From Nitrospirota bacterium (GTDB lineage: Bacteria > Nitrospirota > UBA9217): a stretch of DNA of 64,000 nucleotides. Shown here one piece after another: positions 1 to 64,000 of the stretch. The stretch is from the NCBI GenBank assembly GCA_963790205.1, contig CAWBNQ010000005.1, positions 224,001-288,000 of the forward strand, given 5' to 3'. A model generated the notes under the pieces. That model ran no database searches and was not told the DNA's origin. It saw only the letters and a list, made by a program, of their open reading frames with translations. Both the position numbers and the translations under genes were made by a program. Within the stretch, counting starts at the first letter, position 1. Every line of letters starts with the position of its first letter.

Positions 1-43
1 CGGCCTTGATGAACTTCCTTCGGGAAAACGATGGTATACTCAT
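1..43 (-). CDS. 5' end of a Tat-exported protein (runs off window)
   Basis: Reverse strand reads MSIPSFSRRKFIKA with twin-arginine motif SRRKFIK; GGAAGGAGG RBS upstream. Confidence 0.75.
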   Translation of the reverse strand, partial: MSIPSFSRRKFIKA

Positions 44-351
44 AGAAGCCTCCTTCCTGAAGTTTCCTTAAAGGTCGTGCTCTATGTTTAGAGTATGGTA
101 AGGGTTAAGTGGGTTGTCGCACCATCTGTCCGATTGTTGCGGATTGTTGTTGACCGTTTCGGCACTATGAAAACCAATTGAAGTTAACTATAGCTCAAAA
201 TTCTCAAAGTTCAAGTTCCTGATCAAGAGCAAATAATACTTTATACACAGCAAGATCCGACGCCGGGAGCAACCGGTGAACGTGCATGGATGCCGGGAGA
301 AGAGGGCTTTCCGACAGTAGGATTGGGCATACCGGGAGGCTGCGAGCCGTG

Positions 352-741
352 ATGAAAGTTCTGAAAGCAGGCATACTCTATTTCGCGCTCGTATTCGGAG
401 CGGGCTTCGTACTCGGGCCCATTCGCGTATTCTGGGCTGTCCCGCGTTTCGGTACGAGAATAGCCGAACTGATGGAGGCGCCCATCATGTTCGCGGTCGT
501 CGTTGTCGCGGCCCGATGGATGGTCCGGCGGCTCGCTGTGCCACCAGCGCCATCAAGCCGTCTCGGCATGGGTTTCGTCGCGCTTGGCCTGCTTCTGGTC
601 GCGGAAATTACACTGGGGTACCTGCTTTGGGGCCTTTCGATCACCAAGTTGATCGCCACCCGGGACCCTGTGTCGGGATCGGTCTACTACGCGCTGCTCG
701 GGGTGTTTGCCGTCATGCCGTTTCTTTTGGCGCGAAAATAA
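352..741 (+). CDS. small integral membrane protein
   Basis: About four hydrophobic segments; GGGAGG upstream of ATG 352. Confidence 0.7.
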   Translation: MKVLKAGILYFALVFGAGFVLGPIRVFWAVPRFGTRIAELMEAPIMFAVVVVAARWMVRRLAVPPAPSSRLGMGFVALGLLLVAEITLGYLLWGLSITKLIATRDPVSGSVYYALLGVFAVMPFLLARK

Positions 742-783
742 CACCGCTGTTCGCGCGCGGAGCACCTGTCTTCCCCTATATCA

Positions 784-2214
<1,431 letters not shown>

Positions 2215-2271
2215 ATCCTCATGAATCCTTCTTACAAGGGCAGCCACGCAGGGCTGCCCCTACTCTGTCTT

Positions 2272-2682
2272 TCACACATCCACCACGCACTGCGCGACGA
2301 AGCGTCCATTTTCTTCAGCGACCTTCAAGAGGTGATACGTCGCGCCTTTTACCTCCACGTGCGGTTCATGCCGCTTCCTGTCAAGGGCCTCGCCCCAGGC
2401 TGTACCCTTAAGCGACGTTCCCGAAAATTTCACTTCAAACTTCGAGAATACCATGCGCTCGATGTCCGATAACGACAGGAGCGCATTCAGCCATTCAACG
2501 AACAGAAGTTCTCTGTCCGGAGCTGATGCGCTCACCGTCCTCTTCTCCTTCGGCTCGACCCGGTCGATGTTCACCATCACGGAATACAGAGCGATTGCGG
2601 AGTTCTCGAACGCCTCTTCCAGGCTGCGGCCGAAACCGCGTATGCCGATGTCCGCCTCGTGCTCAAAGGTTTCGTAGTTCAC
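2272..2682 (-). CDS. archease (RtcB cofactor)
   Basis: EHEADIG at N-terminus, EVKGATYH and VVDV at C-terminus; directly upstream of rtcB. Confidence 0.93.
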   Translation of the reverse strand: MNYETFEHEADIGIRGFGRSLEEAFENSAIALYSVMVNIDRVEPKEKRTVSASAPDRELLFVEWLNALLSLSDIERMVFSKFEVKFSGTSLKGTAWGEALDRKRHEPHVEVKGATYHLLKVAEENGRFVAQCVVDV

Positions 2683-2708
2683 TCCTCACTCCGAACTCCT
2701 CACGCCTC
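2681..2708. repeat. 7-nt tandem repeats (ACTCCTC-like x4)
   Basis: actcctc actccga actcctc acgcctc in the spacer; supplies the GAGGAG RBS region on the minus strand. Confidence 0.6.
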
Positions 2709-2714
2709 GCGGCA

Positions 2715-3726
2715 TCATGACCACACCCCGTCAACCTTCGCCCCGCAGAATCCGCACTTTCCCTCTTTCACCCTGTTTTCCAGGACGCTGAACCCGATCC
2801 GCTTGACCAGTATCTTCCTGCAGCTCGGGCAGGAAGTGTCTTCTCCTTCTCCGGGGATGTTCCCTTCATAGACGTACCGGAGCCCCGCGTCAAGCCCGAT
2901 CTGCCGCGCGCGCGTGAGCGTGCCGGCCGGCGTTACCGGCTGGTCGGTCAATTTGTATGTCGGATGAAAGCGCGACACGTGCCACGGGACGTCTTCGCCC
3001 ACGGACTTGATGAACTCGGCGATCTTTTTAAGCTCGGCATCGGAATCATTGTGCCCGGGAATGACGAGGGTCGTTATCTCGATCCAGATCCCGAGCTCTT
3101 TGTAATGCCTGATCGCATCGAGCACGGGCTGGAGGCGGGCGCCGCAGACTTTTTTATAGAAGTCCTCGGAAAACCCCTTGAGATCGATGTTCGCGGCGTG
3201 AAGATACGGTCTGATCTTCTCGAGCGCTCCGGGAGTTATGTAGCCGTTGGTCACGAACACGTTCTTGAGCCCCGCTTCTACTGCGAGGCGCGCGGTATCG
3301 TAGGCAAGCTCGAAATAGATCGTGGGTTCGGTGTAGGTATAGGAGATGCTGGCGCAGCCCTGCCTTCGCGCGGCATCAACGATCGTCGTCCGGCGGAACA
3401 TTCTGTCCCAGGACAACGCCGCCATGGTCGCGCGGAAGCTGGGAAATGTCGGCGTTCTGACAGTGCAGACAGCGGAAGTTGCAGCCGGGAGTGGCGATGG
3501 AATAGGAAAGGCTGCCGGGGTGAAAATGAAAGAGGGGTTTTTTTTCTATGGGATCGATGTTCTGCGCAATGACTTTATCGTACACCAGGGTGTAGAGAAT
3601 GCCGTCCCTGTTTTCCCGCACCGCGCATATGCCTCGCTTTCCGCTGGAAATAAGGCACCGGTGGCTGCACAGGCCGCAGCGGACCTTGCCGCCCTCTTGA
3701 GCCTCCTGGAACATTGCTTGTTTCAA
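2715..3726 (-). pseudogene. amrS: AmmeMemoRadiSam system radical SAM enzyme, split by a 1-bp frameshift near 3388
   Basis: N-part has CGLCSHRC, DPIEKKPLFHF and CNFRCLHCQN; C-part in another frame has SYTYTEPT, NIDLKGF, PWHVSRFHP, YVYEGN. Confidence 0.85.
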
Positions 3727-3802
3727 TGCTCTGCGCCTCGCCCGTAGTCAGGCGGCTATACCGCCCCTTGCAGAAAAACACGATGAGAGGGACCTGCCGG
3801 CG

Positions 3803-4582
3803 TTAAAGAGAACCGCTTTGTCCGAGCTTTTCACCCTTGAACTTATGCTCCACGGCCTCGGCCTGGATCCTGGTCTTGCAGTTGGTACAGATGATGTCCG
3901 GAGACGGTTTCCCGCACACGATACAGCGGCGGTCCGGTCCGACCTGGACGCCCTCGGCCTGAAAGATCATCTCCAGGAATTCGCTTTCCGTTACGTGGCC
4001 GTCCATGTGCAGGTTCACGCCGAAAATGGTCTTGGGGAGGGTCTTGATCGAATGCTTCCTGATGAGGTCGGGAAAATCACTCGCGATGATAATATCGGCA
4101 ACGATCAGATCGCTCGCGAAGGCAAGGCCGATCGCGGTCTCGGCCACGGGCCGGCACAGGGGGCAGTCGCTTTCCACGAAGACCTGGATGCCCACTTCCC
4201 GTTCCAAATGGCTGAGGGCGCGGCGGATATTTTCGGGAAACCAGATCTTGTTGTCCGACAGCGACAGGACGACGTCCAGGAGGATCTGTAGGAAAACGTC
4301 TTCGAGGAGCCCGTAAAACCTCACCATGCGGCCGTCACTGCCCTGGACGACGACAGCGGGAACGTACTTTATGCCGTACTGTTCCGATTTGTCACGGTCC
4401 ATGACCTGATCATACACCTCCAGGGCGATCTTCGGCGACCGCGCCTTGATGGCGCGGGCCAGGCCCAACGCCTCGGGGCACGTTTCGCATCCCGCATCGC
4501 GCGTAAACAGTATCAGGCGAACAGGATTTTTCATGTGCATCAGGCTGTGTTGCATGGCATTCAGCAGGTTTTCGTCGATCAT
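3803..4582 (-). CDS. protein-disulfide oxidoreductase (two thioredoxin folds) with C-terminal Cys4 zinc-ribbon-like tail
   Basis: CETC and CPLC active-site motifs; CIVC...CTNC at C-terminus. Confidence 0.8.
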   Translation of the reverse strand: MIDENLLNAMQHSLMHMKNPVRLILFTRDAGCETCPEALGLARAIKARSPKIALEVYDQVMDRDKSEQYGIKYVPAVVVQGSDGRMVRFYGLLEDVFLQILLDVVLSLSDNKIWFPENIRRALSHLEREVGIQVFVESDCPLCRPVAETAIGLAFASDLIVADIIIASDFPDLIRKHSIKTLPKTIFGVNLHMDGHVTESEFLEMIFQAEGVQVGPDRRCIVCGKPSPDIICTNCKTRIQAEAVEHKFKGEKLGQSGSL

Positions 4583-4753
4583 AAGAGAGGCTCCGTCCCG
4601 GTTAATGGTTACTATTGAAACCTGTATTCTAGTATAGCAAATTTGCGGAATAATCGTCATAAAATCCCGGCAACACAAGAAAAAACTTGACCGCAATGAC
4701 CGAATTGCTATAATGCCGTTACGACTGAAATAAAGTCCGGGGAGGGTAAGGTC

Positions 4754-5071
4754 ATGAAATGGATCATTGTCTCCATTCTTTCACTCAGTGTCATGTTTCC
4801 GTTGATCGCGGCGGCGGAAAAAGTGGGCGGCGGAGATCTCACGTTCAGGCCGAAAAATGCCGGACCGGTATTATTCAGCCATGAGATACATGTAAGCAAA
4901 AAAGGCCTCAAATGCACGGGTTGCCACTACCAGATCTTTCAGATGGCGCAAGGCTCGTACAAAATGGACATGTCAAAGATAACCAAGGGATATTTTTGCG
5001 GCAAATGCCATAACGGCCAGAAGGCCTTTGATGTAAGCGACAAGAAAAACTGCATACGGTGCCATAAATAA
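4754..5071 (+). CDS. periplasmic triheme cytochrome c (c7-type)
   Basis: Signal peptide, FSHEIH, CTGCH, CGKCH, CIRCH. Confidence 0.9.
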   Translation: MKWIIVSILSLSVMFPLIAAAEKVGGGDLTFRPKNAGPVLFSHEIHVSKKGLKCTGCHYQIFQMAQGSYKMDMSKITKGYFCGKCHNGQKAFDVSDKKNCIRCHK

Positions 5072-5178
5072 CCGCTGTCGTCACGATAAGGAAGCAGCAT
5101 GGTCAAAACAATCAGCGCTCTCCCGTCGTCCCTGCTGTTGTCCTTTGCTTCACGGAGACGAACTTGGTTCCTTAATAA

Positions 5179-5886
5179 CTAAGACAACCGTAACAGCTCC
5201 TCGGCAACCTCCTGGGGCCGCGAGACCATCATATCATGCCCCGCATCGAGCTCAACGGGCTTTACTCCCAGCCGCTCGGCAAATCCCCGCGTCAGTTCCG
5301 GCGGCAGGGCTTTGTCCCGCAGACCCATAATGTAGGTCCTCGGTATTTTCAGGACGGAGAAGCGCTTTAATGAGATTTTTTCGAAAAAGACCGCAAGAGG
5401 CTGAGAGGTGAGCTGCCTGAGGTAAAAATCCTTGTCCGCGCCTTCCTGGTCCGTAAAGTAGTTCGGCCTCAGGGCCTCCAGGGGACCGAACAGCTCCGTT
5501 GCTTTTCCTTCCAGCTTGCGGAGCGACTCCTGACGTTCTTTCGTGAGCAGATCGATAAGCGCGTCGCCGTCTTGCGGAACGACCGCTGCGAGGTAGACGA
5601 GATGCCGGATGCGCTCCGCTGCTTCCTCGGCCGCTTTGCTGATAATGATCCCCGACATGCTATGGCCCACCAGGATCAGGTCCGAAAGGTCCCGCTTCTT
5701 GATATAGGAGACGACATCGTTAATATAGGCGCTCATGGTCACGCCTGCCCGTTCGGCCGCCCGTTTCCCGTGACCGGGAAGATCGTAGGCGATTACCGTT
5801 GCTCCGCCCTTTTCCAACAGCGGTATAAGCCTGTCCCACAGCCATGCTCCCCGCATGGCGCCGTGAAGTAAGAGATAGGTTTTCAT
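5179..5886 (-). CDS. alpha/beta hydrolase (esterase-like)
   Basis: LHGA..GAW, GHSMSG nucleophile elbow, D and GH catalytic residues. Confidence 0.88.
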   Translation of the reverse strand: MKTYLLLHGAMRGAWLWDRLIPLLEKGGATVIAYDLPGHGKRAAERAGVTMSAYINDVVSYIKKRDLSDLILVGHSMSGIIISKAAEEAAERIRHLVYLAAVVPQDGDALIDLLTKERQESLRKLEGKATELFGPLEALRPNYFTDQEGADKDFYLRQLTSQPLAVFFEKISLKRFSVLKIPRTYIMGLRDKALPPELTRGFAERLGVKPVELDAGHDMMVSRPQEVAEELLRLS

Positions 5887-6034
5887 GGTTCAAGACCCCG
5901 AGCTGCTGACTTCACCGCTCCTCTTGTGTGTTCTCATGAACCGAAACGATCAACAAATGCGTATTGTACCGTGCCTCTGACAAGAAGTAATCGCTCGATT
6001 GTCCTGTGGCCGGCTCATAGGGGTTTAAGCAACT

Positions 6035-6772
6035 TTATTGATTTTTTATCGACTGTTGTACGCTGCGCAACATGCTGCACCCCTGAGGGTCCCTTAAGTT
6101 GCACGCCTTTTGGAAATCCGAAAGAGCAAGCACTTTGTTGCCGGTATTAAGGTAGAGGTTTCCCCGGGAAATATAAGCTTCTGCATACCTGTCATCTAAT
6201 TCGATTGCTCTATTTATATCATTGAATGCCCGGCCATACTCCCCGATGATTGAATATACAAGCCCTCGTTTGTAGTATGCGAAAGAATTAATTGGGTTAA
6301 TGACAATAGACTTATTAAATTGTTCTATCGCTTTATCGAGCAAACCAAGGTTTCCATATACCATGCCTTTATTATTGTAGGCCTTATAGTAACCCGGGTA
6401 TAAAGAAATAGCCTCATCGAAATCTGAGATTGCTTTCTCAAACCGACCGATTTCGGCATAAGCAAGTCCTCGATTATAGTAGGCCTTATAATTAGACGGA
6501 TCAAGGGCGTTTGCCCTCTGATACAGCTCAATAGCTTTTTCATATTGCTTTTTATCAGCGTAGAACATTCCCAGGTTATCATACGCCCTTGATTTATTAT
6601 GGCTCTTTTTTAAAACATCCTCCCATAACGTACCTTCATTTTTCCACACGGCATTGCGCATATAGGTAGTACCCAGGAGAGCAAAAAGGACGACGATCAT
6701 CATGATAAGCGCTGCAGGATTATTTCTGTTGGAAATCATTGTCGAACTCGGGGATTTTTCATCCTCAAACAA
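6035..6772 (-). CDS. TPR-repeat protein, probably the C-terminal remnant of a larger membrane protein
   Basis: One TM segment, RNAVWKNEGTLW motif and tandem TPRs (AYYNRG, AYNNKG); AT-rich; start uncertain. Confidence 0.7.
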   Translation of the reverse strand: MFEDEKSPSSTMISNRNNPAALIMMIVVLFALLGTTYMRNAVWKNEGTLWEDVLKKSHNKSRAYDNLGMFYADKKQYEKAIELYQRANALDPSNYKAYYNRGLAYAEIGRFEKAISDFDEAISLYPGYYKAYNNKGMVYGNLGLLDKAIEQFNKSIVINPINSFAYYKRGLVYSIIGEYGRAFNDINRAIELDDRYAEAYISRGNLYLNTGNKVLALSDFQKACNLRDPQGCSMLRSVQQSIKNQ

Positions 6773-6866
6773 GAATTTTGATTAACTATTTCAAATTTTT
6801 CACAAATATATTTGCTTGAGAAGTATGTCAACAGCGGTGATCAGTGTCACTATTCCCATCATTTGG

Positions 6867-7162
6867 CCAAAATGGCCACGGCATGCTTCCCCTCCACGAT
6901 TGGCCTGCAGTTGCTTCCCCACGCGTTCTGCACAGCTTCAAAAAACAAAAAGTCGTTAAGAATATAAGATAATTTTTTCACGATTCCACTATTGGCCAAA
7001 GGATGCTTCCCCTCTAAGCTTGGCCAAAGGATGCTTCCCCTGTCTCATACGAATCGTAAAAGCGAACTGTATGTGTTGAATAAATCAAGAACAGCAGCAG
7101 GTTCATGCACTATTGGCCAAAAGATGCTTCCCCTCAAGGCACAGCCGATAGATGCTTCTTCC
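6867..7162. repeat. three tandem pairs of ~28-bp direct repeats (core TGGCC-N6-TGCTTCCCC)
   Basis: Cores start at 6873, 6901, 6993, 7021, 7114 and (degenerate) 7142. Confidence 0.9.
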
Positions 7163-7179
7163 GTTTTCAGGGTTGGGTT

Positions 7180-7418
7180 TTAACAAGAGGATCCAGTTAA
7201 TCTGCCCGGCTACTTGCCCACTTGATCCATAAATCCAATTCGCTGCCAGCTTCAATCTTTCCATATCTTTTGATTGCTTCCTTTGTTACTGCCTTAACAT
7301 ATTCACGGATCAGCTTGCTTTTGCTCCAGTTGTCGGCTTCTTCTAAAAGGGCATCCAGCTTTGCCTGTTCTTTTTTGGACAACTTTGCAAAGGAGTAGGT
7401 GTAATTATCGCTTGTCAT
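7180..7418 (-). pseudogene. C-terminal remnant of a hypothetical protein with in-frame stop
   Basis: Reads ...WIKWASSRAD*LDPLVK; the W..WA...AD.LDPL ending continues past the TAA. Confidence 0.5.
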
Positions 7419-7456
7419 TTCAGAGCTCGGTAGTCAGAATACTGTTTGTTTAACTT

Positions 7457-8401
7457 TCACATACTGAGTTGCTTTTTGAATTCAGCTAGTGAATGAACAT
7501 AGCGTCGGCTACCAGCATTTTCAGCCGCTTGCAAAATAGCCTTGTCAGTAGATACAAGATGTAACTCTTTATTATCGTCACCTATCATCTGCCCAACGCC
7601 AAATGCGATCTGCATATCCCAAATCCAATTTCTTCGTTCCGGCTTATCTATATTACAACCTGTTTCGACAATCCTTTTTAGTATTTCGCGATAAAGCTGT
7701 ATTGATGTATTAAATTTACCTGAGATCCATTTGGCTTTGGCAGTTATATCGGTTGCGGATTCGTTTCGTTTTGCTTGAACCATTGCTTTTATCACGAAGG
7801 CATGCGCAATGAATGAAGGCATTCCCCTTGAATTAATAGACTCCAGCACAACATTGCGGGTTGATTTATCATTTTCAAGAGGAGCCCACCCGGTCGTCGC
7901 TGGCTTGAGCTGTTGAACGACATACTGCCACATATCTGATACGAATTGAGTTTCAATTTGATCGAGGTGTGACTTTAGCTGCTTGCATTCAATGATTCTT
8001 TTTTCGTCTAGGACACCAGGAGTATTCTCATATATATAACGTGAAAGCTTCGCCAATTGTTCAGTTGTAGTGCTTGATTCAGGAAGGATAATATTGTAAA
8101 GGGCCTTCAAAACCAATGATTCAGAATCCATTATTGTTTTGAGCTGTTCGCCTGAAGAAATAGAACACACATGGTGTTGCGCTCTAAGAGCTAAGCGACA
8201 TTCATCATAATCTGGATCAGTTGTGTCGGCCAAGTGAGCAGCAAGCTCCATCAACACAAAGGGACTTGCATACGCGCCTATATTACGCGATTTCATCGCA
8301 ACTAAGTATTTTTCTATTTCAGCGATCGGGTCTATAACACTGTTTTTGTCTGATATATCGCGATATACGTTTGTGTCGAGCACTACAGCAATGTTATTCA
8401 T
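7457..8401 (-). CDS. PIN-like domain protein (putative nuclease)
   Basis: VVLDTNVY at N-terminus, VLMEL, WDMQIA, LVSTDK: acidic PIN-type pattern with a large insertion. Confidence 0.65.
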   Translation of the reverse strand: MNNIAVVLDTNVYRDISDKNSVIDPIAEIEKYLVAMKSRNIGAYASPFVLMELAAHLADTTDPDYDECRLALRAQHHVCSISSGEQLKTIMDSESLVLKALYNIILPESSTTTEQLAKLSRYIYENTPGVLDEKRIIECKQLKSHLDQIETQFVSDMWQYVVQQLKPATTGWAPLENDKSTRNVVLESINSRGMPSFIAHAFVIKAMVQAKRNESATDITAKAKWISGKFNTSIQLYREILKRIVETGCNIDKPERRNWIWDMQIAFGVGQMIGDDNKELHLVSTDKAILQAAENAGSRRYVHSLAEFKKQLSM

Positions 8402-8476
8402 TTACTCCATCCTTTTGCTAATCAGGCAATTTAAATTAATTGTATTTAGTCGAGTCAAGAGAGCACCGATATGGGA

Positions 8477-8962
8477 CTAGAGTAAATACTCTGTCACGCT
8501 AACACCTTGCAACTTCTCAGGAAGGACATTTAGTGATAGAAAAAATCGAGCAAGTACCACGCGATGGTTGCCGTCTTCAATAAAGTAGTCGTTACCCACT
8601 TTAAAAAAACTCAGTTGATCCTTCGGCGTACGGCTAAGATAGTAGCCTGGATTTGAATGAAGCTCCTTTAACCTTTCCCAGCCTCTTTTCAGGCGACCTT
8701 CTAGCCCACTGAGAGTCCTATTGCAGTTGTCTTCCTCTGTGTAGAGACGATAATCCGAAGGTAAGAGCTCTAACCAGGAATAGCCAGCATAATCACCGTG
8801 TGTCGTGCCGACCACTGCGGATAGAGGTACTGTCCCAGCCTTTATACGGTTAGAGCTTTGATCAAGATATTTTGTGTGATCAAAACTCAATACCTTATTG
8901 AAGGCGAAGTCAGGTGGCCCTTGATTCTCAAGCAATTTGTGGATATCTGGATCGCATATCAT
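8477..8962 (-). CDS. ParB/Srx-like domain protein
   Basis: YFIEDGNHRV motif; ATG 8 bp after the ATPase stop. Confidence 0.6.
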   Translation of the reverse strand: MICDPDIHKLLENQGPPDFAFNKVLSFDHTKYLDQSSNRIKAGTVPLSAVVGTTHGDYAGYSWLELLPSDYRLYTEEDNCNRTLSGLEGRLKRGWERLKELHSNPGYYLSRTPKDQLSFFKVGNDYFIEDGNHRVVLARFFLSLNVLPEKLQGVSVTEYLL

Positions 8963-8969
8963 TAGTTTT

Positions 8970-11042
8970 TCATAGCGGCAAGGACCTGATAGCGCTTGCA
9001 TCCACTACCCCTATATTTCTGCCTAGAAGCATTTCGGAAGACTTCACAGCATTCAGCTTCTGCTTAACATACCGTTTAATTTGAAGTTCTTTTGGAGGAG
9101 CGGTCGTGGTCGTCAATACATACTGAAATGGACAGTCCGTAGGGCCGCCAAAGTGTTCTTGCAATGAAGCGACAAAACGAATAAAACTCTTGTAAATGCG
9201 CAGACCAAGATCAGCCTCACGCGGGCTATCATGGAGAAGGAAGCCGGGCATACATGCATTGTCGGATACAGTATTGTAGATAAGAGAAGCAATATCCGTT
9301 AGGAGCACAGACAACGTTTCTACGGCTTCACCGGTCATGGCTGGCCCGTGAGTGATCGAGAACGCCAATTCACGTTTATCGAGACTTACTTTGCCATCAT
9401 ATGTGCCAGAAGCAAGCACGGCTTTAACAGAAGCAGAGAAGATAGCAGCCAACAAATCACGACTTTCATTGTGTCCCGCAAGAAGCTTTGTCAGGCGCTG
9501 TTCCAACTCTTTAATTTGGCTGGCAGTGTTTTCCTGCTTTTTTCGGCACTCGTCAAGTTCCTTATTAGCGCCAGCCTGATCCCGTTTTGTGTACCCTGTT
9601 TCCAACCCCTCGTATTTCTGCCCTAGTTCTCTTAGCCGACCTTGTCTCCCCTGGATATCGGACTGTATATCAGTTCTCTTTACGTGATATTTGTGCCGCT
9701 CAGTTTTGTGAGCATCAATTTCTCTCTGAATATGCTGTTTTTGCAGGTCAAGATTCTGCTGAGCCTCTACGCGCTGTTCTTGCTTCTGTTTTATCACCTT
9801 TGCATCTTGATGCTGCTTGATCTCAAATAAATTACGCCTTCTCTTAACATGACCACAATCACGATAAAGCACACCTCCGAGCGAGCAAGTCTGATCGCTA
9901 TACTCGTCAAATGCATCAACATTCTTCTGATTTTTACTGAGGCTGGCATCCAATTCTAGAACTGCTGCCTTTTCCACATTAAACGTATTGTCAAGGATCT
10001 TAAGACGCGCCTCAAGCTGCAAAATCTTACCACCATAAAAATCGATCTTTTCTTGATTTGCCGTCTCTTCCTTTTTAAGCAGGGCAATCTCGGTTTCTAC
10101 TTTTTCGGTAGCATTTTTCGTTAGAAGGCTTAGATCAGGCAGTAGATTTCCAGAATGCAGCGGCATCTCAGATATTTGCCGTTCATCAGGCAATAAATCT
10201 TGAAGGCATTTTCGCAATTCTGAATCAAGTCGGTTTATCCAGTATTGCGGCTCTCGCTTGAGTTTTTCATATTCTTTTTCCAAGCTATCATAATTTTGCT
10301 TGAGCGTTACCAGATTCTCCTCGCCTTTCAGCTCATCAGGCAAGAATAAGCCTAACACCGTCCGCATCATGAACAAGGGGTCTGCTTTTGAAGACCTAAA
10401 GGCAGGGGTTTCTGATTCGCTACGAGGTGATCGCCATTCGTGGATATTTTGAAAACGAGACTCCTGGTCGCGTGTACACCATGAGAGGACATGTCCCCAC
10501 TGGATAGGCTCTCCAGCCCGAACAAAAGCGCCTGCGCCTGTACCAAGATCATCAAGCAGCCCATCGAGACCAAGAAGTTCAGTATACGTTTCCACGTATG
10601 CGGGCCTCGAACGGTCCTGTAGAATATCCTCAACGGCTGCGTCTTCTTTGATATATGAATTTCGACCCTTACCTATCGGCCGCAAAACTCCCCACTTTTT
10701 CCCCTTCACGTGGATTTCGGCTGCAATGTAGCCACTTGGAAAAGCATTCTGAATCAATTCGGTGTTGGCCCGTGTTCCATAAGTTTTTTCACCAAGAACA
10801 TATCGCACGAAGCGACAGAAAGTCGTCTTTCCCGCGCTATGACCGGATATTTCAGCCGATGGATCATCGTCCTCGGTCTCCTCTGCCCAAATGATATTAA
10901 GCCCACGTATAAGCTTAATATCACGAATCGTCACAGGATCAGGAGCAATCCGCTCAAAAATGGCTAGACGACTGATCCAGACATTGGGTTCCGTTTTTTT
11001 TGGTTTAAGTTTTAGATCTTTGAAAATATCCATATCCGTCAC
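8970..11042 (-). CDS. SMC/Rad50-like coiled-coil ABC ATPase (ABC-three-component / DUF2326-like)
   Basis: Walker A GHSAGKT, long coiled coil with central Cys pair, Walker B FLLHDSPREADL. Confidence 0.8.
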   Translation of the reverse strand: MTDMDIFKDLKLKPKKTEPNVWISRLAIFERIAPDPVTIRDIKLIRGLNIIWAEETEDDDPSAEISGHSAGKTTFCRFVRYVLGEKTYGTRANTELIQNAFPSGYIAAEIHVKGKKWGVLRPIGKGRNSYIKEDAAVEDILQDRSRPAYVETYTELLGLDGLLDDLGTGAGAFVRAGEPIQWGHVLSWCTRDQESRFQNIHEWRSPRSESETPAFRSSKADPLFMMRTVLGLFLPDELKGEENLVTLKQNYDSLEKEYEKLKREPQYWINRLDSELRKCLQDLLPDERQISEMPLHSGNLLPDLSLLTKNATEKVETEIALLKKEETANQEKIDFYGGKILQLEARLKILDNTFNVEKAAVLELDASLSKNQKNVDAFDEYSDQTCSLGGVLYRDCGHVKRRRNLFEIKQHQDAKVIKQKQEQRVEAQQNLDLQKQHIQREIDAHKTERHKYHVKRTDIQSDIQGRQGRLRELGQKYEGLETGYTKRDQAGANKELDECRKKQENTASQIKELEQRLTKLLAGHNESRDLLAAIFSASVKAVLASGTYDGKVSLDKRELAFSITHGPAMTGEAVETLSVLLTDIASLIYNTVSDNACMPGFLLHDSPREADLGLRIYKSFIRFVASLQEHFGGPTDCPFQYVLTTTTAPPKELQIKRYVKQKLNAVKSSEMLLGRNIGVVDASAIRSLPL

Positions 11043-14000
11043 CTATGCAGCAAGTGCATATTCTTTGTGTTGCTGATCAAAGATGTGGAGAATAGCCTGT
11101 TGTTCCGGCGATATTAACAAATCGGTCCTGATAGTTTTTATCTGTGCAAGTGCCTTAAGAGCGTATTTAACAACCGCTTCAGCCCCTTCTGGAAATATCT
11201 TCTTTACTTTGAGCAAGTCGAGCCCGCTGTTAATCGTCTGTTCAGCCTGTGCACGTATGATCACTACTGCTTTATGCTGCTCCAGATGACCACGGCAGTC
11301 ACTCCACCGGATTGACTGACCAGTTTCAACAAATAGTCCGCGTGGGGCAGATGCGACCGCCTTTCTGAAACCAGCATGATCTTTCTTATCAAGAAAGGTT
11401 TTGCACCACTCTGGATGAGTAGCCAGAAGTAGAGCGTCAAGGTGATCCATGCTTGATAGGACACCCGCGTATTCCACAATTGATAGCGCAGCTGCACATA
11501 TAGTCCTGTCTGAGACGTTTGCGGGATAGGATGTTGCGGCCAGAGCATCAACATCGATGTCCGGAAGCAATGGCAGGAAGAGACTCTCTGGTCCAACGAT
11601 CTTTACTTTTCGAACTTCCTTTTCTTCCCATAGGCCAGCATTTACCTCTTGCTGGTGAATTTCGTAATTCCGCTTTAAGAGACGCTTAAGTACTTCTTGG
11701 CGAGCACCAGGTGAAATAGTGAACCGAATACGGTCGTTTTCAGAGAGGGTATCGATCTCATAGAAATCATGCCCCAGACTGAGGTTGTTCCAGCCGTAGG
11801 CATCTCGGATAGCCTCATCTAGTTTTTGGTGTAGATAGCGCAGTTCTAGGATGCCTTTATAGCCCGCTTCGGATTCCGCAAGAGTCTTCATGCTGACCTT
11901 GGCAACCGATGAGGGAGTCATGCCTCGGTCATGAAACAGGTTGTATATATCAGTCAGACCCAGCCAAAGTTGACGCATGAGAGTGCTACGATGATCATGG
12001 TAGCGATTACCTATAGAGGTTAGTCCGGCGTTAGTCGTTTGCCACAGTCCTTCAGGAAATGGAAATGTATCAAAACATTTAGATGGCGAATAACGCAAAT
12101 CCTGTTTCAGTGCACCGCTGTATTTACGTGCCCAAGCTTCGTGAAAACCTGACTGGACGACTGCATAGAGATCCCATCGGTCGGTGGTGAAGACTTTTAG
12201 GGCATGAGAGAAAACGATATTTGTTGGGGCCGCAGAGAAGCTAAGGTACTTCGTTGTTGCTGCAGCAACAAAACAATGGGGTAGCCCTTTGATTTTTGAG
12301 GTCATTTCCATGCGCGGCCGAAGGAATATCCACCATTTGCCTTTAGCACCTTTATCATGCTCTTTTTCACGCATTGGCTTTACGCGGTCTTCGACAATCT
12401 TAATCGGTTCAGAATACTTCTGTGCTCTTTCTAAGGGCCAATCGAAAAAATTAATGATTTCTCGCTCAGGTTGCTGTTCTGGATGATTATTAAGTTCATG
12501 CCCGTTGATGATAGGAAAGATTACATCACGATTACGAGGATCCCTATCAATCATACGGCGCGCTTCGTCGTGGTTCAATAAAAAGCCGTCCCCCTGCCAC
12601 TTAGCTCCCTCGTAGAGTACGTCTGCATTCTGTTTCAAAACAAGGGGCGCATCGGTGTCCTGTGAATCCTCAAAATAGGCATTGATCACTGACACTTCCC
12701 GATTGTCAATGAAACATTTGCCCCTCCATTGCCCCTTATGAACGCCAACGAGAGAAACTATTATGTTAGCGCGACCAGGCCACTTAATGCCACGTACAAC
12801 AAAGTTTATTGCGCCCCCCTGAACTATCACCTGCTCAAGCCCGTCTTTTCTGATGTCACCATCCTTGATTGAGTTGGTTGTAATTAGGGCAGTGATGCCG
12901 TCTGGACTGAGCAGAGTGTAAATACGTCGAACGAAATACGCTACCAAATCGCTCAATCCGGTCGGGGCATACTCCCACTTGACGTAATTGCAGAAAGAAT
13001 AGCCGTAAGTACCGCTCAGATGGGTTCCGCCCAAATACGGCGGGTTACCAAGAATGCAATCGAAACCGCCTCGTTCAATGATGTCTGGAAATTCTAGAAA
13101 CCAGTGGAAGAAACGTTTACCATGAGCTATCGACCAAGCCTCCGCAGTCGATTGTCCCTGAGGATGACGCTCTCCAGACCAGTAGAGACGGAAATCGCTA
13201 TCGGTGGTTAGTTTTGGCTGGTTTTCAGTCGTTTTGGGCAAGTAAAACTGAGCAATAGGAATGGCTGCGATTTGTTCGAGCAGTATGGCGTCAGTACTAT
13301 TTGTAAACTCTATATAGCGCTGCTTCTTAATGTCGAATTCGGAAGGTGTCCGATCAGGCAAATTAGAAAGCTCACGCCAACGAGTTAGGACGGCATCACG
13401 ATGCCTCAGAATTTCCGAAGAGTAATTGAGTGTTACCTGCTTTATATTTGCGCGATCTGATTTATTGCGCCTGCGGAATGCCACTGATATGTCTTTGTCA
13501 TCACCAGGCATGGTGATGAATGCCTCATCAGGCACGCCTCTAATGACGTCCTCCCAACGAGCATAGCCGACAATTGCATTGCCGCACTTGATATGATGAT
13601 CAAGGAAGTTGAGTGGCTCTCCAGGGTTGTGGGCTTCCAGCCAAAGGGCAACTTTGCAAAGTTCCACCGCGAGTGGATTCAAGTCCACACCGTAGATACA
13701 TTCACGGATTACGTCCCGAACAGCTGTGCGAAAGGCCGCTGGTGATGGTTGCTCCTCACCTGTGCGGACAGCAGCCAGTTCCGTAGCAATTCGCCGGGCA
13801 GCAGCCAGCAGGATATGACCGGATCCACAAGAGATATCTGCCACACGTAAGGAAAGCAACGCTTTTTCACGATCCGATTCCTTGAGCTTGTCGGCAATAA
13901 GATAATCAAGGGAATGCTTGATTAAAGGTTGAACCAGATCATCCGGTGTGTAGTGGGAACCGGTAACAGCGCGTTGATCGCCCGGCGCGAAATCGAACTC

Positions 14001-15326
14001 CACCACGCCTTCGCTTTGAATAAATACGGGTTTATATTCCAGTAGCCCCTCATAGACTGAGCCAAATTCTTCGACATTGAGAGCGGCGTAGTTGACGCGG
14101 ATCACCTGACCTGTGTCAGGATGCTGGTAAAGACCAAGCGAACGCAGACAGCCGAGGAGCACATCATTGCCGAGGGTGCAGCCACCGAGTTGACCGATGG
14201 CAAAGGGGCTGAACAGGTCCCCTGCCAACGGTGCGATTCCAAGTTTTTGACCAGGACCACCGGCTTCAAAAAGACGAAAAGTAGTCAGCAATGAAAGCCA
14301 ATGGTCATTCTTGCGGCGGTCGGCTAAATAACGCTTCTCGGAGAGGCGGCGCAGGCGCTGGAGGCTGTAGTAGTGCTCGTATATATCTCGTTTAGAGGCG
14401 TCCGACTTTACGGGAAAGACAAGGCCGCGCTCCTCGATCACCATCAGGAAGAGGAGGCGATAGATCAGCCGTAGCAGGTGTTGGTAGTAGGCATCAGGTT
14501 CCAGTTCGTCGGAGACCACTGTTTGACGAAGTGAATCGTTGGCGGGATGAGCAAGAAACCCATTTGCAAATTCACGGATAGCACTCTCGACCGCACGGCT
14601 CAAACCATCGCGGATGCGCGCGCCGGAATCAAGGGAGTCTTGGTGATAACGCTCAATAATGCACTCTGCCGAAGTTTCGGGCGAGACAGGCAGCCTTGAT
14701 GCATGCAACAGTCGATAAAGAACAGCAAAATCGGCAAACAAACCGTCGTTGAAGATCCTATCAAGATCGAACTCCAGGTAGGTCAGTTTGACAAGTCGCG
14801 AACTATCACGCAGCAGACGAAGCACTCGGCCGTTTGTTACAAGACCGTACAGTCCATCCGTAAGGTTGAGATACTCTTGCACCATTCCATGCGCAGACAT
14901 GCGTAGGACGGCTTTTTCGGGCTTCCTATCCAGCCCCGCCGGCTCGCGATAACCGACGATATGAACTGGGATACGTCCACGATTACTAAGACGGTGGGAG
15001 ATAGCATAAGTCTTACCATTCAATTCCACGCTCTTTTGCTGGTATTCAAGCTCGTAGCCAAGCAAAGAAAGAAACGGGACTACCCAGAGACTGCGCGTTT
15101 CCGTCGTGGCTGGATTATCGACTTTGACCGCTTCCAATTTTCGCTGAAAAATACGCCAATAGTCCTGTGCATCAGCCCAGGCACGGACAATTTCATCTTT
15201 CACCTTTCTGGATGAGTCGAAACCAAAGTCTAGCGGACGTTGGCCGTTAGCTTCTTCGAGCCGAGTCAGAATGTCAGGTGAAAGGATGGCTCCTTCTATG
15301 CGGATGCTTGGATAGTTCATAGGCAT
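11043..15326 (-). CDS. Eco57I/type IIG-like N6-adenine DNA methyltransferase (DrmMI-like) with TRD and extra C-terminal domain
   Basis: GSHYTP, DISCGSGHIL (SAM binding), GVDLNP, GNPPY; N-terminal QEYLN..TNG; LRYSPSKCFDTFPFP TRD end. Confidence 0.9.
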   Translation of the reverse strand: MPMNYPSIRIEGAILSPDILTRLEEANGQRPLDFGFDSSRKVKDEIVRAWADAQDYWRIFQRKLEAVKVDNPATTETRSLWVVPFLSLLGYELEYQQKSVELNGKTYAISHRLSNRGRIPVHIVGYREPAGLDRKPEKAVLRMSAHGMVQEYLNLTDGLYGLVTNGRVLRLLRDSSRLVKLTYLEFDLDRIFNDGLFADFAVLYRLLHASRLPVSPETSAECIIERYHQDSLDSGARIRDGLSRAVESAIREFANGFLAHPANDSLRQTVVSDELEPDAYYQHLLRLIYRLLFLMVIEERGLVFPVKSDASKRDIYEHYYSLQRLRRLSEKRYLADRRKNDHWLSLLTTFRLFEAGGPGQKLGIAPLAGDLFSPFAIGQLGGCTLGNDVLLGCLRSLGLYQHPDTGQVIRVNYAALNVEEFGSVYEGLLEYKPVFIQSEGVVEFDFAPGDQRAVTGSHYTPDDLVQPLIKHSLDYLIADKLKESDREKALLSLRVADISCGSGHILLAAARRIATELAAVRTGEEQPSPAAFRTAVRDVIRECIYGVDLNPLAVELCKVALWLEAHNPGEPLNFLDHHIKCGNAIVGYARWEDVIRGVPDEAFITMPGDDKDISVAFRRRNKSDRANIKQVTLNYSSEILRHRDAVLTRWRELSNLPDRTPSEFDIKKQRYIEFTNSTDAILLEQIAAIPIAQFYLPKTTENQPKLTTDSDFRLYWSGERHPQGQSTAEAWSIAHGKRFFHWFLEFPDIIERGGFDCILGNPPYLGGTHLSGTYGYSFCNYVKWEYAPTGLSDLVAYFVRRIYTLLSPDGITALITTNSIKDGDIRKDGLEQVIVQGGAINFVVRGIKWPGRANIIVSLVGVHKGQWRGKCFIDNREVSVINAYFEDSQDTDAPLVLKQNADVLYEGAKWQGDGFLLNHDEARRMIDRDPRNRDVIFPIINGHELNNHPEQQPEREIINFFDWPLERAQKYSEPIKIVEDRVKPMREKEHDKGAKGKWWIFLRPRMEMTSKIKGLPHCFVAAATTKYLSFSAAPTNIVFSHALKVFTTDRWDLYAVVQSGFHEAWARKYSGALKQDLRYSPSKCFDTFPFPEGLWQTTNAGLTSIGNRYHDHRSTLMRQLWLGLTDIYNLFHDRGMTPSSVAKVSMKTLAESEAGYKGILELRYLHQKLDEAIRDAYGWNNLSLGHDFYEIDTLSENDRIRFTISPGARQEVLKRLLKRNYEIHQQEVNAGLWEEKEVRKVKIVGPESLFLPLLPDIDVDALAATSYPANVSDRTICAAALSIVEYAGVLSSMDHLDALLLATHPEWCKTFLDKKDHAGFRKAVASAPRGLFVETGQSIRWSDCRGHLEQHKAVVIIRAQAEQTINSGLDLLKVKKIFPEGAEAVVKYALKALAQIKTIRTDLLISPEQQAILHIFDQQHKEYALAA

Positions 15327-18202
15327 GCCTCGGCATTCCCGCCATCAGGGAGGAGAATGTAAACACCGAGAAGATCCATTGGCAATACCGGATAAACGAC
15401 CTGAAAACGTTTTGCATCCATAAGTGAACTGAAACGTTCATGGGATTCGACGAGCCGCTTTGATTGTTGCTCGGCAACCTTATCGAACTCTCCTCTTAAA
15501 TTATCAAGAAGTTTAAGTTCGTTTTCCAAGAAACCGGTGCGCGCCTGTGGGGTGAGTTCGGAAGACGCACGGGCCTCGGCCAACAAAACCCTTGCCTGGC
15601 CGTGTTCGAGAAACTCCTTGTCCTGCGGTGTGCCGCGCCATCCCCAGAGCAGCATTTCCTCAGCTACGATCTGGTGTTCACCTTTGCTCTGCTCTATCAC
15701 GTTGCGACATCGGAAAAGCAGCAATGTAGTCTTGGTCTTTACCTGCTTGGTGCGAATGATGGCTGCGCGCGCCGCACATTTATCCACGCGAGCGAGGGTA
15801 TTGGCCATGACAAGCTGACAAAGTTGTTCTACAAAACGGTGGTTACGCCCCAGGTAATGGTAGCCATCGGACGTGGGTGACCGGAAGCTTACTTTGACTG
15901 GATCGCCTTGTGGCAGTAAATCCCTCAACTGGGGCGACATGTTACCCATGACGATTCGGTAACCCTTGGCATCCTTGGTGACCTGCACACCAAGCAGGTT
16001 GTTCAGAACAGAGGTCACGAACTCTTCCACTGCTTTGGGATCGCCTATGGCTTCATCCATCTCACGAAGGTCAGCTTCGATCTCTTGAGCCTTAATGGCA
16101 TTCTGGGCGAAGATGCTACGGGATGCCTTTTCTCTCTCTGCGGCTTCGTCAACTTTGCGGGTGACACTTGCCTTAGCCGAGGCGGCTTCATCAAAACTAC
16201 TGAAGTCGAATTGGATCTGGTGCTTATCACGTTTTTTTTCGATCTGGCGATCAGGATTGAGCAGCAAGGCCTGGGTAATCGTGTCTATGATACTTTGAGA
16301 ATCCTCTGGAAAAGGAACATTGATGCCGGTAGCGCGCTTGATCTCGCGAACCTTGCGTAAGAGCACATCGAGAACGATGCCGTCTATCGGGTTATCCGCC
16401 CCGTAGAGTAGACAAGCCTTTACCTTCGGGGCCATCTGGCCGAATCGATCCACGCGGCCTTCTCGTTGCTCAAGCCGGTTCGGATTCCATGGCAAGTCGT
16501 AATGGAGAACACCGGTAAAGTGTTCTTGCAGATTGATACCTTCGCTCAGGCAGTCGGTTGCAATTAAGATGCGCAACTGAGACTTTCCCATTGCATCTAT
16601 GTGCTGCTTGCGCAGCTCGTCAGGAAGTTCACTCGTTATGACTTGAAGGTCGAGCTTCGGATACTTCTTTTTGAGCGCCGTTTCGAGTTGTGCGCCGATA
16701 TAGTTAGCTGTGGCGATATAACGGCAGAAAACAACTGGGTTGAAGCCTTGCTTTAACCAGTCTTCCAGAATCAGTTCGGCTGAAGCAAGTTTTTGGTCAT
16801 CTTTGATCGAGCTCAATTGCTGCAGTTGCTGGGAGAAGTACCGCATGCGTTCGCGTTGGTGTTTTGTCCAATCATTCCGCTCGATGACCTGAGTGGGCGC
16901 GTTGTCACCTTCGAACCCAAATTCAGTATCACGAACTGGGTTTTCCTCAAACGTTTCCTCACCCGCTAAGGCAGTTTCTGCGTCATCTTTCGCAGCAGAT
17001 GCGAGGTTAGAAAGCCTGGTGTTGAGCATCTCGATACCAGCAGCGGGGCTAGACATCACACCACGCAATAGTGCGAGTGCAGTCCAATATTGGACCCGCT
17101 TCTGGACGCCTCGTTCGGAGTCCGGAGCGATTAGCTTACGAGCAAAGTCGAGGATTTCGTCAAAAAAGTGAGAATAGCTGGTTGAGAGGTCATAGGCCCA
17201 CTCGAAAGCTTCACGCTCAGGGAATGGCGTGTCTTCCCCCATCCATTTTTCGACATCGGCCCGCTTGCGCTGAACAAAGTGACGTGCCAGATCGCGGCGC
17301 TGTGCTTGCGAGGAACTGGGAAGGTCAATCATCTCGAATTCCGGACTGAGCAGGCCGAGCAACGAATGAAATTCCTCGGGCTTCCCGCTGTGCGGTGTGG
17401 CGGTGAGCATGATAAGCTGCTGGTTCGGCTTCTCGGCGATTCTGCTGACAAGATGGTAGCGTTGTTGCTGGCTGGCAGAAGCGCCGGTAGGCCGTGCGCA
17501 GGTATGGGTTTCGTCCACGATCACCATTTCTGGACACTGCTCGACAAATACATCGCGCCTGGTATCGGACTTGATGAAATCAATGCTGATGACTTGGTAA
17601 GGATAGTAATCATAGACACTTGTGTCACCCTGTATCTGCCGGTCGAGTCGTGCCTGGGTGTTGGAGCGAATGATGACCGCCTCAATATCGAGCTTAGCAC
17701 GAATCTCGGCCTGCCACTGTTCGCAGAGATGAGGCAGACATATTACGGCAAAGCGTTTGATCTTGCGTCGCTCCAACAGTTCTTTAACGATGAGCAACGC
17801 CTCTACTGTCTTTCCTACACCGACATCATCGGCAATGAGCAAACGTACCGATTCCTGACGCAAGGCCATGATAAGCGGCACCATCTGGTAGGAACGCGGC
17901 CGGAAGGAGAGTTTTGCCAGGGCGCGAAACGGGCCGGCGCCGTTGCGAAAAGCCAAACGAGCGGAGTCATAGAGCAAGCGGGCTGTGCTGATATCTCCGA
18001 GGTCCAATGCCCCTGGCGACGGAAAGCTCGCATCCTCGGGTTGGTCGGCTTCAATGCCCAGCGGCAGATAAATACCTGCGGTTTCATCGTCAGAGCCACC
18101 AAGCGGTTTGACGATCAAAAGATCTTTATCATCTGATGGGAGGACGATCCAGTCGCGTCCACGGAGGGAGACTAACTTTCCCGGTTGAAGTTGTACTGTC
18201 AT
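15317..18202 (-). CDS. SNF2-family helicase (DrmD-like)
   Basis: LLIADDVGVGKT, DETH, TATPHSG, SEGINLQ, WNPNRLEQREGRVDR. Confidence 0.9.
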   Translation of the reverse strand: MTVQLQPGKLVSLRGRDWIVLPSDDKDLLIVKPLGGSDDETAGIYLPLGIEADQPEDASFPSPGALDLGDISTARLLYDSARLAFRNGAGPFRALAKLSFRPRSYQMVPLIMALRQESVRLLIADDVGVGKTVEALLIVKELLERRKIKRFAVICLPHLCEQWQAEIRAKLDIEAVIIRSNTQARLDRQIQGDTSVYDYYPYQVISIDFIKSDTRRDVFVEQCPEMVIVDETHTCARPTGASASQQQRYHLVSRIAEKPNQQLIMLTATPHSGKPEEFHSLLGLLSPEFEMIDLPSSSQAQRRDLARHFVQRKRADVEKWMGEDTPFPEREAFEWAYDLSTSYSHFFDEILDFARKLIAPDSERGVQKRVQYWTALALLRGVMSSPAAGIEMLNTRLSNLASAAKDDAETALAGEETFEENPVRDTEFGFEGDNAPTQVIERNDWTKHQRERMRYFSQQLQQLSSIKDDQKLASAELILEDWLKQGFNPVVFCRYIATANYIGAQLETALKKKYPKLDLQVITSELPDELRKQHIDAMGKSQLRILIATDCLSEGINLQEHFTGVLHYDLPWNPNRLEQREGRVDRFGQMAPKVKACLLYGADNPIDGIVLDVLLRKVREIKRATGINVPFPEDSQSIIDTITQALLLNPDRQIEKKRDKHQIQFDFSSFDEAASAKASVTRKVDEAAEREKASRSIFAQNAIKAQEIEADLREMDEAIGDPKAVEEFVTSVLNNLLGVQVTKDAKGYRIVMGNMSPQLRDLLPQGDPVKVSFRSPTSDGYHYLGRNHRFVEQLCQLVMANTLARVDKCAARAAIIRTKQVKTKTTLLLFRCRNVIEQSKGEHQIVAEEMLLWGWRGTPQDKEFLEHGQARVLLAEARASSELTPQARTGFLENELKLLDNLRGEFDKVAEQQSKRLVESHERFSSLMDAKRFQVVYPVLPMDLLGVYILLPDGGNAEACL

Positions 18203-21200
18203 CGCACCTTCCTGAAAATATCCGGACGGGCTGCTATTTTCTCGGCCAGGCTATCCCGATAGTAGTATACCCAGACTTCATCGCCGCGGGCAATGATGGA
18301 CTGACGCTTGGATTCATCATCCTCCCGAACCTGCGGTTCATCGTGGGGGGTGCCGTCGCAGAAGACCCAGATACGCGGTTCGTAGTAAAAGTCCGGTTGC
18401 ACATAAATGCCATCAACACGCTTCTGAGCTGCGTCGGGCAATCGCAGGCCATTCTGATAGAGGTAATCCAGGAACTTTCGCTCTGTCGACGATGTGGGAT
18501 CGAGTCCTCGGGAGATGGTTTGATACTGGTCCTCGTAGCTGCCGAATCCTGTATTCGTCTGGATCTCAATATTACAGATGCGCAATTTCTCAAGAGCGTC
18601 CTTGATGAGATGTCGGTCTATGATCTTATGGTCGCGCTGGTTGTAGTAACTCAGAAGATCGTCATAGCTTGCCGGTCCTTTGTAGTTCTCATCGTCGTAT
18701 CGGCACAGAGTGATCGCCTGCTCTACGACTTTATGAAAAGCCTCCACGTCTTCAACAAATTGCGAAAGGATACCAAGGCTGCCTTCTGCTGCTTCATAGA
18801 GAAGGATGTTAGGCGCTTCAGGATCACCCACAGTGACCACACCGATCTCATTGGGCTCGGCCTGGAACACGCTTTCGATGGCGCGCTTCAGCGCATGCTG
18901 CAAGGTGATGACACCCTCGGGATTCAGTCCAAGTGGCTGTATCGGCTCGATATGCAGTGCATCGGCCAAATTCGAGGTCCAGAGCTTAACGAGTCGGAAT
19001 TCCTCTCTTGGATTTTCCTCCGGATCCGGCATTGAGTCTCGCCAGTCGCCGGATACCAATCCGATGGGGAAACCCTCGGCCTGTCGCGATCGCCACTGAT
19101 AATTGACATGAACCAGACGAGCCGCAGGCACGTAACGAAGATTCAGGAAGTTATTTTCAGCCGTACGCGCCGCGGCTTTACGCACGCGCTCCAGATGGCC
19201 GCCATCAACGGAGAAATAGGTCCTGATATTGTACCCGCGGGATACCCGCTCTTCCTCTTCGCAAGAAATCCGGTCAACCTCTTCGGCGCGCGACTCGGCC
19301 ATTTCCAGCAGATCATGAAGATGTTCCTTATTTGCGTTATCAGCGAGGTTGCAGCCGGTGAAAGGACAGATTTCGAGATCTTTCTGCTCATCCGTCAGGA
19401 AGTACCCGGCTTTTGTGCTGATCTTCACCTCGGTCAGTGCGGACTCCGCGTCTTGGACCACTAATTGGGTAACTTTGTATTTACGGCCGTTATGGTAGAT
19501 ACGGTTTAGTGGACCGAACTCTCGCATAGCAATGGCGCGCGGACGCGAGATGAACTCGCCGGAGGCATCGCTGGTGGGTAGGAAGATACGAAGCGGCAAT
19601 CGGGTGAAATTGTACCCGGGCAGAAACCCTTCCGAGGCCAGGTATCTATAGGGATAAAATTCGGATAATTCTGTTGACCTGCCAAGGTCGTTACGCAGAA
19701 GATCAAGCTGGCGGGTGGCCTGATCCTGGTTTCTCTTTTGTTTTTTGTAGTCGTCACTGCCCAGACCAAGTGTACCACTTTCGATCTTCTGTGTAGCCTT
19801 TGTAAGGATCGTTCTAGCCGAGCGATATAGTTTTCTCCAACGGTCAATAGCTTCGTTAAGATGATCAGCCAGTTTTGACAAGTTATGTTCGACCCACTGA
19901 TCCGAATACCAGCTTGCAGCCTTTGTCTCGAGCTCGGGAGCAAAATCCCTGATCACTCTCCTGAATTCTGCCTTGAGCGTGTTGAACTGGTTCGGCTGAA
20001 TGCTGAGGCCGGAGCGAACCGCAGGTGTAAGCGGCATCTTATCGTTGTCATCAACGATGAACCGCATAATAGACGGCCGGGCTTCTCCCTGAGCTTCCAG
20101 ACCAGGCAGGCCGATCTCAGATACGGTTAGGGCGTTCAGGTGCGTCAGCAATAATTCGCGATTACAGAGATCGAGACGAGGAGCCTGTACCACTCCGGCT
20201 ACGAGTTCAGCCTGGTGCTGAAAGTAGTGACGGTCATGAGGCGAGTAGCTTGAGCAGTAGGTGAATACCAGCGCACCTTGTCCGCTTCGCCCCCCACGGC
20301 CTGACCGCTGGGCGTAATTCGCAGGATTGGGAGGCGCATTGCGGAGATGCACAACATTCAGACCGCCAATATCGATTCCTAATTCCATGGTTGGCGAACA
20401 AAACAATGCGCTTACCGATTCACTTCGAATACGCTTTTCATCAAGCTCCTTCTTGGCTTCGTCGAGATACCAATCGGCACGAAAGCGGTCTTCCCTATCC
20501 AGACGGGCTTCGGTGTTCAATTGCCCAGTATGATCTTCAGCTCGCAGCCTTTTAGTCAAAGAGAAGTCGCGCCGGTACATATCTCTGAAAAACGCATTCG
20601 GCCTGGGTGTTTGGTCCTTGTAAGAGCGCCGCTTTATAACGTCGGACTTTACTGTTTTGCCATCGCCGAGCTTCCAAACGATCTTCTCGATCTTGAGGCG
20701 ATAAATCGGTATTTCTTCGTTCTTATCGCTGCGTGCGAGTTGAGACTTGAGATAATCCGCCTGTTCCAGCTTCGTCATCAGCTGGACAATGAAGTTCCGA
20801 TAGTGGTCGCCCTTAAGATTAATCTCCAGCCCACGTTGCCGGACATAGAGTTTAATGAACTTGCCCAGCGCACTGGCCGGTCCCATGCTTTTTGAAAAGA
20901 GTTTTGCGGAGCGGTGCAGTGGCTCATAGCGGATGACAAAAGGTTCCCGTAATCGCTCTTTCTGGTCCAAGGTCCAGGGAGGACGCAGCATCTCAATGAA
21001 CTGCTTTTCGTTTTCTCTGATCGCATTCTGTGTAAGATAGTTCTCGCTATGGATGGCGTATTCAAGGCGGAAGAAATCGAGAATCGTGCAGACAAACTCT
21101 CTGCGGTCGGCATGACTTAAAGCGCTCAAAAGCGGAATGTCCCGCCAGAAGGTATCCTCTGCAGCGACTTCATCCAAGTCCAGATATTCTATGGATAGCA

Positions 21201-23364
21201 AAGCGCATTGCTCCAAGTTCGGCAGGATGATTCGCCAGCTTCGCCGTAGATCCGCAATAGCGCGGTAGAATAAGTAAGTCTGGAAGCACTGCTCATATCG
21301 TCGTCTGACATTTGCCAGCGGCGGCTCTACGTTGGGGGTAGAATAGTCCAGAAACGACAGGCCAAGCGCTCTAAATACCGCCTCGCCAAGATTGGCATAC
21401 GTGAGGGTATTCCCGGAAGCTTCGTGAAGAGCTTTGTAAATGCCGGCACGAAGGCGGACCACTTGCACGAAATCGTTGAAATGACCGGCCTGGAGCGCGG
21501 CATCTTGTCTGTTGTCGGTAAAACTCAGCAGCTTTTGATCTTTCGGACGATATCCGGCATCATTCAGCTGATTAAGGATCGAGAACGCCATAATGGTCGT
21601 TGAGGTGCTGCGTCCCTCACTGCCCAGTTTTGTCAGCTTTGTACCTTCGTTCGTTTTCGTGTCAAAGAAGACACCGCCTGTTGGGTCAAAAAGCAGTGGG
21701 GCCTTCATGAACCATCCCCACCATTTCAGAGGTTTGGTTTCAGAACAATTTCCAAGCTCATCAAAATGGAGCTTAACGGGAAACAAGGTTTTCTTTTTCG
21801 AATCCGGAACCGGTCCGTTTTTTGTCATTCTCAGCCAGGAGTCCGGCAAAAATTCGAAGTCCTCGGCTAGTTCCCAGACATCTTCGCCGACAATGAGATA
21901 GCCATCTGTCGCTTCTTCATCTTCTTCTGTTTTTTCCCGAAACTCTCGCGGTTCCAGCCGATTGCCGACTCTGGACACACATATGAACGCATGTCCCGTG
22001 GCCCGGCTGAACACATTTGGAAAGAGAGGCTTTTTGTCCCCTTCGTCCTTTTTGAAGATACCCGGCTCCAGAGTAACATAGCGATTCTCGTCCTGATCGA
22101 GTGTAGTATAGACCGATCCTGTTTGAGAGATGAACTGATGCAGTTTAAAAGGTAGGATCGTGTAACGTTGCCTGGCTTCCTGCATTCGTTTGTTCACGAT
22201 GCTGATCCACTGCATAAGATCGACGAGGAACTGTCTGCAGATCGTTTCTGACAACCTGGTTTCTTGCATCAGCATAGCGACGATCGTGCCGATCCGCTGG
22301 GGGGTGCGCCGAATAAGATGGCCATCGTGCGTATCCAGCGCGACATTATTTTCAATCCAGACAGCAACGGGGTTGGCCTTCAAACGCTCAATGTCGTCTT
22401 CTGCGTTAATACCCGCCTTTATGGCTGCGGCGAGCTCCGCGCCCGATGGCAATCTACCGGAGAATGACACCGAACGGGCCAAAGTCTCGTTTATGACTTG
22501 TTCCGGCGTAAATGGCTTACCAAAAAGCGTAGTGGCAACTTTAGCGACCTGTTCGCGTTGCGAAGCGGGACTCCCGACGGAAACCATAGTGGCCGAGGTA
22601 CCGATGCAGGTCACCTCTCGGCTGCATTTGGAGCGGATGCGGCGGATCAACATAGCCACATCAGCGCCTTGGCGTCCACGGTAGGTATGGAGTTCGTCGA
22701 AAACGAGAAAACGCAGGTTGCTGTATATGGAATCACGAATGGAACGCTCCCGAACGCGAGTCAGGAGCAATTCCAGCATCATATAGTTGGTCAGGAGAAC
22801 GTGCGGAGGATTCTCGCGCATCTTTTGGCGTGCCTCTTCCTTCTCCTGTCCGGTATATTGCCCAAAGGTTATTGGGAATCCTCTCGCGCCGCTTTCGTAA
22901 TTAGCTTTGTAGCGGTTAAACTCTTCCGATTGAGAATTGATCAGAGCGTTCATCGGATAAACCACGATGGCTGTTACGCCCGATGTCCCGGGATGGGAGA
23001 GCAAATGGTGGAAGATCGAGCCTATATAGGTCAGAGACTTGCCGGATCCCGTACCAGATGTGACGATGAAATCCCTGCCTGCGGTCCCAAGACGTATTGC
23101 TTCAACCTGGTGCCGGTACAGTGTATATCCTTTAAAGATGTCCGCCGTGTCGGCATGTAAGGCGCCGGACCGTGCAAGATCCGAGACGCTGCCAGACATC
23201 TCGTATGCGGGGTTAAATTGCAAGAGAGGCTCGGGCCACAGTTTACCAACGCGAAGATCCCCTTCTACTACCGCCCGTAAAGTCGGATCGGCAATATTAA
23301 GGAAGCTGCGAATATAGGTCGCGTAGTCCGAAACGATATGCGAGTGCGTCTTGAAAACGTTCAT
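18199..23364 (-). CDS. large DEAD/DEAH helicase with DUF1998-like domain and C-terminal Vsr/DUF559-like nuclease
   Basis: GTGSGKS, DELHTY, TSATM, SPTMELGIDIG, YAQRSGRGGR; LYEAAEGSLG...LLSYYNQRDH; PDFYY...FCDGTPHD. Confidence 0.88.
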   Translation of the reverse strand: MNVFKTHSHIVSDYATYIRSFLNIADPTLRAVVEGDLRVGKLWPEPLLQFNPAYEMSGSVSDLARSGALHADTADIFKGYTLYRHQVEAIRLGTAGRDFIVTSGTGSGKSLTYIGSIFHHLLSHPGTSGVTAIVVYPMNALINSQSEEFNRYKANYESGARGFPITFGQYTGQEKEEARQKMRENPPHVLLTNYMMLELLLTRVRERSIRDSIYSNLRFLVFDELHTYRGRQGADVAMLIRRIRSKCSREVTCIGTSATMVSVGSPASQREQVAKVATTLFGKPFTPEQVINETLARSVSFSGRLPSGAELAAAIKAGINAEDDIERLKANPVAVWIENNVALDTHDGHLIRRTPQRIGTIVAMLMQETRLSETICRQFLVDLMQWISIVNKRMQEARQRYTILPFKLHQFISQTGSVYTTLDQDENRYVTLEPGIFKKDEGDKKPLFPNVFSRATGHAFICVSRVGNRLEPREFREKTEEDEEATDGYLIVGEDVWELAEDFEFLPDSWLRMTKNGPVPDSKKKTLFPVKLHFDELGNCSETKPLKWWGWFMKAPLLFDPTGGVFFDTKTNEGTKLTKLGSEGRSTSTTIMAFSILNQLNDAGYRPKDQKLLSFTDNRQDAALQAGHFNDFVQVVRLRAGIYKALHEASGNTLTYANLGEAVFRALGLSFLDYSTPNVEPPLANVRRRYEQCFQTYLFYRAIADLRRSWRIILPNLEQCALLSIEYLDLDEVAAEDTFWRDIPLLSALSHADRREFVCTILDFFRLEYAIHSENYLTQNAIRENEKQFIEMLRPPWTLDQKERLREPFVIRYEPLHRSAKLFSKSMGPASALGKFIKLYVRQRGLEINLKGDHYRNFIVQLMTKLEQADYLKSQLARSDKNEEIPIYRLKIEKIVWKLGDGKTVKSDVIKRRSYKDQTPRPNAFFRDMYRRDFSLTKRLRAEDHTGQLNTEARLDREDRFRADWYLDEAKKELDEKRIRSESVSALFCSPTMELGIDIGGLNVVHLRNAPPNPANYAQRSGRGGRSGQGALVFTYCSSYSPHDRHYFQHQAELVAGVVQAPRLDLCNRELLLTHLNALTVSEIGLPGLEAQGEARPSIMRFIVDDNDKMPLTPAVRSGLSIQPNQFNTLKAEFRRVIRDFAPELETKAASWYSDQWVEHNLSKLADHLNEAIDRWRKLYRSARTILTKATQKIESGTLGLGSDDYKKQKRNQDQATRQLDLLRNDLGRSTELSEFYPYRYLASEGFLPGYNFTRLPLRIFLPTSDASGEFISRPRAIAMREFGPLNRIYHNGRKYKVTQLVVQDAESALTEVKISTKAGYFLTDEQKDLEICPFTGCNLADNANKEHLHDLLEMAESRAEEVDRISCEEEERVSRGYNIRTYFSVDGGHLERVRKAAARTAENNFLNLRYVPAARLVHVNYQWRSRQAEGFPIGLVSGDWRDSMPDPEENPREEFRLVKLWTSNLADALHIEPIQPLGLNPEGVITLQHALKRAIESVFQAEPNEIGVVTVGDPEAPNILLYEAAEGSLGILSQFVEDVEAFHKVVEQAITLCRYDDENYKGPASYDDLLSYYNQRDHKIIDRHLIKDALEKLRICNIEIQTNTGFGSYEDQYQTISRGLDPTSSTERKFLDYLYQNGLRLPDAAQKRVDGIYVQPDFYYEPRIWVFCDGTPHDEPQVREDDESKRQSIIARGDEVWVYYYRDSLAEKIAARPDIFRKVR

Positions 23365-23573
23365 GGCAAATCCAGAATCCCTGATACATTCTTGAGTTCT
23401 TTTGCGGTGAGATTGCGGGACTGCTCGGTCGTCTTCCAGGGGAAGTTTTCAAGCAGCTCCCTCGCTTCAATGGAGAGGGCTTCGGCGAGGCTCTTGGGAT
23501 CGTGGAATTGCGCCCAGTCACGCTCGTTTCGGTATGAGATGATCTTTTGCTGGACGGATGAGAACTCAGCCAT
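23361..23573 (-). pseudogene. MazG-like nucleotide pyrophosphohydrolase, N-terminal half only
   Basis: ERDWAQFHDPKSLAEALSIEARELLE; the E(L/I)AD helix is missing; stop overlaps the helicase ATG; GGAG RBS. Confidence 0.75.
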
Positions 23574-23856
23574 GTATCTCCTGCAAAAACTGTTATATAT
23601 GGGCAATTATTTGGAAAACTTTACTACAACTGGGTGCAAAGGGCAAGTAAAGAAACGGGCAATTTTGGGGGGATACGCATTTGACGGCTTTGCTGGCTTA
23701 TACTATAAAATAAAAAAATCTCGAAAGATGTTAGAGAAAATGGCGAACAACTAAAAACAATCTAGAGGGGTTCAACCAGCTGCTTTTTTATCAAGATCAA
23801 AATTAGAGTCAGCTGCTAAGCGAACGTGTGCACGCTAGCAGTTTATGATAAAAATC

Positions 23857-24900
23857 CTAGAGAAAATTGGGTGACACTTTTCCGTTGATCGTAACGGTAA
23901 TAAACCCTTTCATCCTCAGCCAGGCCTCGACGGCGATCCGCCAGGCTGCTTGCGACTGAACACTACCATCACTGCATAGTATATCACCTTGCAAGTTTGT
24001 CATCCAGTCATAGGCAGCGCTCCTTTCCCATTTGGTAAACGTTTTTTTGTTCGTGAAGTACACTTGGCAGGCGTTGCCGCCATGCAGGCACGGACGGGGT
24101 TGGTGGTTAAGGTCATGTTCAACCGTCGATGCATATGCCTCCATGTGCTCGCGCGGACAACTGGACTTATACAAGAGTTTTGCAGCAAGCCCGTTCTTCA
24201 GCTCGGTTTGTGCCTCTTCGATCGCGCCGTTGTAGGGCGGATAATGGACTGGACTGTTCAACGGCAGGACGAAGTAGTCGGCGAGCACAGCATTGACCGC
24301 TGCATGATTCAGGTTCGCGCCATTGTCGCGCTTGAGGAACAGAGGCGCACCGAAGCGATCGAAGGTCGCTGCGAGATAGCCGGATATCTCTTCGCCGCAG
24401 GGCACATCTCCCGTCATAGGAGTGAACTTGTAGCGAGACGCGAGGTCCTGCATATGGTTCAGGTACACCTTGCCACCGTCTGTGTCACGATGTTTGTATT
24501 CACAGGGGTCCATTGACCACGCGACGTTTGGCACGTTCCAGCTGATCCGCCGCAGATTCTGACGATGGAGTGTATTGAGGTCATGCCTCGCCATAGCGAC
24601 CATGCTCTGCAGGTCTCGCCGTGACACAGAGGACGCGTGGCTCCCGTATAATGCGCCCGTGCCCTGCGTGCGGCTCTGCCCGTGAGACAGCTTTGCGATA
24701 TCCCCTGTAATCCCCTCAAGATCCGGAGGCTTGACCTTGGGAGGACCCGGTTGCCGCACGAGGGGCGTGGCGTTCTTCTGTCGCAGACGCCAACGGATAA
24801 AGCTCGGGTAGGGGAGCCTCACGGCACTGCAGATCTCCTGGTAGTGCATACCGGTTTTCTCTCTCATCCGGTCAACAACGGCAAGCATACTGGTTATCAT
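23857..24900 (-). CDS. DDE (rve) transposase 2
   Basis: WSMD, DLASR, RDNG, YNGAIE catalytic pattern; stop lies inside the terminal repeat. Confidence 0.8.
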   Translation of the reverse strand: MITSMLAVVDRMREKTGMHYQEICSAVRLPYPSFIRWRLRQKNATPLVRQPGPPKVKPPDLEGITGDIAKLSHGQSRTQGTGALYGSHASSVSRRDLQSMVAMARHDLNTLHRQNLRRISWNVPNVAWSMDPCEYKHRDTDGGKVYLNHMQDLASRYKFTPMTGDVPCGEEISGYLAATFDRFGAPLFLKRDNGANLNHAAVNAVLADYFVLPLNSPVHYPPYNGAIEEAQTELKNGLAAKLLYKSSCPREHMEAYASTVEHDLNHQPRPCLHGGNACQVYFTNKKTFTKWERSAAYDWMTNLQGDILCSDGSVQSQAAWRIAVEAWLRMKGFITVTINGKVSPNFL

Positions 24901-25283
24901 TTCTTCCTTCGCTTTCGTTTTTTTTCCTCCGACTCGTCAGCTCTTTTTTTCACACGGGCATTGTGGAGTTCATACGCGTGCAGCATGTCCCGCACTTCTA
25001 CCGTTTTCTTAGCGACAAAGAGCTTGTTCTGGAGCTCAGCGATTTGCTCCTGTAAACGCTGTTTCTCCTCGTCCTGCGGTATACTCGGCCTTCCAGGGGA
25101 TTTATCCTCCATGGCCTCGGTCATCGCCTGTAATGCCCGGCGCTCCCACTCGTAGTAGGTCTTCCGCGACACGCCGAGCCTCCGTGCGCCTTCCTCGGCC
25201 GTGATCTGGCCGCTGCGCACTGCAAACACCACCGCAGTCCGCTTTCGGGCAAGCTCCTTGTCTTCTGAGTCGCTCATGCACAC
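24897..25283 (-). CDS. HTH protein with coiled coil (transposase OrfA-like)
   Basis: EGARRLGVSRKTYYEWE HTH, PGRP motif, coiled coil; ATGA overlap with next gene; start may be 25277. Confidence 0.8.
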   Translation of the reverse strand: MCMSDSEDKELARKRTAVVFAVRSGQITAEEGARRLGVSRKTYYEWERRALQAMTEAMEDKSPGRPSIPQDEEKQRLQEQIAELQNKLFVAKKTVEVRDMLHAYELHNARVKKRADESEEKKRKRRKK

Positions 25284-25294
25284 CGACCTTTCCG

Positions 25295-25690
25295 TTATGG
25301 GGTCTCAGCCTTGCGCAGGGGGGAGCTTTCGGGCTTCAGGTCCTTTAGCTTCTCCGGTTTCCTTGCTTCCTGCGCCTTCGACAGCGTCTTTTCCAGCCTG
25401 TTCTGTACCGGGAGCATCAGGCGCTTTTTCTCCAGCATCGTCTGCAGCCGCGGGCTGAGCGCCGGCCCCTTGTCCAGGATCACCCGGGGTTCCAGAGCCT
25501 GGAGCATTCCCTCCATCGCCCGTTTCTGCCACTGGGAGAGCACCATCCACGGTATCCCCATCTCCCGGCATACTTCCGCCGGCCTCCGCCGCTCCGTCCA
25601 TATTGAGAGAACCGCCCGGCATTTCTCCATCGCCCCGTGGTTTGTCATCTGCCGCTTCTTCTCGCTTTTTATCTTCTCCGTTTTTTCCAT
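25295..25690 (-). CDS. HTH protein nested in the 3' end of transposase 1
   Basis: AEVCREMGIPWMVLSQWQKRA HTH, similar to the neighbouring HTH ORF; AAGGGG upstream. Confidence 0.7.
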   Translation of the reverse strand: MEKTEKIKSEKKRQMTNHGAMEKCRAVLSIWTERRRPAEVCREMGIPWMVLSQWQKRAMEGMLQALEPRVILDKGPALSPRLQTMLEKKRLMLPVQNRLEKTLSKAQEARKPEKLKDLKPESSPLRKAETP

Positions 25691-26853
25691 GGCCGGCCCC
25701 TTCTTCGTTTAGATTGTAGACTACTTCCTGCGTGGTGTCATCCTCTTCATCGTCAACCGATAGACGCAGCTTGCCCTTTTCCGCCCGCAGCACTACCGAC
25801 TGCCCCTCCATGCGGCCCACCATGTAGAACGGCAGCTTGGGCTTCCCGCGGAGCGCCATCTCGAGGAGATTCTCCTGGATGCCATGCTCGATCGTCTTCC
25901 TGAGCTCGCTCTGGATCTCAAAATACCGGTCCGCGGGACACAGGCCGCCGATCCCCTGGTGCGGTCGTTTGTGGTTGTAATACTTCACCCACTGCCGTAT
26001 CCGCTCGGCGGCGTCCTCGAAGCTATCGAACTGCGCTCTGACAAGAAACTCCAGGTAGATCGTCTTCCAGAACCGTTCGATTTTGCCCAGGGTCATAGGG
26101 TGGTGTGGTTGGGATTTGATGTGGTGGATCTTGTCTTTCTTGAGCTCCAGCTCAAAACGGCTGTGCCCGCGCCAGCTCGTATACTGCCGCCCGTTATCCG
26201 TGAGCATCTCTTTCGGCGGGTTGTACTCGGAGGACGCCCGGCGGTATACCTCGATAACGTTCTGGCCCGTCTGAGTGCGGAAAAGCTCGAGCCCCGTGAT
26301 GTAGCGGGAGTAATCATCGATGTAGCCGATCAGGTACGCATAGTGGCCGCCAAGACGGAACGTGAAGATGTCCGTTTGCCACAGCTGGTTCGGCGTTGAT
26401 CGTTCGAAAAAACGGGGACGGGTGATATTACGCTGACGCTTCTTAGGCGGGGACTTGATGAGGGATGAATCGTGAAGGGTCTTGCGGACTGTTTCAGGGC
26501 TGGCGGAAAGAAAAAACGCCCTCTTTAAAACCTGTGAAATGCGCTTGATGCCGAAGAGCGGGTTGGCTTCTTTTACCTCGACGATCTTCTGCCTTACCGG
26601 AGAAGGAAGACTGCGCCCCTTACCTCTGTAATTGCGTTGCGAGCCCCGCTTCGCCATGACGACGATAGTCGCGCACCCAGCGCCCGACCGTCCCACTGCT
26701 CAATCCGCATTCCTGCCGAATCACCGAAGCAGGGACGCTTTCTTCAACAAACTTTTTGACGACTTGAAGCTTGAAATCCGGTCCATACCGCTTGCTTCGT
26801 TTCGGGAACTTCCTTTTCCTGCCTACTTGCTGTATACTCTTTTCTGGTTTCAT
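25305..26853 (-). CDS. IS481-like DDE transposase 1, frameshifted near 26635
   Basis: N-terminal HTH ORF (26620-26853, AGGAG RBS) and body with WQTD, DDYSR, TDNG, GKIERFW, YNHKRPHQGI are in different frames. Confidence 0.85.
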
Positions 26854-26936
26854 GATGACACTCCTTTCAAAACCTAACTTTGGAGTGTCACCCTATTTCC
26901 TCAAATCCTTGTTATCATAAACTGGTCGCTAGGACA

Positions 26937-27011
26937 GACCTGATGAATCGCGATTGCACATGTTTCATCGGGCCGAGGCATTCGGATTCCAAGTAAATTG
27001 TTATCGCTCAT
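26937..27011 (-). pseudogene. 5' stub of a gene cut by the IS481-like element
   Basis: MSDNNLLGIRMPRPDETCAIAIHQV runs into the TGT end. Confidence 0.35.
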
Positions 27012-27022
27012 AGTGATCTTAT

Positions 27023-27119
27023 GCTGTCAGATAACGCATTGCGCATAACCTGCGGCGTATGTGCCTCTCTTCCGCAGACTAACTTATGGCCGCCAGATAG
27101 ATACGTTTTATTAGACAGA
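27023..27119 (-). other. attC-like imperfect hairpin
   Basis: Minus strand TCTGTCTAAT...GTTATCTGACAG, with inner pairing cataa/ctgcgg with ccgcag/ttatg. Confidence 0.55.
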
Positions 27120-27134
27120 CGCATTAGATGGCCC

Positions 27135-27665
27135 TCAAGCCGATTCGGACGACCGGTGATAGAGGATCACGGCGAGCACACCGGCAAGCATGTACTGATG
27201 GCTTTGCTCCATCTGGTCGAAATGTGTTTAACCACGAACTATGGCTGCCTGGATACGACCCGAGGTGGCCTTCACTAGATCGGCCTGCGCGGCGTCGCTG
27301 AAGCCACCTTGTTCCAAGAGCACGATGTAGTCATTCGGACTCAGTCTCGATCCGTCTGAGTTGACCCATATTCTGCCCTGCTTGCGGACGCCCCAGTTTA
27401 ACCGACTCTGCACACACTCAGCCAGCACATCCTCGCTGTCGTGGTAGCGGGACGGAGGATCACAGGAGTCAAGTTCCACAATAAGCTCGTTGAGAGGTTC
27501 TGCGAAGCTGTCTTCTTCGGGCTCATACCGCTTGGCATCGTGGTCCCACGACAGTTCCCAGTTGCTGCGGATGTGCGACAGGGGACGAAGTACTTCATGG
27601 TCAACCCAGTCGCTCCAGGCAAAGAAGTCCCCTACAGTGGTCATTCGGCCCCCCTGCGACATCAT
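27135..27665 (-). pseudogene. cassette-like hypothetical gene with in-frame TAA at 27228-27230
   Basis: Frame continues RG*THFDQMEQSHQYMLAGVLAVILYHRSSESA* to just before the hairpin. Confidence 0.65.
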
Positions 27666-27669
27666 AAGT

Positions 27670-27727
27670 TCTGTCTAATGTTAAGGCTTCTTTCTGAACG
27701 CTTTATTCAGAAAGAAGCTGGTTGGAC
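27670..27727 (-). other. attC-like hairpin at the downstream end of the IS91-like module
   Basis: Minus strand GTCCAAC (RYYYAAC), stem CTTCTTTCTGAA/TTCAGAAAGAAG, then ATTAGAC. Confidence 0.6.
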
Positions 27728-27985
27728 TAAGCCGTTGCGCGCCACGTCGCTATGGGATTTCAAATGATTTGTCAGCTTAAAACGAAGTCCGCGGAGACAG
27801 CATTGGCAGGGGCGTGAGACTTGTTCGGGTGAAAAGCGGCGATTCCGGACTGCTCCGCAAGCCCCTTTCGTAAAAGACTATACAGGAAAAAGGGCTTTTG
27901 GGCAATAGGGTATCGTTGCGAAAGACGTGACTTTTTTCGGGGATGGATGTCGGAGTCGGGTTGTTCATTTCAGTGCTTGTGGTAA

Positions 27986-29179
27986 TCATATTCGCGGCGG
28001 TCCTTTGCAGCGCGCGGGCTGCATGATCTCGATTGTGCGCATTCTGCGTTCGCCGCAGGCAGGGCATTTGGCCACGTCAATGCCGGCGATCCTGAGCAAA
28101 GCTTCCTGCCACGTCTCAGTCTTCTGCTCCGCCTCGTTCTGATCAACGCAGGCCAGAAGCTCTCTGCATTGGTCGAGTTTCTTTCTGCGGCATCTGTTTC
28201 CCAACAGACCGTAATGCCTGATTTTGACAAACCGGTCGGGCAGGACATGAAGCAGGAACCGCCGGATGAACTCATCGGCGTCCACGGTCATGATCTTGCT
28301 TTTGTTGCTGTCCGCGTAGTCGCGCCACCGGAAGGAGATCTTGTCGTCCATCATCTTCACGAGCCGGTGATTGCTGATCGCGATACGGTGGGTGTATCTG
28401 CCGAGATACTCAAGAACGCCTTTTGTTCCGTCGAACGGCGGCTTACAATAGACGACCCACTGCTTCTTGTACAAATCGGCGATGAAGGCCTTGAAAACTC
28501 CCGGCGACGCAAGATGGCTTACGACGCCGGGGTAGACAAGTTTGTTCTCGGCACGGAGTTTTTTCAGATAAGCGAGAAACTTCCCCCGAAAGAGTTTCGA
28601 CATGACCTTGACGGGAAGGAAAAAGCCATTCTTGCATGATTTCCATTTCCGTCCGCCCTTGGACAATCCGCCGCCGGTGACGATGTTGTGGAGATGCGGA
28701 TGATCCATAAGGTTCTGTCCCCAGGTGTGCAGGATCGAGATAAAACCGATTTCCGCGCCCAAGTGTTTCTGCGTATTCGAGAGTTCCGTCAGGGTTTCCG
28801 AAACGGCCTTGAACAGGATCCCGTAGAGGGCCTCCTGGTTCCGGAGCACAAGGGGATTGAGTTTATCGGGGATGGTAAAAACGACATGGAAGTAAGGAAT
28901 GGGAAGCAGGTCTTCTTCCCGGGCCTCGATCCACTGCTCTTTTTTAAGGAACTGGCACTTGGGGCAATGCCGGTTTCTGCAGGAGTTGTACGAGATCACT
29001 TTTGTCCCGCAGTGCTCGCATTCGTCCACGTGACCGCCTTGGTCGGCGGTGCGGCAGGTCTCGATCGCCCGCATGGCGCGAAGACGATTCAAGGGCATGG
29101 GATGAGCGTTCCGGTAAAGAGGACCGTACCGGCGAAAGATGTCCGCGACTTCGATCTGTAGGCTATCTCGCGTGTACAC
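27986..29179 (-). CDS. IS91-family (HUH, Y2) transposase
   Basis: Zn domain CRT..CEHC..YNSCRNRHCPKC, HVVFT, LHTWG..HPHLH (HUH), YLGRY. Confidence 0.95.
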   Translation of the reverse strand: MYTRDSLQIEVADIFRRYGPLYRNAHPMPLNRLRAMRAIETCRTADQGGHVDECEHCGTKVISYNSCRNRHCPKCQFLKKEQWIEAREEDLLPIPYFHVVFTIPDKLNPLVLRNQEALYGILFKAVSETLTELSNTQKHLGAEIGFISILHTWGQNLMDHPHLHNIVTGGGLSKGGRKWKSCKNGFFLPVKVMSKLFRGKFLAYLKKLRAENKLVYPGVVSHLASPGVFKAFIADLYKKQWVVYCKPPFDGTKGVLEYLGRYTHRIAISNHRLVKMMDDKISFRWRDYADSNKSKIMTVDADEFIRRFLLHVLPDRFVKIRHYGLLGNRCRRKKLDQCRELLACVDQNEAEQKTETWQEALLRIAGIDVAKCPACGERRMRTIEIMQPARCKGPPRI

Positions 29180-29200
29180 CGCGGGTGTCGCGTGTGCAGG

Positions 29201-30058
29201 CTACGAGGTTTGTGGAGGATTTAAGAAGGGGCCTAAGTCCAGAGGGCTCACGATCTTTGAGAGGTTCTTTTTGCTCACGTGGAGATAAATAGTGGTCGTT
29301 CTCACCGACGCATGGCCGAGCAGAAGCTGAATATAGTGCAGATCAGCTCCCGACTCCAGCAGGTGTGTGGCGAAGCTATGCCGAAGCGTGTGACAACTTG
29401 CCGGCTTCGTGATGCCGGCTTTTTTCTTCGCGCGTTTGAACGCCTCTTGGACGGTGCTAATGGAAATGTAGTTTTCAGGCTTTTCTCCCGGAAAGAGCCA
29501 ATGCGTCGGTCTATATTCTTTCCAGTATTCCCGAAGCGCTTCCAGCGCTACCTGGGATAAAAGGGTATACCGGTCTTTTTTGCCTTTGCCCTGGTCCACG
29601 CGTATCAGCATACGGCTGCTGTCGATGTCCGTGATCTTGAGCCGGGCGGTCTCGCTCGCCCGGAGCCCTGCCGAGTAGGTCACCATCAGCATCACGCGCT
29701 GCTTCAGGCTGGGAGTGGCTTCGAACATGGCCTGTACCTCCTCCCGTTCGAGAACGATAGGAAGTGTCTTGGTCGTCTTCGGATAGGGAATCTTGTCCAT
29801 CACCCAACCTTTGCCCAGCGTCGTTTCATAGAGGAACCGCAGCGCGCTGTAAGTTATCTTCAGGGTGGATAGCGATACCTTCTTATCCCGGACGAGGTAA
29901 AGCAGATACGCTTTGACATCGCCGTCTTCCAAAAGGTCGGGCGGTTTTTTAAAATGGCGTTCCATATCGCGCGCCGCCCGGTGATACAATGATTGCGTCT
30001 TCGGGGCTAATCCTCGAAGCACCATGTCGCCCTGCATCTGTTCTTTGAACGTTTCCAT
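29201..30058 (-). CDS. tyrosine recombinase, IntI-like but lacking the integron-specific insertion
   Basis: GLRASE, GKGKKDR, HTLRHSFATHLLE, LLGH..TTTIY, C-terminal SPLD; AAGGAG RBS. Confidence 0.93.
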   Translation of the reverse strand: METFKEQMQGDMVLRGLAPKTQSLYHRAARDMERHFKKPPDLLEDGDVKAYLLYLVRDKKVSLSTLKITYSALRFLYETTLGKGWVMDKIPYPKTTKTLPIVLEREEVQAMFEATPSLKQRVMLMVTYSAGLRASETARLKITDIDSSRMLIRVDQGKGKKDRYTLLSQVALEALREYWKEYRPTHWLFPGEKPENYISISTVQEAFKRAKKKAGITKPASCHTLRHSFATHLLESGADLHYIQLLLGHASVRTTTIYLHVSKKNLSKIVSPLDLGPFLNPPQTS

Positions 30059-30341
30059 TGCATAATCTCCTTCCGTTGAATCGAAATTCCAACGGCATGA
30101 CGCCGATGGTGATGCGAAAGAAGATTGTAGAACGGTCAGGATTATGAAGCAAGGAGCGAGACGAAGAAAATCTATCGAGATATGCGGGGATGAATTGTAG
30201 AGAGACTTATTGGAATGCGAATAACACCGCCGCGCAGCGGCTTAGTTCAATAAGTGTTTATCTTGCCGTCTCCGGCTAGGAAAGACCGATTTTTCGGTAT
30301 TTACCAGTTTGCGATGATTGTGCCTAGTTTTAATTTAAATA

Positions 30342-30370
30342 ACTATATTCCTGATCGACAGTATTGTCAA
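30342..30370 (-). promoter_or_regulatory. near-consensus sigma70 promoter pointing into the recombinase module
   Basis: TTGACA-17 bp-TATAGT on the minus strand. Confidence 0.75.
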
Positions 30371-30468
30371 TCGCCGGGTAGAGGTATCAACAGTTATTTA
30401 ATTCCAGATGAAGGTGTGCTTGTTGCGAAGCACGACAACTCGAATACTACAGGAAGAAGTTGCTGCTA

Positions 30469-30888
30469 TTACAAATCTTCAATCCACAGTAATGATTTGC
30501 CAAGTGGCGTACTCTTTAGCGCGGCATAGAACTTTTTGTCTGCAGTGACAAGACGGCATTCTTGAGTCTGTGCTACAGAGAGGTATAGACTATCATAGAA
30601 AGATCGTTGATAGCGTTTTGCTATTGTCCAAGTAACATCGAGAATCATTTCGGAAGAATAAATAACAAGAGGTATACGTCTAAAATCCAAAAGAATTTTT
30701 GTAGCAGAATCTGCGTCGATTTCCTCAGCCCTCCATTTTTTCCACAGAACATTTCCGAATTCCGCGAAAATGAGATCCGGGGCTAAGAGCTCAAATTCCT
30801 TATTGAGTAAGCGCAGCGCTTCGCGCGAATGAATCTCCGGCAGAAACCATTTGACGGATACGCTTGCATCAACAACATATTGCTTCAA
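30469..30888 (-). CDS. vapC: VapC/FitB PIN toxin
   Basis: VVDASV, AEFGN, SFYDSLY, LVTADK. Confidence 0.92.
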   Translation of the reverse strand: MKQYVVDASVSVKWFLPEIHSREALRLLNKEFELLAPDLIFAEFGNVLWKKWRAEEIDADSATKILLDFRRIPLVIYSSEMILDVTWTIAKRYQRSFYDSLYLSVAQTQECRLVTADKKFYAALKSTPLGKSLLWIEDL

Positions 30889-31115
30889 CGGTCTCGGTCC
30901 TCTCTGACCAGGAAGGCGCTATCGCTAAACTTCTTGCCAGCAAGACGTTTCTGCCAGTCCCTGGCTACGTTTGAAGCTTCGGCCATTGATAATTTTGCTG
31001 CGTTTTGCAAAATTATTTTTACCTCTCCCTGCAGTGAACGTTCATGCTGCTTGGCTCTCCTCTTGAGACGCTCGATTGTTTCCTTTTCCAAATCGCGAAC
31101 TAGTAGCTGCGCCAT
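30885..31115 (-). CDS. FitA-like ribbon-helix-helix antitoxin
   Basis: MAQLLVRDLE...LKRRAKQHERSLQGEVKIIL; overlaps the toxin start. Confidence 0.88.
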   Translation of the reverse strand: MAQLLVRDLEKETIERLKRRAKQHERSLQGEVKIILQNAAKLSMAEASNVARDWQKRLAGKKFSDSAFLVREDRDR

Positions 31116-31140
31116 AATAATCTCCTTGTCTATATGTCAT

Positions 31141-31169
31141 ATGATAGCATAATGATAGCATAATGTAAA
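31141..31169 (-). promoter_or_regulatory. TA promoter with overlapping operator half-sites
   Basis: TTTACA-17-TATCAT; TGATAGCA at 31142 and 31153. Confidence 0.7.
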
Positions 31170-31392
31170 GATATTTTATCCTGAGTCATCACATGAAAAC
31201 TCACAAAACCCTCAGAACAATGCCTCATTAGCGGGGCAAGTAGGAACGACGAGTTAGGTAAATTAAAACTGTTAGAAGAGTGTTAGAAGCATTACGATAG
31301 GCCCTGGGACAGCCCAGGGCTTTCTTTAGTTATATTATACGACAACACGTTTGGTCAAAAAACTCATCCGGTCACGGACAAAGAATGCGGTT

Positions 31393-31647
31393 TTACCTTT
31401 TTTTGATTTGAGCATTTACCTTGTCGTATGACAGGAGCAGATGTTCAAAGGTTGTTCGAAGCGGCTTCTCCAGCCCGGATATCGCCAGTTCAAACTGCGT
31501 GGCGAGATCGTAGAAATCAGGGGCAAAGAACCGGGCATCCTCCGCGTTGGAAAAGACGCGAGCGATTGACTCGCCATTGCCGTCCTCGTCCGCCGTTATG
31601 TCCCGATAGTCCAGGTCGGTGGGATGCGCATGCCACTTAGTGTTCAC
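31393..31647 (-). CDS. small hypothetical protein
   Basis: ORF with GAGGGA RBS, co-oriented with neighbours. Confidence 0.5.
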   Translation of the reverse strand: MNTKWHAHPTDLDYRDITADEDGNGESIARVFSNAEDARFFAPDFYDLATQFELAISGLEKPLRTTFEHLLLSYDKVNAQIKKR

Positions 31648-31683
31648 AATTGTTCCCTCGCTTTCCCTTTCGCTTTTTCTATC

Positions 31684-31917
31684 TCAGAAAAGCTGCTTGC
31701 TGCATTCTACTGCGACCGCCGTCCCGCCCACGTTGATACCGTTCGGAAGCGGGCATGTGTCCACTTCCGCCCATTCGCCGCAATAGATGCAAATTGAAAG
31801 TGCGACTGCACGTGTCCTGGTCGGGAAAACAAGATTCGGTTTCCATGGTCCTAATATGTGACCGCGAAATTCAGCGCTTCTTTCTGCTTTTTCTTTAAGC
31901 ATTTCCAGTTTTCCCAT
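31684..31917 (-). CDS. small Cys-containing hypothetical protein
   Basis: GGAGG RBS; H...CIYC...C pattern. Confidence 0.6.
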   Translation of the reverse strand: MGKLEMLKEKAERSAEFRGHILGPWKPNLVFPTRTRAVALSICIYCGEWAEVDTCPLPNGINVGGTAVAVECSKQLF

Positions 31918-32005
31918 ATTCGCCTCCGATTGTTTCTCATAATCTGCGTAGAGCCGGGCAGGAGATTCAGTGATTTTTCCAGAACGAATCCCCTGCCCTC
32001 CTGCC

Positions 32006-32188
32006 TTAATGCTCCAAGAGCGTCATATTCCTGATACGCTCCTCCATGATGCGGTATATTTGGACACCGTCATACCCTTCGGCCCTGAGATTATCGAAAT
32101 CGATCAGGTCGATCTCGACCGGAATGTCCGGCCTGTCCGTGTAGATCGATTGAACATTGCCTCCGTCAACAACTATCGCCAGTTTCAT
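32006..32188 (-). CDS. small hypothetical protein
   Basis: GGAGG RBS; IVVDGGNVQ...IDFDN. Confidence 0.65.
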   Translation of the reverse strand: MKLAIVVDGGNVQSIYTDRPDIPVEIDLIDFDNLRAEGYDGVQIYRIMEERIRNMTLLEH

Positions 32189-32291
32189 GCGTTATTCCTC
32201 CATGTGATTGGTGTAGGTGAATCGAAACGCCCCTGCACCTTCCCTCCGGGAGGGAGGCCGGAAGGAAGATACAGGTATTGATGGTCCGGAA

Positions 32292-32501
32292 TCAGCTTTT
32301 CGATTCGGTCTGACCAGACCTTTCTTTTCTCTCGACGACTGTGAGCCAGCCGTCCCAATCGCCGACCGGAAGAACGTTGAGCTTCATGGACCGTTTACCA
32401 TCGTTCTCGATCAGGACGCCGATATTCTCCCACCGGGTCTTCCCGTCCTTCTTTTCCTCGGACTTCTCTTTCCTCTTCCACAGCAGCTCGTAAATCTTCA
32501 T
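32292..32501 (-). CDS. small beta-rich hypothetical protein (possibly nucleic-acid binding)
   Basis: AGGAGG RBS; KTRWENIG...KLNVLP..WDG; directly downstream of structured repeat A. Confidence 0.65.
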   Translation of the reverse strand: MKIYELLWKRKEKSEEKKDGKTRWENIGVLIENDGKRSMKLNVLPVGDWDGWLTVVERKERSGQTESKS

Positions 32502-32547
32502 GAAGAATCCTCCTTTGACTTCTCTGAATTGAACTAAACTGAGCACC

Positions 32548-32838
32548 CCCTCCCTCCGGGGGGCCTTCACAAGCAAACAGGCCCCCCGAGGGAAGGGACG
32601 AACATCCCGCGATAATACACATGGCTTTTGCGAGCCGTAGAGAAGCCTCAAGCAGCGGGCATGACAGAGCGAAGCGATGGCGTGACGGATGCGAGGATTC
32701 AGGCCGCAAAAGTTATCGCGGGGTCTCTTTAAGGTTTTTAAGGGAGCCCGGCGAGGGCGGAACGGGAGCGCGTCGATGTCTCCCGACCAACGGGAGGGAG
32801 TCTTCGACGCGCCGGGGCGGGCGGGAGATTGAGCGAGG
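32548..32838. repeat. structured ~290-bp non-coding repeat, copy A
   Basis: Colinear with 34811-35104; stems CGCGATAA/TTATCGCG, CTTTTGCG/CGCAAAAG, GCGCGTCGA/TCGACGCGC. Confidence 0.9.
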
Positions 32839-33009
32839 ACATTGGCCGTGCGCTATGCATAGGGCCGATGTCCGAGCGGACAAACGGCTTGGTGCCGACG
32901 CGAAGCAAAGGCACGAAGCCAACCGATCGCTTTTAGGGCTATGATTTATACCTGCGTGCCCGGCAACCGCGGTTCCTTGATGGTTTTCTATACTTTTGAC
33001 GATCTTCCC

Positions 33010-33036
33010 GGCCGGGGGCCATTGGCCCCCGGCCGC
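33010..33036 (-). terminator. GC-rich hairpin after the radC-ardC-DUF6573 cluster
   Basis: CGGCCGGGGGCCA-T-TGGCCCCCGGCCG perfect inverted repeat; no clear U-tract. Confidence 0.45.
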
Positions 33037-33041
33037 CGATA

Positions 33042-33413
33042 TCAGTATTCTTCAGGAAGCAAAATCGTGAACCCCTCTGCTTCGTTGAACATCAACCACA
33101 GTTTCTTTACTTCCTGCCGCTCAGGGGCCATGAGATAAGATACGTGAAACGGAACAAAGTATTTGTCCTCTGCTGCATGAAGGGCCATTGCAGCAACGAA
33201 AAGAGTGTCCCACAAACGGCCTTTCAAATCCTGAATGCCTTCAAGACCTGCAGGAACCTCTACAAGGCTGTACACTCCGTGGGTTAGACAAAGAGAGGCC
33301 TTGAACCCCGCCTCCTTCGCCTCCGGTGTGCCGCTCACATCCACGAGCACGCCGTCTTCAATTGCCTGCTGTCTCGTATAGCTGTGAATGACTTCGTCTG
33401 ATTTTTCCTGCAT
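33042..33413 (-). CDS. DUF6573-like protein
   Basis: IHSYTRQQAIEDGVLVDV, GRLWD, TILLPEEY; GGAGG RBS. Confidence 0.75.
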   Translation of the reverse strand: MQEKSDEVIHSYTRQQAIEDGVLVDVSGTPEAKEAGFKASLCLTHGVYSLVEVPAGLEGIQDLKGRLWDTLFVAAMALHAAEDKYFVPFHVSYLMAPERQEVKKLWLMFNEAEGFTILLPEEY

Positions 33414-33462
33414 GTTTTCCTCCAAAGATAAGGGTGATCGTCGTTAACTGGTTTATTCGTGT

Positions 33463-34320
33463 TTACGCCGCCTCTTCTACGTCGGCTCCCCGGTTAAGTA
33501 TGAAATCAACGGCCTTCTGCGCCTGGGCTGCTGCTGAGATAATCATTTTTTTGTCGGCCTCAAGCTGCTTTCTCCAATGTTCGATGTAGGCTGCCTGGTT
33601 TTCGATGGTATCGTTGTCAATTCCGGTGTGCCCGCACAGGAAACTTGCTCCGCACTCTGCGATCAGCTCCTCTTTGGAATATTCCGGAGATCCGAAGGCG
33701 TGTTTTTCCACGATCCCTTTTCTCCCGAGCCGGGATGCGGCGCCCGCGGCATGGACTGCCTCATGATAGAGGGTGGCATAATAGCTCGCCTCCGACGTAA
33801 ACGAAGTCCTGGGCGGCATCCTGACCAGGTCTTTTGTACTGCTGTAGCTTGCCTGCGCAAATCCGTGCTCAATTGCCGGCGGGCTCGGCATCTTGCTGAT
33901 TACTTCTTCACACGACAGGATAGGATTGAATTTCTCCGCTGCCGGTTCATCGGGCGAAGTCAAACCGTCAATTTGTGCAAGATTAAACACGGTGTAGTAG
34001 CGCATGAACGGGATGTCTTTTTGCTCCATGTCGCCGCTGGAGCTCTCGACCTGCTTCGTGGTCCAATTCCAGAATATGACCGGGGTCCCCTTCTCGCCCT
34101 TCCTTACCTGTCCGCCTCGCTCGGTTGCCTGCTTATAGGTGAGCCAGTACGGTGAGGCATAACCCTGCATCGCGGTCAAGAGAATGTTGAGCCCGCGATA
34201 AGGCTTCCCGGTGACAAAGTTCCTTGGTGCTCCGCCGCACTTCCAGGGCTTGCGCCACGGGATGGTGCCCTCGTCGAGCGCTGCCAGAATCCGGTCGGTA
34301 ATGACTTCATAGACTTTCAT
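33463..34320 (-). CDS. ardC: ArdC-family ssDNA-binding antirestriction protein with zincin-like domain
   Basis: PWRKPW, YRGLN, WLTYKQA..GGQVRKGEKG, VFN, HEAVH, YSKEELIAE. Confidence 0.92.
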   Translation of the reverse strand: MKVYEVITDRILAALDEGTIPWRKPWKCGGAPRNFVTGKPYRGLNILLTAMQGYASPYWLTYKQATERGGQVRKGEKGTPVIFWNWTTKQVESSSGDMEQKDIPFMRYYTVFNLAQIDGLTSPDEPAAEKFNPILSCEEVISKMPSPPAIEHGFAQASYSSTKDLVRMPPRTSFTSEASYYATLYHEAVHAAGAASRLGRKGIVEKHAFGSPEYSKEELIAECGASFLCGHTGIDNDTIENQAAYIEHWRKQLEADKKMIISAAAQAQKAVDFILNRGADVEEAA

Positions 34321-34355
34321 GTTTCTGTTCCTCCCGCTGTTTTTTTGCATAAGCC

Positions 34356-34778
34356 TCACCCCTTCTTCATCATTCCGTTGTCGCAAAAACTGAAATACTT
34401 TCCCTCGCCGCCTATAATCACGTGATCGAGCACGTTGATGCCGAGGATTTCTCCGGCCTGACAGAGCCGCTTTGTTAAAAGAATGTCCTCCTGGCTTGGC
34501 TGCGTATCTCCTGAAGGGTGATTGTGACCTATGATGATATTTGCCGTTGCCTTAGTGACCGCAAGCCGGAACGTTTCTCTTGGATGAACTATTGCGGCTG
34601 ACAGGCTGCCAAGGGAAACAAGGTCGGCGTATTGAATGACGTTCTTTGTGTTGAGCCCGAGTATCCAGAAGTGCTCCTTTTCTCTGTCGTGCTCCTGTTC
34701 AAAATTAAGCAGGGAAAACAACACCTCCGACACGTCCTTCGAGCAGCAGATTGCTTTTTTCTTCTCGCTGACTATCAT
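34356..34778 (-). CDS. RadC-like JAB domain protein (short form)
   Basis: EHF..L, VHPRE, HNHPSG...S.ED, LDHVII. Confidence 0.92.
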   Translation of the reverse strand: MIVSEKKKAICCSKDVSEVLFSLLNFEQEHDREKEHFWILGLNTKNVIQYADLVSLGSLSAAIVHPRETFRLAVTKATANIIIGHNHPSGDTQPSQEDILLTKRLCQAGEILGINVLDHVIIGGEGKYFSFCDNGMMKKG

Positions 34779-34810
34779 TCGCCTGTTCCTCCCTCTTAAA
34801 ACCAGAGTTA

Positions 34811-35104
34811 CCCTCCCTCCGGGGGGCCTTCACAAGAACCAGACCCCCCGAGGGTGGAGAAGAACATTCCGCGATAAATCACACGGCTTTTGCGGGCCGT
34901 TAAGAATCCTTGAGGCATCAGGCATGACAGAGCGAAGCGATGGCGGGACGGATGCGAGGATTCAGGCACGCAAAAGTTATCGCGGGCTTTTTCGTAGTCG
35001 TCCCTAAAGGGAGCCCGGCGAGGGCGGATGGGAGCGCGTCGATGTCTCCCGAGCCGAGCGAGGGAGTCTTCGACGCGCGGGGGTGGGCGGGAGATGGAGC
35101 GAGG
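34811..35104. repeat. structured ~290-bp non-coding repeat, copy B (cut by an IS fragment)
   Basis: Colinear with 32548-32838; upstream of the radC-like/ardC cluster. Confidence 0.9.
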
Positions 35105-35263
35105 GATATACTATGCAGTGATGGTAGTGTTCAGTCGCAAGCAGCCTGGCGGATCGCCGTCGAGGCCTGGTTGAGGATGAAAGGGTTTATTACCGTTACG
35201 ATCAACGGAAAAGTGTCACTCAATTTTCTCTAGGATTTTTATCATAAACTGCTAGCGTGCACA
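35105..35263 (+). mobile_element. 159-bp terminal fragment of the IS481-like element, inverted
   Basis: Reverse complement of 23827-23985 with two mismatches seen; ends in ACA. Confidence 0.93.
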
Positions 35264-35484
35264 AAGCTTGCTTCCTGTACTTGTGTAGTTTCTGGTTTTC
35301 GCAATATTCAATAGTTCATGTCGTATTTCATGCTAACTTATCAAAAGCGGCCTCTGGGAAACCGGGGGCTATTTTGCGCTGACCCCTTGACACTCTTTTC
35401 TTATGAGCATAAACTACTTTCTGTCCGTTGAGTTTCTTTTTGAAACCTACATATTTTATGTAAGATGATTGAAAGGAGCATAAA

Positions 35485-36042
35485 ATGATAACAATAGACT
35501 GGCATGTTGCTGCCACTATTGGGGCACCTATCCTCTCTCTTTTTGTGGGTATATGGATTAATCGTCGTTTTGAGAGTCGTCCCATTCTGATCACATACAC
35601 TAGCCATGTATCCGCATTCACACATACACCCGCAGGGGGGCAGCCGATACAAGTCAACACGCACTCGGTCGTAATCAGGAATACCGGCCATCGGCCAGCT
35701 ACAAATGTACGTGTCAGTCATCATCAACTTCCTGACTTCAACATCTGGCCGCATGTTGCTTACGCCGTTGAGGATCTGCCCGGAGGTGGCAAAGAGATCG
35801 TCATTCCGACTCTTGTCCCAAATGAAGAAATAACTATATCCTATTTGTACTTTCCACCTTTGGTGGCCGACCAAGTACATGCAGGCCTCAAATGTGATCA
35901 GGGCTTCGCAAAAGGAATTCCCGTGTTGATTGCTAGGCAATATCCGAAATGGTTCAACCTCACTGTTGCCATATTAATGCTTATTGGAATTGTGTCGGTT
36001 TTATATCTGGCTTTCCATGCCGTGGTTGCCTTCTTACGGTGA
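35485..36042 (+). CDS. hypothetical membrane protein
   Basis: AAGGAG RBS; TM segments at both ends around a beta-rich domain. Confidence 0.75.
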   Translation: MITIDWHVAATIGAPILSLFVGIWINRRFESRPILITYTSHVSAFTHTPAGGQPIQVNTHSVVIRNTGHRPATNVRVSHHQLPDFNIWPHVAYAVEDLPGGGKEIVIPTLVPNEEITISYLYFPPLVADQVHAGLKCDQGFAKGIPVLIARQYPKWFNLTVAILMLIGIVSVLYLAFHAVVAFLR

Positions 36043-36148
36043 TTTTCACAAGGGATTTGATCGCGGGACAAAAAGCCTTTATGAAATCATCGTGTGAACA
36101 ATCCAAGAGAAAGAAACCACACATTTCTACTGACTGATTTATAAACTT

Positions 36149-36625
36149 ATGCCGCGAATTCGAGAAAATAAAAGTCGAGATCGGACCAAACCTGAAATTT
36201 GTAAGGATGTGGCGCATATTTTGTCTGCAGAGCTTAAATGGGGCACAAAGTATGCTGTTTTAGATGATGTGTTGTGGACTTGGTCCGAGTTTGACGGCAA
36301 ATACGATGGCTGCAGATACTGGTCGCCTGCTGCATTACGTTTCAAAAACTATGAGAAGAAGCTTATACACGAACATGCTGTTCCTAAATCAGAAATCATA
36401 AAGATAATAATTAAACGTCAGCACCGTTCAGCCGCAGCAGTTAATAGAATTTTATCTAAATATTGTGTCGGGGTAGCCATCACTCGCGACGAGGATAAGA
36501 AGCTTAATAATCTTGGCCTACGAGTAAAGATGCCTGACGGTTGGGACAAGCAAGATATCCGGGCACGCCATCGTGCAGCTGACATTGGCTGGGTTGACAC
36601 AAAGAAAAAAATAACCACGCCGTAG
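36149..36625 (+). CDS. hypothetical protein with EHxxP motif (possibly HNH-like)
   Basis: LIHEHAVP, ITRDED.KL, MP.GW. Confidence 0.6.
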   Translation: MPRIRENKSRDRTKPEICKDVAHILSAELKWGTKYAVLDDVLWTWSEFDGKYDGCRYWSPAALRFKNYEKKLIHEHAVPKSEIIKIIIKRQHRSAAAVNRILSKYCVGVAITRDEDKKLNNLGLRVKMPDGWDKQDIRARHRAADIGWVDTKKKITTP

Positions 36626-36949
36626 AGAATTGCTGAAAACGCCTCATGTGTAAGTTACAAGCGGTATTCTGCATCTCCTAGTGAGTGGCCGCAGTATAAG
36701 CTTGTAGGTGCCCCCTCGAAAAATGCATTGACGCCGAAGAATAATAACTTCCGGTTGAAACATTTCGAGTAATAATCTTCCTGTAGATGACAAACCAATT
36801 CCCGGATGTGGACAGCGCCATTAATCAGGCATATTCTTCCGTAAATAGCTTGGGTGGATTCAGATCACCTCGATGTCTGATAAACTTATATCTGAGCTTT
36901 ATACGGCCGAAAAGCTCTGATAACCTTCTTATGCTATTTGCAGTAAGGA

Positions 36950-37177
36950 ATGAGGTTTTATATGTCTTATCTAATTAATTTAATTTGCGTATCGATATTG
37001 GCTATGGCAGTCATTGTAGGAGGAGCATACATATTATATTTAAAGAAGAAAGAACCGATCGCTTTTCAACTTCTCCAACTAAGATTTCACTGGTGGAGAG
37101 CCTCCGTCATCGATATAAAGTTGATCAGACTGGCTAAATTTCTTGAAAGAATCCTCGGTATTGAGGATGATAAATAG
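36950..37177 (+). CDS. small membrane protein
   Basis: One TM segment; AT-rich. Confidence 0.4.
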   Translation: MRFYMSYLINLICVSILAMAVIVGGAYILYLKKKEPIAFQLLQLRFHWWRASVIDIKLIRLAKFLERILGIEDDK

Positions 37178-37238
37178 TTTGTAATAATATTATAAAAAAG
37201 CTGGATCACTTTTTTACTAGAAGGGGCAGGGTGGGCAA

Positions 37239-37442
37239 ATGAATATAGCTAAAGCTAATGTCCGAAGATGTGCCACGTGTGCTTCTTGGTTTGGGGGCAG
37301 CAGACTTTTTGATGACAAAGGGAATGTGAAATACGATGCCAGCCCACGCAATACAGGGGTATGCAAACATCCGTTATCGGGAAAGACCAATCAGCAAACG
37401 AAGCCGGAATATACCTGTTCGAAGTGGATGCAAGGGAGTTGA
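37239..37442 (+). CDS. small four-Cys protein
   Basis: CATC..W...C...C..W. Confidence 0.55.
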   Translation: MNIAKANVRRCATCASWFGGSRLFDDKGNVKYDASPRNTGVCKHPLSGKTNQQTKPEYTCSKWMQGS

Positions 37443-37460
37443 TATAAAAAGCTGTTTACG

Positions 37461-37688
37461 ATGATACTTGAGAGGGGTAGAACTGAGGGAAAGATAAAAA
37501 AGGACGGACACCGTAAGAGTGGCAAGGCTGGACAGGAGAAAAGGAATAATTTGCCGGCCTGGGCTGTGATCGCTGCTGGGCTGGGACTAGGGGCGGGACT
37601 GATCTGGCTAATCGAGAAGAAGCTTGGTTGGACTAAGATCGTGGCTACAGAAACGCATCAAACGGCGGAGCCAAAGCCGTCGGGATAA
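37461..37688 (+). CDS. small hypothetical protein with one TM segment
   Basis: ORF with hydrophobic AWAVIAAGLGLGAGLIWLI. Confidence 0.35.
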   Translation: MILERGRTEGKIKKDGHRKSGKAGQEKRNNLPAWAVIAAGLGLGAGLIWLIEKKLGWTKIVATETHQTAEPKPSG

Positions 37689-37789
37689 AAGTTGATTGAA
37701 ACAAGAGGGCAAAAAACAGGACAGTCAACAAAAAAAGACCCTAAATAGTGTCAACGTTGAAATCTATGAAAATATATCACACATGCCTA

Positions 37790-38125
37790 TCAAATTGGAG
37801 GGACCTGATAAGGAGGTGTATATGGATTGTTCCCCATTACTTTTTTCCATTGGCCCTGAGTTACTTTGAATTTGCCAATGTAATAATCATCCACACAAAC
37901 CTCGTGCACGGGCTTTTCATCGTTATCGCCATCCCCGAAGGTGTCGCCCATTTGATAGCAGCCGCCTTTGACGAGCACGAATTCCATGCCTGTGGTCGTG
38001 TCCTTATAAGTTGATCTTTTTATCGCAGCCTTCCGATCCTCTGCATGAACAATAGTCTTAACCCCTATTAACATCGCCATAAACAACACAGATGCACAGA
38101 AGATCGTTAATATTATATTTTTCAT
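37790..38125 (-). pseudogene. 3'-truncated formylglycine-generating-enzyme (FGE-sulfatase) domain protein
   Basis: Signal peptide, MEFVLVKGGCYQMGD, EKPVHEV, VTQGQWKKVMGNNP, then ends abruptly. Confidence 0.8.
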
Positions 38126-38292
38126 GTCATGTCTCCAAGGATACTGTTGCTATATATTTCTTCCACTTCATAAAAGATATAGGATCTGGAAAAGAGGTTT
38201 GTTTACAGATACTTTGGAATATTGAGTAAGTTCCCGCGCCGGAGCAAATCAGCAACAGTGCTCAATCAGAAAATGGTTGGGCCGAGCGAGAT

Positions 38293-38688
38293 TCATCCCT
38301 CTTGCGCCGGCGGACGCGACGGGTGGATGGCATTGAGCCATTCCTCCGCCTTGCCGCGGTCGCGGAACGGCCGGATGTCGCAGACATCTTCGGCCAGGAT
38401 TCCCAGCATTCGTATCATCCCGTCGGAAACATCATCACCAGTTACAACGGCCGTCGGGCCGATAGCATTGTGGCGCCCGAGGTCGCGCAGCAGCTGGGCG
38501 ACCTGACGGACTTCCGCGGCGCTGAGGGCCACAACGGCCTGGGTGGCGTCAACAAACTCAGCGAGGAGCAAGCAGTTGTCATCCCGCTTCTTCTCCAGGT
38601 GCGCCACGACCTCGGGATAGGTCACAGAGCCCTCGGCCACCGTGCACAGCCGTTGTCGCGCACGGTCTACCGTGTAGGCTATTGACAT
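38293..38688 (-). CDS. STAS/SpoIIAA-like hypothetical protein
   Basis: AVV...GM.RM...PFRD..KAEEWL pattern; GGGGAG RBS. Confidence 0.6.
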   Translation of the reverse strand: MSIAYTVDRARQRLCTVAEGSVTYPEVVAHLEKKRDDNCLLLAEFVDATQAVVALSAAEVRQVAQLLRDLGRHNAIGPTAVVTGDDVSDGMIRMLGILAEDVCDIRPFRDRGKAEEWLNAIHPSRPPAQEG

Positions 38689-38721
38689 TCGCTCCCCTGC
38701 CAGCCTTTTTTGCAGGAAACA

Positions 38722-39009
38722 TCAGCATCCGACAGAAACTTGTCTTTTCACCGGGGTTACTTTTGTTGCTATCTTTTTACCGTCTGCCTCCTTGTATTGC
38801 ACTGTTATCTTATCACCTACTTTTACATCTTTAATCAAGGAACCAATTTCACAATCGAAGCCAGCCGTAACTGATCCGCTCTTCAAGGTCAGGGTGCTTT
38901 TTGCAGTGTCCACAGCAGTAACTTCTCCGGACATTTCCTCTGCAAGGGCCGTCCCCACAAAGGTTAGCAGCACAACGGCGATAAGGACAACAGACGCTGC
39001 ACGTTTCAT
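38722..39009 (-). CDS. small secreted OB-fold-like protein
   Basis: Signal peptide; GEVTAVD..TLTL..VKVGDKITVQY; GGAGG RBS. Confidence 0.7.
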   Translation of the reverse strand: MKRAASVVLIAVVLLTFVGTALAEEMSGEVTAVDTAKSTLTLKSGSVTAGFDCEIGSLIKDVKVGDKITVQYKEADGKKIATKVTPVKRQVSVGC

Positions 39010-39147
39010 ATTTCACCTCCCATTACGATTTGTGTCTCCACATTCAAATAGTTCCAAAGGAGCTTATCAGAAAAACACTATCTGTCTAGAAAACCTCCCC
39101 CGCGATGTCGTCACCGCGGAGGCGCCGTGTAATCTGACAACGTCGAC

Positions 39148-41775
39148 TTAGATCGTTAGTTCCGGTGCAGGCCTGCCGACATGATGTCCCTGACCGTAGT
39201 TGATCCCGATCTGCCTTACCATCGCCAGGATTTCCTCGTCCTCCACGCATTCGGCAATAGTTTGTATACCGAATTCCCTGGCCAGTATCGACATGGTTTT
39301 CACAAATGCCAAATCTTTCTTGTCCCGGATCATGCTCCTTATGAACTCCCCCTCGATCTTCAAGAAATCGATGGAGAAGCGCTTTATGTAGTGGAAGGAG
39401 GAAAAGCCCGAGCCGAAATCGTCGATGGCGAACTTAAAGCCCTCGGACTTGAGATCGTGAACGAACTTTTCGAGCAGGGAGATGTTCTTGACCGTGTCCC
39501 TCTCCGTTATCTCGAATACGATGGTGTGGTGGTCTATTCCGTATTGGCTTGTTAGTTTCAGCACCCCGGGGATGAATTCCTTGATGATGAGGGATTTCGG
39601 CGAGAGATTGATGAAAAGGTACCCCTCGTACCGTTCGTCCTTTATCTTTCGGAAGACTTTTTCCATGACTACATAATCGAGCTTGCTCACGACCCCGAGC
39701 TGCTCGGCAACCTCGATGAACTCCTCGGCATCCAGGATGCCCTTGTCCGTCCTGATCCTGCTTAAAACCTCGTGGCCTTCGATCCTCCCGGTCTCCACAT
39801 TGATAATGGGCTGAAAGTAGGGAATCACGGTCTTTTCTTCAATGGCGTTCATAACGATAACAGTTTTCTCTCCGGTCGCCCTGAATACTTCCATGACGTC
39901 CTCTTCCGTGGGAATGAGAATGGTATTTTTGCCATCGCTCTTGGCTTTGTACATCATGTTGTCGGCAAACAGGAAGAGATCCTTGGGGCTCACGGCATGG
40001 CTGGGGTAAACAGCGAACCCGATGGAAACGGTGGCCTTGACCTTCGTGCCGTCGGGCGCAGCGAGGGCGAACCCCCCGGTGCTCTCCAGGATCTTGGTCG
40101 CAACGAGAAATGCCTGCTCTTCATCGGCGTCGGGGAGGATAACGACGAATTCGTCCCCACCGTACCGCGCGAGGATGTCCCCGTCCCGCAGCGCGTTGTG
40201 TATCGTGTCGGCGATGCCGGTCAGGAAGCGGTCGCCGACAAAGTGCCCGTGAGAATCATTGATATTTTTGAAGTTATCGAGGTCGACGACGAGCAGGGAG
40301 AATTTTTCGCCGTGCCGCTGGGCCCTCCCGATTTCGTAACCGAGCAGTTCCCAGAAAAGCCTCTGGTTGTAGAGATTGGTCAGCGGGTCTCTCGTTGCAA
40401 AGTATTCCAGGTCCCTGGTGTATTTGTCAATGGCCTTGATGGAGCCGACCACGTTCAGGAGCGTGGTCAGAATGCCGTCGATAACGAGGGAACGTATGGC
40501 GTCTTTTGTCATTTCCGATTGGACGCCTATTCCCACGACCCCACCTATCTGGGGGTTCCGAAGAATGATGGATTTGGTCTGGAGTTCTATGTCATCTTCG
40601 CTGAGGCCGACCAGGACACGGGAATCGGCGGCTAAATTGTGGTTGATTTTCAGGGTGGTGCTCCCGAAACGTTCATTCTCGTTGTTGACTTTCTGTTTGA
40701 TGATCCTCTCGACGCTCGCCTTGATCTTTTCGGATGGCGCGTGCGTCCAGAAGACATCGAGGTCGTATATTTCCTCGTCGACGTGGAAAATGGAGAAGAG
40801 CATGTAGGCCTTGATGACCTTGTTGATTTCTAGGAGCAGGTGCATGACGTGCTCTTTCCAGTCTTTCACCACCTCGGAGGTGATGATGAATTTTTCCAGC
40901 AGCCGGAGCTCGAATTCGAGGACTTCCCTGTCCACCGCAACGTTCTTGATCCGCTTTGCAAAGACACGGAATTCGAGCAGGATGGTGTTGAATTCGGCAA
41001 ACCCTGTCTCAACAACGTCAAGGTTGTTCAGTTTTGTCAGATCCTTGATGCTGTTTATTTCGCTGACCTTATCATGAAAGAAGGCGGTGGACCGCTTTAT
41101 TCTTGCATTCAGGACTGTGGATACGGCCCCCGCCAGGATAAAGGGGATGGGCAACAGTATGAAAAAGAAGACGTTAAATATTCTTTTCGCTTCGTTGATT
41201 GCGGGGCTGATATCCTGCTCGATTTTCATAACGCCGAGGACTTCTCCGGTTTTCGCATGCGCATGACACTTCAGGCACGTGCCATCCGCCTTGATCGGGT
41301 AAATATTGATAACAATGGGGTCGGCCTTATAGGTGATGGCATCGCCGGTCCGGAACGAATCCACGATATTCCTGCCCAGTTTGGGCTGCTCTATCGCGCC
41401 GTAATCCTTTTCAACCGCTTCTCCCCTGAACATTTCTACCTGGTAAGGGAATTGGGCGCGCGCGCCTTTCATAGTGTGGAGAAACTCGTTTAGTTCGCTC
41501 CTTGTCCAACCCTTCTCCATAAGTTGGATCATGGAGCTTAACATCTGCTGCGCTACGGCATCGGAGACCTCATCGGCATTTTTAATGAAAGAATGCCGGT
41601 AAATTGATGATACCATCAGGTATGTCGCGTTAAAGCTTATGTACGACGCTATCAAAACCGCGATGTAAACAAATGACTTTAACCGGAGCTGTGATCTGAC
41701 CAGCTTCCCGACAACAGGTATGTTTTCAATAACGGTAAGAATTCTTTCGCCTAGTTTTTGGGACTGGTCAAGCAT
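39148..41775 (-). CDS. membrane GGDEF-EAL protein with heme-c-type sensor domain
   Basis: Two TMs around CLKCH; RDGD..GGDEF; EVLSR, DDFGSG. Confidence 0.92.
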   Translation of the reverse strand: MLDQSQKLGERILTVIENIPVVGKLVRSQLRLKSFVYIAVLIASYISFNATYLMVSSIYRHSFIKNADEVSDAVAQQMLSSMIQLMEKGWTRSELNEFLHTMKGARAQFPYQVEMFRGEAVEKDYGAIEQPKLGRNIVDSFRTGDAITYKADPIVINIYPIKADGTCLKCHAHAKTGEVLGVMKIEQDISPAINEAKRIFNVFFFILLPIPFILAGAVSTVLNARIKRSTAFFHDKVSEINSIKDLTKLNNLDVVETGFAEFNTILLEFRVFAKRIKNVAVDREVLEFELRLLEKFIITSEVVKDWKEHVMHLLLEINKVIKAYMLFSIFHVDEEIYDLDVFWTHAPSEKIKASVERIIKQKVNNENERFGSTTLKINHNLAADSRVLVGLSEDDIELQTKSIILRNPQIGGVVGIGVQSEMTKDAIRSLVIDGILTTLLNVVGSIKAIDKYTRDLEYFATRDPLTNLYNQRLFWELLGYEIGRAQRHGEKFSLLVVDLDNFKNINDSHGHFVGDRFLTGIADTIHNALRDGDILARYGGDEFVVILPDADEEQAFLVATKILESTGGFALAAPDGTKVKATVSIGFAVYPSHAVSPKDLFLFADNMMYKAKSDGKNTILIPTEEDVMEVFRATGEKTVIVMNAIEEKTVIPYFQPIINVETGRIEGHEVLSRIRTDKGILDAEEFIEVAEQLGVVSKLDYVVMEKVFRKIKDERYEGYLFINLSPKSLIIKEFIPGVLKLTSQYGIDHHTIVFEITERDTVKNISLLEKFVHDLKSEGFKFAIDDFGSGFSSFHYIKRFSIDFLKIEGEFIRSMIRDKKDLAFVKTMSILAREFGIQTIAECVEDEEILAMVRQIGINYGQGHHVGRPAPELTI

Positions 41776-42034
41776 CGTATCTCTCTCTCCGATTCATATC
41801 GTCGTCCCCGGCATTTTCGTCGCGATAACACTGTTTCTTCCCCTGTTTTTAGAGGCAGATGACCTTGGTCTCTCATGAAAGCCGGTCCCGCAGTACCGCT
41901 TAGCACAGATGCGTAGGCTCTGCGGCGCCACGCAGATAGCGCGGTCCTCAGTTCGAGAAGAGCGCAGGGGGGTACCGTACCCACCCTCCTGCCAGATCAG
42001 CCTCTCAATTACCCGTCAGGTATGAGGAGTGCTG

Positions 42035-42232
42035 CTAAAACTTGTGTGCGTACGCCTTGTAGAAGTCACATGATCTGCAGAATTCAATTTTTTCGCTGAG
42101 CGAGGCCTTCTCCAATTGGCCCATATTGCATTTTGTCCCCGTTATTTTCCAGCAGTCCAGGCCTTTGTTCGGATACGCTGGGCACGTTTGGAACGTTTTT
42201 TCAGGACAGTGCTTGAATTCCCAGCAATTCAT
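42035..42232 (-). CDS. two-CW domain protein
   Basis: NCWEFKHC, CPAY, CWKITGTKC, CRSCDFY; AAGGAGG RBS. Confidence 0.8.
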   Translation of the reverse strand: MNCWEFKHCPEKTFQTCPAYPNKGLDCWKITGTKCNMGQLEKASLSEKIEFCRSCDFYKAYAHKF

Positions 42233-42345
42233 GATGATCCTCCTTCTTTCTGAATAAAAGGTGACAGCAGTTTCAGAGTAAAGATGACCTGCCGTATTCG
42301 TCCTCCCGGAAAGAGTGGATCACTGTCCGGCCCGGGAATACTGGC

Positions 42346-42777
42346 TCATGGCAGCGAATGAAGGTTTCCTTCCCGGTCTTTCCTGATGGAATCGATCAGC
42401 GTTGCAACGACCCGCTGCGGATCCAGCAGCGGCTTGCACTGCTGCGACCCCTCGATCTGCTGCCGCAAGCACTCTTCTTCAACCTGGTTAAGGCTAAGGA
42501 ATTGAATGCCGGCCCGGTACCGGAACCCGCTCTTTTGACACCATACGAGAACGCCGCACTTTTGTCCGCAGACGCAGTCTTTGAACCAGATAATGCCGGG
42601 CTCGATCGGCCGTTCGGACTCGATCCCGAGGCCCGTTGCGCTGAGATCTACTATCCTGGCGCGGTGGTCTGTCCGCTCGAGGTTCTCAAATGCGATGACT
42701 CCGAGGGAACAGTCTCGCTGCACGGTGAGGGGGTGGCGTCTTAGCCTTTTTCTTTGATCGTCTCTTGTATCATCCAT
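42346..42777 (-). CDS. PilZ domain protein
   Basis: RxxxR (RKRLR) and DLSATG motifs. Confidence 0.75.
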   Translation of the reverse strand: MDDTRDDQRKRLRRHPLTVQRDCSLGVIAFENLERTDHRARIVDLSATGLGIESERPIEPGIIWFKDCVCGQKCGVLVWCQKSGFRYRAGIQFLSLNQVEEECLRQQIEGSQQCKPLLDPQRVVATLIDSIRKDREGNLHSLP

Positions 42778-43036
42778 GATGAAAGTCCTGTCGAGCGAAA
42801 AGTTGTCTTGTCTTCTATAAAAATGCCTGCGCAGACTCTATTGGTGTTTTTCCCGGCGGCGGAAGTAATGCCGCACCTTATCTCAAAGATTACGCCTTGT
42901 CTGACGATGTCACGGATGACAAGTCTTTACGTCTTCCACCACAAGGATGACTTTCTTCCCGGATTTTTCCCGGGACTTGCGCAAAAAGGGCTTTCTCACA
43001 ATAAATACTCCATTGTTGAGCACTGAAAAATTAATT

Positions 43037-43414
43037 CTATCTTTTCAGCTCATCGCGGACCGCCTGCTCTAAAACGTCCGGGGTGAAAGGCTTTTTAAGA
43101 TAGCGCAATTTGCTTGCGTGAATCCCGTGACGGACAACGACATCGTCCGGATGTCCTGACATGAAAATTATTTTGATTGTCGGATAATAGTATAAAATAA
43201 CACGGGCAACCTCTGCCCCGTTCAATCTCGGCATGACCACGTCAACCAGAAGAACGTCGATCGGCGCACCAGAGGCGTCAATCCGCTTCAATGCTTCTAC
43301 TCCGTCTCTCGCTACGAGAACCTGAAATTCCGAAGTTCTGAAAATATCGGCGACAAGTTGACAAATAGTTGGGTCATCATCTACAACGAGTATGCTTTTT
43401 GTTTTTTCGATCAT
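43037..43414 (-). CDS. single-domain response regulator
   Basis: ILVVDDD, DVVMP, MSG, KPF. Confidence 0.9.
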   Translation of the reverse strand: MIEKTKSILVVDDDPTICQLVADIFRTSEFQVLVARDGVEALKRIDASGAPIDVLLVDVVMPRLNGAEVARVILYYYPTIKIIFMSGHPDDVVVRHGIHASKLRYLKKPFTPDVLEQAVRDELKR

Positions 43415-43465
43415 AAGAGCGCCCTCCTGCGATGCCCCGAAAAGGGCCATAATTACCGTTATTGA

Positions 43466-43840
43466 TCAGTGGCCATCTTCATTTCCGGATGTTTGTGGAC
43501 ATTGAAGCCGCGCCCTGATATGGGACGCAAGTTTTTCCTGGAATTCGCTCGATGTCGAGGTTATATGATGCGAAAAAGGGTAACGCTGCCGCCAATAAGG
43601 GACGTCTTTTATGTTAAGGTCAGGCGGAGGACACCCTTTTTCGAAAAACCCGAAAACAACTCCATGCCCTGACTTTTTCGACTGTCCGCCTAAAGGGACA
43701 TAGATCTCCATAATATCTTCCGGCCGGTCATCCTCGCCTTTGCCAATATAAAAATAAGCGCCTGGCGGCAAATGCGTTCGGTACCGGAGAAGGAGTTCCC
43801 TGGCAGAAAGTTTCGAGAGATCACAGGCATCAGAGTCCAT
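43466..43840 (-). CDS. hypothetical protein
   Basis: ORF with purine-rich RBS, co-oriented. Confidence 0.5.
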   Translation of the reverse strand: MDSDACDLSKLSARELLLRYRTHLPPGAYFYIGKGEDDRPEDIMEIYVPLGGQSKKSGHGVVFGFFEKGCPPPDLNIKDVPYWRQRYPFSHHITSTSSEFQEKLASHIRARLQCPQTSGNEDGH

Positions 43841-43853
43841 GATACATTCCCTT

Positions 43854-44165
43854 TCAGGCGGGAGAGGTCGCGTCCTTTTTCTTTATATAATTGTCCGGAT
43901 TTTCATCTCCCTCGAGGAACCGGCGGGAATCGTATTCCCAAGGGAAGCATTCTCCCTTTACGGTGTCGCAAGCTATGCAGGCAGGGACCCAATTCTCCCT
44001 GCAACGCTCTCCGTTGTTTAACTTCGGAATAAAGTAATTGACGTCCCATGCTCCCCGCTCGGCAAGCAAACCGTAATTTTGAAATATTAGATGCGTGCCG
44101 CAATAGACGCAACGGCCGTCCGTGCGGGCGTATACCCACTTGATTTCATCGTCCGTATATGCCAT
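43854..44165 (-). CDS. HNH-endonuclease-like protein, catalytic His apparently replaced
   Basis: GRCVYCG, WDVNYFIP (usually W..DH..P), NWVPACIACDTVKG. Confidence 0.7.
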   Translation of the reverse strand: MAYTDDEIKWVYARTDGRCVYCGTHLIFQNYGLLAERGAWDVNYFIPKLNNGERCRENWVPACIACDTVKGECFPWEYDSRRFLEGDENPDNYIKKKDATSPA

Positions 44166-44560
44166 GGGTCCCCTCGTTTCTGGCCATGAACTCCCGATTA
44201 TAAAGTTATTGTCAGCATTCTTTAAACTGAAATCCTTAACATCATCCAGAATATTAGTGGATGCGAGCCGATTCCACTCTCTTCGAAACTTCCCGGAAAA
44301 CATCCGTTCTGTCGTCTATAGATTTAGTTCTAATCTCTCTAGAGACCCCGCTGCACTGAAATAGGAACCTTGTGCTGAATACCATGGGCTATGGCAAGAG
44401 GTTTTCCGTTATTTACAAGGCGCAGCTTAATCTTCCTTTTGAAATGGAATCTGACACAAGAGATCAGGGGAAAAAACCTTCTCGATTCAAAAAGTCGACG
44501 TGTAATTGCCGGCCTGATTCGGCCAAGTATTCAATTACTAGAAAGCTGGTTAAATGGGGT

Positions 44561-44836
44561 TTAAATAGGAGGTGCGCGATTGTCGATAGAGGCGGACACA
44601 GCTTTTGGGATAACGACCGAATCTTCTAAAGAGGATGATAGCTTGACTGTGGTTGCGTGAACTTCGGGGGGGGTGTTAGGGGGAGCGGCAAAAGGGAGAT
44701 GAGATGCCGCACAGATGGGACAGCTATCATGAGAATCGCCGTCTACGTGATCGTGTAGAGCGACGGCGACAACAGAGAGAAGGAGTATCGCGATAAAAAC
44801 CAGGGCTAAGCGTTTGAGCATGGTTGGCTTTAGCAT
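44561..44836 (-). CDS. small membrane-anchored His/Cys protein
   Basis: TM then HDH..HDSCPIC and C-terminal RAPP. Confidence 0.7.
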   Translation of the reverse strand: MLKPTMLKRLALVFIAILLLSVVAVALHDHVDGDSHDSCPICAASHLPFAAPPNTPPEVHATTVKLSSSLEDSVVIPKAVSASIDNRAPPI

Positions 44837-45369
44837 TTCACCCCGTATGGTCAAAAAACTCACGTCGAAGAATAGCGACATATTATTGCAAAAAACTATT
44901 GGTCAGTCAAGGATTTTTTGTGTTTGCTGGCACAAATTCGAGATGTACTGTGCAATGTTTATGAAATGCGCAACTATCGCGGATTACAGGACGGACTTTT
45001 AACAGCAGACTTCAAATGCTATTTATCGCCTCCTCGCTGATCCCAGCGATCCGAACAGCAGCCTACTATTCTGTAATGCCAATATTGTGACAAGGGAAAA
45101 TAATTCCGGTTGTAATATACACTTGAGCGAGCGGAACGAAATAGATTGAGTTTTGCCAGCGAAGCCAAGCCACTTCGCGCAAAAAGCTGTGCGCTCTGCG
45201 CGGGGGTTGTGCTCACAGTTCGCGTTTTGAGTGGATCAGGTTTCTTACCGCAAGGAAGCAGAGCGCTACGAGAAATCCTGTTTATCATGACAAGAATGCA
45301 AAAACGTAGTACGGTGCTTTTCTATCGCTTCTCATTTTTTCCATGAATCATACGTCTACATTTTTACGA

Positions 45370-45700
45370 TCAGCACGCCGTCTCACTGTGGTCGATAACC
45401 CGTTCGGCCACGCTACCCATGAGCAGCCTTTCAAGCCCTGCCCTGCCGTGACTGCCGACAATTATTAAATCCACATGCTTTTGTCGTGAAGCCTCTACAA
45501 TGGCCTCATAGGGTTTGCCGATCATTGTCATGGCTTCACTGGATACGCCTTCCTTTTTCGCCACGTCAATGACCTTTTGCACATTGTATTGCGCCGCATC
45601 AAGCTCAGTTTCCGACGAGGATACGGACACGGTCACAAGCAAGATTCCGCATTTTTTTGCGACGCCTATGGCTCCAATTGCCGCTGCTTCACTGAACTTT
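45370..45700 (-). pseudogene. universal stress protein fragment
   Basis: GKPYEAIVE, DLIIVGSHGR.GLERLLMGSVAERVI; N-terminus not USP-like. Confidence 0.7.
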
Positions 45701-45894
45701 GATGCATGAACCCGATTGATCATGATGTTAATTTTTGAAACACGCGTGTGGCGCAAAGTATTCTCCGCTCTGGCAAATAAATATGACAATCATACTGCTC
45801 CAAGAAAGTTCGCAGACACCGGCGCACCCGGCACATCATTTATAAAACCGAGACGGGACAATATCAAAATTAAGTCATGACCTTCGCGGACAGG

Positions 45895-46350
45895 TTATTC
45901 CGGATAATTGCGCGCGAACTCAATCAATTTTTGATAGTGTTCGTCATTTTGCGTCACCGCAAGGCCCTGCACCAACTGCGCGAAACTCTCGTTCGACTGA
46001 TCCATGACGATGGCCGCATAGTGTTCACCCGCGTCCGTTTCTCTGTCAAGCGCGAACCGGATGGCGTTCTTTATCGTGGGGTTCGTTTTCCGGAATTCGG
46101 AGATCGCGAAAAGCGTTTTATTCACCGCAGGCAGGTCTATCTCCACGCCGACGAACTCCCCCGGTGTCTTCCGCACGACCCTCTCCTGGTATTTGACAAG
46201 ATCCTGGTGGGCTTGTTCATCATGGGCGAGCTTCCGGAAAAATTCGCTTGCCCGCTCATCGTCCTTGAAGCTCATTGCAAGCCACCCATATACGCTTCCG
46301 AGGTCCCTTTCAAGATCACCCAGTTTTTTCAGCACCTTCAGGATGTCCAC
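45895..46350 (-). CDS. ferritin-like (rubrerythrin-family) protein
   Basis: E...Y...DEQAH, E...Y...DEH diiron pattern; GGAGG before GTG. Confidence 0.75.
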   Translation of the reverse strand: MDILKVLKKLGDLERDLGSVYGWLAMSFKDDERASEFFRKLAHDEQAHQDLVKYQERVVRKTPGEFVGVEIDLPAVNKTLFAISEFRKTNPTIKNAIRFALDRETDAGEHYAAIVMDQSNESFAQLVQGLAVTQNDEHYQKLIEFARNYPE

Positions 46351-46378
46351 CTTCCGCCTCCTTTGCTCATATCGGCAA

Positions 46379-47731
46379 TCAGGACATTTCGACCCGATTC
46401 CGTCCCTCTGTCTTCGCCCGATAGAGGGCATTGTCTACTTTTTGCGTGAAACGGTCGTCGGTATCACCAACGCAGAGCTGGACCACGCCAAAACTGCACG
46501 TCACTTGCCGGACGCCGGTAAACTCGCGGTTTTCGACCTGGCGGCGCAGTTTCTCAGCGTATCGTCGCGCGTTGTCAGCGGCGGTGTTCGTCACCATGAT
46601 CATGAACTCCTCGCCGCCCCACCGCGCGAAGAGGTCGTGGACCCTGACGCTTTGAGCAACCAGTCCGGTCAGTTCCCGAAGGACGGTGTCGCCCGTATGA
46701 TGTCCGAACGTGTCGTTGATCTGCTTGAAGTTGTCGATGTCGAACATGATGAGCGACAGTGGCGTGCCGAACCGACTCGCCCGCCGCATCTCGGCGCTCA
46801 GCGCATCGTTAAACTTCAACCGGTTGGAAATGCCCGTGAGCGGGTCGGTAGTGGCCTGGCGTGCCAGGATCTCATTGAGCAGCTTCAGCTCCCCATCCAC
46901 CTTTTTGCGCTCGGTGATGTCCTGAAATGCCGCCACGGAGCCGACAACCTGTCTGTCGTCCCGCAAAGGGGTAGCGACGATGGAAACAGAAAACAAGGTG
47001 CCATCCTTGCGCATGAAAACGTCTTCCTCATCACGAAAGGTGCCGCCGGAGCTGATCGTCCGGAGCACGGGGCATTCAGATGCAGGCAATGGCGTCCTGT
47101 CCGCCTTTTGAAAATGAATCACCTCATGTACCTGCCTGCCCAGGAGCTCCGCTTCAGTCCAGCCGAGGAGCTTTTCCGCTTCGGGGTTCATGAACGTCAA
47201 GCATCCCTGCCCGTCGAGCACATAGATCCCCTCGCCGATCACTTCGGTTATATTGCGGAGTTTGGCTTCGCTGGATCGGAGGGCCTCCTCTGTTTTCTTG
47301 AGTTCGGTGATATCTTCGATCACGAGAAGCACGTAGTTGTCGCTTTCATATGCAATAGGGGACGCGGTGATCTGAAGGTGGACTTCAACGGTGCCGTCCG
47401 GTGTGATGAGGTCCATTTTCGCGTCCTCACGGCAAACCCGGCTCCCCTTTGCCGCTTCGTTCACGCTATTCCTGATAACGCAATCACGGCAGGCAGAAGC
47501 ATGCCCGCAGCCGCCCGGGGTCTCTTCCGCATGGATGCAGTGCAGCGCTTCGCCGCCACGGCGCATGTACACAGCTGTACGGTCTGCGCCGATCAGGCGG
47601 GAGGCCGCCGAGTTCAAATGGAAAACCCTGACGTCGGAATCAACCACCAAGAGCGTCGAGGGAACTGCGTCCAAGAGTATGTGCAGAAAATCAAGATTTT
47701 GGAACAATGAGTTGTTCATGAGAACCGTCAC
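46379..47731 (-). CDS. PAS-PAS diguanylate cyclase
   Basis: Cys-rich PAS, second PAS, RVHD I-site and GGEEF. Confidence 0.93.
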   Translation of the reverse strand: MTVLMNNSLFQNLDFLHILLDAVPSTLLVVDSDVRVFHLNSAASRLIGADRTAVYMRRGGEALHCIHAEETPGGCGHASACRDCVIRNSVNEAAKGSRVCREDAKMDLITPDGTVEVHLQITASPIAYESDNYVLLVIEDITELKKTEEALRSSEAKLRNITEVIGEGIYVLDGQGCLTFMNPEAEKLLGWTEAELLGRQVHEVIHFQKADRTPLPASECPVLRTISSGGTFRDEEDVFMRKDGTLFSVSIVATPLRDDRQVVGSVAAFQDITERKKVDGELKLLNEILARQATTDPLTGISNRLKFNDALSAEMRRASRFGTPLSLIMFDIDNFKQINDTFGHHTGDTVLRELTGLVAQSVRVHDLFARWGGEEFMIMVTNTAADNARRYAEKLRRQVENREFTGVRQVTCSFGVVQLCVGDTDDRFTQKVDNALYRAKTEGRNRVEMS

Positions 47732-48082
47732 TCAGGAAACCTTCTGTTCTACCGCCGTAAGCAAAGCAACAACCTTCTGACTGATTTGATCAAGCTTTTC
47801 AAGCTCCTTCTTTGCTGCAATCGTGTCGCCGGCGCGCTTCAACTCTATGATTCGCTTGACGGCTGCGTGAAGATAAATATGCTCCTTCTCAAGGGTCTTC
47901 ATATCTTCGATCGTTCCATATTTAGTCATGCCGTCTGCGTACAGCCACTTGCCCAGGTCGCAGTCCTTGTGAGAGACAGCCTGTGCGTCTGTCAAGCTCT
48001 CCCGGCCGTCGAGGAATCCTCGCAACCTGCTCTTCCATGCAATATGCTTAGTCCGTGCAATAGAAAAATCTATCTTGGTCAT
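47732..48082 (-). CDS. stand-alone CZB (chemoreceptor zinc-binding) protein
   Basis: KHIAWK, HKDCDLGKWLY, EHIYLH. Confidence 0.9.
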   Translation of the reverse strand: MTKIDFSIARTKHIAWKSRLRGFLDGRESLTDAQAVSHKDCDLGKWLYADGMTKYGTIEDMKTLEKEHIYLHAAVKRIIELKRAGDTIAAKKELEKLDQISQKVVALLTAVEQKVS

Positions 48083-48343
48083 GTTACTTTCCTCCCTGTA
48101 AATATAAAATGTAAGATTCCGGAACGCTCCTTATAGACAACAATAGGTGCTATGAATTTTAACAAAAATATATTTGTAGTTACCCGGCAGGTCAACTGCT
48201 GAGCACAGGCACAGCAAGCGCAACAACGCCACTGAATAATAACACATCAGCTATTATCAGTATCCCTTTTCGTTGTCGCACGAAAACCTACAAAACCCTT
48301 CACGAGCTACCCGTGTCTGTGCGACGCATGCCAGGTCTAACCG

Positions 48344-49525
48344 CTAGGCAAGCTTGATCAATATCTCCACCAGAGCGGGGTCAAACTGAACGCCGGAAAA
48401 CGCCAAAAGTTCTTTCATCGCCGCTTCTCTGCTGAGCGCCTTCCGGTACGGCCTGTCGGACCGCATAACGTCCCAGGCGTCGGCTACGGCGATGATCCTC
48501 GCATTCAGCGGTATGCCTTCACCCCTCAGCCCGTCGGGATAGCCTGTCCCGTCGAAGAATTCGTGATGATAAAGGATCGCGGGCAGGGCCGGCCCAAGAT
48601 ATTTGAGCGGCTTCAGGATTTCGACGCCCTTGGCCGGATGGTTTTTGAGATTGATCCACTCGTCCTTGTCCAGCGCCGCGGGTTTGAGCAGGATGCTGTC
48701 GCTGATGCCGATCTTTCCCACGTCGTGGAGCAGCGACGCGATTTCGAGATAGTGCTTGTCCTCGGCAAGGAGACCCAGTTCATCGGCAATCAGAAGCGAG
48801 TAGTAAGAGACCCGTTTACAATGGCCGAAGGTGCTGAAGTCGCGCGTTTCCAGGGCCTGGGCCAGGGACGACAGCACGTCGATGTAGATGGTCTCCAACT
48901 CCCGCGTCCGCTCCTGGACCTTGGTTTCGAGCATCAGGAGCAGTTCCTTTTTCTGCCGGTCCAGCTCCCTCTTTTTGTTGACGAAGTCGAGGCTCTTGAC
49001 GAGGTCGGCGATGAAAAACGGCTTCGTCATGAAGTCCGTGGCGCCCAGCTTCAGCGCCTCTACCGCCAGGTCGGTGTTGCCGTTGGCGGTAATCATCACG
49101 AAATAGAGCCCGGGGTCGACTGCCGCCATCTTTTTCATCAGTTCGAGGCCGCGTTCCTTGCCGATATAGCAATCGAGAAAGGCGACGTCAAACCGCTCCC
49201 CGGCAATATGACGCAGCGCCTCCTCGGCATTCACGGCCGTCTTAACAAAATATCCCGAGTCGCTGAACATGAGCGAAAAAGTCTGCAGTATTCTCTTCTC
49301 GTCGTCCACGACGAGGATCCGTGAGACACCCTCCGCACCGTTTCGGCGTTCGAGAGAGGAGGAGATCCTTGCAGTACCGTCACCGGCGATGGGGGTCGCG
49401 CTTTGTTCTCCCGCACCGGAAAACTCGGTCACCCCTGCGTTCATGGATGAGAAAGCGGCTGTGTTTATAGGGACCGTCTGCCCGCGAGCGTCATCCGGCA
49501 TTTCATAGGGTTTGAGATCCATCAC
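48344..49525 (-). CDS. response regulator with HD-GYP phosphodiesterase
   Basis: REC domain, HDVGKIG, HHE..DGTGYP. Confidence 0.92.
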   Translation of the reverse strand: MMDLKPYEMPDDARGQTVPINTAAFSSMNAGVTEFSGAGEQSATPIAGDGTARISSSLERRNGAEGVSRILVVDDEKRILQTFSLMFSDSGYFVKTAVNAEEALRHIAGERFDVAFLDCYIGKERGLELMKKMAAVDPGLYFVMITANGNTDLAVEALKLGATDFMTKPFFIADLVKSLDFVNKKRELDRQKKELLLMLETKVQERTRELETIYIDVLSSLAQALETRDFSTFGHCKRVSYYSLLIADELGLLAEDKHYLEIASLLHDVGKIGISDSILLKPAALDKDEWINLKNHPAKGVEILKPLKYLGPALPAILYHHEFFDGTGYPDGLRGEGIPLNARIIAVADAWDVMRSDRPYRKALSREAAMKELLAFSGVQFDPALVEILIKLA

Positions 49526-49983
49526 GTTGTCCTTATCGTAAAGTTTACGGTTATGCTGCCATGTTTTGAGGTCACGAGCACCTGGAACAGCTCCAGCCCG
49601 TCCGTAATAAGGGGAAGCTCGGTGCGGCCTATGGTCACGGGCGGCTGGACCGAAAAAACAAAGCCCTGATCGCAGAGCGCGCTGACGGCATTTCCCGCAA
49701 TCATGTTCGCCAACTCGCCGAGCGTGTCCGCCCCGAGAAGGTCCGTTGACCCGCAGGCAAAACCGTTCATTGCCGTGCAGATTTTCAATGCTGTCGCTGA
49801 GTCCATGTTCAGGATGATGCTCTCTCCTGAATGATCGTAGAGCCCGATGACCACTGAGACGTCGCCGGCAAGCTCATGCCCCCGGAGAAGCGAAACGTCC
49901 CCTTGTCCGACGTCGGACTGAAATACATTTTTCAGAACGCCCATGGTGGACGATACAAACGGCCCGATGTACTCCAGTTTCAT
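49522..49983 (-). CDS. cheX: CheX phosphatase
   Basis: GELANMIAGNA, PP motif; in che cluster. Confidence 0.85.
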   Translation of the reverse strand: MKLEYIGPFVSSTMGVLKNVFQSDVGQGDVSLLRGHELAGDVSVVIGLYDHSGESIILNMDSATALKICTAMNGFACGSTDLLGADTLGELANMIAGNAVSALCDQGFVFSVQPPVTIGRTELPLITDGLELFQVLVTSKHGSITVNFTIRTT

Positions 49984-50387
49984 CGCGGGCCTCCGTTCTC
50001 GCCCCTTACGACGTCGCTGATGACCAGGGTGGCGTAGTCCGGGCTGAACGGCTTCGTCAGGAAGCTCTTGGCCCCAAGTCCGATGGCTTTCCAGACCATT
50101 TCCTTGTTTCCTAGGGAGCTGATGATGACGACTTTGGCATTCAGGTCCCGTTCCATGATTTTTCGGAGCGTGCCGATGCCGTCGAGCCCGGGCATCGTGA
50201 TGTCGAGGAGCACGAGGTCGGGGGAGAGTTTCGCGTAGAGAGCTACCGCATCAATGCCGTTGTTCGCTTCACCAACGACGCTTCCCCCCAAATTTACAAC
50301 GATAGCCGCTATGTTTTTCCTCGCGAACTGAGAGTCGTCCGCTATAAGACAGGTGAAGGTTTCCTGCAGTTCAGTGTTTTGCGACAT
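49980..50387 (-). CDS. CheY-like response regulator
   Basis: ADDS, LDITMP, KPF. Confidence 0.88.
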   Translation of the reverse strand: MSQNTELQETFTCLIADDSQFARKNIAAIVVNLGGSVVGEANNGIDAVALYAKLSPDLVLLDITMPGLDGIGTLRKIMERDLNAKVVIISSLGNKEMVWKAIGLGAKSFLTKPFSPDYATLVISDVVRGENGGPR

Positions 50388-51459
50388 GTGCCGTCTCCTT
50401 TGCCGAAAAATGATTAGTCAGGTATCCTCCCAGGTTTTCGAGAGAAACCACGTCCATAATATGGTTTCGCTCTATTGCGGCCTTCGGCATGCCGAAAACG
50501 ATGCAACTCTTCTCGTCCTGGGCAACGGTCACCCCGCCGTTCGCCCTGATCTCGCCGATCCCGTCGGCCCCGTCCGTTCCCATGCCGGTCATGATCAGAC
50601 CGGCTGCGTTACTGCCGTACTCGGCAGCCACTGAGCGGAACAACACGTCCGCGGAAGGACGGTGCCCGGAGACCGGCGCCGCATCGGACAGAACCGCAAT
50701 GGCGCCCAGGGGCAGCCGCTTTACCTTGAGGTGCCGGTTTCCCGGCGCGATGAGCGCCCTCCCGGGCAGGACGAGATCGCCGTCTTTCGCCTCCTTCACC
50801 TCGATCGATGACAAGGCGTTCAGCCGGGAGGCGAACATTTCAGTAAATCCCGCGGGCATGTGCTGCACGATGAGCACCGCGGCCGGAAAGTCTCCGGGCA
50901 GCCGGGGCAGGAGATACGTCAGAGCGTTCGGTCCTCCCGTGGAGATGCCGATGGCAAGCACCCGTTCAGCCGAACTGATCCGGGCGGGCCGCGCCGTCTT
51001 CCGCGGAAAAGACGCGACAGGCCTCGCATTCACCATAGTCAGTCTCGCCACGGGATTTTCAAAAGCGGACTTCACCTTGGCGATAAGGTCGCCGGCGATC
51101 TCCGCGATATGCACGGAGATGGCGTCCTGCGGCTTCGTTACGTAGTCGAACGCCCCGATCTCAAGCGCCTGAAAAGTAAGTTCCGCGTCCTTTTTCGAGA
51201 GCGAGCTCACCATGATGGTCGGCGTCCCGAACTCCGCCATGATGCGCCGCAGGGTCTCGATGCCGTCCATCCTGGGCATGTCGATGTCGAGGGTGACGAC
51301 GTCAGGCCGCACCTCCCGCATCTTCTTGAGGGCGAAGAGGCCGTCCATGGCAATGCCCGCGACCTCGATCTCCGGATCACGCCGGAGGATGTCTGGGATC
51401 ATTTTCCGCATGAGTGCGGAATCGTCCACCACCAGGACCCGTACCCGTCTTTCCTTCAT
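50371..51459 (-). CDS. cheB: CheB methylesterase
   Basis: REC domain plus STGGP, QHMP, RPSAD, GMGTDG. Confidence 0.95.
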   Translation of the reverse strand: MKERRVRVLVVDDSALMRKMIPDILRRDPEIEVAGIAMDGLFALKKMREVRPDVVTLDIDMPRMDGIETLRRIMAEFGTPTIMVSSLSKKDAELTFQALEIGAFDYVTKPQDAISVHIAEIAGDLIAKVKSAFENPVARLTMVNARPVASFPRKTARPARISSAERVLAIGISTGGPNALTYLLPRLPGDFPAAVLIVQHMPAGFTEMFASRLNALSSIEVKEAKDGDLVLPGRALIAPGNRHLKVKRLPLGAIAVLSDAAPVSGHRPSADVLFRSVAAEYGSNAAGLIMTGMGTDGADGIGEIRANGGVTVAQDEKSCIVFGMPKAAIERNHIMDVVSLENLGGYLTNHFSAKETAHVAKH

Positions 51460-53492
51460 GCCGATGCCTGCCCCTGCCGGTCCTCGTCCACGGCCTTTCT
51501 CGCGACGGCGAGCACATCCAGAATCATGACTATCTGCCCGTTGCCGAGGAGCGCCGCGCCGGCGACGAGCCTGCTCCGCATAGAGAGGTCGTCGATCGCT
51601 TTGATGACCAGTTCCTGCTGCCCAACGAGCCGGTCCACGAGCAGCCCGATTGTCCTGCCGCCCGCTTCAACGACCAGCACGAACTTCTTCCCCTTGCCGC
51701 CGGCGCCCAGCTGGAACAGCTCCTGCACTGAAATAACCGAAATAATCTCGTCCCGAAGCAGGAGCGTTCTTCTTCCGTTTACGGTGACCAGCGCGTCGGT
51801 CGTCACTTTCGCCACCTCGGCAATGACCGAGACCGGCAGCGCGTAGAGCTGTTCGCCGGCCTCGAAGAGGAGGGCCTTGATCACCGCAAGGGTCAGCGGC
51901 AGCCGCAGCCGCATGGTCGTGCCTTTTCCCGGCATCGAGTGGATCTCGACGGTCCCCCGCATATCTTCCACAGCGGATTTTACCGCATCCATGCCGACAC
52001 CTCTTCCCGAGGTGCCGGTCACCTCGTCCGCCGTGCTCAGGCCGCACAGAAAAATGAGGTTCATTGCCTCTGAGTCGGACATGGCCGCGGCCTCTTCCCG
52101 GTCAATAAGTTCCTTCTCTATTGCCTTCTGTTTGAGCTTCCCGATATCGATTCCCGCGCCGTCGTCGGAAGCTTCGATCACGATCATGGATGCTTCATGA
52201 TAGGCCTTGAACGTGATGACGCCCTCCGCGGGTTTGCCCCGAGTGGTCCGCTCGGCGGGCCCTTCGATCCCGTGGTCGATCATGTTCCGGACGATGTGCG
52301 CAAGGGGTTCTCCGAGGCCGTCGACAATCCCCTTGTCCAGTTCCGTTTCTTTGCCGATGATTTCCAGCCTGACCGGTTTCTTCTTCTCCGCCGAAAGGTC
52401 GCGGACCATCTTCGAGAACTTTCTGAATACCTGGTTTACGGGCACCATGCGCATTTTCATGACGCTCTTTTGAAGGTCCGAGATTGTCCGTTCGAGGTGC
52501 GCATGCGCGGCCAGGAGGCGCGACGCCCCGTCGCCCGTAAAGGTCCCGGACGCCATTTCCCGGGCCATCTGCCCGATCATGGAACGGCCGATGATAAGCT
52601 CGCCCGTGAGGTTCATGATCCGGTCCACACGTAAGGTTTCTATTCGGAGAAACTCGCCCCCGGTGGAAGGCGCCGCGGGCGGGCCGAGTTTCAACGCGAG
52701 GGGGGAGAACGGCGCTGCGTCGCCTCCCTCGGGCCGCAGTTCACACGCCGCGCACTCATGCACGCGTACGACGATCTCGCCCGTCATTCCGGCGATTGTC
52801 GTCCCGCGCCGGACCGCGTCGCCGTCTCGATCGGTTGCAAACACGACCGTCATCTTTTGCGCTCTATCTATCTCCTCGCTCTCCACGTCCGGCGAGGCAT
52901 AAATAATCCGACCCATGCCGGCAAGCTGCTGCGCGACCATGCGGGCGGCAACGCTTTTCTCTCCGCACGCGGGATGAAACACAATTTCCAGGTCGTACAC
53001 GAAGAACCCCTTTTGCGCGGCCTCCTGCGCCTGGAGCTCCCCGTATTCGGAAAGGGCAGGAGAAGCAACCGGGGATGCTCCGATTTTATTGACGAGGAAA
53101 CGATCGATTTTGTCGATCATCTCCCCAGCATCCGCGGATTCCCCCGCCTCGCTCTTCGTGAGAAGCGCGTGGACGGCGTCGACGCAGGACAGAAAGAGGT
53201 CGACCGTATCACGGGTGTCATGGGAAGAATCGCCGGGTTCCTCGATAGACGGAACAACATCTTCCATCCGGTGGCAGAGCGCCCCGACGGAAGTAAGACC
53301 CACCGAGTTGGAATCTCCCTTGAGCGTATGGATGTACCGTTTGATCGCCGTGAGGCGGTCGTGATCGGGGGCGTCTTCAAACGCCAACAGCTCGTCCTGG
53401 AGTCTCTCGACGAGCTCATACGCGCCCGCAAAAAAAACTTTTTTCAGCTCCGTCAGTTCGGCGCCGCTCCATTGTTCTATCTTGTTCGTCAT
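51456..53492 (-). CDS. cheA: CheA histidine kinase
   Basis: HTLKG Hpt, RN..DHGIE, DDGAG, SGRGVGMD, CheW-like domain. Confidence 0.95.
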   Translation of the reverse strand: MTNKIEQWSGAELTELKKVFFAGAYELVERLQDELLAFEDAPDHDRLTAIKRYIHTLKGDSNSVGLTSVGALCHRMEDVVPSIEEPGDSSHDTRDTVDLFLSCVDAVHALLTKSEAGESADAGEMIDKIDRFLVNKIGASPVASPALSEYGELQAQEAAQKGFFVYDLEIVFHPACGEKSVAARMVAQQLAGMGRIIYASPDVESEEIDRAQKMTVVFATDRDGDAVRRGTTIAGMTGEIVVRVHECAACELRPEGGDAAPFSPLALKLGPPAAPSTGGEFLRIETLRVDRIMNLTGELIIGRSMIGQMAREMASGTFTGDGASRLLAAHAHLERTISDLQKSVMKMRMVPVNQVFRKFSKMVRDLSAEKKKPVRLEIIGKETELDKGIVDGLGEPLAHIVRNMIDHGIEGPAERTTRGKPAEGVITFKAYHEASMIVIEASDDGAGIDIGKLKQKAIEKELIDREEAAAMSDSEAMNLIFLCGLSTADEVTGTSGRGVGMDAVKSAVEDMRGTVEIHSMPGKGTTMRLRLPLTLAVIKALLFEAGEQLYALPVSVIAEVAKVTTDALVTVNGRRTLLLRDEIISVISVQELFQLGAGGKGKKFVLVVEAGGRTIGLLVDRLVGQQELVIKAIDDLSMRSRLVAGAALLGNGQIVMILDVLAVARKAVDEDRQGQASA

Positions 53493-53863
53493 GCCGAGGC
53501 CCTGTTGCGCCGCGCTTCATAGCGCTGGATTTCCGCCTTAAGCTGCGCGAGCTCAAAGGGTTTGGTTAGGCATCGGATGGCACCGGCCCTGACGGATTCG
53601 GCCATCTCGCCGCTTCCGGCGTTTCCGGAATAGGTGATGGCCGGCACGTCCGGGTCGATCTTTTTTATGATCCTGAGAGCGTTGATGCCGTCAAGTTTCG
53701 GCATTTTGATATCAAGGATAACAAAGTCATGCCTGTTGTCGATAAATCTCAAGACCGCCTCGACGCCGTCGACTGCCATGTCTATGGTGTAGCCGCTTTC
53801 TCTCAACTCGCCAGCAAGCACGCGGCCGAAGTTCTTATCGTCTTCCACAACCAGTATTTTCAT
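53489..53863 (-). CDS. single-domain response regulator
   Basis: ILVVEDD, LDIKMP, KPF. Confidence 0.88.
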   Translation of the reverse strand: MKILVVEDDKNFGRVLAGELRESGYTIDMAVDGVEAVLRFIDNRHDFVILDIKMPKLDGINALRIIKKIDPDVPAITYSGNAGSGEMAESVRAGAIRCLTKPFELAQLKAEIQRYEARRNRASA

Positions 53864-54690
53864 AATTCCTCCGCGGCGGGTTTTTTGTACGCCGTGCCTC
53901 CCTTGTGGTAGATAAATCGAAAGCCCGTGTTCCATCCCTGGAAGCTCTCGGCGTGGCCGATGACAAGATAGCCGCCGGGGTTCAGGCTCTGATAAAATTT
54001 TGCGGCAAGCCGCTTCTGCTCTTCCATGTCGAAATAGATCATGACGTTCCGGCAGAAGATCACGTCGAGGTCCCTGAGGCCGTTGTCGTTCTTGAGGTTA
54101 TGGTAGTCGAAGACGACCATGTTCCGGATTTCGTCCTTCACCAGGGTCATGTCGCCGTTCTTCGAGAAATATCGCGCGATATATGCGTCGTCAACGGTTG
54201 CCATGACCTTATCCAGCGCATATTCGGCCTTGTTCGCCGTCTGGAGCGCCTTCAGGCTCAGATCGGAGGCGAAAATCTTCACGTCACACGCCGGCCGGCC
54301 CTGCAACTCCTGGTGGACGAGCATGGAGATAGTGTACGGCTCCTCCCCCGTGGAACAGCCCGCGGACCAGATTCTGAGCCGCTTCGCGGGATCGGACAGT
54401 TTCTTCGAAAGAATATCACGGAGGACAACCTCACGGAAGAGTTCGAGCTGGGGCCGGTTCCGGAAGAATGAGGTCTCGTTCACGGTCATCGTGTCCAGAA
54501 GCTTGATAAGCTCCTGGCTTCGCTGCTCCGTCACCAGCTTGTAATACCAGTACGGGCTTTGGGTCTTGGTCTCGTTCATCCTCTTGAAGACTCGATTTTC
54601 CAGGAAATCTTTCTTCGTCTCCTTGAAGTAGATGCCCGATTCCTGATAGATGAGGTTCCTGAAGAGCCGGAACTCTTCTTCCGTCAGCAT
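53860..54690 (-). CDS. cheR: CheR methyltransferase
   Basis: NETSFFR, WSAGCSTGEEPY, IFCRNVMIYF. Confidence 0.95.
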   Translation of the reverse strand: MLTEEEFRLFRNLIYQESGIYFKETKKDFLENRVFKRMNETKTQSPYWYYKLVTEQRSQELIKLLDTMTVNETSFFRNRPQLELFREVVLRDILSKKLSDPAKRLRIWSAGCSTGEEPYTISMLVHQELQGRPACDVKIFASDLSLKALQTANKAEYALDKVMATVDDAYIARYFSKNGDMTLVKDEIRNMVVFDYHNLKNDNGLRDLDVIFCRNVMIYFDMEEQKRLAAKFYQSLNPGGYLVIGHAESFQGWNTGFRFIYHKGGTAYKKPAAEEL

Positions 54691-56744
54691 TATGCCACCT
54701 CAACCTGCCGCGGGGCCCCCAGCGCCTTCCGGTCAGCCTTCGTCACGGCCGCACGCGCTGCTGCCCGTTTGACAAGCGGTGCTTCATCCATATACGTGTG
54801 GTCGTCTAGCTTAAACTTGGCGATGACTTGCTGGAACCGCTCGGCCTGGGAATTAAGCTCTTCGGCTGAGGACGCGAGCTCTGTGGTTGCAGATGCGTTC
54901 TGCTGGATCATCTCCCGCATCTTCTCCATCGTCTTCACGGTCTGCTCGGCCGCGGCCGCCTGTTCGTGCGTGGCCGAGGTGATCTCCTGCGTGATCTCGC
55001 GCAGTTCTTCCGCCGCCTTGCCGATCTGGGCGCTCCCGCTGGACTGCTCCTGCGTGGCCGCGCCGATCTCCTTTGTATAACGGTCCACTTCGCCCACGTT
55101 CCCTTCGATGTCCTTTAACGAGCCGCCAACCTGTTGATTCAGCTCCACACCGCGGCCAACCAGCTCTGTGGATTTCTCCATCTGTCGCACTGCTTCCTGG
55201 GCTTCCTTCTGTATGCCGGTGATCAGCTCCGATATTTCCTTTGTGGATTGGGCCGATCGCTCGGCAAGCTTCCGGACCTCCTCGGCCACCACCGCAAAGC
55301 CCATGCCCTGTTCGCCGGCCCGGGCAGCCTCGATGGCCGCGTTCAAGGCGAGAAGGTTGGTCTGCTCGGCGATGTCGTCGATGACATCCACGATCTTACC
55401 GATGTCCTCGGACCGCGAGCCGAGCGCCGCTATCGTATCTGCTGACCTGGTTATGGACCGGTTGATCTCATCGGAACCTTTGAGCGATTTGTCCATTGCA
55501 TCGAGACCCTGGCCGACTGCCTGTTTCGTCTTGACCGACAGCGCCATGAGCTGCTGCGAGGTCTCCGCGATCCGCTGAATGGACGCCACCATCTGTTCGA
55601 TAGACGACGAGGTTTGCGTGACCGACGACGCCTGCGACTGCGTGCTCTTCGCCACATTCTGGATGTTAGCCGACATCTCGTGCATGGTGGAAGTGGTCTC
55701 CTCCACTGCCGTGGCCGAGCTGTCGTTGTTCCGCGCCGACTGCTCGGCCGTGGACGCGATCTGGGCCGAGGCCGAGGCGATCTGATCGGCACCCCCCCTG
55801 ATTTCTCCGATCGTCGCCCGCAGCCCGATGATCATCTTCTTGAAGGCATTGCCGAGCACATCCTTTCCCGACTTGGGTTCGATATCGCTCCGGAGGTCGC
55901 CGTCGGCAATCTCCTCGGCGGTTTTCGCCACCGACCGTAAATAAGCCATCATCTGGCGAAACGTCTCGGCCAGAGTTCCGATCTCGTCCGTGCTGTGGAT
56001 CGCGATCTCATGGGAGAGGTCTCCTTTTGCGGTTGCGTCAGCAACGTTCACAATGTCTTTGAGCGGCGTCGTTATGGCGCGAATGATGATCCATGCTATA
56101 AAGACCGCAAGCCCGATACCGCCCAGGATGATGAGCACAGAGTTTCGGAGGACGGTTGCAAACGCTTCCGCCGATTTTTTCGTTACTTCTGCGAACATCA
56201 CTGATTCCTGCTTCCGCGTGTTCTCGGCTACCAAGTCGATAAGTTCCGTCGGTTCCCGGTCGATTCCCCTCACCTTGGCGTCCACAACGCGGAAGCTCTG
56301 CATATTGCCTGAACGATAGCTATTCAGCGCCTCGTGGTATTTCTCACCCAACAGAGCGTGAGTTTTCAAAAAATCATCCAGTTTAGCCGTGTCGATGTTG
56401 AGCTTTGCCAGAGATTCCATCAGGTCTTTCCCGCGAGACTGCACCTCGGCTTCCTTTTTCAGGAAATTATCATGGTACTTTGCAAACAGCGCGGGATCGT
56501 TGCCCCGCAGGAGTGTGTCTTTCCACTCCTGCACCTGTTTCTTGAACGCGATTTCGAGGTCGTCGGCATCGCCGGCGGTCCGCGTAAAGGCTTTGGCCAG
56601 TTCCAAGTTCGAATTCAGAAGCTTATTCGTCTCTGAAACGTTGTGGAGGAGATAGCTCCCGGTGACCACGATCAAGAGGGTCATCAGGCCGGTCAAAACC
56701 GCCAACTTTCCCCCGATCTTCATGTTTTTGAATAGCTCTTTCAT
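54690..56744 (-). CDS. methyl-accepting chemotaxis protein
   Basis: Two TMs, HAMP, IAEQTNLLALNAAIEAARAGE.G.GFAVVAEEVRKLA. Confidence 0.95.
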   Translation of the reverse strand: MKELFKNMKIGGKLAVLTGLMTLLIVVTGSYLLHNVSETNKLLNSNLELAKAFTRTAGDADDLEIAFKKQVQEWKDTLLRGNDPALFAKYHDNFLKKEAEVQSRGKDLMESLAKLNIDTAKLDDFLKTHALLGEKYHEALNSYRSGNMQSFRVVDAKVRGIDREPTELIDLVAENTRKQESVMFAEVTKKSAEAFATVLRNSVLIILGGIGLAVFIAWIIIRAITTPLKDIVNVADATAKGDLSHEIAIHSTDEIGTLAETFRQMMAYLRSVAKTAEEIADGDLRSDIEPKSGKDVLGNAFKKMIIGLRATIGEIRGGADQIASASAQIASTAEQSARNNDSSATAVEETTSTMHEMSANIQNVAKSTQSQASSVTQTSSSIEQMVASIQRIAETSQQLMALSVKTKQAVGQGLDAMDKSLKGSDEINRSITRSADTIAALGSRSEDIGKIVDVIDDIAEQTNLLALNAAIEAARAGEQGMGFAVVAEEVRKLAERSAQSTKEISELITGIQKEAQEAVRQMEKSTELVGRGVELNQQVGGSLKDIEGNVGEVDRYTKEIGAATQEQSSGSAQIGKAAEELREITQEITSATHEQAAAAEQTVKTMEKMREMIQQNASATTELASSAEELNSQAERFQQVIAKFKLDDHTYMDEAPLVKRAAARAAVTKADRKALGAPRQVEVA

Positions 56745-56800
56745 GATATTTTCTCCTTGTATGTTATAATTAACGTCTGTCCGTCCCTTACCCGTTTGCT

Positions 56801-57283
56801 TCATGCGGCGGCGGGATTCGTTGCTTGCTCCACGGTAGAAACGACTTTCTTCATCTCTTCGATGCTCAGTATTTTTTTTATGTCCAGAAAGATGAGCAGC
56901 CGTTCTCCCGCTTTTGCCACACCAGTGATGTATTCGATGCCCACGGCGGCGATCATCTCAGGCGGCGGTTCCACGGCCTCGGCGGGGAGCTTACGGACTT
57001 CGGAGACCGCGTCCACCAACAGCCCGATGACACGCCCCCCGTTCTCCGCGACAAGCACCCGCGAGGACTTCGTCCGTTCCGCGCTCGGCAAACGCAGCCG
57101 CTTCCGCAGATCGACGAGCGGCACGATCTTCCCCCTAAGGTTGATCACCCCCTCGAAAAAGTCGGGGGCGTCCGGAACGCTCGTCACCTCGGGCACCTTT
57201 ACGATCTCCTGGACCACGTCAATGGGCACGCTGTAAAACTCCTTGCTGATGCAAAACACCACTACCTGAATATTCTTGGCCAT
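56801..57283 (-). CDS. cheW: CheW
   Basis: GVINLRGKIVPLVDLR, GLLVDAVSEV. Confidence 0.95.
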   Translation of the reverse strand: MAKNIQVVVFCISKEFYSVPIDVVQEIVKVPEVTSVPDAPDFFEGVINLRGKIVPLVDLRKRLRLPSAERTKSSRVLVAENGGRVIGLLVDAVSEVRKLPAEAVEPPPEMIAAVGIEYITGVAKAGERLLIFLDIKKILSIEEMKKVVSTVEQATNPAAA

Positions 57284-57359
57284 TTGGTATCTCCAGTTTA
57301 TAAAGCCCTAACTTATCAACAGGGGGGCCAAATCGTTAGCTGGTCCTGTGCTTGACTCC

Positions 57360-57677
57360 TTACCTCGCCTTTTCCAATGTTTTCTCCACTCCGAGTCGTG
57401 TGTGCGAAAATCCGAGCGGGGACGATTCTTGTTCTCTTTTCACGAGGTTCATAAAATCGCATCTCCAGCAGTTGAGAAGCTTCTGCGCGTATGTTCCCTG
57501 GACTTTCCCGCCACAGAGAGATCCTGCTACGACCCAGCATGCCCTTCCAGCTTTTTTCCCATCATGGGCGCCCTCGAACTCTTCATATTCGGAAACCGGG
57601 CACACTCCGAGTTCCTGCGCTTTCCGCCCTCCGGGCTCCCTTCCACAGCTTTTATATTCCCAGCAATTCTTCTTCAC
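57360..57677 (-). CDS. two-CW domain protein
   Basis: NCWEYKSCGRE, CP, GRACWVVAGSLC, CWRCDF. Confidence 0.82.
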   Translation of the reverse strand: MKKNCWEYKSCGREPGGRKAQELGVCPVSEYEEFEGAHDGKKAGRACWVVAGSLCGGKVQGTYAQKLLNCWRCDFMNLVKREQESSPLGFSHTRLGVEKTLEKAR

Positions 57678-57801
57678 CGTAAATAACCTCCTCGAGATAA
57701 TTTATTGTTTATCCATGAGCCTTGCTCCACGCCGATGTTATCATCAGGAGAATAATAATTCCAAGCTACGCTTTGAATATTCTTAACCGTTTGGCCTGCG
57801 G

Positions 57802-58209
57802 TCACTGAGGTTTTGTCTTGAGGAACGCGCCGAGCCGCGTGTCCACCTCGCGGATGTGATGCACGAACCAGCGCACCACGAGCTGATTCGTTGCAATTAC
57901 CGTATGGACGCCCGCGCCTTCGGCTTCTATTCTTTTTTTCAGGTCCGCGAATTTTCTTTTGAAATCCTCGTGCTGCGCCTTATGGGCTTCGTATTCGGGG
58001 TAACCGTACTGAATCATGCATTTCTCTTCCGCACGGAAATGGGTCATAACGTAATCTTCCAAAAACACCACGACGTTGCCCATCTCCTGCTTTCCCTTGC
58101 CTTCCTTGCACGCGTCCAGCATGCCGTTGATCCTGGCGAAGATAGTTTTGTGCTGATCATCTATTTCGTTCGATCCCGTCGATAAATCCGTTGTCCATTG
58201 TATTGCCAT
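57802..58209 (-). CDS. bacteriohemerythrin
   Basis: IDDQHK, HFRAEE, HKAQH, WFVHHI...D. Confidence 0.93.
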   Translation of the reverse strand: MAIQWTTDLSTGSNEIDDQHKTIFARINGMLDACKEGKGKQEMGNVVVFLEDYVMTHFRAEEKCMIQYGYPEYEAHKAQHEDFKRKFADLKKRIEAEGAGVHTVIATNQLVVRWFVHHIREVDTRLGAFLKTKPQ

Positions 58210-58229
58210 ATGTGTCTCCTTAGTCTTCT

Positions 58230-58646
58230 TCAATCGCTTATGCCGGGTTCCGTATGCTGTTTCGCCGCCCCATCGAGCGCCGCCGCTACGGCCCGTCTCA
58301 ATTCGTTCACGCCGACCGGCTTTAACATATACTCCACGATCCCAAGGCTGAGCGCCTTCTGATAGATCTCGCTTCTTATGTCAATGGAACACATAATCAC
58401 CGGGACCGTCGGGGCATGCTTCTTCAGTTGTGTGACGAGTTCCAAACCGTTCATGCCGGGCATGCGGTAATCAGTGATTATCACGTCCGCGTTGATCCCC
58501 TCGTGGATCGCAATCAGGGCGGACTGTCCATCCCGGCAGGTAATAACCGTATAGTCTGACGTGTTCAATATCTCTTCATAACACTGCAAGATAATAGGAT
58601 TGTCATCCACGACAAGTACGGTCTTCAATGAATCGGCCCTCCACAA
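58230..58646 (-). CDS. single-domain response regulator
   Basis: VLVVDDN, TDYRMP, KP; start uncertain. Confidence 0.85.
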   Translation of the reverse strand: MWRADSLKTVLVVDDNPIILQCYEEILNTSDYTVITCRDGQSALIAIHEGINADVIITDYRMPGMNGLELVTQLKKHAPTVPVIMCSIDIRSEIYQKALSLGIVEYMLKPVGVNELRRAVAAALDGAAKQHTEPGISD

Positions 58647-58710
58647 AATATAAAGTCGTATCGGTCCATCCTGATAAATGCCCCGCTACGATACTGCTGC
58701 GGATTTCTAA

Positions 58711-58814
58711 AGCAACCGCGATGCCAGAACGGAACCCATTAATTTATAAGGGATAAAATCCTTGGGAAGATGGATTTGCAGGTTAATCTTACCGATGGAA
58801 AGATAAATTTTACC
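58711..58814 (-). promoter_or_regulatory. sigma54 promoter with tandem upstream palindromes (copy 1)
   Basis: TGGCAT-N5-TTGCT at 58711-58726; GGTTAATCTTACC 58781 and GATAAATTTTACC 58802. Confidence 0.8.
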
Positions 58815-59016
58815 GATTAGGAACAGATTGACGCATACTTCAATCGGCCAAAATGAATGAGGCGAGAGAGCCCTGGGGTCGCTCAGATCACAGTGTAAAT
58901 CTTCTGCATATCAATGTGGCAGATACGGCTTCCGATCTTAAGAAAAACCGCCGTAGTTCTGGCACAGCGTAATGATGACGCTGTTGCAAACTGTCGAACG
59001 TCATAATTGTCGCCCG

Positions 59017-59511
59017 TTATTGTGCTATCATAAATGCCTGATTCTTGGCTTTGCAGACCGGGCACCCATGCGGTGCTTCTCCCTCGATTGTATAACCGCA
59101 GAATTGGCAGACATAATAGTCGGCATCATTGTTTGAGCCCAGTTCCTCAAGCGCCTTCTTATACAGCGCCGCATGGATCTTTTCCACTTCGTTCGCGTAG
59201 CTGAAAGATCTTAGGGCGTTGTCGTACCCCTCTGACTCGGCGTCGGAGATCATGTGGGGATACATCATTTTGAACTCGATGATTTCTCCGTTGATAGCGG
59301 CCTGCAGATTGTCCATTGTTGAATTAATGCCGCCGAGCTCCTTCAGGTGATTGTGGGCATGAATGGTCTCGGCAGCGGCCACTGCCTTGAAGAGCTTGGC
59401 AACCTGTCTGAAACCTTCCGCCTCGGCCCTTTTCGCAAAGGACAGGTATTTCCTGTTTGCCTGGGATTCGCCGGCAAAAGCGTCCTGTAGATTTCGCTCT
59501 GTTTTCGACAT
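59017..59511 (-). CDS. rbr: rubrerythrin
   Basis: AFAGESQANRKY, ETIHA, EKIH, CQFCGY...CPVC. Confidence 0.93.
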   Translation of the reverse strand: MSKTERNLQDAFAGESQANRKYLSFAKRAEAEGFRQVAKLFKAVAAAETIHAHNHLKELGGINSTMDNLQAAINGEIIEFKMMYPHMISDAESEGYDNALRSFSYANEVEKIHAALYKKALEELGSNNDADYYVCQFCGYTIEGEAPHGCPVCKAKNQAFMIAQ

Positions 59512-59599
59512 CAGTATGAATCTCCTTTCTCTCCACGTACGCTGTTCAGAAACCGTTCCGCAATTACTGTGCAAAGCCAGTCGGTTCTGGGCTGTTCTC

Positions 59600-59672
59600 T
59601 AAGGAGGAAGCGGCGACCATCCTGTTTTTCCCCTCCCGCTTCGCCAGGTACAGCGCATCGTCGGCCACCTTG
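59600..59672 (-). pseudogene. GGDEF C-terminal remnant
   Basis: Reads LKVADDALYLAKREGKNRMV. Confidence 0.6.
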
Positions 59673-59783
59673 AGATAAATATAGGTTCTCATATGGTCTT
59701 CAATGCGTCTGCCCTCAAAAAATCATTAAACCTTATCGCTCCGACCAGGTCGTTTCTCAGTTCATTCTTTTACGGATTTATAT

Positions 59784-59887
59784 CGCAAGAGCTGTGCCAG
59801 AATGGAACATTTTGATTTTCAGTGAGATTGGGACTTGAGAAGACGCATTCGCAGGTTGGTCTTACCGATGGGAAGGTAATTTGTACC
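59784..59887 (-). promoter_or_regulatory. sigma54 promoter with tandem upstream palindromes (copy 2)
   Basis: TGGCAC-N5-TTGCG at 59784-59799; GGTTGGTCTTACC 59854 and GGTAATTTGTACC 59875. Confidence 0.8.
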
Positions 59888-59895
59888 GATAAAAA

Positions 59896-60010
59896 TAAAC
59901 TCTAAATTCAAAATCCAAAACTCTAAACAATGTCGAATGGGCAAAATTCGAAAATTAGGTCATTTGAATTTTAAATTTATTTAGGATTTCGCGCTTCAAG
60001 CTTAGAACTT
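59896..60010. repeat. AT-rich imperfect palindromic element built of ~7-nt units
   Basis: aaactctaaattcaaaatccaaaactctaaac ... tttgaattttaaatttatttaggatttc...ttagaactt. Confidence 0.5.
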
Positions 60011-62381
60011 ATTCGGGGAGGGAGATGGGAAGAGCAAGTGTAAAGGTAGTGCCTTTTCCTTCTTCCGAACGCGCATCGATCGTGCCGTTGTGGTTCGTCA
60101 TGATTTTGAAGGCGATGGAAAGACCGAGGCCGGTGCCGCCCTTGTCCGATTTTGTCGTGAAGAACGGGTCGAAGATCCTGTTGAGATGCTCCGGGGCTAT
60201 GCCCGGACCCGAATCGACGATCTTGATCATAACGGAGCCTCCCTCCGCCTTCGTTTCGAGGGTAAGCGTGCCGCTGTTTTCCATAGCATCGAGGGCATTC
60301 GTCATGATGGCGAGGAAGACTTGCCGCAGTTCCCCCTCGCTCGCGTTAATCACCGGAAGATCAGCCTGATAGTTCCGTACGATCTCAACGTCCCGGAGCC
60401 GTCCCTGAAAGCTTATGATCTCCACAGCTTTGTCCAGCGCCTCGTTGATACGGACGTCCTTTTTTTCATACGTGGAAGTTCTCACAAACGAGAGCATCCC
60501 CGTGGTGATGCTCTTGCACCGAAGAATCTCCTCTTCGACGATTTGCAGGTATTCCTCGAAGAGCTTGGGGTCGTACCGGTTGTTCTTCACCTTCATGAGG
60601 AGCCCCTCGGCGCAGCCGGCAATGGAGGCAAGGGGGGTGTTGATTTCATGGGCCAGCCCGGAGGCCATCTGGCCGAGGGAGGCGAGCCGTTCGCTCATGA
60701 TGAGGCGCATCTCCCCCTCCTTCTCTTCGGTAATGTCCCTGGCGACGTGGATGGAACCTATAAACTCCTCTTCGGGGGAAAAATAGGGGAACGTGGATAC
60801 CCTGAAGAGCCTGCCGGTCTTGGGGTCGCGTACCTCCTCCGTGACGCTTCGCTTCTCTTGCATCGATATCCGATGGGGGCAGTTCACGACCGGCGAGCAG
60901 CTCCCGTGGAAGATGTCATGGCATTTTTTGTTTATAATTTCGTGGATCGGAAAACCGAAATACTCGGCCACGGCTTTGTTCGCCTTGCGAATGTTATAGT
61001 CCTTGTCGTGGATGGTAATAAGGTCCGTTATGCCGTCAAAGGTCATCTGCCACTCTTTTTGAGACCGTGAAATCACTTTGAACTGCTCGACGATTTGCCT
61101 GCTCGTTTTTTCCACATTCTCGATCAAGGTCCTGTTCTCGATCGCGGAGGCCACCTGGTTGGCGAAGACCGCGAATATCCTGATCCGTTTGCGGGTAAAA
61201 TGCCCAGGCGCTTCGCTGTACAAGTTCAGGACCCCGAGCACGTCCCCGTCGGAGGTAAGGAACGGAAGCGCCATGGACGATCGATAGCCCCTCTTCAGTG
61301 CCTCGTCTCTCCAGAGGATGTATGCGGGGTCGCTATCTGTCTCATTCACCACTTGCGGAGTTTTTGTTTTGACCGCCCTACCGGTAGGTCCCCTACTTGA
61401 AGGAGCGTCGTCCCATGTTATTTTGACACCGGAAAGATACCCCTCATCGAAGCCGCACTGGGCGACAGGATCTATATCGTGGCAGCCCTGCTTGAGGATC
61501 CCGCACCACGCCATCTTCAGACCTAATTCCTTCACCGCGAGAGAGCAGACCGCCTCGTAAATGTTCTCGGCCCGGGGTACGGCCGTCACGACATTGGAAG
61601 AAACCGCGAGAGAGAGCAGCTCCGCCGCATACTTCTCTTGTTCGCTTCTAGTAGCGATGATGGCCGTCGTCATATCGTTGAAGCTGGCGCTGAGGTCGGT
61701 GATCTCGTCGTGTCTTCGGACCGGGATGAGGACATCGACAGCTCCTTCCTCGAACCGGCGGATGCTCTCGCGCAGTGCGCCCAGTCTCATTATGACCATA
61801 TCGTCAAACAGAAAAAACATGAACGCGCCGATGAACACGATCGATCCTATGATGATCGTCGATTCCCTCGTCATGTGATGGAACGCCTGCTTTTTCAGAG
61901 CCCCGGGCGAAAAATCGATGATGATGAGCCCGTTCTGCGCGGATTTCGGATTGTGGCAGCGGTGGCACCCGGGCTGGTTTCTGACCGCCTGGATCCAGCG
62001 GAACGGATCGTCGCCTTCCGACAGGCCGGCTCTTTTAGCATCCGGAGGCTCCCGGTGCCGGAGCGGCAGCTTCATGCCTATTTCTCCGGCCTTGCTCCCG
62101 GCCTTGACGACGCCTTCGTTGTTCACCAGCATGATCCGCTCGATGGATTCGAGACCGCCGAGATTGCTCAGGGTATTGCTGAGGACCAGGGAATCGCGAG
62201 TGAGCATGGAGTTGGTGAGGCTTGCCTCGATAACGGACCCGACCGTGCTGGCGAACATTGTAAGGTTCTCTTCATTCCCGGCGACCATCTCTCGGAAGTG
62301 GACATACCCACCTATCACTGACGCAGCGAGCATCGCGCCCAGTAGGCTGATGCCTAGTTTCCGCCTGATCGTCATTTTCAT
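60009..62381 (-). CDS. sensor histidine kinase (heme-c periplasmic sensor, HAMP, GAF, PAS)
   Basis: CHRCH between TMs; AHEINTPL, N, DSGPGI, GTGLGL boxes. Confidence 0.92.
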   Translation of the reverse strand: MKMTIRRKLGISLLGAMLAASVIGGYVHFREMVAGNEENLTMFASTVGSVIEASLTNSMLTRDSLVLSNTLSNLGGLESIERIMLVNNEGVVKAGSKAGEIGMKLPLRHREPPDAKRAGLSEGDDPFRWIQAVRNQPGCHRCHNPKSAQNGLIIIDFSPGALKKQAFHHMTRESTIIIGSIVFIGAFMFFLFDDMVIMRLGALRESIRRFEEGAVDVLIPVRRHDEITDLSASFNDMTTAIIATRSEQEKYAAELLSLAVSSNVVTAVPRAENIYEAVCSLAVKELGLKMAWCGILKQGCHDIDPVAQCGFDEGYLSGVKITWDDAPSSRGPTGRAVKTKTPQVVNETDSDPAYILWRDEALKRGYRSSMALPFLTSDGDVLGVLNLYSEAPGHFTRKRIRIFAVFANQVASAIENRTLIENVEKTSRQIVEQFKVISRSQKEWQMTFDGITDLITIHDKDYNIRKANKAVAEYFGFPIHEIINKKCHDIFHGSCSPVVNCPHRISMQEKRSVTEEVRDPKTGRLFRVSTFPYFSPEEEFIGSIHVARDITEEKEGEMRLIMSERLASLGQMASGLAHEINTPLASIAGCAEGLLMKVKNNRYDPKLFEEYLQIVEEEILRCKSITTGMLSFVRTSTYEKKDVRINEALDKAVEIISFQGRLRDVEIVRNYQADLPVINASEGELRQVFLAIMTNALDAMENSGTLTLETKAEGGSVMIKIVDSGPGIAPEHLNRIFDPFFTTKSDKGGTGLGLSIAFKIMTNHNGTIDARSEEGKGTTFTLALPISLPE

Positions 62382-63697
62382 TCCGCCACCCCATAACTCA
62401 GGAGTTTGTTATAAAGGGTCTTCGGGGCGATGCCTAAGAGTTCAGCTGCTTTTCCCCGCTGCCCATCCGCTTCGCGGAGGACCTTGAGTATGTGCTCGCG
62501 CTCTACGTCTTCGAGCCTGATACATGAGCCCTTGCGGCCCTCATCCATGTCGGAAGGCAGGTCAGCCGGAACGATGAGGTCGTGCTGAGACAGGAGGAGG
62601 GCGCGATGCACGACATTCTGAAGCTCCCGCACGTTTCCCGGCCAGTCGTATACGGAGAGAACGCGCAGGGCCTCTGTGGAGAATTTTTTGAACTTAAACA
62701 ACGAATTTGTCTTGACACAATGTTCAACGAGGAGCGGGATGTCCTCTTTTCGCTCCCGAAGCGGTGGGACGTGGATGGTCAGCGCGCTGATCCGGTAATA
62801 GAGGTCTTCCCGGAAGCCGCCGTTTTCCACTTCCCGCTTCAGGTCCTTGTTCGTAGCGGCGACGAACTTCACGTCGACGGCCACCTCTCTCGCGCCCCCG
62901 ACCCTGAAAAATCTTCCCGTTTCGATCACTCGAAGAAACTTCACCTGAAGTTGTTGAGGCATTTCTCCGATTTCATCGAGGAACAGGGTGCCGTTGTCGG
63001 CGATCTCCAGCAGACCCGGCTTCCTCGCGTGCGCGCCGGTGAAAGCCCCCATCTCGTGGCCGAACAGTTCGCTTTCCATCATTGTTTCCGGAATGGCGCC
63101 GCAGTTGAGGGGGATGAAGGGCCCCTCTGCATGGAGTGACGCTTCATGGACCGCCTTCGCCAGGAGTTCTTTGCCCGTGCCGCTCTCGCCGATAAGCAGC
63201 ACGGGGTAGCCCGACGCGGCAAGCCTCGTTACGGTCTTCAGGATATCATGCATGAGCGGGGAGTTCGTGATGATGGTCCCGGCCGCGGATTGGCGCTGAA
63301 GCTGCGTCTTGAGGAGGATGTTTTCGTGTATGAGTTTTTTCTTTTCGTATGCCTTCTCGATGATTACTTTCAATTCCCCGATTTTGCACGGCTTGGTGAG
63401 GTAATCGTACGCGCCGAGTTTCATGGCCTCGACCGCCGTGGAGACCGTCGCGTTGCCGGTAAGGATGATTATTTCCGTCTGTATTTGCGCTGATTTGATT
63501 TTTTTGAGCGTCTCGATGCCGGATATCTTCGGCATGTGCAGGTCCAGCAGGAGAATGTCGTATTCGTCCTGTTCGAGCAGCGCCGCTGCTTTCAGGCCGT
63601 TGTCCGTCTCGGTCACGTCAAAGCCGGAGTCGGTAAGCGCATTCGCGAGTATCTTCTTCAGATTTTTATCATCGTCGGCTATTAAAACTCTTATCAT
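62378..63697 (-). CDS. sigma54-dependent response regulator (NtrC family)
   Basis: REC domain, GESGTGKE, GAFTGA, FLDEIGE, WPGNVREL, Fis-type HTH. Confidence 0.95.
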   Translation of the reverse strand: MIRVLIADDDKNLKKILANALTDSGFDVTETDNGLKAAALLEQDEYDILLLDLHMPKISGIETLKKIKSAQIQTEIIILTGNATVSTAVEAMKLGAYDYLTKPCKIGELKVIIEKAYEKKKLIHENILLKTQLQRQSAAGTIITNSPLMHDILKTVTRLAASGYPVLLIGESGTGKELLAKAVHEASLHAEGPFIPLNCGAIPETMMESELFGHEMGAFTGAHARKPGLLEIADNGTLFLDEIGEMPQQLQVKFLRVIETGRFFRVGGAREVAVDVKFVAATNKDLKREVENGGFREDLYYRISALTIHVPPLRERKEDIPLLVEHCVKTNSLFKFKKFSTEALRVLSVYDWPGNVRELQNVVHRALLLSQHDLIVPADLPSDMDEGRKGSCIRLEDVEREHILKVLREADGQRGKAAELLGIAPKTLYNKLLSYGVAE

Positions 63698-63712
63698 CGA
63701 TCTCTGTTCGTT

Positions 63713-64000
63713 TCACCTTTTTAACTTCAGGAACATGCCCAGAGCCCGGTCCGAGTACTTGATGTGGTTGATCAGCCAAGCGACGCACAGCTCCTTCGTC
63801 TCTTCAGCCAGTTGGGCGTTAATTCCTTCCATCAAAAGCCGATCTTTCAATTTCAGAAAGTTTTTCACAAACTGCTCGTGCTGGGCCTTGTGGGCCGAAG
63901 CGCTCGAATAGGCGTATTTCGCCATGTAGCTTTCTTCATTTCCGAAGTGTAACACTACGTAGTCGGTCAAATACTGGACGATTTTAGCGACCTCCTCCCT
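63713..64000 (-). CDS. bacteriohemerythrin (5' part outside window)
   Basis: HFGNEE, HKAQH, WLINHI..SD. Confidence 0.88.
   Translation of the reverse strand, partial: REEVAKIVQYLTDYVVLHFGNEESYMAKYAYSSASAHKAQHEQFVKNFLKLKDRLLMEGINAQLAEETKELCVAWLINHIKYSDRALGMFLKLKR

Follow-up and report, generated by a model that had tools for sequence, protein, structure and literature searches.

Organization of the Locus

The window, by which we mean the whole 64,000 nt stretch of Nitrospirota DNA that was analyzed, carries on its minus strand seven co-oriented and nearly all abutting genes (Table 1). The first-pass annotation had described this arrangement, and reading the sequence confirmed the junctions. 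An ATGA overlap joins the first small ORF (ATG at 23573, stop at 23361) to the helicase gene (starting at 23364), and a second one, at 18199–18202, joins the helicase and SNF2 genes. The SNF2 and methyltransferase (MTase) genes overlap by 10 nt (15317–15326), which becomes an ATGA overlap if the second ATG is used. At the next junction the same annotation was right that the TAG of the MTase gene directly adjoins a GTG (11043/11042), but the GTG is not the likelier start: because a database copy of the ATPase (P0001) has 687 aa and its homologs start MDI..., translation most likely begins at ATG 11033, giving 687 aa. The ATPase stop at 8970 is followed by the ATG of the ParB-like ORF at 8962, which is most likely its start (giving 161 aa), because homologs span 91% of the 174-aa frame. 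A 75 nt gap precedes the last, PIN-like gene, and an eighth co-oriented ORF, with no family match in Pfam or PHROG, lies 38 nt beyond it.

Table 1. Features of the operon, with the evidence for each assignment
Feature	Position	Strand	Evidence
Truncated MazG-like nucleotide pyrophosphatase fragment, 70-aa ORF	23361..23573	-	PHROG 3301
ArmC-like YprA/DruE-family helicase-nuclease, 1721 aa	18199..23364	-	Pfam, PADLOC, PDB sequences
ArmA-like BrxHII/DrmD-type SWI2/SNF2 helicase, 961 aa	15317..18202	-	Pfam, PADLOC, NCBIfam
ArmB-like PglX/MmeI-type N6-adenine DNA methyltransferase, residues 1-1229	11640..15326	-	Pfam, PADLOC
Methyltransferase C-terminal domain (CTD), residues 1230-1427	11043..11639	-	tblastn, alignment
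Coiled-coil SMC/Rad50/LmuB-like ABC ATPase, 687 aa	8970..11033	-	Motifs, AlphaFold model, Foldseek
161-aa protein, "ParB-like" only by its C-terminal G-N-H-R motif	8477..8962	-	Homologs
PIN-like protein, 314 aa, predicted nuclease	7457..8401	-	Alignment, model, VIA-align
73-aa co-oriented ORF, may not be a gene	7197..7418	-	ORF list

A scan for promoters and terminators found sites no more numerous than in shuffled sequences (21 versus 18.6; 15 versus 17.5). The surroundings are a mobile, low-GC island with IS481, IS3, and IS91 transposases, a tyrosine recombinase, and ArdC and RadC genes. Within the operon, GC3 falls from 0.50 to 0.42 inside the MTase gene and remains low (0.43) across the ATPase gene.

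The 70-aa ORF matches PHROG 3301 ("pyrophosphatase") with an E value of 6.9e-7 over profile positions 47–107 of 169, and it has no Pfam match. No homolog of it was found upstream of the helicase in seven related loci (L066–L072), and it probably lies outside the system.

A Three-Gene Core That Matches ARMADA Type I

The helicase contains DEAD (1.2e-25), Helicase_C, and MZB (3.2e-6) domains in Pfam, and its MZB/DUF1998 zinc domain is fused with a DUF559/Vsr-like C-terminal nuclease motif in the same 1721-aa protein. PADLOC returned partial DruE matches and placed the protein nearer to DruE than to DrmA; its score with the NCBIfam DrmA model was 15, against a cut-off of 950. Matches among PDB sequences included 9tu7_Y (2.8e-40) and YprA (6znp, 4e-22). 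In the C-terminal alignment D118, D130, G131, and H134 are invariant, and the match of this region to 3hrl_A is weak (E 0.34). The SNF2 protein, with Pfam domains SNF2-rel_dom and Helicase_C, matched the PADLOC model PDLC02853 ("DpdE") over its full length at 606 bits, DrmD at 279 bits, and HmaA at 166 bits; NCBIfam DrmD scored 303 bits, under the model cut-off of 610. In related loci, copies with 37%–80% identity separate the helicase and MTase genes. Residues 1–1229 of the MTase comprise an N-terminal region, an Eco57I-type catalytic domain, and an MmeI-type target-recognition domain (Pfam Eco57I, 2.2e-21; MmeI_TRD, 1.1e-15; MmeI_Mtase), and PADLOC assigned the protein to DrmMI (PDLC02643, 709 bits). 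The succession of a fused helicase-DUF1998-nuclease, a DrmD-like SNF2 protein, and a DrmMI-like MTase, and the lack of a PLD gene among the operon genes, thus agree with the initial annotation.

The same annotation had put this core forward as undescribed, a proposal that we do not sustain. ARMADA Type I has a YprA homolog, then a BrxHII-like protein, then a PglX-like protein, and its helicase has a C-terminal Vsr-type nuclease (Bell et al., bioRxiv, Sept 2025; PMC12458937). Because both gene order and families match, the three-gene core appears to be this already described system. The window's helicase also aligns end to end (33% identity, 1691 columns) with WP_258597965.1, an ARMADA Type I helicase in Table S1 of that study. 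Type I is a predicted system; the published experiments covered Type II only (PMC12458937).

A Predicted SMC/Rad50/LmuB-Like ATPase Follows the Core

In the 690-aa frame, the next protein has a Walker A motif at residues 67–73, a signature-like M-S-G-E at 569–572, and a Walker B Asp at 605 within LLHDSPREADL; these nucleotide-binding motifs do not vary in the alignment of homologs. In the alignment this Asp is followed by Ser instead of the usual catalytic Glu, and hydrolysis may for that reason be slow or rely on E609. The coiled-coil apex carries an invariant Cys386/Cys396 pair (C-x9-C), whereas the hook motif of Rad50 is CxxC. The more than 371 homologs, of ~685 aa, are all annotated as hypothetical, and the search for a Pfam family gave coiled-coil noise only.

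An AlphaFold model (pLDDT 77.4, pTM 0.63) matched YydD (9a6c_A, 3.7e-17) and Lamassu LmuB (9uxh_F, 8.9e-15) in Foldseek, followed by SMC, Rad50, and JetC, the E values for these five spanning 1e-17 to 1e-5. The predicted fold is thus SMC/Rad50/LmuB-like, with a split ABC head and an antiparallel coiled coil, and the earlier assignment of the 690-aa protein to this class holds. Its neighbors in a protein-language-model comparison include DUF2326 "ABC-three component system" clusters (0.96–0.97), and RefSeq labels a homolog on a plasmid, 33% identical, as a "DUF2326 domain-containing protein"; Pfam DUF2326 matched one of 18 family members, with an E value of 0.02. As a counterpoint to the explanation that we favor below, the look-alike LmuB is an abortive-infection sensor.

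Recurrence of the ATPase Gene across Loci

Recurrence of the ATPase downstream of such MTases had been set beforehand as a test. Of 41 related loci whose upstream DNA exceeds 1 kb, 40 have an MTase directly upstream. Where at least 9 kb of upstream DNA is available, 12/14 ATPase loci have all of MTase, SNF2, and helicase. MTase and ATPase genes are separated by gaps of ~10–20 nt or overlap, in several phyla and on plasmids. The same four genes (helicase, SNF2, MTase, ATPase) occur on three RefSeq plasmids and in genome G680. The helicases of these three plasmid loci appear as "ARMADA Type I helicase" in Table S1 of the ARMADA study, as does PKN33_03785 (PMC12458937), which is four locus tags away from the ATPase homolog PKN33_03765. 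Because the arrangement recurs in dozens of loci, the tight linkage of the first four large genes is far beyond chance. The seven genes might instead be two or three unrelated systems lying side by side in a defense island, with no functional link between the ATPase and the ARMADA genes. The mobile setting, the shift in composition along the operon, and tail genes that are indeed unlinked to the core (see below) are what such a juxtaposition would look like, but for the ATPase it is contradicted, as far as the comparative data reach, by the recurrent upstream MTase and by the co-inherited domain described in the next section, and we regard it as highly improbable.

The ATPase was not found in any of another 400 genomes from the window's phylum. 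Eight of these have full-length helicase homologs, one of which (in G310) is 72% identical, and the majority of sampled ARMADA Type I loci have neither the ATPase nor the MTase CTD. The core thus functions, or at any rate persists, when the ATPase is absent. The text, Table S1, Table S2, and other searched supplements of the ARMADA paper contain no "ATPase," "Rad50," or relevant "SMC" or "ABC" term for a fourth gene, figure operon drawings lying outside the scope of the search (PMC12458937). We conclude that the ATPase is, as judged from these comparisons, a genuine and widespread fourth component in a subset of ARMADA Type I-like loci.

A Methyltransferase Domain That Accompanies the ATPase

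The MTase CTD (~170 aa, with a conserved core from about residue 1255 in the alignment) has no Pfam or PHROG family. A tblastn search detected it in 38 ATPase-linked loci, where its end invariably lies just ahead of the ATPase, and in 0/6 ATPase-less ARMADA loci. The MTase of L066, a locus without ATPase or CTD, is 75% identical in its N-terminal part and 62% identical in its middle part. In identity matrices of 12 related sequences (the window and 11 loci, 66 pairs), ATPase identities correlated with those of the CTD at r = 0.95 and with those of the N-terminal part of the MTase at 0.48; Mantel tests reached significance for each of the three pairs compared, and the argument for the CTD leans on the size of r. 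The CTD is thus co-inherited and co-evolves with the ATPase, and it is likely a docking domain for it.

In some loci a different kind of MTase precedes the ATPase: in G768 a Type ISP restriction-modification enzyme, and in L038, L047/L048, and L065 Eco57I+DUF7008 MTases, which in L047/L048 adjoin PglW-like and HipA-like kinases. CTD-positive loci include the non-ARMADA L038, L047, and L048. With at least three other MTase kinds upstream, the ATPase could be a general accessory of Eco57I-family MTase modules that governs methylation alone (for instance through loading, processivity, or preventing runaway self-methylation or self-restriction) and takes no part in the ARMADA restriction step. In MANTIS, an ATPase can be required for methylation itself (10.64898/2026.09.23.753747); the MtsABC complex of that system, however, is needed for both methylation and restriction, which the present data do not separate. 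A long SMC/Rad50-like coiled coil is also seen more typically in DNA clamps or end sensors than in enzyme loaders. We consider a role confined to methylation decidedly unlikely.

Variable Genes Downstream of the ATPase

The ParB-like and PIN-like genes had been presented as parts of the system. Homologs of neither were found in 64 related loci (tblastn, E<=1e-5) or among 161 downstream ORFs (phmmer), and their linkage to the operon is not beyond chance. The "ParB-like" label had only a GNHR motif behind it: the protein has no match in Pfam, PHROGs, PADLOC, NCBIfam, or a PDB-sequence profile search. It has 9 close homologs and 170 cluster representatives at E<=1e-3, and in 0/40 scanned homologs does a Pfam domain fall on the matching stretch. 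The last protein had been called PIN, and here the fold comparison is favorable. The top VIA-align rows for its model (pLDDT 87.9, pTM 0.85) are almost all PIN domains, Nmd4, SMG6, Utp24, and VapC among them (3ix7_B, Z 7.8; 1o4w_A, Z 7.6, 113 aligned, rmsd 2.9); Foldseek gave no match at E<=1e-3, and the protein has no Pfam, PADLOC, or PHROG family. Its core is interrupted by a helical insert of ~170 residues, and D9, E52, D92/E94, D262, and D286 are invariant in an alignment of the family, for which 15 homologs were found.

The first ORF beyond the ATPase is co-directional in 41/51 loci, often within 150 nt, and on the opposite strand in 10/51. Such co-directional ORFs could be functionally tied to the ATPase. 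Pfam domains in 66 downstream proteins include HNH, Fic, HEPN/RES, PLD, SIR2+HerA, OLD-TOPRIM+UvrD, GmrSD, Schlafen, and RT, among others. On a Mesorhizobium plasmid the ATPase stop lies within a 4 nt overlap with an HNH gene, and transposon genes follow the ATPase in G680 and on a Paraburkholderia plasmid. All-against-all BLAST of the 161 ORFs gave small clusters only, with no common adaptor domain.

These data bear on the idea, raised in the first-pass annotation, that the ATPase serves as sensor in an abortive module of Lamassu-like or ABC-three-component-like kind, with whatever gene comes next as its effector (in the window, the ParB-like and PIN-like genes). In that reading ARMADA would provide first-line restriction, and the abortive arm would kill or arrest the cell when restriction fails. 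LmuB chains are the best solved look-alikes after YydD; the DUF2326 neighbors and RefSeq label, the prevalence of close same-strand ORFs, the Mesorhizobium overlap, and effector-type domains (HNH, PLD, RES, Fic, SIR2, and the PIN-like fold) all fit a sensor. Against it, the downstream proteins share no adaptor, PADLOC found no LmuA, LmuC, or middle-component homolog in the window, and many downstream genes are by themselves complete known systems (OLD-TOPRIM+UvrD, SIR2+HerA, GmrSD). Opposite-strand ORFs and transposon genes also occupy this position, Pfam DUF2326 is confined to a single marginal match, and a free-standing sensor has no need to co-evolve with an MTase CTD. We therefore consider an abortive sensor unlikely. 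The slot 3' of the ATPase holds changing defense genes. Because neither the ParB-like nor the PIN-like gene accompanies the core, the conserved unit is one of four genes and these two are variable cargo, predicted to form a separate small nuclease module.

A Model for the Four-Gene Unit

The explanation that we favor, with somewhat better than even confidence, is that the locus represents an anti-phage operon of ARMADA Type I with a conserved SMC/Rad50/LmuB-like ATPase that likely binds the ~170-residue MTase CTD. Judging from the protein families, the MTase would mark adenine in host DNA at an asymmetric motif, and unmarked DNA entering the cell would be attacked by the SNF2 motor and helicase-nuclease while the cell survives, as in ARMADA Type II. 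The ATPase would form an ATP-gated DNA clamp, probably as a dimer held together at the Cys-pair apex. Its task would be to load or hold the MTase recognition module on DNA and to link the detection of unmodified sites with nuclease release, a role comparable, by analogy, to that of the AAA+ protein MtsA loading MtsC in MANTIS or of BrxC in BREX.

Comparison with Known Systems

Lamassu LmuB, YydD of B. subtilis, and the heads of Rad50 and SMC proteins have the architecture and fold of the window's ATPase, with a coiled coil that is similarly long (586–653 residues for YydD and LmuB). Identity to these proteins is only 12%–14%, the apex motif differs from the Rad50 hook, and the likely partner in the window is an MTase domain. 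PADLOC found no Lamassu match in the window. The Hma system (helicase, methylase, ATPase) embodies a similar three-part idea, and the SNF2 protein matches HmaA as noted above; the ATPase, however, has no match to PADLOC HmaC models at E<=0.01, and HmaB is an m5C methyltransferase (PMC8565338). MANTIS MtsA and BREX BrxC, which load or organize a PglX-type MTase, are, like the window's protein, ATPases whose genes neighbor that of a BREX-type N6A MTase as part of a methylation-based defense. In MANTIS, MtsA is needed for DNA loading and methylation (10.64898/2026.09.23.753747). Both are AAA+ proteins (DUF499/ORC-Cdc6-like), a different P-loop class, and the likeness is one of role and not of descent.

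With DISARM class 1 (DrmD, DrmMI, DrmA, DrmB, DrmC) the window shares a DrmD-like SNF2 protein, a DrmMI-like MTase, and a helicase with DUF1998. It differs in fusing helicase, DUF1998, and nuclease, in having no PLD protein DrmC, and in scoring far under the NCBIfam DrmD and DrmA cut-offs. ARMADA Type II of E. coli (ArmA-D), which protects against phages non-abortively and requires all four genes, also has the SNF2 protein, MTase, and YprA helicase-nuclease, but in the order SNF2-MTase-YprA, and its fourth gene encodes a fusion of a GajB-like UvrD helicase with a RelE-like domain and not an ABC ATPase (PMC12458937). ARMADA Type I matches the window in all three core genes and in their order. 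To this known core the window adds a conserved 687-aa ATPase and a matching MTase CTD.

Operon Layout and Genomic Setting

ORF calls place seven genes head to tail on the minus strand of the window (see the table). The first-pass annotation had described this array, and we confirmed it from the ORFs and their junctions, all of which are present in the sequence (two ATGA overlaps, a 10-nt overlap, a TAG with GTG immediately after it, and a gap of 8 nt). Comparison with homologs points to ATG 11033 as the probable start of the ATPase and to ATG 8962 as that of the sixth gene. An additional 73-aa ORF follows the gene for the 314-aa PIN-like protein.

Features of the operon and of the adjoining region, with positions in the window
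Feature	Position	Strand	Basis	Location
70-aa ORF, MazG-like remnant	23361-23573	-	PHROG 3301	
1721-aa helicase (putative nuclease)	18199-23364	-	ORF + Pfam domains	
961-aa SWI2/SNF2 helicase	15317-18202	-	ORF + PADLOC	
1427-aa MTase	11043-15326	-	ORF + Pfam/PADLOC	
687/690-aa ATPase	8970-11033/11042	-	ORF + homologs	
161/174-aa protein	8477-8962/9001	-	ORF + homologs	
314-aa PIN-like protein	7457-8401	-	ORF + structure comparison	
IS481/IS3-type transposase genes	23857-26696			beside operon
IS91 Y2 transposase	27986-29179			beside operon
Tyrosine recombinase	29201-30058			beside operon
PIN gene	30469-30888			beside operon
DUF6573, ArdC anti-restriction, RadC genes	33042-34778			beside operon

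The first ORF matches the PHROG 3301 pyrophosphatase (E 6.9e-7) over profile positions 47-107 of 169 only, its stop overlaps the helicase start, and no conservation of this MazG-like fragment was found ahead of related helicases; its appearance is that of a gene shortened during operon insertion or recombination. The GC content of the operon is 0.42-0.52, compared with 0.55-0.59 in the flanks, and we described the mobile-element neighbourhood on one side of it (window positions 23857-38000). Because the GC content is low and transposase, recombinase, ArdC, and RadC genes lie alongside, we place the operon in a mobile island. The 64-kb window contains no tRNA, and scans for promoters and terminators gave counts at the level of shuffled sequence. 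A gene for a TPR-repeat protein (6035-6772, minus strand, GC 0.41) lies just past the operon; its composition is that of the two tail genes that follow the ATPase, and it may belong to the same inserted segment.

The Core Genes Correspond to ARMADA Type I

The helicase matches the Pfam families DEAD (1.2e-25), Helicase_C (1.4e-8), and MZB (the MZB/DUF1998 zinc domain, 3.2e-6), and among PDB sequences it matches 9tu7_Y (2.8e-40) and 9wae_A (1.1e-23), both large helicases, and B. subtilis YprA (6znp, 4e-22). It is thus a YprA-family SF2 helicase with the zinc domain that ARMADA Type I requires. A DUF559/Vsr-like motif lies in its final ~100 residues and does not vary among 16 relatives (D118, D130, G131, and H134 in A3, the alignment of the helicase C-terminus); this putative nuclease region has no Pfam match and a weak match to the endonuclease-like 3hrl_A (E 0.34). 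The closest PADLOC model to the SNF2 protein is DpdE (606 bits, full length), with DrmD at 279 bits, and the match to the NCBIfam DrmD model NF038317, at 303 bits, is below the cut-off of 610. The 1427-aa protein belongs to the N6-adenine MTases of Eco57I/MmeI type, has an MmeI-type recognition domain, and scores 709 bits against the PADLOC DrmMI model.

In the text of PMC12458937 (Bell et al.), ARMADA Type I has the order YprA homolog, a helicase resembling BrxHII, and an MTase resembling PglX, and its helicase bears a C-terminal Vsr-type nuclease. The window has the same order (YprA homolog, BrxHII-like SNF2, PglX-like MTase), its helicase is 33% identical across 1691 columns to WP_258597965.1, a Type I helicase of Table S1 of that paper, and loci with homologous ATPases have helicases in the same Type I list; the identity and the listing lend indirect support to a place for the window's helicase in the ARMADA Type I clade of the YprA tree. 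Judged by gene order and domain content, the core that had at first been taken for undescribed is ARMADA Type I.

An SMC-Like ATPase Is Linked to the Methyltransferase

Searches of Pfam, PADLOC, NCBIfam, and PHROG assigned the ATPase to no family beyond coiled-coil noise, and its profile found nothing else among PDB sequences. Its homologs, of about 685 aa, form more than 371 clusters at 90% identity; those among the 120 matches listed are 48-64% identical, have no Pfam domain, and are all named "hypothetical." In an 18-sequence alignment (A1), the invariant elements are a Walker A motif (G67-H-S-A-G-K-T73), an R-D-Q-E stretch at 191-194, a signature-like M-S-G-E at 569-572, the Walker B Asp605 inside L-L-H-D-S-P-R-E-A-D-L, and two cysteines, 386 and 396, midway along the coiled coil. 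In an AlphaFold model (pLDDT 77.4, pTM 0.63), a long antiparallel coiled coil joins a split ABC head and bears the cysteine pair at the apex. The best Foldseek match of this model in the PDB was B. subtilis YydD (9a6c_A, 3.7e-17), together with Lamassu LmuB (9uxh_F, 8.9e-15; 9hqu_A, 1.7e-12), and SMC heads, Rad50, JetC, and MukB came next. The label "SMC-like ATPase" given in the first-pass annotation therefore holds at the level of fold. The nearest neighbours in a protein atlas are unnamed clusters of 670-680 aa, followed by DUF2326 "ABC-three component" clusters at 0.96-0.97.

We collected related loci (L numbers) by an alignment scan of metagenome contigs, which gave at least 570 confirmed stretches, and kept 63 loci; one genome locus, the sole result of a single-protein search for related loci, was added. 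An MTase match lies directly upstream of the ATPase in 40 of the 41 loci in which the N-terminus of the ATPase is present and the upstream sequence exceeds 1 kb; the exception, L062, has a truncated, unassigned ORF upstream of the ATPase, and its downstream genes match those of L061. Where at least 9 kb of upstream sequence is present, MTase, SNF2, and helicase follow the order of the window in 12 of 14 loci, the other two being L047 and L048, which are nearly identical to each other and lack the SNF2 and YprA helicases.

Among other genomes of the phylum to which the window belongs, none of 400 gave a homolog of the ATPase; in another phylum, 3 of 401 genomes have it. Genome G680 has the complete four-gene set. 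PLSDB contains relatives on nine plasmids. Helicase, SNF2, MTase, and ATPase occur together on all three plasmids that we opened (Caballeronia, Paraburkholderia, and Mesorhizobium), where the ATPase bears the name "chromosome segregation protein SMC" or else "DUF2326 domain-containing protein." Table S1 of PMC12458937 enters each of their helicases (WP_165989520.1, WP_165190042.1, and WP_258597965.1) as an "ARMADA Type I helicase." The same table contains PKN33_03785, which is four locus tags away from PKN33_03765, an ATPase homolog. These results show that helicase, SNF2, MTase, and ATPase form a conserved unit, and the ATPase is very probably an integral partner of the MTase.

L047 and L048 (positions 1-16861) are Pgl-like arrays with a 1259-aa double-kinase protein and a HipA-like kinase, then an Eco57I+DUF7008 MTase with the same C-terminal domain as the window MTase, the ATPase, a GmrSD_N protein, and a PLD protein. 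In L046 (9194-9556), all that is present of an ATPase homolog (70% identical) is its final ~120 residues, midway along a 13-kb contig and lacking an MTase upstream; this piece is probably a decayed remnant.

The ATPase Is Exchanged Together with the Tail of the Methyltransferase

Full-length relatives of the helicase occur in 8 of 400 other genomes of the window's phylum, one of them (G310) with 72% identity. We took seven of these helicase loci, and the ATPase is missing from all six that contain the MTase. In G310, the SNF2 protein is 80% identical to that of the window, and the MTase is 75% identical over residues 1-764 and 62% over residues 765-1229; the G310 MTase stops at 1270 aa, without the last ~170 residues. 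The two loci offer a natural comparison with and without the module, at 72%-80% identity in the shared genes.

In the G310 locus (L066, G310:C1, 12844-19477), which is the nearest relative of the ATPase-less form, five other ORFs replace the C-terminal domain and the ATPase after the shortened MTase; an M78 peptidase domain is present in one of them, and another weakly matches a pPIWI-associated nuclease. The ATPase-less Type I loci L069 (11739-13601) and L072 (6126-7919) have a GmrSD_N (DUF262) gene between the helicase and SNF2. A downstream ORF of L070 has the same size as the ATPase (687 aa) and was considered as its analogue; the two proteins are unrelated (hhalign probability 0.18%).

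The missing residues correspond to a C-terminal domain of the MTase (CTD, the METHYLTRANSFERASE tail domain; residues ~1255-1427, alignment A2) that matches no known family and whose conserved residues include an S-S-M-D-H-L-D stretch. By tblastn, the CTD was found in 38 ATPase-linked loci, where it always ends just before the ATPase, and in none of the six ATPase-less loci; the 38 include the non-ARMADA loci L038, L047, and L048. The same search found none in L056, L059-L061, and L063-L065, whose ATPases are only 27%-33% identical, or in genome G768; in those seven loci and G768 the CTD may have diverged past detection.

In a comparison of the window with 11 loci (66 pairs), the pairwise identities of the ATPase and CTD were correlated with r = 0.95, compared with r = 0.48 for the ATPase and the N-terminal part of the MTase and r = 0.41 for the CTD and that part. 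This set omits the duplicates L021 and L048 and loci with less than 75% coverage of any part. Mantel tests were significant for all three pairs, so the contrast rests on the size of r. Third-position GC is 0.57-0.58 in the helicase and SNF2 genes, falls to 0.50, 0.47, and 0.42 along the MTase gene, and is 0.43 in the ATPase gene. Together, the distribution of the CTD, the identity correlations, and the GC trend show that the recognition/tail region and the ATPase are a module exchanged as one unit. Direct contact between the CTD and ATPase is the most economical reading, and this predicted subunit contact is concrete and testable. A sizeable unannotated family (named "hypothetical," "SMC," or "DUF2326") is an obligate neighbour of PglX/MmeI-type MTases that co-evolves with the MTase tail, and detection tools could use the ATPase as a marker to split ARMADA Type I into subtypes.

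The Genes Downstream of the ATPase Are Variable

The first-pass annotation had included the 161-aa ("ParB-like") and 314-aa (PIN-like) proteins as parts of the system. Searches of the 64 related loci (tblastn, E<=1e-5) and of 161 ORFs that lie downstream of the ATPase (phmmer, E<=10) found neither protein, and we regard them as cargo. The first ORF past the ATPase is co-directional in 41 of 51 loci and on the opposite strand in 10. Pfam matches of 66 downstream proteins included HNH, Fic, HEPN/RES, PLD, SIR2 with HerA, OLD-TOPRIM with UvrD, GmrSD, Schlafen/AlbA, M78 peptidase, reverse transcriptase, and McrB-like AAA_5+EVE, among others. Co-directional effectors after the ATPase, and the likeness of the ATPase to LmuB and DUF2326 proteins, fit a Lamassu-like sensor that fires a variable downstream effector, the main rival to the mechanism proposed below; the downstream proteins have no adaptor in common, and such a sensor leaves the MTase tail domain unexplained.

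In L047, L051, and L065, the ATPase is followed by GmrSD-type genes, and on the Caballeronia plasmid (L077) by a DUF262 gene. We considered the DUF262 and PIN proteins encoded after the ATPase on this plasmid as relatives of the tail genes and detected no relation, the likeness being one of domain class only.

The family of the 314-aa protein (15 matches) has invariant D9, E52, D92/E94, D262, and D286 (alignment A4). When its model (pLDDT 87.9, pTM 0.85) was compared with 48,161 chains by VIA-align, PIN domains occupied nearly all of the top 24 rows, with Z scores of 5.9-7.8 (all below 8), 109-152 aligned residues, and a core split by a helical insert. Foldseek returned nothing at E<=1e-3, and the protein has no Pfam PIN match; support for a PIN-like fold is moderate. 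For the 161-aa protein, homologs at E<=1e-3 comprise 170 cluster representatives, and it belongs to no family in Pfam, NCBIfam, or PHROG. Its profile found nothing in the PDB, ParB_N matched the homologous stretch in none of 40 homologs, and hhalign gave a probability of 0.25% against a DUF262 protein; the putative "ParB-like" label comes from a G-N-H-R motif alone. Homologs of both tail proteins on contigs of equal length (2690 bp) hint that the pair may recur together once, and homologs of the 161-aa protein and ATPase on contigs of equal length (5535 bp) hint that this gene may recur once with an ATPase.

Proposed Mechanism

From the families of its proteins, we propose that the MTase would mark host adenines at an asymmetric motif and that the SNF2 motor and helicase-nuclease would target unmarked DNA. 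An ATPase dimer, perhaps closed at the cysteine-pair apex much as by a Rad50 hook, would bind the MTase tail and serve as a clamp, gated by ATP, that loads the recognition module on DNA or holds it there and relays the signal to the nuclease. Such a loader or clamp function specifically is a tentative proposal, to which we give a little less than an even chance, and it is drawn partly by analogy: according to the available text on MANTIS (10.64898/2026.09.23.753747), an ATPase of another class than that of the window is required for loading of a BREX-type MTase on DNA. How methylation-based systems discriminate self from non-self and control their nucleases is a question for the field, and the accessible MANTIS and BREX work points to ATPases as loading or checkpoint devices.

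A 26%-identical relative of the ATPase lies after an 8-nt gap downstream of a 1790-aa Type ISP restriction-modification enzyme (domains Mrr_cat_2, helicase, ISP coupler, Eco57I, and Type_ISP_C) in genome G768 (L075, G768:C37, 9256-16672), on a mobilisable element that also encodes an integrase, a DUF927 primase, and a Mob_Pre relaxase. To our knowledge, no ATPase has been described as a partner of Type ISP enzymes. Because a member of the ATPase family adjoins a Type ISP enzyme, the module appears to be more general than ARMADA. A less likely extension is that a portable module of the ATPase and a ~170-residue docking domain, the latter grafted on the C-terminus of Eco57I-family MTases, would make ARMADA Type I, Type ISP, and Pgl-like kinase systems ATP-gated DNA clamps, with a 3' slot recruiting interchangeable effectors (here, the PIN-like nuclease and the small GNHR protein). 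If so, the module would be a hybrid of restriction-modification and Lamassu-type sensing.

Comparison with Named Defence Systems

Class 1 DISARM has a separate DrmA helicase and DrmB (DUF1998), whereas helicase and DUF1998 are fused in the window; the fused protein scores 15 bits against an NCBIfam DrmA cut-off of 950, the SNF2 protein falls under the cut-off of the DrmD equivalog, and Pfam found no PLD domain (DrmC) across the seven proteins. The helicase matches DruE of Druantia types I-IV in part (best 261 bits, residues 78-424), and PADLOC detected no DruA-D, DruM/F/G, DruH, or DruL in the seven proteins. The ATPase resembles Lamassu LmuB in fold (Foldseek E 8.9e-15 to 1e-9); PADLOC gave it no LmuB match, only JetC at E 0.01, and matched neither tail protein to LmuA or LmuC, apart from a weak "Orf5" (E 0.0011). 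Pfam DUF2326 of ABC-three-component systems matched 1 of 18 ATPase family members (E 0.02), and RefSeq gives the DUF2326 name to one plasmid homolog. The methylase of PADLOC Hma is m5C according to the text of PMC8565338, whereas that of the window is N6-adenine, and the available MADS text (10.1101/2023.03.30.534895) gives no domain detail.

In the main text of PMC12458937, to which our text search was confined apart from the supplements, "ATPase" occurs in one reference title and "SMC" and "ABC" are absent; a fourth arrow may be drawn in its figures. "ATPase" and "Rad50" are absent from the four supplements searched, where "SMC" and "ABC" occur solely inside locus tags, species names, and accessions. 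A literature search found no named four-gene system containing the ATPase and no description of it with ARMADA-type genes, including in the available text of a BREX-diversity paper (PMC12839542), a modularity preprint (10.1101/2025.09.30.679545), and the PADLOC paper (PMC8565338). ARMADA was named only in 2025, and, as the text of PMC12458937 reports, Type II is the sole tested type: assayed in E. coli, its four genes were all required, and defence was non-abortive. We conclude that ARMADA Type I with the ATPase and the MTase CTD, of which we found no description within the searchable literature, is a real variant of that system.

Follow-up and report, generated by a model that had tools for sequence, protein, structure and literature searches.

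A likely Lamassu-like LmuB-LmuC module grafted onto restriction-type systems

Results

An ARMADA-like operon with a fourth gene

The window, i.e. the whole 64,000-nucleotide stretch of a Nitrospirota genome (contig CAWBNQ010000005.1) analyzed here, carries on its reverse strand a defense-type operon, described below in its direction of transcription. The first gene (18199..23364) encodes a 1721-aa YprA-family DEAD/DEAH helicase with an MZB (DUF1998) domain, assigned by Pfam, whose best PADLOC matches are DruE models; the last 120 residues of this protein give no Pfam match at E ≤ 1 and hold a PD...DG..H pattern that may be Vsr-like. The second gene (15317..18202) encodes a 961-aa SNF2/RapA-like helicase that is BrxHII/DrmD-like according to Pfam, PADLOC and NCBIfam. 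The third (ORF 11043-15326) encodes a protein of 1427 aa, the core of which (11661..15326) is a Type IIG/DrmMI/PglX-like N6-adenine methyltransferase with Pfam matches to Eco57I, MmeI_Mtase and MmeI_TRD, a PADLOC match to DrmMI (E 4e-213), an NPPY motif at residue 761 and an MmeI-type target recognition domain. The fourth (8970..11033) encodes a coiled-coil ABC ATPase of the LmuB/Rad50 type.

On the 3' side of the ATPase gene lie two genes of the same strand (8477-9001 and 7457-8401, 174 and 314 aa) within a low-GC stretch (42%), for which we found no Pfam or NCBIfam match, one weak PADLOC match (E 1e-3), and no homologue in the 35 tail-bearing loci described below; the start pattern of the 314-aa product presumably recalls PIN domains, with no Pfam match. 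Just upstream of the first helicase (23361-25283, reverse strand), two ORFs presumably represent an insertion-sequence transposase pair, and an 81-aa ORF with no clear match in the domain scan resembles what we assume to be a MazG-type fragment. Farther away (784-3747, reverse strand) we take the translations to represent an RtcB-like ORF adjoining archease-like and AmmeMemoRadiSam radical-SAM-like ORFs, the radical-SAM-like gene seeming to be split over two frames near 3376-3425.

Class I DISARM systems consist of DrmD, DrmMI, DrmA, DrmB and DrmC (a PLD nuclease). The window shares with them the DrmMI-like methyltransferase (the E 4e-213 match) and the DrmD-like helicase (E 3e-83), but it has a single 1721-aa helicase-MZB protein where DISARM has separate DrmA and DrmB, no DrmC/PLD gene among the eight neighboring proteins scanned, and scores that stay under the DISARM cut-offs of NCBIfam. 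The three genes of ARMADA type I (YprA helicase, BrxHII-like helicase, PglX-like methyltransferase; 10.1101/2025.09.15.676423) recur in the window in identical order, with its methyltransferase holding the ArmB position, and the DruE-like matches of the YprA helicase fit the abstract of that preprint. To this layout the window adds the ATPase as a fourth gene, as well as a tail on the methyltransferase. In the accessible text of the preprint, type II has a GajB-like helicase as its fourth gene, a C-terminal Vsr-type nuclease on the YprA helicase is a feature of type I, and the main text, to the extent available, holds no mention of "SMC", "ABC", "Lamassu" or "Rad50" (10.1101/2025.09.15.676423). 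Extra genes between the helicases and the methyltransferase of ARMADA-like operons were seen at four other loci (L031, at 4539-6134, L062, L063 and L064), the one embedded in L031 encoding an AlbA_2/HATPase protein.

A conserved domain at the C-terminus of the methyltransferase

The PADLOC models for DrmMI and IIG enzymes stop at residues ~1225-1239 of the methyltransferase, and residues 1243-1427 have no match at E ≤ 0.1 in Pfam, PADLOC or NCBIfam. A charged, poorly conserved linker of ~35 aa (11562..11660, reverse strand; residues ~1223-1255), leaving no room for a further domain, leads into a tail of ~172 aa (11046..11561, same strand; residues ~1256-1427), predicted to form a winged helix with an insertion and C-terminal helices. 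In a sequence search, 27 other proteins matched residues 1250-1427 at 42-60% identity, each at its own C-terminal end, with conservation beginning near residue 1256, and a tail profile retrieved 102 cluster representatives from a search of 1.84 billion representatives (50% clustering). A homologue of the methyltransferase in another genome of the phylum (G310), 70% identical over residues 3-1230, is tail-less and ends at 1270 aa. The tail is a conserved domain and no chance sequence, which confirms the extra C-terminal domain proposed in the initial annotation, whose quoted motifs fall at residues 1209, 1276 and 1295; the size of ~180 aa given there is trimmed to ~172 aa for the domain proper, behind the linker. 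In the protein atlas the tail falls into unnamed clusters of low recognition value, and PDB sequence searches with it returned nothing useful.

At the junction with the next gene (stop and spacer, 11034..11045, reverse strand), the methyltransferase stop codon overlaps a Shine-Dalgarno-like sequence and is followed by a 9-nt spacer before ATG 11033, the position at which homologous ATPases begin. The domain had been described as ending one base before the ATPase start, which applies to the longest ORF, starting at GTG 11042, and not to the conserved ATG. The distance from stop to start, examined in 30 non-duplicate loci, varies from 7 to 18 nt and is most often 12 nt (20 loci); a Shine-Dalgarno-like sequence is present at the stop in 29 of the 30, and the two genes are in frame in 22, an arrangement that suggests translational coupling. 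Stop-codon readthrough into the ATPase, for which the junction in the window is in the appropriate frame, is rejected as a general rule because the other 8 of the 30 junctions are out of frame.

The ATPase and the Lamassu comparison

In Lamassu, a suicide system of three parts, DNA ends are sensed by LmuB and LmuC, which then set the toxic LmuA free. The ATPase of the window (687 aa) contains a Walker-A-like GKT motif, two invariant cysteines spaced as Cx9C, with no CxxC hook, and a Walker B motif of the form hhhhDS. The latter fits the short-Lamassu consensus hhhhD[Q/S/T/E]; the GKT is invariant, but it is preceded by Gx3, as compared with the consensus Gx4GK[S/T]. Lamassu ATPases carry CxxC and come in short (~600) and long (~800) classes, whereas the length found here is in between. 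Three relatives of the ATPase match PADLOC LmuB models (E 1e-11 to 1e-18); the ATPase of the window itself matches none, and the alignment of its family pairs with the LmuB of a three-gene Lamassu-like operon (L049) at 98.9% over 569 columns (hhalign). PDB sequence searches with the ATPase gave coiled-coil noise only, and the L049 LmuB found no structure either. Unlike the JetC models of Wadjet, which are about twice as long, the ATPase is LmuB-like. If this reading is true, the family would be an LmuB clade that has gone unrecognized and, in this genome, escapes the current models.

Type II Lamassu or ABC-3C systems (LmuA-LmuC-LmuB; Vibrio cholerae DdmABC; Pfam MC3 PF20131) likewise have an LmuB-related ABC ATPase after a winged-helix module of ~160-170 aa. 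In Lamassu, however, LmuC is a separate small gene before lmuB, whereas the LmuC-like unit considered here is the C-terminus of a restriction-type protein. Upstream of the ATPase there is no gene for an LmuA effector with an ABC-3C CTD, and the eight neighboring proteins scanned match neither CTD nor LmuA models; in line with the initial statement that a separate middle component is missing, neither an LmuA- nor an LmuC-type gene turned up next to the ATPase in the window. Among the Lamassu variants described in the accessible text of PMC12663957, clade S has lost LmuC and clade O the effector domain of LmuA, unlike the arrangement here.

The tail and the ATPase travel together

Pattern scans for the tail yielded 35 loci (14 from genomes and 21 from metagenomes, including three pairs of duplicates), a set that is biased to close relatives because exact patterns seeded the scans. 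The genomic test put forward with the initial annotation, i.e. whether tail matches precede this ATPase family, came out positive at all 35: an ATPase homologue of 46-67% identity lies downstream of each tail, directly so in 33, ~200 nt away in L030, and behind an inserted 331-aa gene without Pfam match (10531-11526) in L011. In one locus, L007, the intact ATPase gene is closely followed by an incomplete duplicate of its C-terminal region (12669-13247, 37% identical).

As a control, the methyltransferase core (E ≤ 1e-60) was found in 8 of 400 genomes of the same phylum, at loci of which seven were readable in full and one was cut by a contig end. None of the seven has a tail, or a homologue of this ATPase within 13-18 kb, and the ATPase profile has no match in any of the eight tail-less methyltransferase genomes. 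The possibility that the tail is common on methyltransferases lacking the ATPase was not borne out, since no tail without an ATPase occurs among the 35 loci either. Over what is apparently the same sample of 400 genomes, the ATPase profile matches only the genome of the window and a fragment in G331. At that locus (L066, G331:C79, locus 9300-9700), a DUF499 gene precedes the frameshifted remains of a tail (E 3e-5 in a search of 1.6 kb in six frames) and the first ~40 ATPase codons, so that tail and ATPase seem to be decaying together as a unit.

The association was also approached from the ATPase side, with 24 further loci from plasmid, viral and genome searches (G953, a record of L011, being excluded). 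Four of these (L038, L041, L098 and L100) have little or no upstream DNA, and in 18 of the 20 with readable upstream DNA leave-one-out profiles place a tail directly upstream of the ATPase. Four of the 18 tails belong to the subfamily of the window (L040, L089, L091 and L092), five to a subfamily III, and nine to a subfamily II, on eight proteobacterial plasmids and the viral contig L039. L095 has a Type III Res protein with ~165 extra residues recognized by no tail profile, and L049, the most distant of the 20, is the ordinary three-gene Lamassu-like operon mentioned above. The latter lies on a Priestia plasmid (3381-6510), where the ATPase matches LmuB models and the preceding genes of 253 and 162 aa match no Pfam or PADLOC model. 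The link between tail and ATPase extends to ATPases only 25-34% identical, where the tails are beyond pairwise recognition. At the profile level, a broad tail profile matches subfamily II at 44% (E 2e-4, 123 columns) and subfamily III at 77% (E 2e-5, 104 columns), values reached by none of 60 block-shuffled nulls in either case; a narrow tail alignment gives no significant match to subfamily II (0.1%), and no match is seen between subfamilies II and III.

Divergence data from 19 of 32 loci, those holding tail, ATPase and methyltransferase N-terminus, point the same way, with the reservation that kin are not independent. Tail divergence follows that of the ATPase when the methyltransferase N-terminus is taken into account (partial rho 0.66, p 0.0005), as compared with a partial rho of 0.11 (p 0.16) between tail and methyltransferase N-terminus given the ATPase, and the nearest neighbors of the tail agree with those of the ATPase in 13 of 19 cases and with those of the N-terminus in 6 of 19. 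In the window itself, the methyltransferase is closest to L005, L025 and L031 (76-78%), and the tail and ATPase are closest to L001 (59% and 62%). As tail and ATPase gene lie ~10 nt apart, shared divergence could also arise from linkage without binding.

The carriers of the tail are diverse. Among the 102 representatives, 65 were scanned in Pfam, giving 8 HsdS, 9 Eco57I/MmeI-type, 2 DUF7008, 2 TaqI_C and 1 AAA_21 protein, and 43 unnamed; the HsdS, PglX, TaqI and AAA_21 carriers are known from proteins alone. PADLOC names the DUF7008 carriers PglX and two others HmaC/DUF499, and it identifies the carrier in L089 as a fused IIG/Type I-like (Type ISP-like) enzyme and that in L039 as a Type III Res; a DUF499 carrier, P0027, is likewise among the tail-bearing proteins. 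Together, tail and ATPase gene form a two-part cassette at the 3' ends of unrelated restriction-type genes.

In an alternative reading, tail and ATPase would be an LmuC-LmuB pair that bind each other, with the fusion supplying expression only, as a cassette inserted in frame at the end of a defense operon that acts independently of its carrier or with an effector elsewhere, e.g. a downstream HNH nuclease. The functional mixture of carriers (specificity subunits, Res helicases, DUF499 proteins, AAA_21 ATPases) and the differing length and sequence of the linkers speak in favor of this, as does an HNH gene after the ATPase in L044, L045, L038 and L041 (by Pfam) and in L046 (by annotation). All nameable carriers are, however, defense or restriction proteins, every intact locus read has its tail in fused form, and within the close family no particular gene is conserved downstream of the ATPase. 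An HNH gene of this kind also comes directly after the tail-less methyltransferase of L065 (5809-10457), where there is no ATPase; compared with the rhizobial plasmids L044, L045 and L046, where methyltransferase with tail, ATPase and HNH gene follow one another, this locus looks like an empty cassette site beside filled ones. Some short tail matches may be stand-alone tails, which would also favor a carrier-independent pair, but 2 of the 10 examined cluster with longer fused proteins and all 10 are on contigs of 1-8 kb. Overall, we regard a mere passenger role of the fusion as unlikely, though it is the most serious competitor to a tail that tethers the ATPase to its carrier.

Fold of the tail and its relation to LmuC

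The structural model of the tail (pLDDT 90, pTM 0.87) shows a winged helix including the beta-wing; the helices in the initial description of a helical domain are there, but the domain is not purely helical. Two LmuC chains from solved complexes align with the model over nearly its whole length (model residues 3-4 to 162-163) in VIA-align comparisons, 9uxh_D with Z 6.1, rmsd 4.5 and 124 aligned residues and 9ny5_C with Z 5.9, rmsd 4.6 and 127 aligned, these being the longest alignments in both top-50 lists. By Z, LmuC structures rank 26th-39th; PadR-like proteins and a cullin winged helix have the top value of 7.4, over 60-90 residues. Since LmuC scores below these winged helices and no match in either top-50 list reaches Z 8, the LmuC match may reflect a widespread fold. 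Winged-helix accessory proteins of SMC-type ATPases also align, i.e. the Wadjet chain 9qe0_D (Z 6.0) and ScpB (Z 5.9-6.6), but over 88-94 residues only, and these are separate subunits as opposed to a fused tail.

Profile comparisons add to the case for LmuC. The broad tail profile matches an alignment of 15 MC3/LmuC sequences at 63% (E 7e-5 over 104 columns; none of 60 block-shuffled nulls attains this value), pairing the most conserved motif of the tail with the conserved MC3 core, as compared with 3% over ~60 columns for a MarR-type winged-helix control profile. A search of the genome for a PadR counterpart to this control gave no match. The match is unstable, ranging over 5-74% in five half-samples of the tail set and 13-41% in MC3 subsets, and falling to 7% when the narrow alignment is used. 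No direct MC3 match is obtained for tail subfamilies II and III, no tail profile matches the middle gene of L049, the nearest three-gene Lamassu, and none of 46 tails matches the ABC-3C Pfam families at E ≤ 1. The tail is likely to be a distant relative of LmuC/MC3, judging from profiles and the model; homology is likely and not certain because subsampling shifts the probability between 5 and 74%. The proposal that the tail is a fused middle component is upheld to that extent, by the moderate profile match and the whole-length alignment to two solved LmuC chains, with the qualification that the LmuC Z scores are not above those of generic winged helices.

Another view of these data takes the tail for a DNA-binding domain of the ordinary winged-helix kind, one that helps the carrier to bind DNA or regulates the operon and is co-inherited with the ATPase by adjacency only. 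The top structural matches are indeed PadR/MarR-type regulators and other generic winged helices, and basic columns are concentrated at the predicted recognition helix (positions 85, 87 and 90 of the tail). On the other hand, MarR-type profiles match far worse than MC3, and the 70%-identical methyltransferase of G310 manages without a tail. The lack of ATPase-less tails in the 35 loci, the persistence of the link down to the most divergent ATPases, and the joint decay of tail and ATPase start behind the DUF499 gene in G331 also argue against adjacency alone, and we consider a plain DNA-binding role improbable.

A second option would have the tail act as an LmuA C-terminal domain, keeping the restriction enzyme inactive on the ATPase and releasing it at DNA ends, perhaps to oligomerize, as in two-gene (type I) Lamassu. 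Both are portable C-terminal domains that occur behind differing N-terminal enzymes and immediately before an LmuB-like gene, and two-gene Lamassu anchors LmuA via its CTD, according to the accessible text of 10.1101/2025.06.23.660979. The predicted winged helix of the tail, however, aligns with LmuC, whereas short LmuA CTDs are described in the available text of PMC12663957 as bundles of 5-6 helices. Moreover, a methyltransferase that protects host DNA would be an unlikely thing to sequester. No LmuA chain is among the best 50 structural matches in either list, which in itself does not speak against such a role. An LmuA-like role is, to our judgment, very improbable.

Discussion

The reading that we favor, and hold to be probable, is that the LmuC-like tail fused to the methyltransferase binds the neighboring LmuB-like ATPase and tethers an end-sensing clamp to a restriction-type machine. 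In the solved Lamassu complexes, as presented in the accessible text of PMC12663957, LmuC sits between the coiled coils of the LmuB dimer, contacts DNA and helps to recognize DNA ends, and LmuA is held by its C-terminal domain (also in the available text of 10.1101/2025.06.23.660979). By analogy with these complexes (PMC12663957), the ATPase dimer would grip the tail with its coiled coils, and tail and ATPase as a pair would recognize free double-stranded DNA ends. With no LmuA, the tethered restriction subunit and its helicase-nuclease partners may take the place of the effector, and the restriction machine could be brought to phage DNA ends or kept there, also at those generated by a first cut. 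Because natural pairs with and without the tail exist (70% identical methyltransferases), a clean test of this tethering model is on offer.

A wider generalization is possible, and we put it forward more tentatively: a portable core of LmuB and fused LmuC, without LmuA, may have been repeatedly grafted onto Type I, IIG, ISP and III enzymes, BREX-type PglX, DUF499 and ARMADA proteins, making self/non-self restriction machines DNA-end-guided. What we report is likely to be a Lamassu-like LmuB-LmuC module, so far undescribed, that has been grafted onto systems of the restriction type. A full-text literature search yielded no description of an LmuC-like domain fused to restriction proteins in the accessible portions of its sources, including PMC11707656, 10.1101/2024.01.29.577857, 10.1101/2025.09.30.679545 and 10.1101/2025.03.14.643221; Krishnan et al. 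2020, on which the ABC-3C classification is based, lies outside that search and may cover such fusions.

If the proposed tethering is true, the Lamassu sensor pair would be reused without LmuA and wired to methylation-based defense enzymes, and the tail would define an unannotated domain family of 102 representatives at 50% clustering. An SMC-type sensor could then be plugged into restriction systems by gene fusion, joining methylation-guarded, "always on" nucleases with SMC-triggered ones, two control logics that are usually kept apart.

Follow-up and report, generated by a model that had tools for sequence, protein, structure and literature searches.

Some members of the IS91 family, ISShvi3 and similar elements (ISfinder holds a wider list), carry a tyrosine recombinase (YR) gene upstream of the transposase gene, and to our knowledge the role of this recombinase is an open question. 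As far as the accessible sections of two papers go, the YRs of IS91 elements belong to an integron-like subgroup that lacks the insertion of the integron integrases, IntI (10.1101/542381), and ISShvi3 lies beside an attC site in a Shewanella integron, where it was noted as a new cassette structure (PMC9229058). Those sections give no ends, no target rule and no role for the YR, and the accessible sections of PMC7923331, PMC10288648 and PMC8876359 contribute nothing further. The pair of YR and IS91 transposase genes is already catalogued; an account of the ends, targets or mechanism of the elements carrying it was not found in the literature searched, where our search was thin on subscription journals.

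At the four canonical IS91-family loci used for comparison (L141-L144) the left end consists of a tetramer, 3 nt and a GC palindrome, while at the right the element terminates four bases past a CCTAT motif, beside the target tetramer, a right-end and target layout that is supported by the accessible part of PMC13181058. For integron cassettes, the accessible text of PMC9345347 describes one strand exchange by the recombinase which is finished by replication, and for the CTX phage that of PMC3442271 describes how a YR carries out one strand exchange at an attachment site formed by a folded single strand, with rolling-circle replication as the source of the strand.

The DNA analysed here, the window, is a stretch of 64,000 nt from a Nitrospirota bacterium (UBA9217; assembly GCA_963790205.1, contig CAWBNQ010000005.1, positions 224,001-288,000), and all coordinates are window positions (Table 1). 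As in ISShvi3 and similar elements, a gene for an integron-like YR without the IntI insertion is followed by one for a Y2 transposase; by comparison with those elements the ends, a two-box target, a hairpin of the element's own and an internal oriIS-like motif can be defined here. The host genome (G000) contains seven full copies. Four of them are identical, two share a single substitution and the remaining one is longer by one base. All seven start with TTGAAC and extend through hairpin 1 to ...CCTTAACA|TT, where the TT begins seven different flanks, and the identical ends past hairpin 1 therefore delimit the unit as given in Table 1. An earlier note on this DNA had let the module begin at ATTGAAC and end at GTCCAAC. 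Both motifs are present, but the real end lies past the hairpin in all seven copies, and the base preceding the start is A in the window copy and G in the other six, so that it belongs to the target DNA and not to the element. The host genome further contains three right ends of related elements that are truncated; the truncated copies compared had no common break motif and thus give no sign of one-ended rolling-circle products.

Table 1. Features of the element and its surroundings (window coordinates).
Feature	Position	Strand	Basis or remark
Pc-like promoter TTGACA-17-TATAGT (TTGACA 30365-70, TATAGT 30342-47), host DNA outside the element	30342..30370	-	putative, from sequence
attI-type site without neighbouring intI; AGATAA box 30258-63, spacer 30251-57 (7 nt), crossover after 30251	30251..30330	-	homology
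Mobile element	27679..30250	-	2,572 bp; same ends in seven copies of the host genome
Left end: TT + GAAC + 3 nt + GC palindrome (30229-41); R'-like box and terIS-like site	30229..30250	-	layout as in canonical IS91-family L141-L144
YR, 285 aa, integron-like subgroup, without IntI insertion	29201..30058	-	profile matches, alignment
IS91-family HUH/Y2 transposase, up to 397 aa	27986..29179	-	HPHLH at 160, YLGRY at 258
oriIS-like motif, inside the element, ~70 nt from the right end	27750..27764	-	12/18 positions match the IS91-type right end of L143
R''-like arm ending GTCCAAC, complementary to the left end	27721..27741	-	inverted pair I1
Terminal hairpin (hairpin 1): 13-bp unbroken stem 27686-27718, 7 nt to crossover, without extrahelical base	27679..27720	-	folding
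Passenger integron cassette, core TTAGACAGA, inverse core 27110-19	27035..27678	-	10-bp inverted pair
Passenger gene, about 169 codons, broken by TAA 27228-30	27135..27644	-	97 homologs
Degenerate or atypical attC of the passenger, inverse core ending AAT (hairpin 2)	27029..27116	-	position fits
Stub of the next cassette (ATG at 27011)	26938..27034	-	cut by an IS481-like element beginning near 26937

One contig of sequencing run X1 joins 30248 to 27677, 2,572 nt back, i.e., the right end to the left end, which could reflect either a circle or a head-to-tail tandem. This joint had a depth of 4.9 with 37 nt on its short side and came from one of eight runs; a further check of four runs showed no end-to-start joint among the joints listed, and at locus L062 related elements are arranged as a tandem. 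Related elements were examined at 28 genome loci, at 80 out of 519 loci from metagenomes and at 20 loci from relatives.

The YR matches PF00589 and PF13495 and also TIGR02249, the latter in two stretches with 204.6 bits, which is below the cut-off of 265. When aligned with two host IntI proteins, it lacks an insertion of roughly 35-40 residues present in both, confirming what had been said of it from the sequence alone, and by this IntI-specific feature it is not an integron integrase. Residues R133, K161, H223, R226, H249 and Y258, which from known YR motifs we take to be the catalytic ones, are all present and are invariant in the alignment. The transposase matches PF04986, PF14319 and NF033538 (471 bits, cut-off 125), and its HUH and Y2 motifs are intact, as expected for the IS91 family.

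With IS91, IS801 and IS1294 the element has in common the transposase family, a terIS-like left end (a tetramer beside a palindrome, GAAC-N3-GC palindrome) whose layout is kept in relatives, an oriIS-like motif whose CCATA core is kept in nearly all relatives, and the lack of a target duplication. It differs from them in that two extra bases precede the terIS tetramer, which is placed 2 nt inside the end, in that the YR replaces orf121, and in its right end, where the oriIS-like motif is not terminal but is followed by arm and hairpin over about 70 nt, with no target tetramer beside it (the right flanks are TTA or TTG, not GAAC or CAAG). Hairpin 1 is real, as had been proposed, and is more stable than expected by chance (z = -3.8 and -5.0; 0 of 200 shuffles). 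Among 22 chosen ends, compensatory changes were observed at 9 of 12 predicted stem pairs, and the end design of arm, short spacer, unbroken stem, 7 nt and crossover is constant across relatives. In multi-copy genomes (L008-L011, L014/L015) the left TT is fixed and the second right base varies, which places the crossover at N|T or NT|, outside the GAAC tetramer.

These ends resemble those of integron cassettes in the TT start, the complementarity between core and inverse core with the crossover at the triplet (R|TT), the terminal hairpin, the insertion at attI and a bias for wobble pairs on the bottom strand: among the mismatches of the junction stem in 33 distinct related end pairs, 51 give a G-T pair on the bottom strand, whereas 3 do so on the top strand and 39 on neither. 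The joined ends are predicted to fold with nearly equal energies of -32.3 kcal/mol for the bottom and -31.7 kcal/mol for the top strand. Unlike a cassette, the element carries its own enzymes, has A|TT in place of G|TT and has a sister group that uses TTC/GAA; and whereas integron attC sites combine L boxes and spacers of 5/5-6 nt with extrahelical bases, its stem is unbroken and its spacers are 3 versus 7 nt. The canonical attC finder did not detect the element end. The earlier view of the enzyme module as mobile and formatted like a cassette is borne out by seven copies with the same ends, a TT start, a complementary arm, a hairpin and an R|TT crossover. By the features tested, the element is neither an integron nor a canonical IS91; in its way of working it resembles an integron cassette that brings its own enzymes.

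All five distinct targets in the host genome read AA-N7-|TT, with AA at positions -9/-8, a pair found at 5,812 of 79,215 R|TTR sites (7.3% per site), and this target is a two-box YR core. The relatives form two groups by core triplet, AAC or AAT paired with RTT and TTC paired with GWA, and triplet and target boxes switch together (AAC/GTT to TTC/GAA). An A at -9 is found in 22 of 34 left flanks of the AAC/AAT type and in 1 of 29 of the TTC type (28 have T; Fisher 2e-7), right flanks start with TT in 42 of 44 and 3 of 40 cases, respectively (AA in 25 and TA in 6 of the latter), and G or A occupies -1 in 61 of 63 left flanks; duplicate flanks were removed from these tallies, the crossover was shifted by hand in ten loci, and L012, L060, L065 and L123 (other triplets) as well as the right end of L033 were omitted. 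Twelve of the 34 AAC-type targets have no A at -9, some owing to a 6-nt spacer, and some relatives (L008, L011, L014, L015) occupy sites with a 6-nt spacer in the vicinity of other YR genes. The base past the crossover is variable in the TTC group, on the left (AA 17, TA 9, other 3) as well as on the right, which is not explained by a fixed crossover. The TTC type maps to one or two branches of a quick tree, so the triplet switch represents one or two evolutionary events and not 63; each insertion is nevertheless a separate choice of site.

From the ends, the copy number, the target pattern, the end complementarity, the hairpin covariation, the catalytic motifs and the internal oriIS-like motif, all of which are observed, we consider it probable that the YR integrates a folded single-stranded circle, perhaps supplied by the transposase, into two-box sites such as attI. 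The same junctions would also arise if the HUH transposase cut at the bottom-strand AA|, and the strand transfer might then be its work, by a rolling-circle route with shifted nick sites, the YR only binding the two-box sites and thereby guiding the insertion or resolving it later. The intact HUH and Y2 motifs, the conserved terIS-like layout of the left end and the lack of a target duplication are in agreement with such a role. However, this division of labour is unlikely, given that the six presumed catalytic residues of the YR are invariant, that the oriIS-like motif is internal and that the IS91-family target is a tetranucleotide beside oriIS (PMC13181058, accessible part), whereas in the present element the conserved positions lie on both sides of the junction and include a second box at a distance of 8-9 nt.

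The promoter TTGACA-17-TATAGT and the half-site AGATAA-N7 (30251-63) that had been reported upstream of the module are indeed present. The 150 nt upstream of the element are 89% like G000:C1:565217-565353, and homologs of the promoter/site region occur in 23 of 63 other family genomes, mostly without the module, and the proposal that promoter, half-site and passenger are the module's own capture system is not supported. Among 24 other such platform loci, most have |TT at the equivalent crossover, seven repeat the promoter pattern, and in nine a canonical attC follows within 1.5 kb. No YR, IntI or transposase match was obtained at these loci within up to about 1.5 kb per side (less than 1 kb upstream in three). 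In G135 a homologous site adjoins a full, divergent IntI, and the site in the window is thus an attI that lacks its integrase. Judged by sequence, promoter and site upstream of the element make up an attI found across the family. With cassettes and no intI nearby, the locus corresponds to a CALIN or integrase-less attI; an attI and Pc linked to an integrase gene outside the array are not what is found, as the gene for the YR belongs to the first unit, on the downstream side of the crossover. The element, a real IS91-YR element with several copies and the format of a cassette, sits in an integrase-less host attI, where it has landed in the first position, ahead of an ordinary cassette.

The host genome has three IntI matches over the cut-off, on contigs C6 and C3 and about 180 kb away on C5, and at least about 26 canonical attC sites, judged by eye among the matches listed (39 of 78 raw) of a relaxed finder; a version with a fixed 6-nt spacer gave nothing useful. 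That this genome itself has IntI counts against self-integration by the YR. Four of the seven element copies are at attI-type sites, and at least three copies precede canonical attC; besides the copy in the window, three copies share a second attI, and one of these three heads a full array on C6. At two of the five distinct targets no attC was detected within 1.2 kb downstream. Among the relatives with at least 700 nt downstream, a canonical attC follows at 7 of 32 AAC-type loci, and there is one doubtful case in 13 TTC-type loci; one relative (L010) has used the other box of this type of attI and is inserted there in the reverse direction.

The positions of these copies and the IntI of the host fit a plain IS91-YR element which acquired an attC and which the host IntI moves as a passenger cassette, attG sites included. 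According to the accessible parts of the respective papers, IntI inserts cassettes at GWT genome sites (10.1101/2022.09.11.507474) and ISShvi3 forms a cassette structure (PMC9229058). Nevertheless, we consider mobilization by the host IntI quite unlikely. The hairpin has neither attC geometry nor extrahelical bases, the TTC/GAA group does not fit the GTT rule, and the attG consensus, as given in the accessible part of 10.1101/2022.09.11.507474, has no AA box at -9/-8. Moreover, and in favour of self-integration by the YR, the same end design is found in Bacillota and other genomes without detected IntI, copies being present in genomes without IntI over the cut-off (two in G401, five intact ones seen in G405); none of five genomes searched had such a match, although G404 among them has a split IntI.

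Downstream of the element, the reported one-gene cassette with its 10-bp inverted pair was recovered (ATTAGACAGA at 27670-79, TCTGTCTAAT at 27110-19; a 9-mer match no more than 40 nt from the stop has a chance probability of about 1.5e-4) and has a single gene between core and inverse core, but this gene is broken. Close homologs have 165-169 aa and a Q at the position of the in-frame TAA, which is either a mutation or an assembly error. The gene has no Pfam or NCBIfam match, and in G308 a homolog is located between two canonical-looking attC sites (judged by eye). Of the second hairpin, the end G|TTATCT stands, at 27035, but its stability does not exceed that of shuffles (z = +0.87 and -0.26), and a search of 400 other genomes returned no more than two matches, both short (37 and 24 nt) and weak (E 0.004-0.008). 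Hairpin 2 has no Rfam match and was missed by the canonical attC finder, which is tuned to short host attC. Readings of hairpin 2 as a plus-strand attC or as a module-type end were considered as well, and neither fits well. The passenger is taken for an ordinary decaying host cassette, of which the own attC would be atypical. For the IS481-like element beyond it, multi-copy matches start at 26936-38 and the match to NF033577 is below the cut-off.

The idea of a capture platform, in which the module serves as the integrase of a self-mobile system recruiting downstream cassettes, can draw on the absence of intI from the DNA examined at all 24 other attI platform loci, on 9 of 23 platform-bearing genomes, several of them incomplete, without an IntI match at E<=1e-60, and on the passenger inverse core ending in AAT, which matches the A|TT left by the element. 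In contrast, the platforms mostly occur without the module, and the cassettes downstream of the element and its relatives have canonical attC in the proportions given above. A scan of the host genome for module-type ends gave 27 raw matches, of which eight are element ends and the rest resemble unrelated palindromes, and in 45 downstream regions raw matches were obtained in six (one is a second element copy) with no cassette recognised, so no passenger with module-type ends came to light. The earlier note had suggested looking for variable single-gene cassettes, bounded by complementary core sites and hairpins, at homologous modules; the seven copies are followed by seven different downstream sequences and have no passenger in common, so that none is seen moving with the element. 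As the attI is family-wide and the host has its own IntI genes, cassette capture by the module is not supported, and we regard it as very unlikely.

For self-integration by the YR, the following course may be envisaged. The two ends of the element would be joined into a circle, and its bottom strand would fold by pairing of the left end with the R''-like arm; together with the terminal stem, this paired region would form a recombinase site with a 7-nt spacer on the cut strand and 3 nt on its partner. At R|T the YR would then exchange a single strand pair with a double-stranded target of the form AA-N7-TT (or N6), and the event would be completed by replication, as in integrons and the CTX phage. 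Least certain is the part of the HUH transposase, which may act on the circle as a rolling-circle initiator and supply copies of the bottom strand instead of performing strand transfer, an assignment that we rate as slightly less likely than not. A nick at the internal oriIS-like motif in the chromosome would release a strand without the hairpin, which suits an initiator acting on the circle better than a transposase that defines the end. Against self-integration by the YR, the left end has kept a terIS-like site, at which the transposase may cut. Thus, the element would work like the CTX phage and IMEXs with respect to the folded single-strand site, the single strand exchange and the rolling-circle source. 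It differs from them in having its own YR in place of the host XerCD, many targets (five different ones in the host genome) in place of dif, and no phage genes, and it is not an IMEX, which relies on host XerCD at dif. Tentatively, the element might even represent a distinct class of autonomous single-strand integrating elements, in which an IS91 transposase has turned into a rolling-circle initiator, the folded strand is integrated at recombinase core sites by an enzyme that is related to IntI but lacks the IntI insertion, and the specificity triplet has been reprogrammed at least once.

Self-integration by the YR would explain why some IS91 elements carry that enzyme, and since the ends are exactly defined and a rule for the targets, a predicted fold of the substrate and a natural switch of specificity are available, the question of its role can be reduced to a few mutant assays. 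If our reading is correct, neither the IntI insertion nor extrahelical bases are needed for a YR to recombine folded single strands, and the entry sites of integrons have a parasite which inserts itself there and is able to push cassettes away from their promoter. If such a class of single-strand elements exists, it would provide a living model of a pre-IntI single-strand recombinase and, through an R'-like box consisting of TT and the terIS tetramer, a link between the ends of IS91 elements and attC sites.

The attI platform and its promoter are family-wide (other loci L156-L179), and an adjoining intI gene is usually absent. No IntI match at E ≤ 1e-60 was obtained in 9 of the 23 platform-bearing genomes, several of which are incomplete, and the 100% complete genome G010 is among these nine. 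In the window, a FitA-like antitoxin and PIN toxin pair lies immediately upstream of the attI promoter and occupies the expected intI position. As for the IntI genes of the source genome, the one on contig C6 appears to be divided between an upstream frame of 234 aa and a catalytic frame of 311 aa; that on contig C5 is a single frame of 493 aa, and many IntIs of the family are about 490 aa long. The region around the element is flanked by a helicase pair, which we take to be DISARM-like, on one side and by ArdC and RadC on the other, and for this reason it looks like a genomic island.

Coordinates of features in the window and on contig C6 of the source genome
Feature	Location	Coordinates
SNF2 + DEAD/MrfA helicase pair	window	15317-23364
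Promoter + attI platform	window	30251-30400
FitA-like antitoxin + PIN toxin	window	30469-31115
ArdC + RadC	window	33463-34778
IntI, apparently in two frames (L129)	contig C6	108704-110381

The copy at L010:5808 is a relative of the element that entered the same type of attI in reverse orientation, at its left box, which suggests that either box can be used for insertion. At L008, L011, L014 and L015, relatives occupy palindromic sites with a 6-nt spacer, and other tyrosine recombinase genes are found near these sites. G405, the genome of L008-L011, also harbors a second multi-copy family with a tyrosine recombinase (about 10 near-identical copies).

At position 667035 of contig C3 of the source genome (L133), the cassette following a truncated right end opens with TTGGACTAAGCC, and an unrelated gene follows. 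These 12 nt resemble the left end of the element, either by chance or as a remnant.

Six residues of the tyrosine recombinase distinguish relatives with the core triplet AAC/AAT from those with TTC. Residue 239 is D in the window enzyme, as in IntI and XerC, and S in the TTC group, making it, from sequence comparison, a candidate specificity position.
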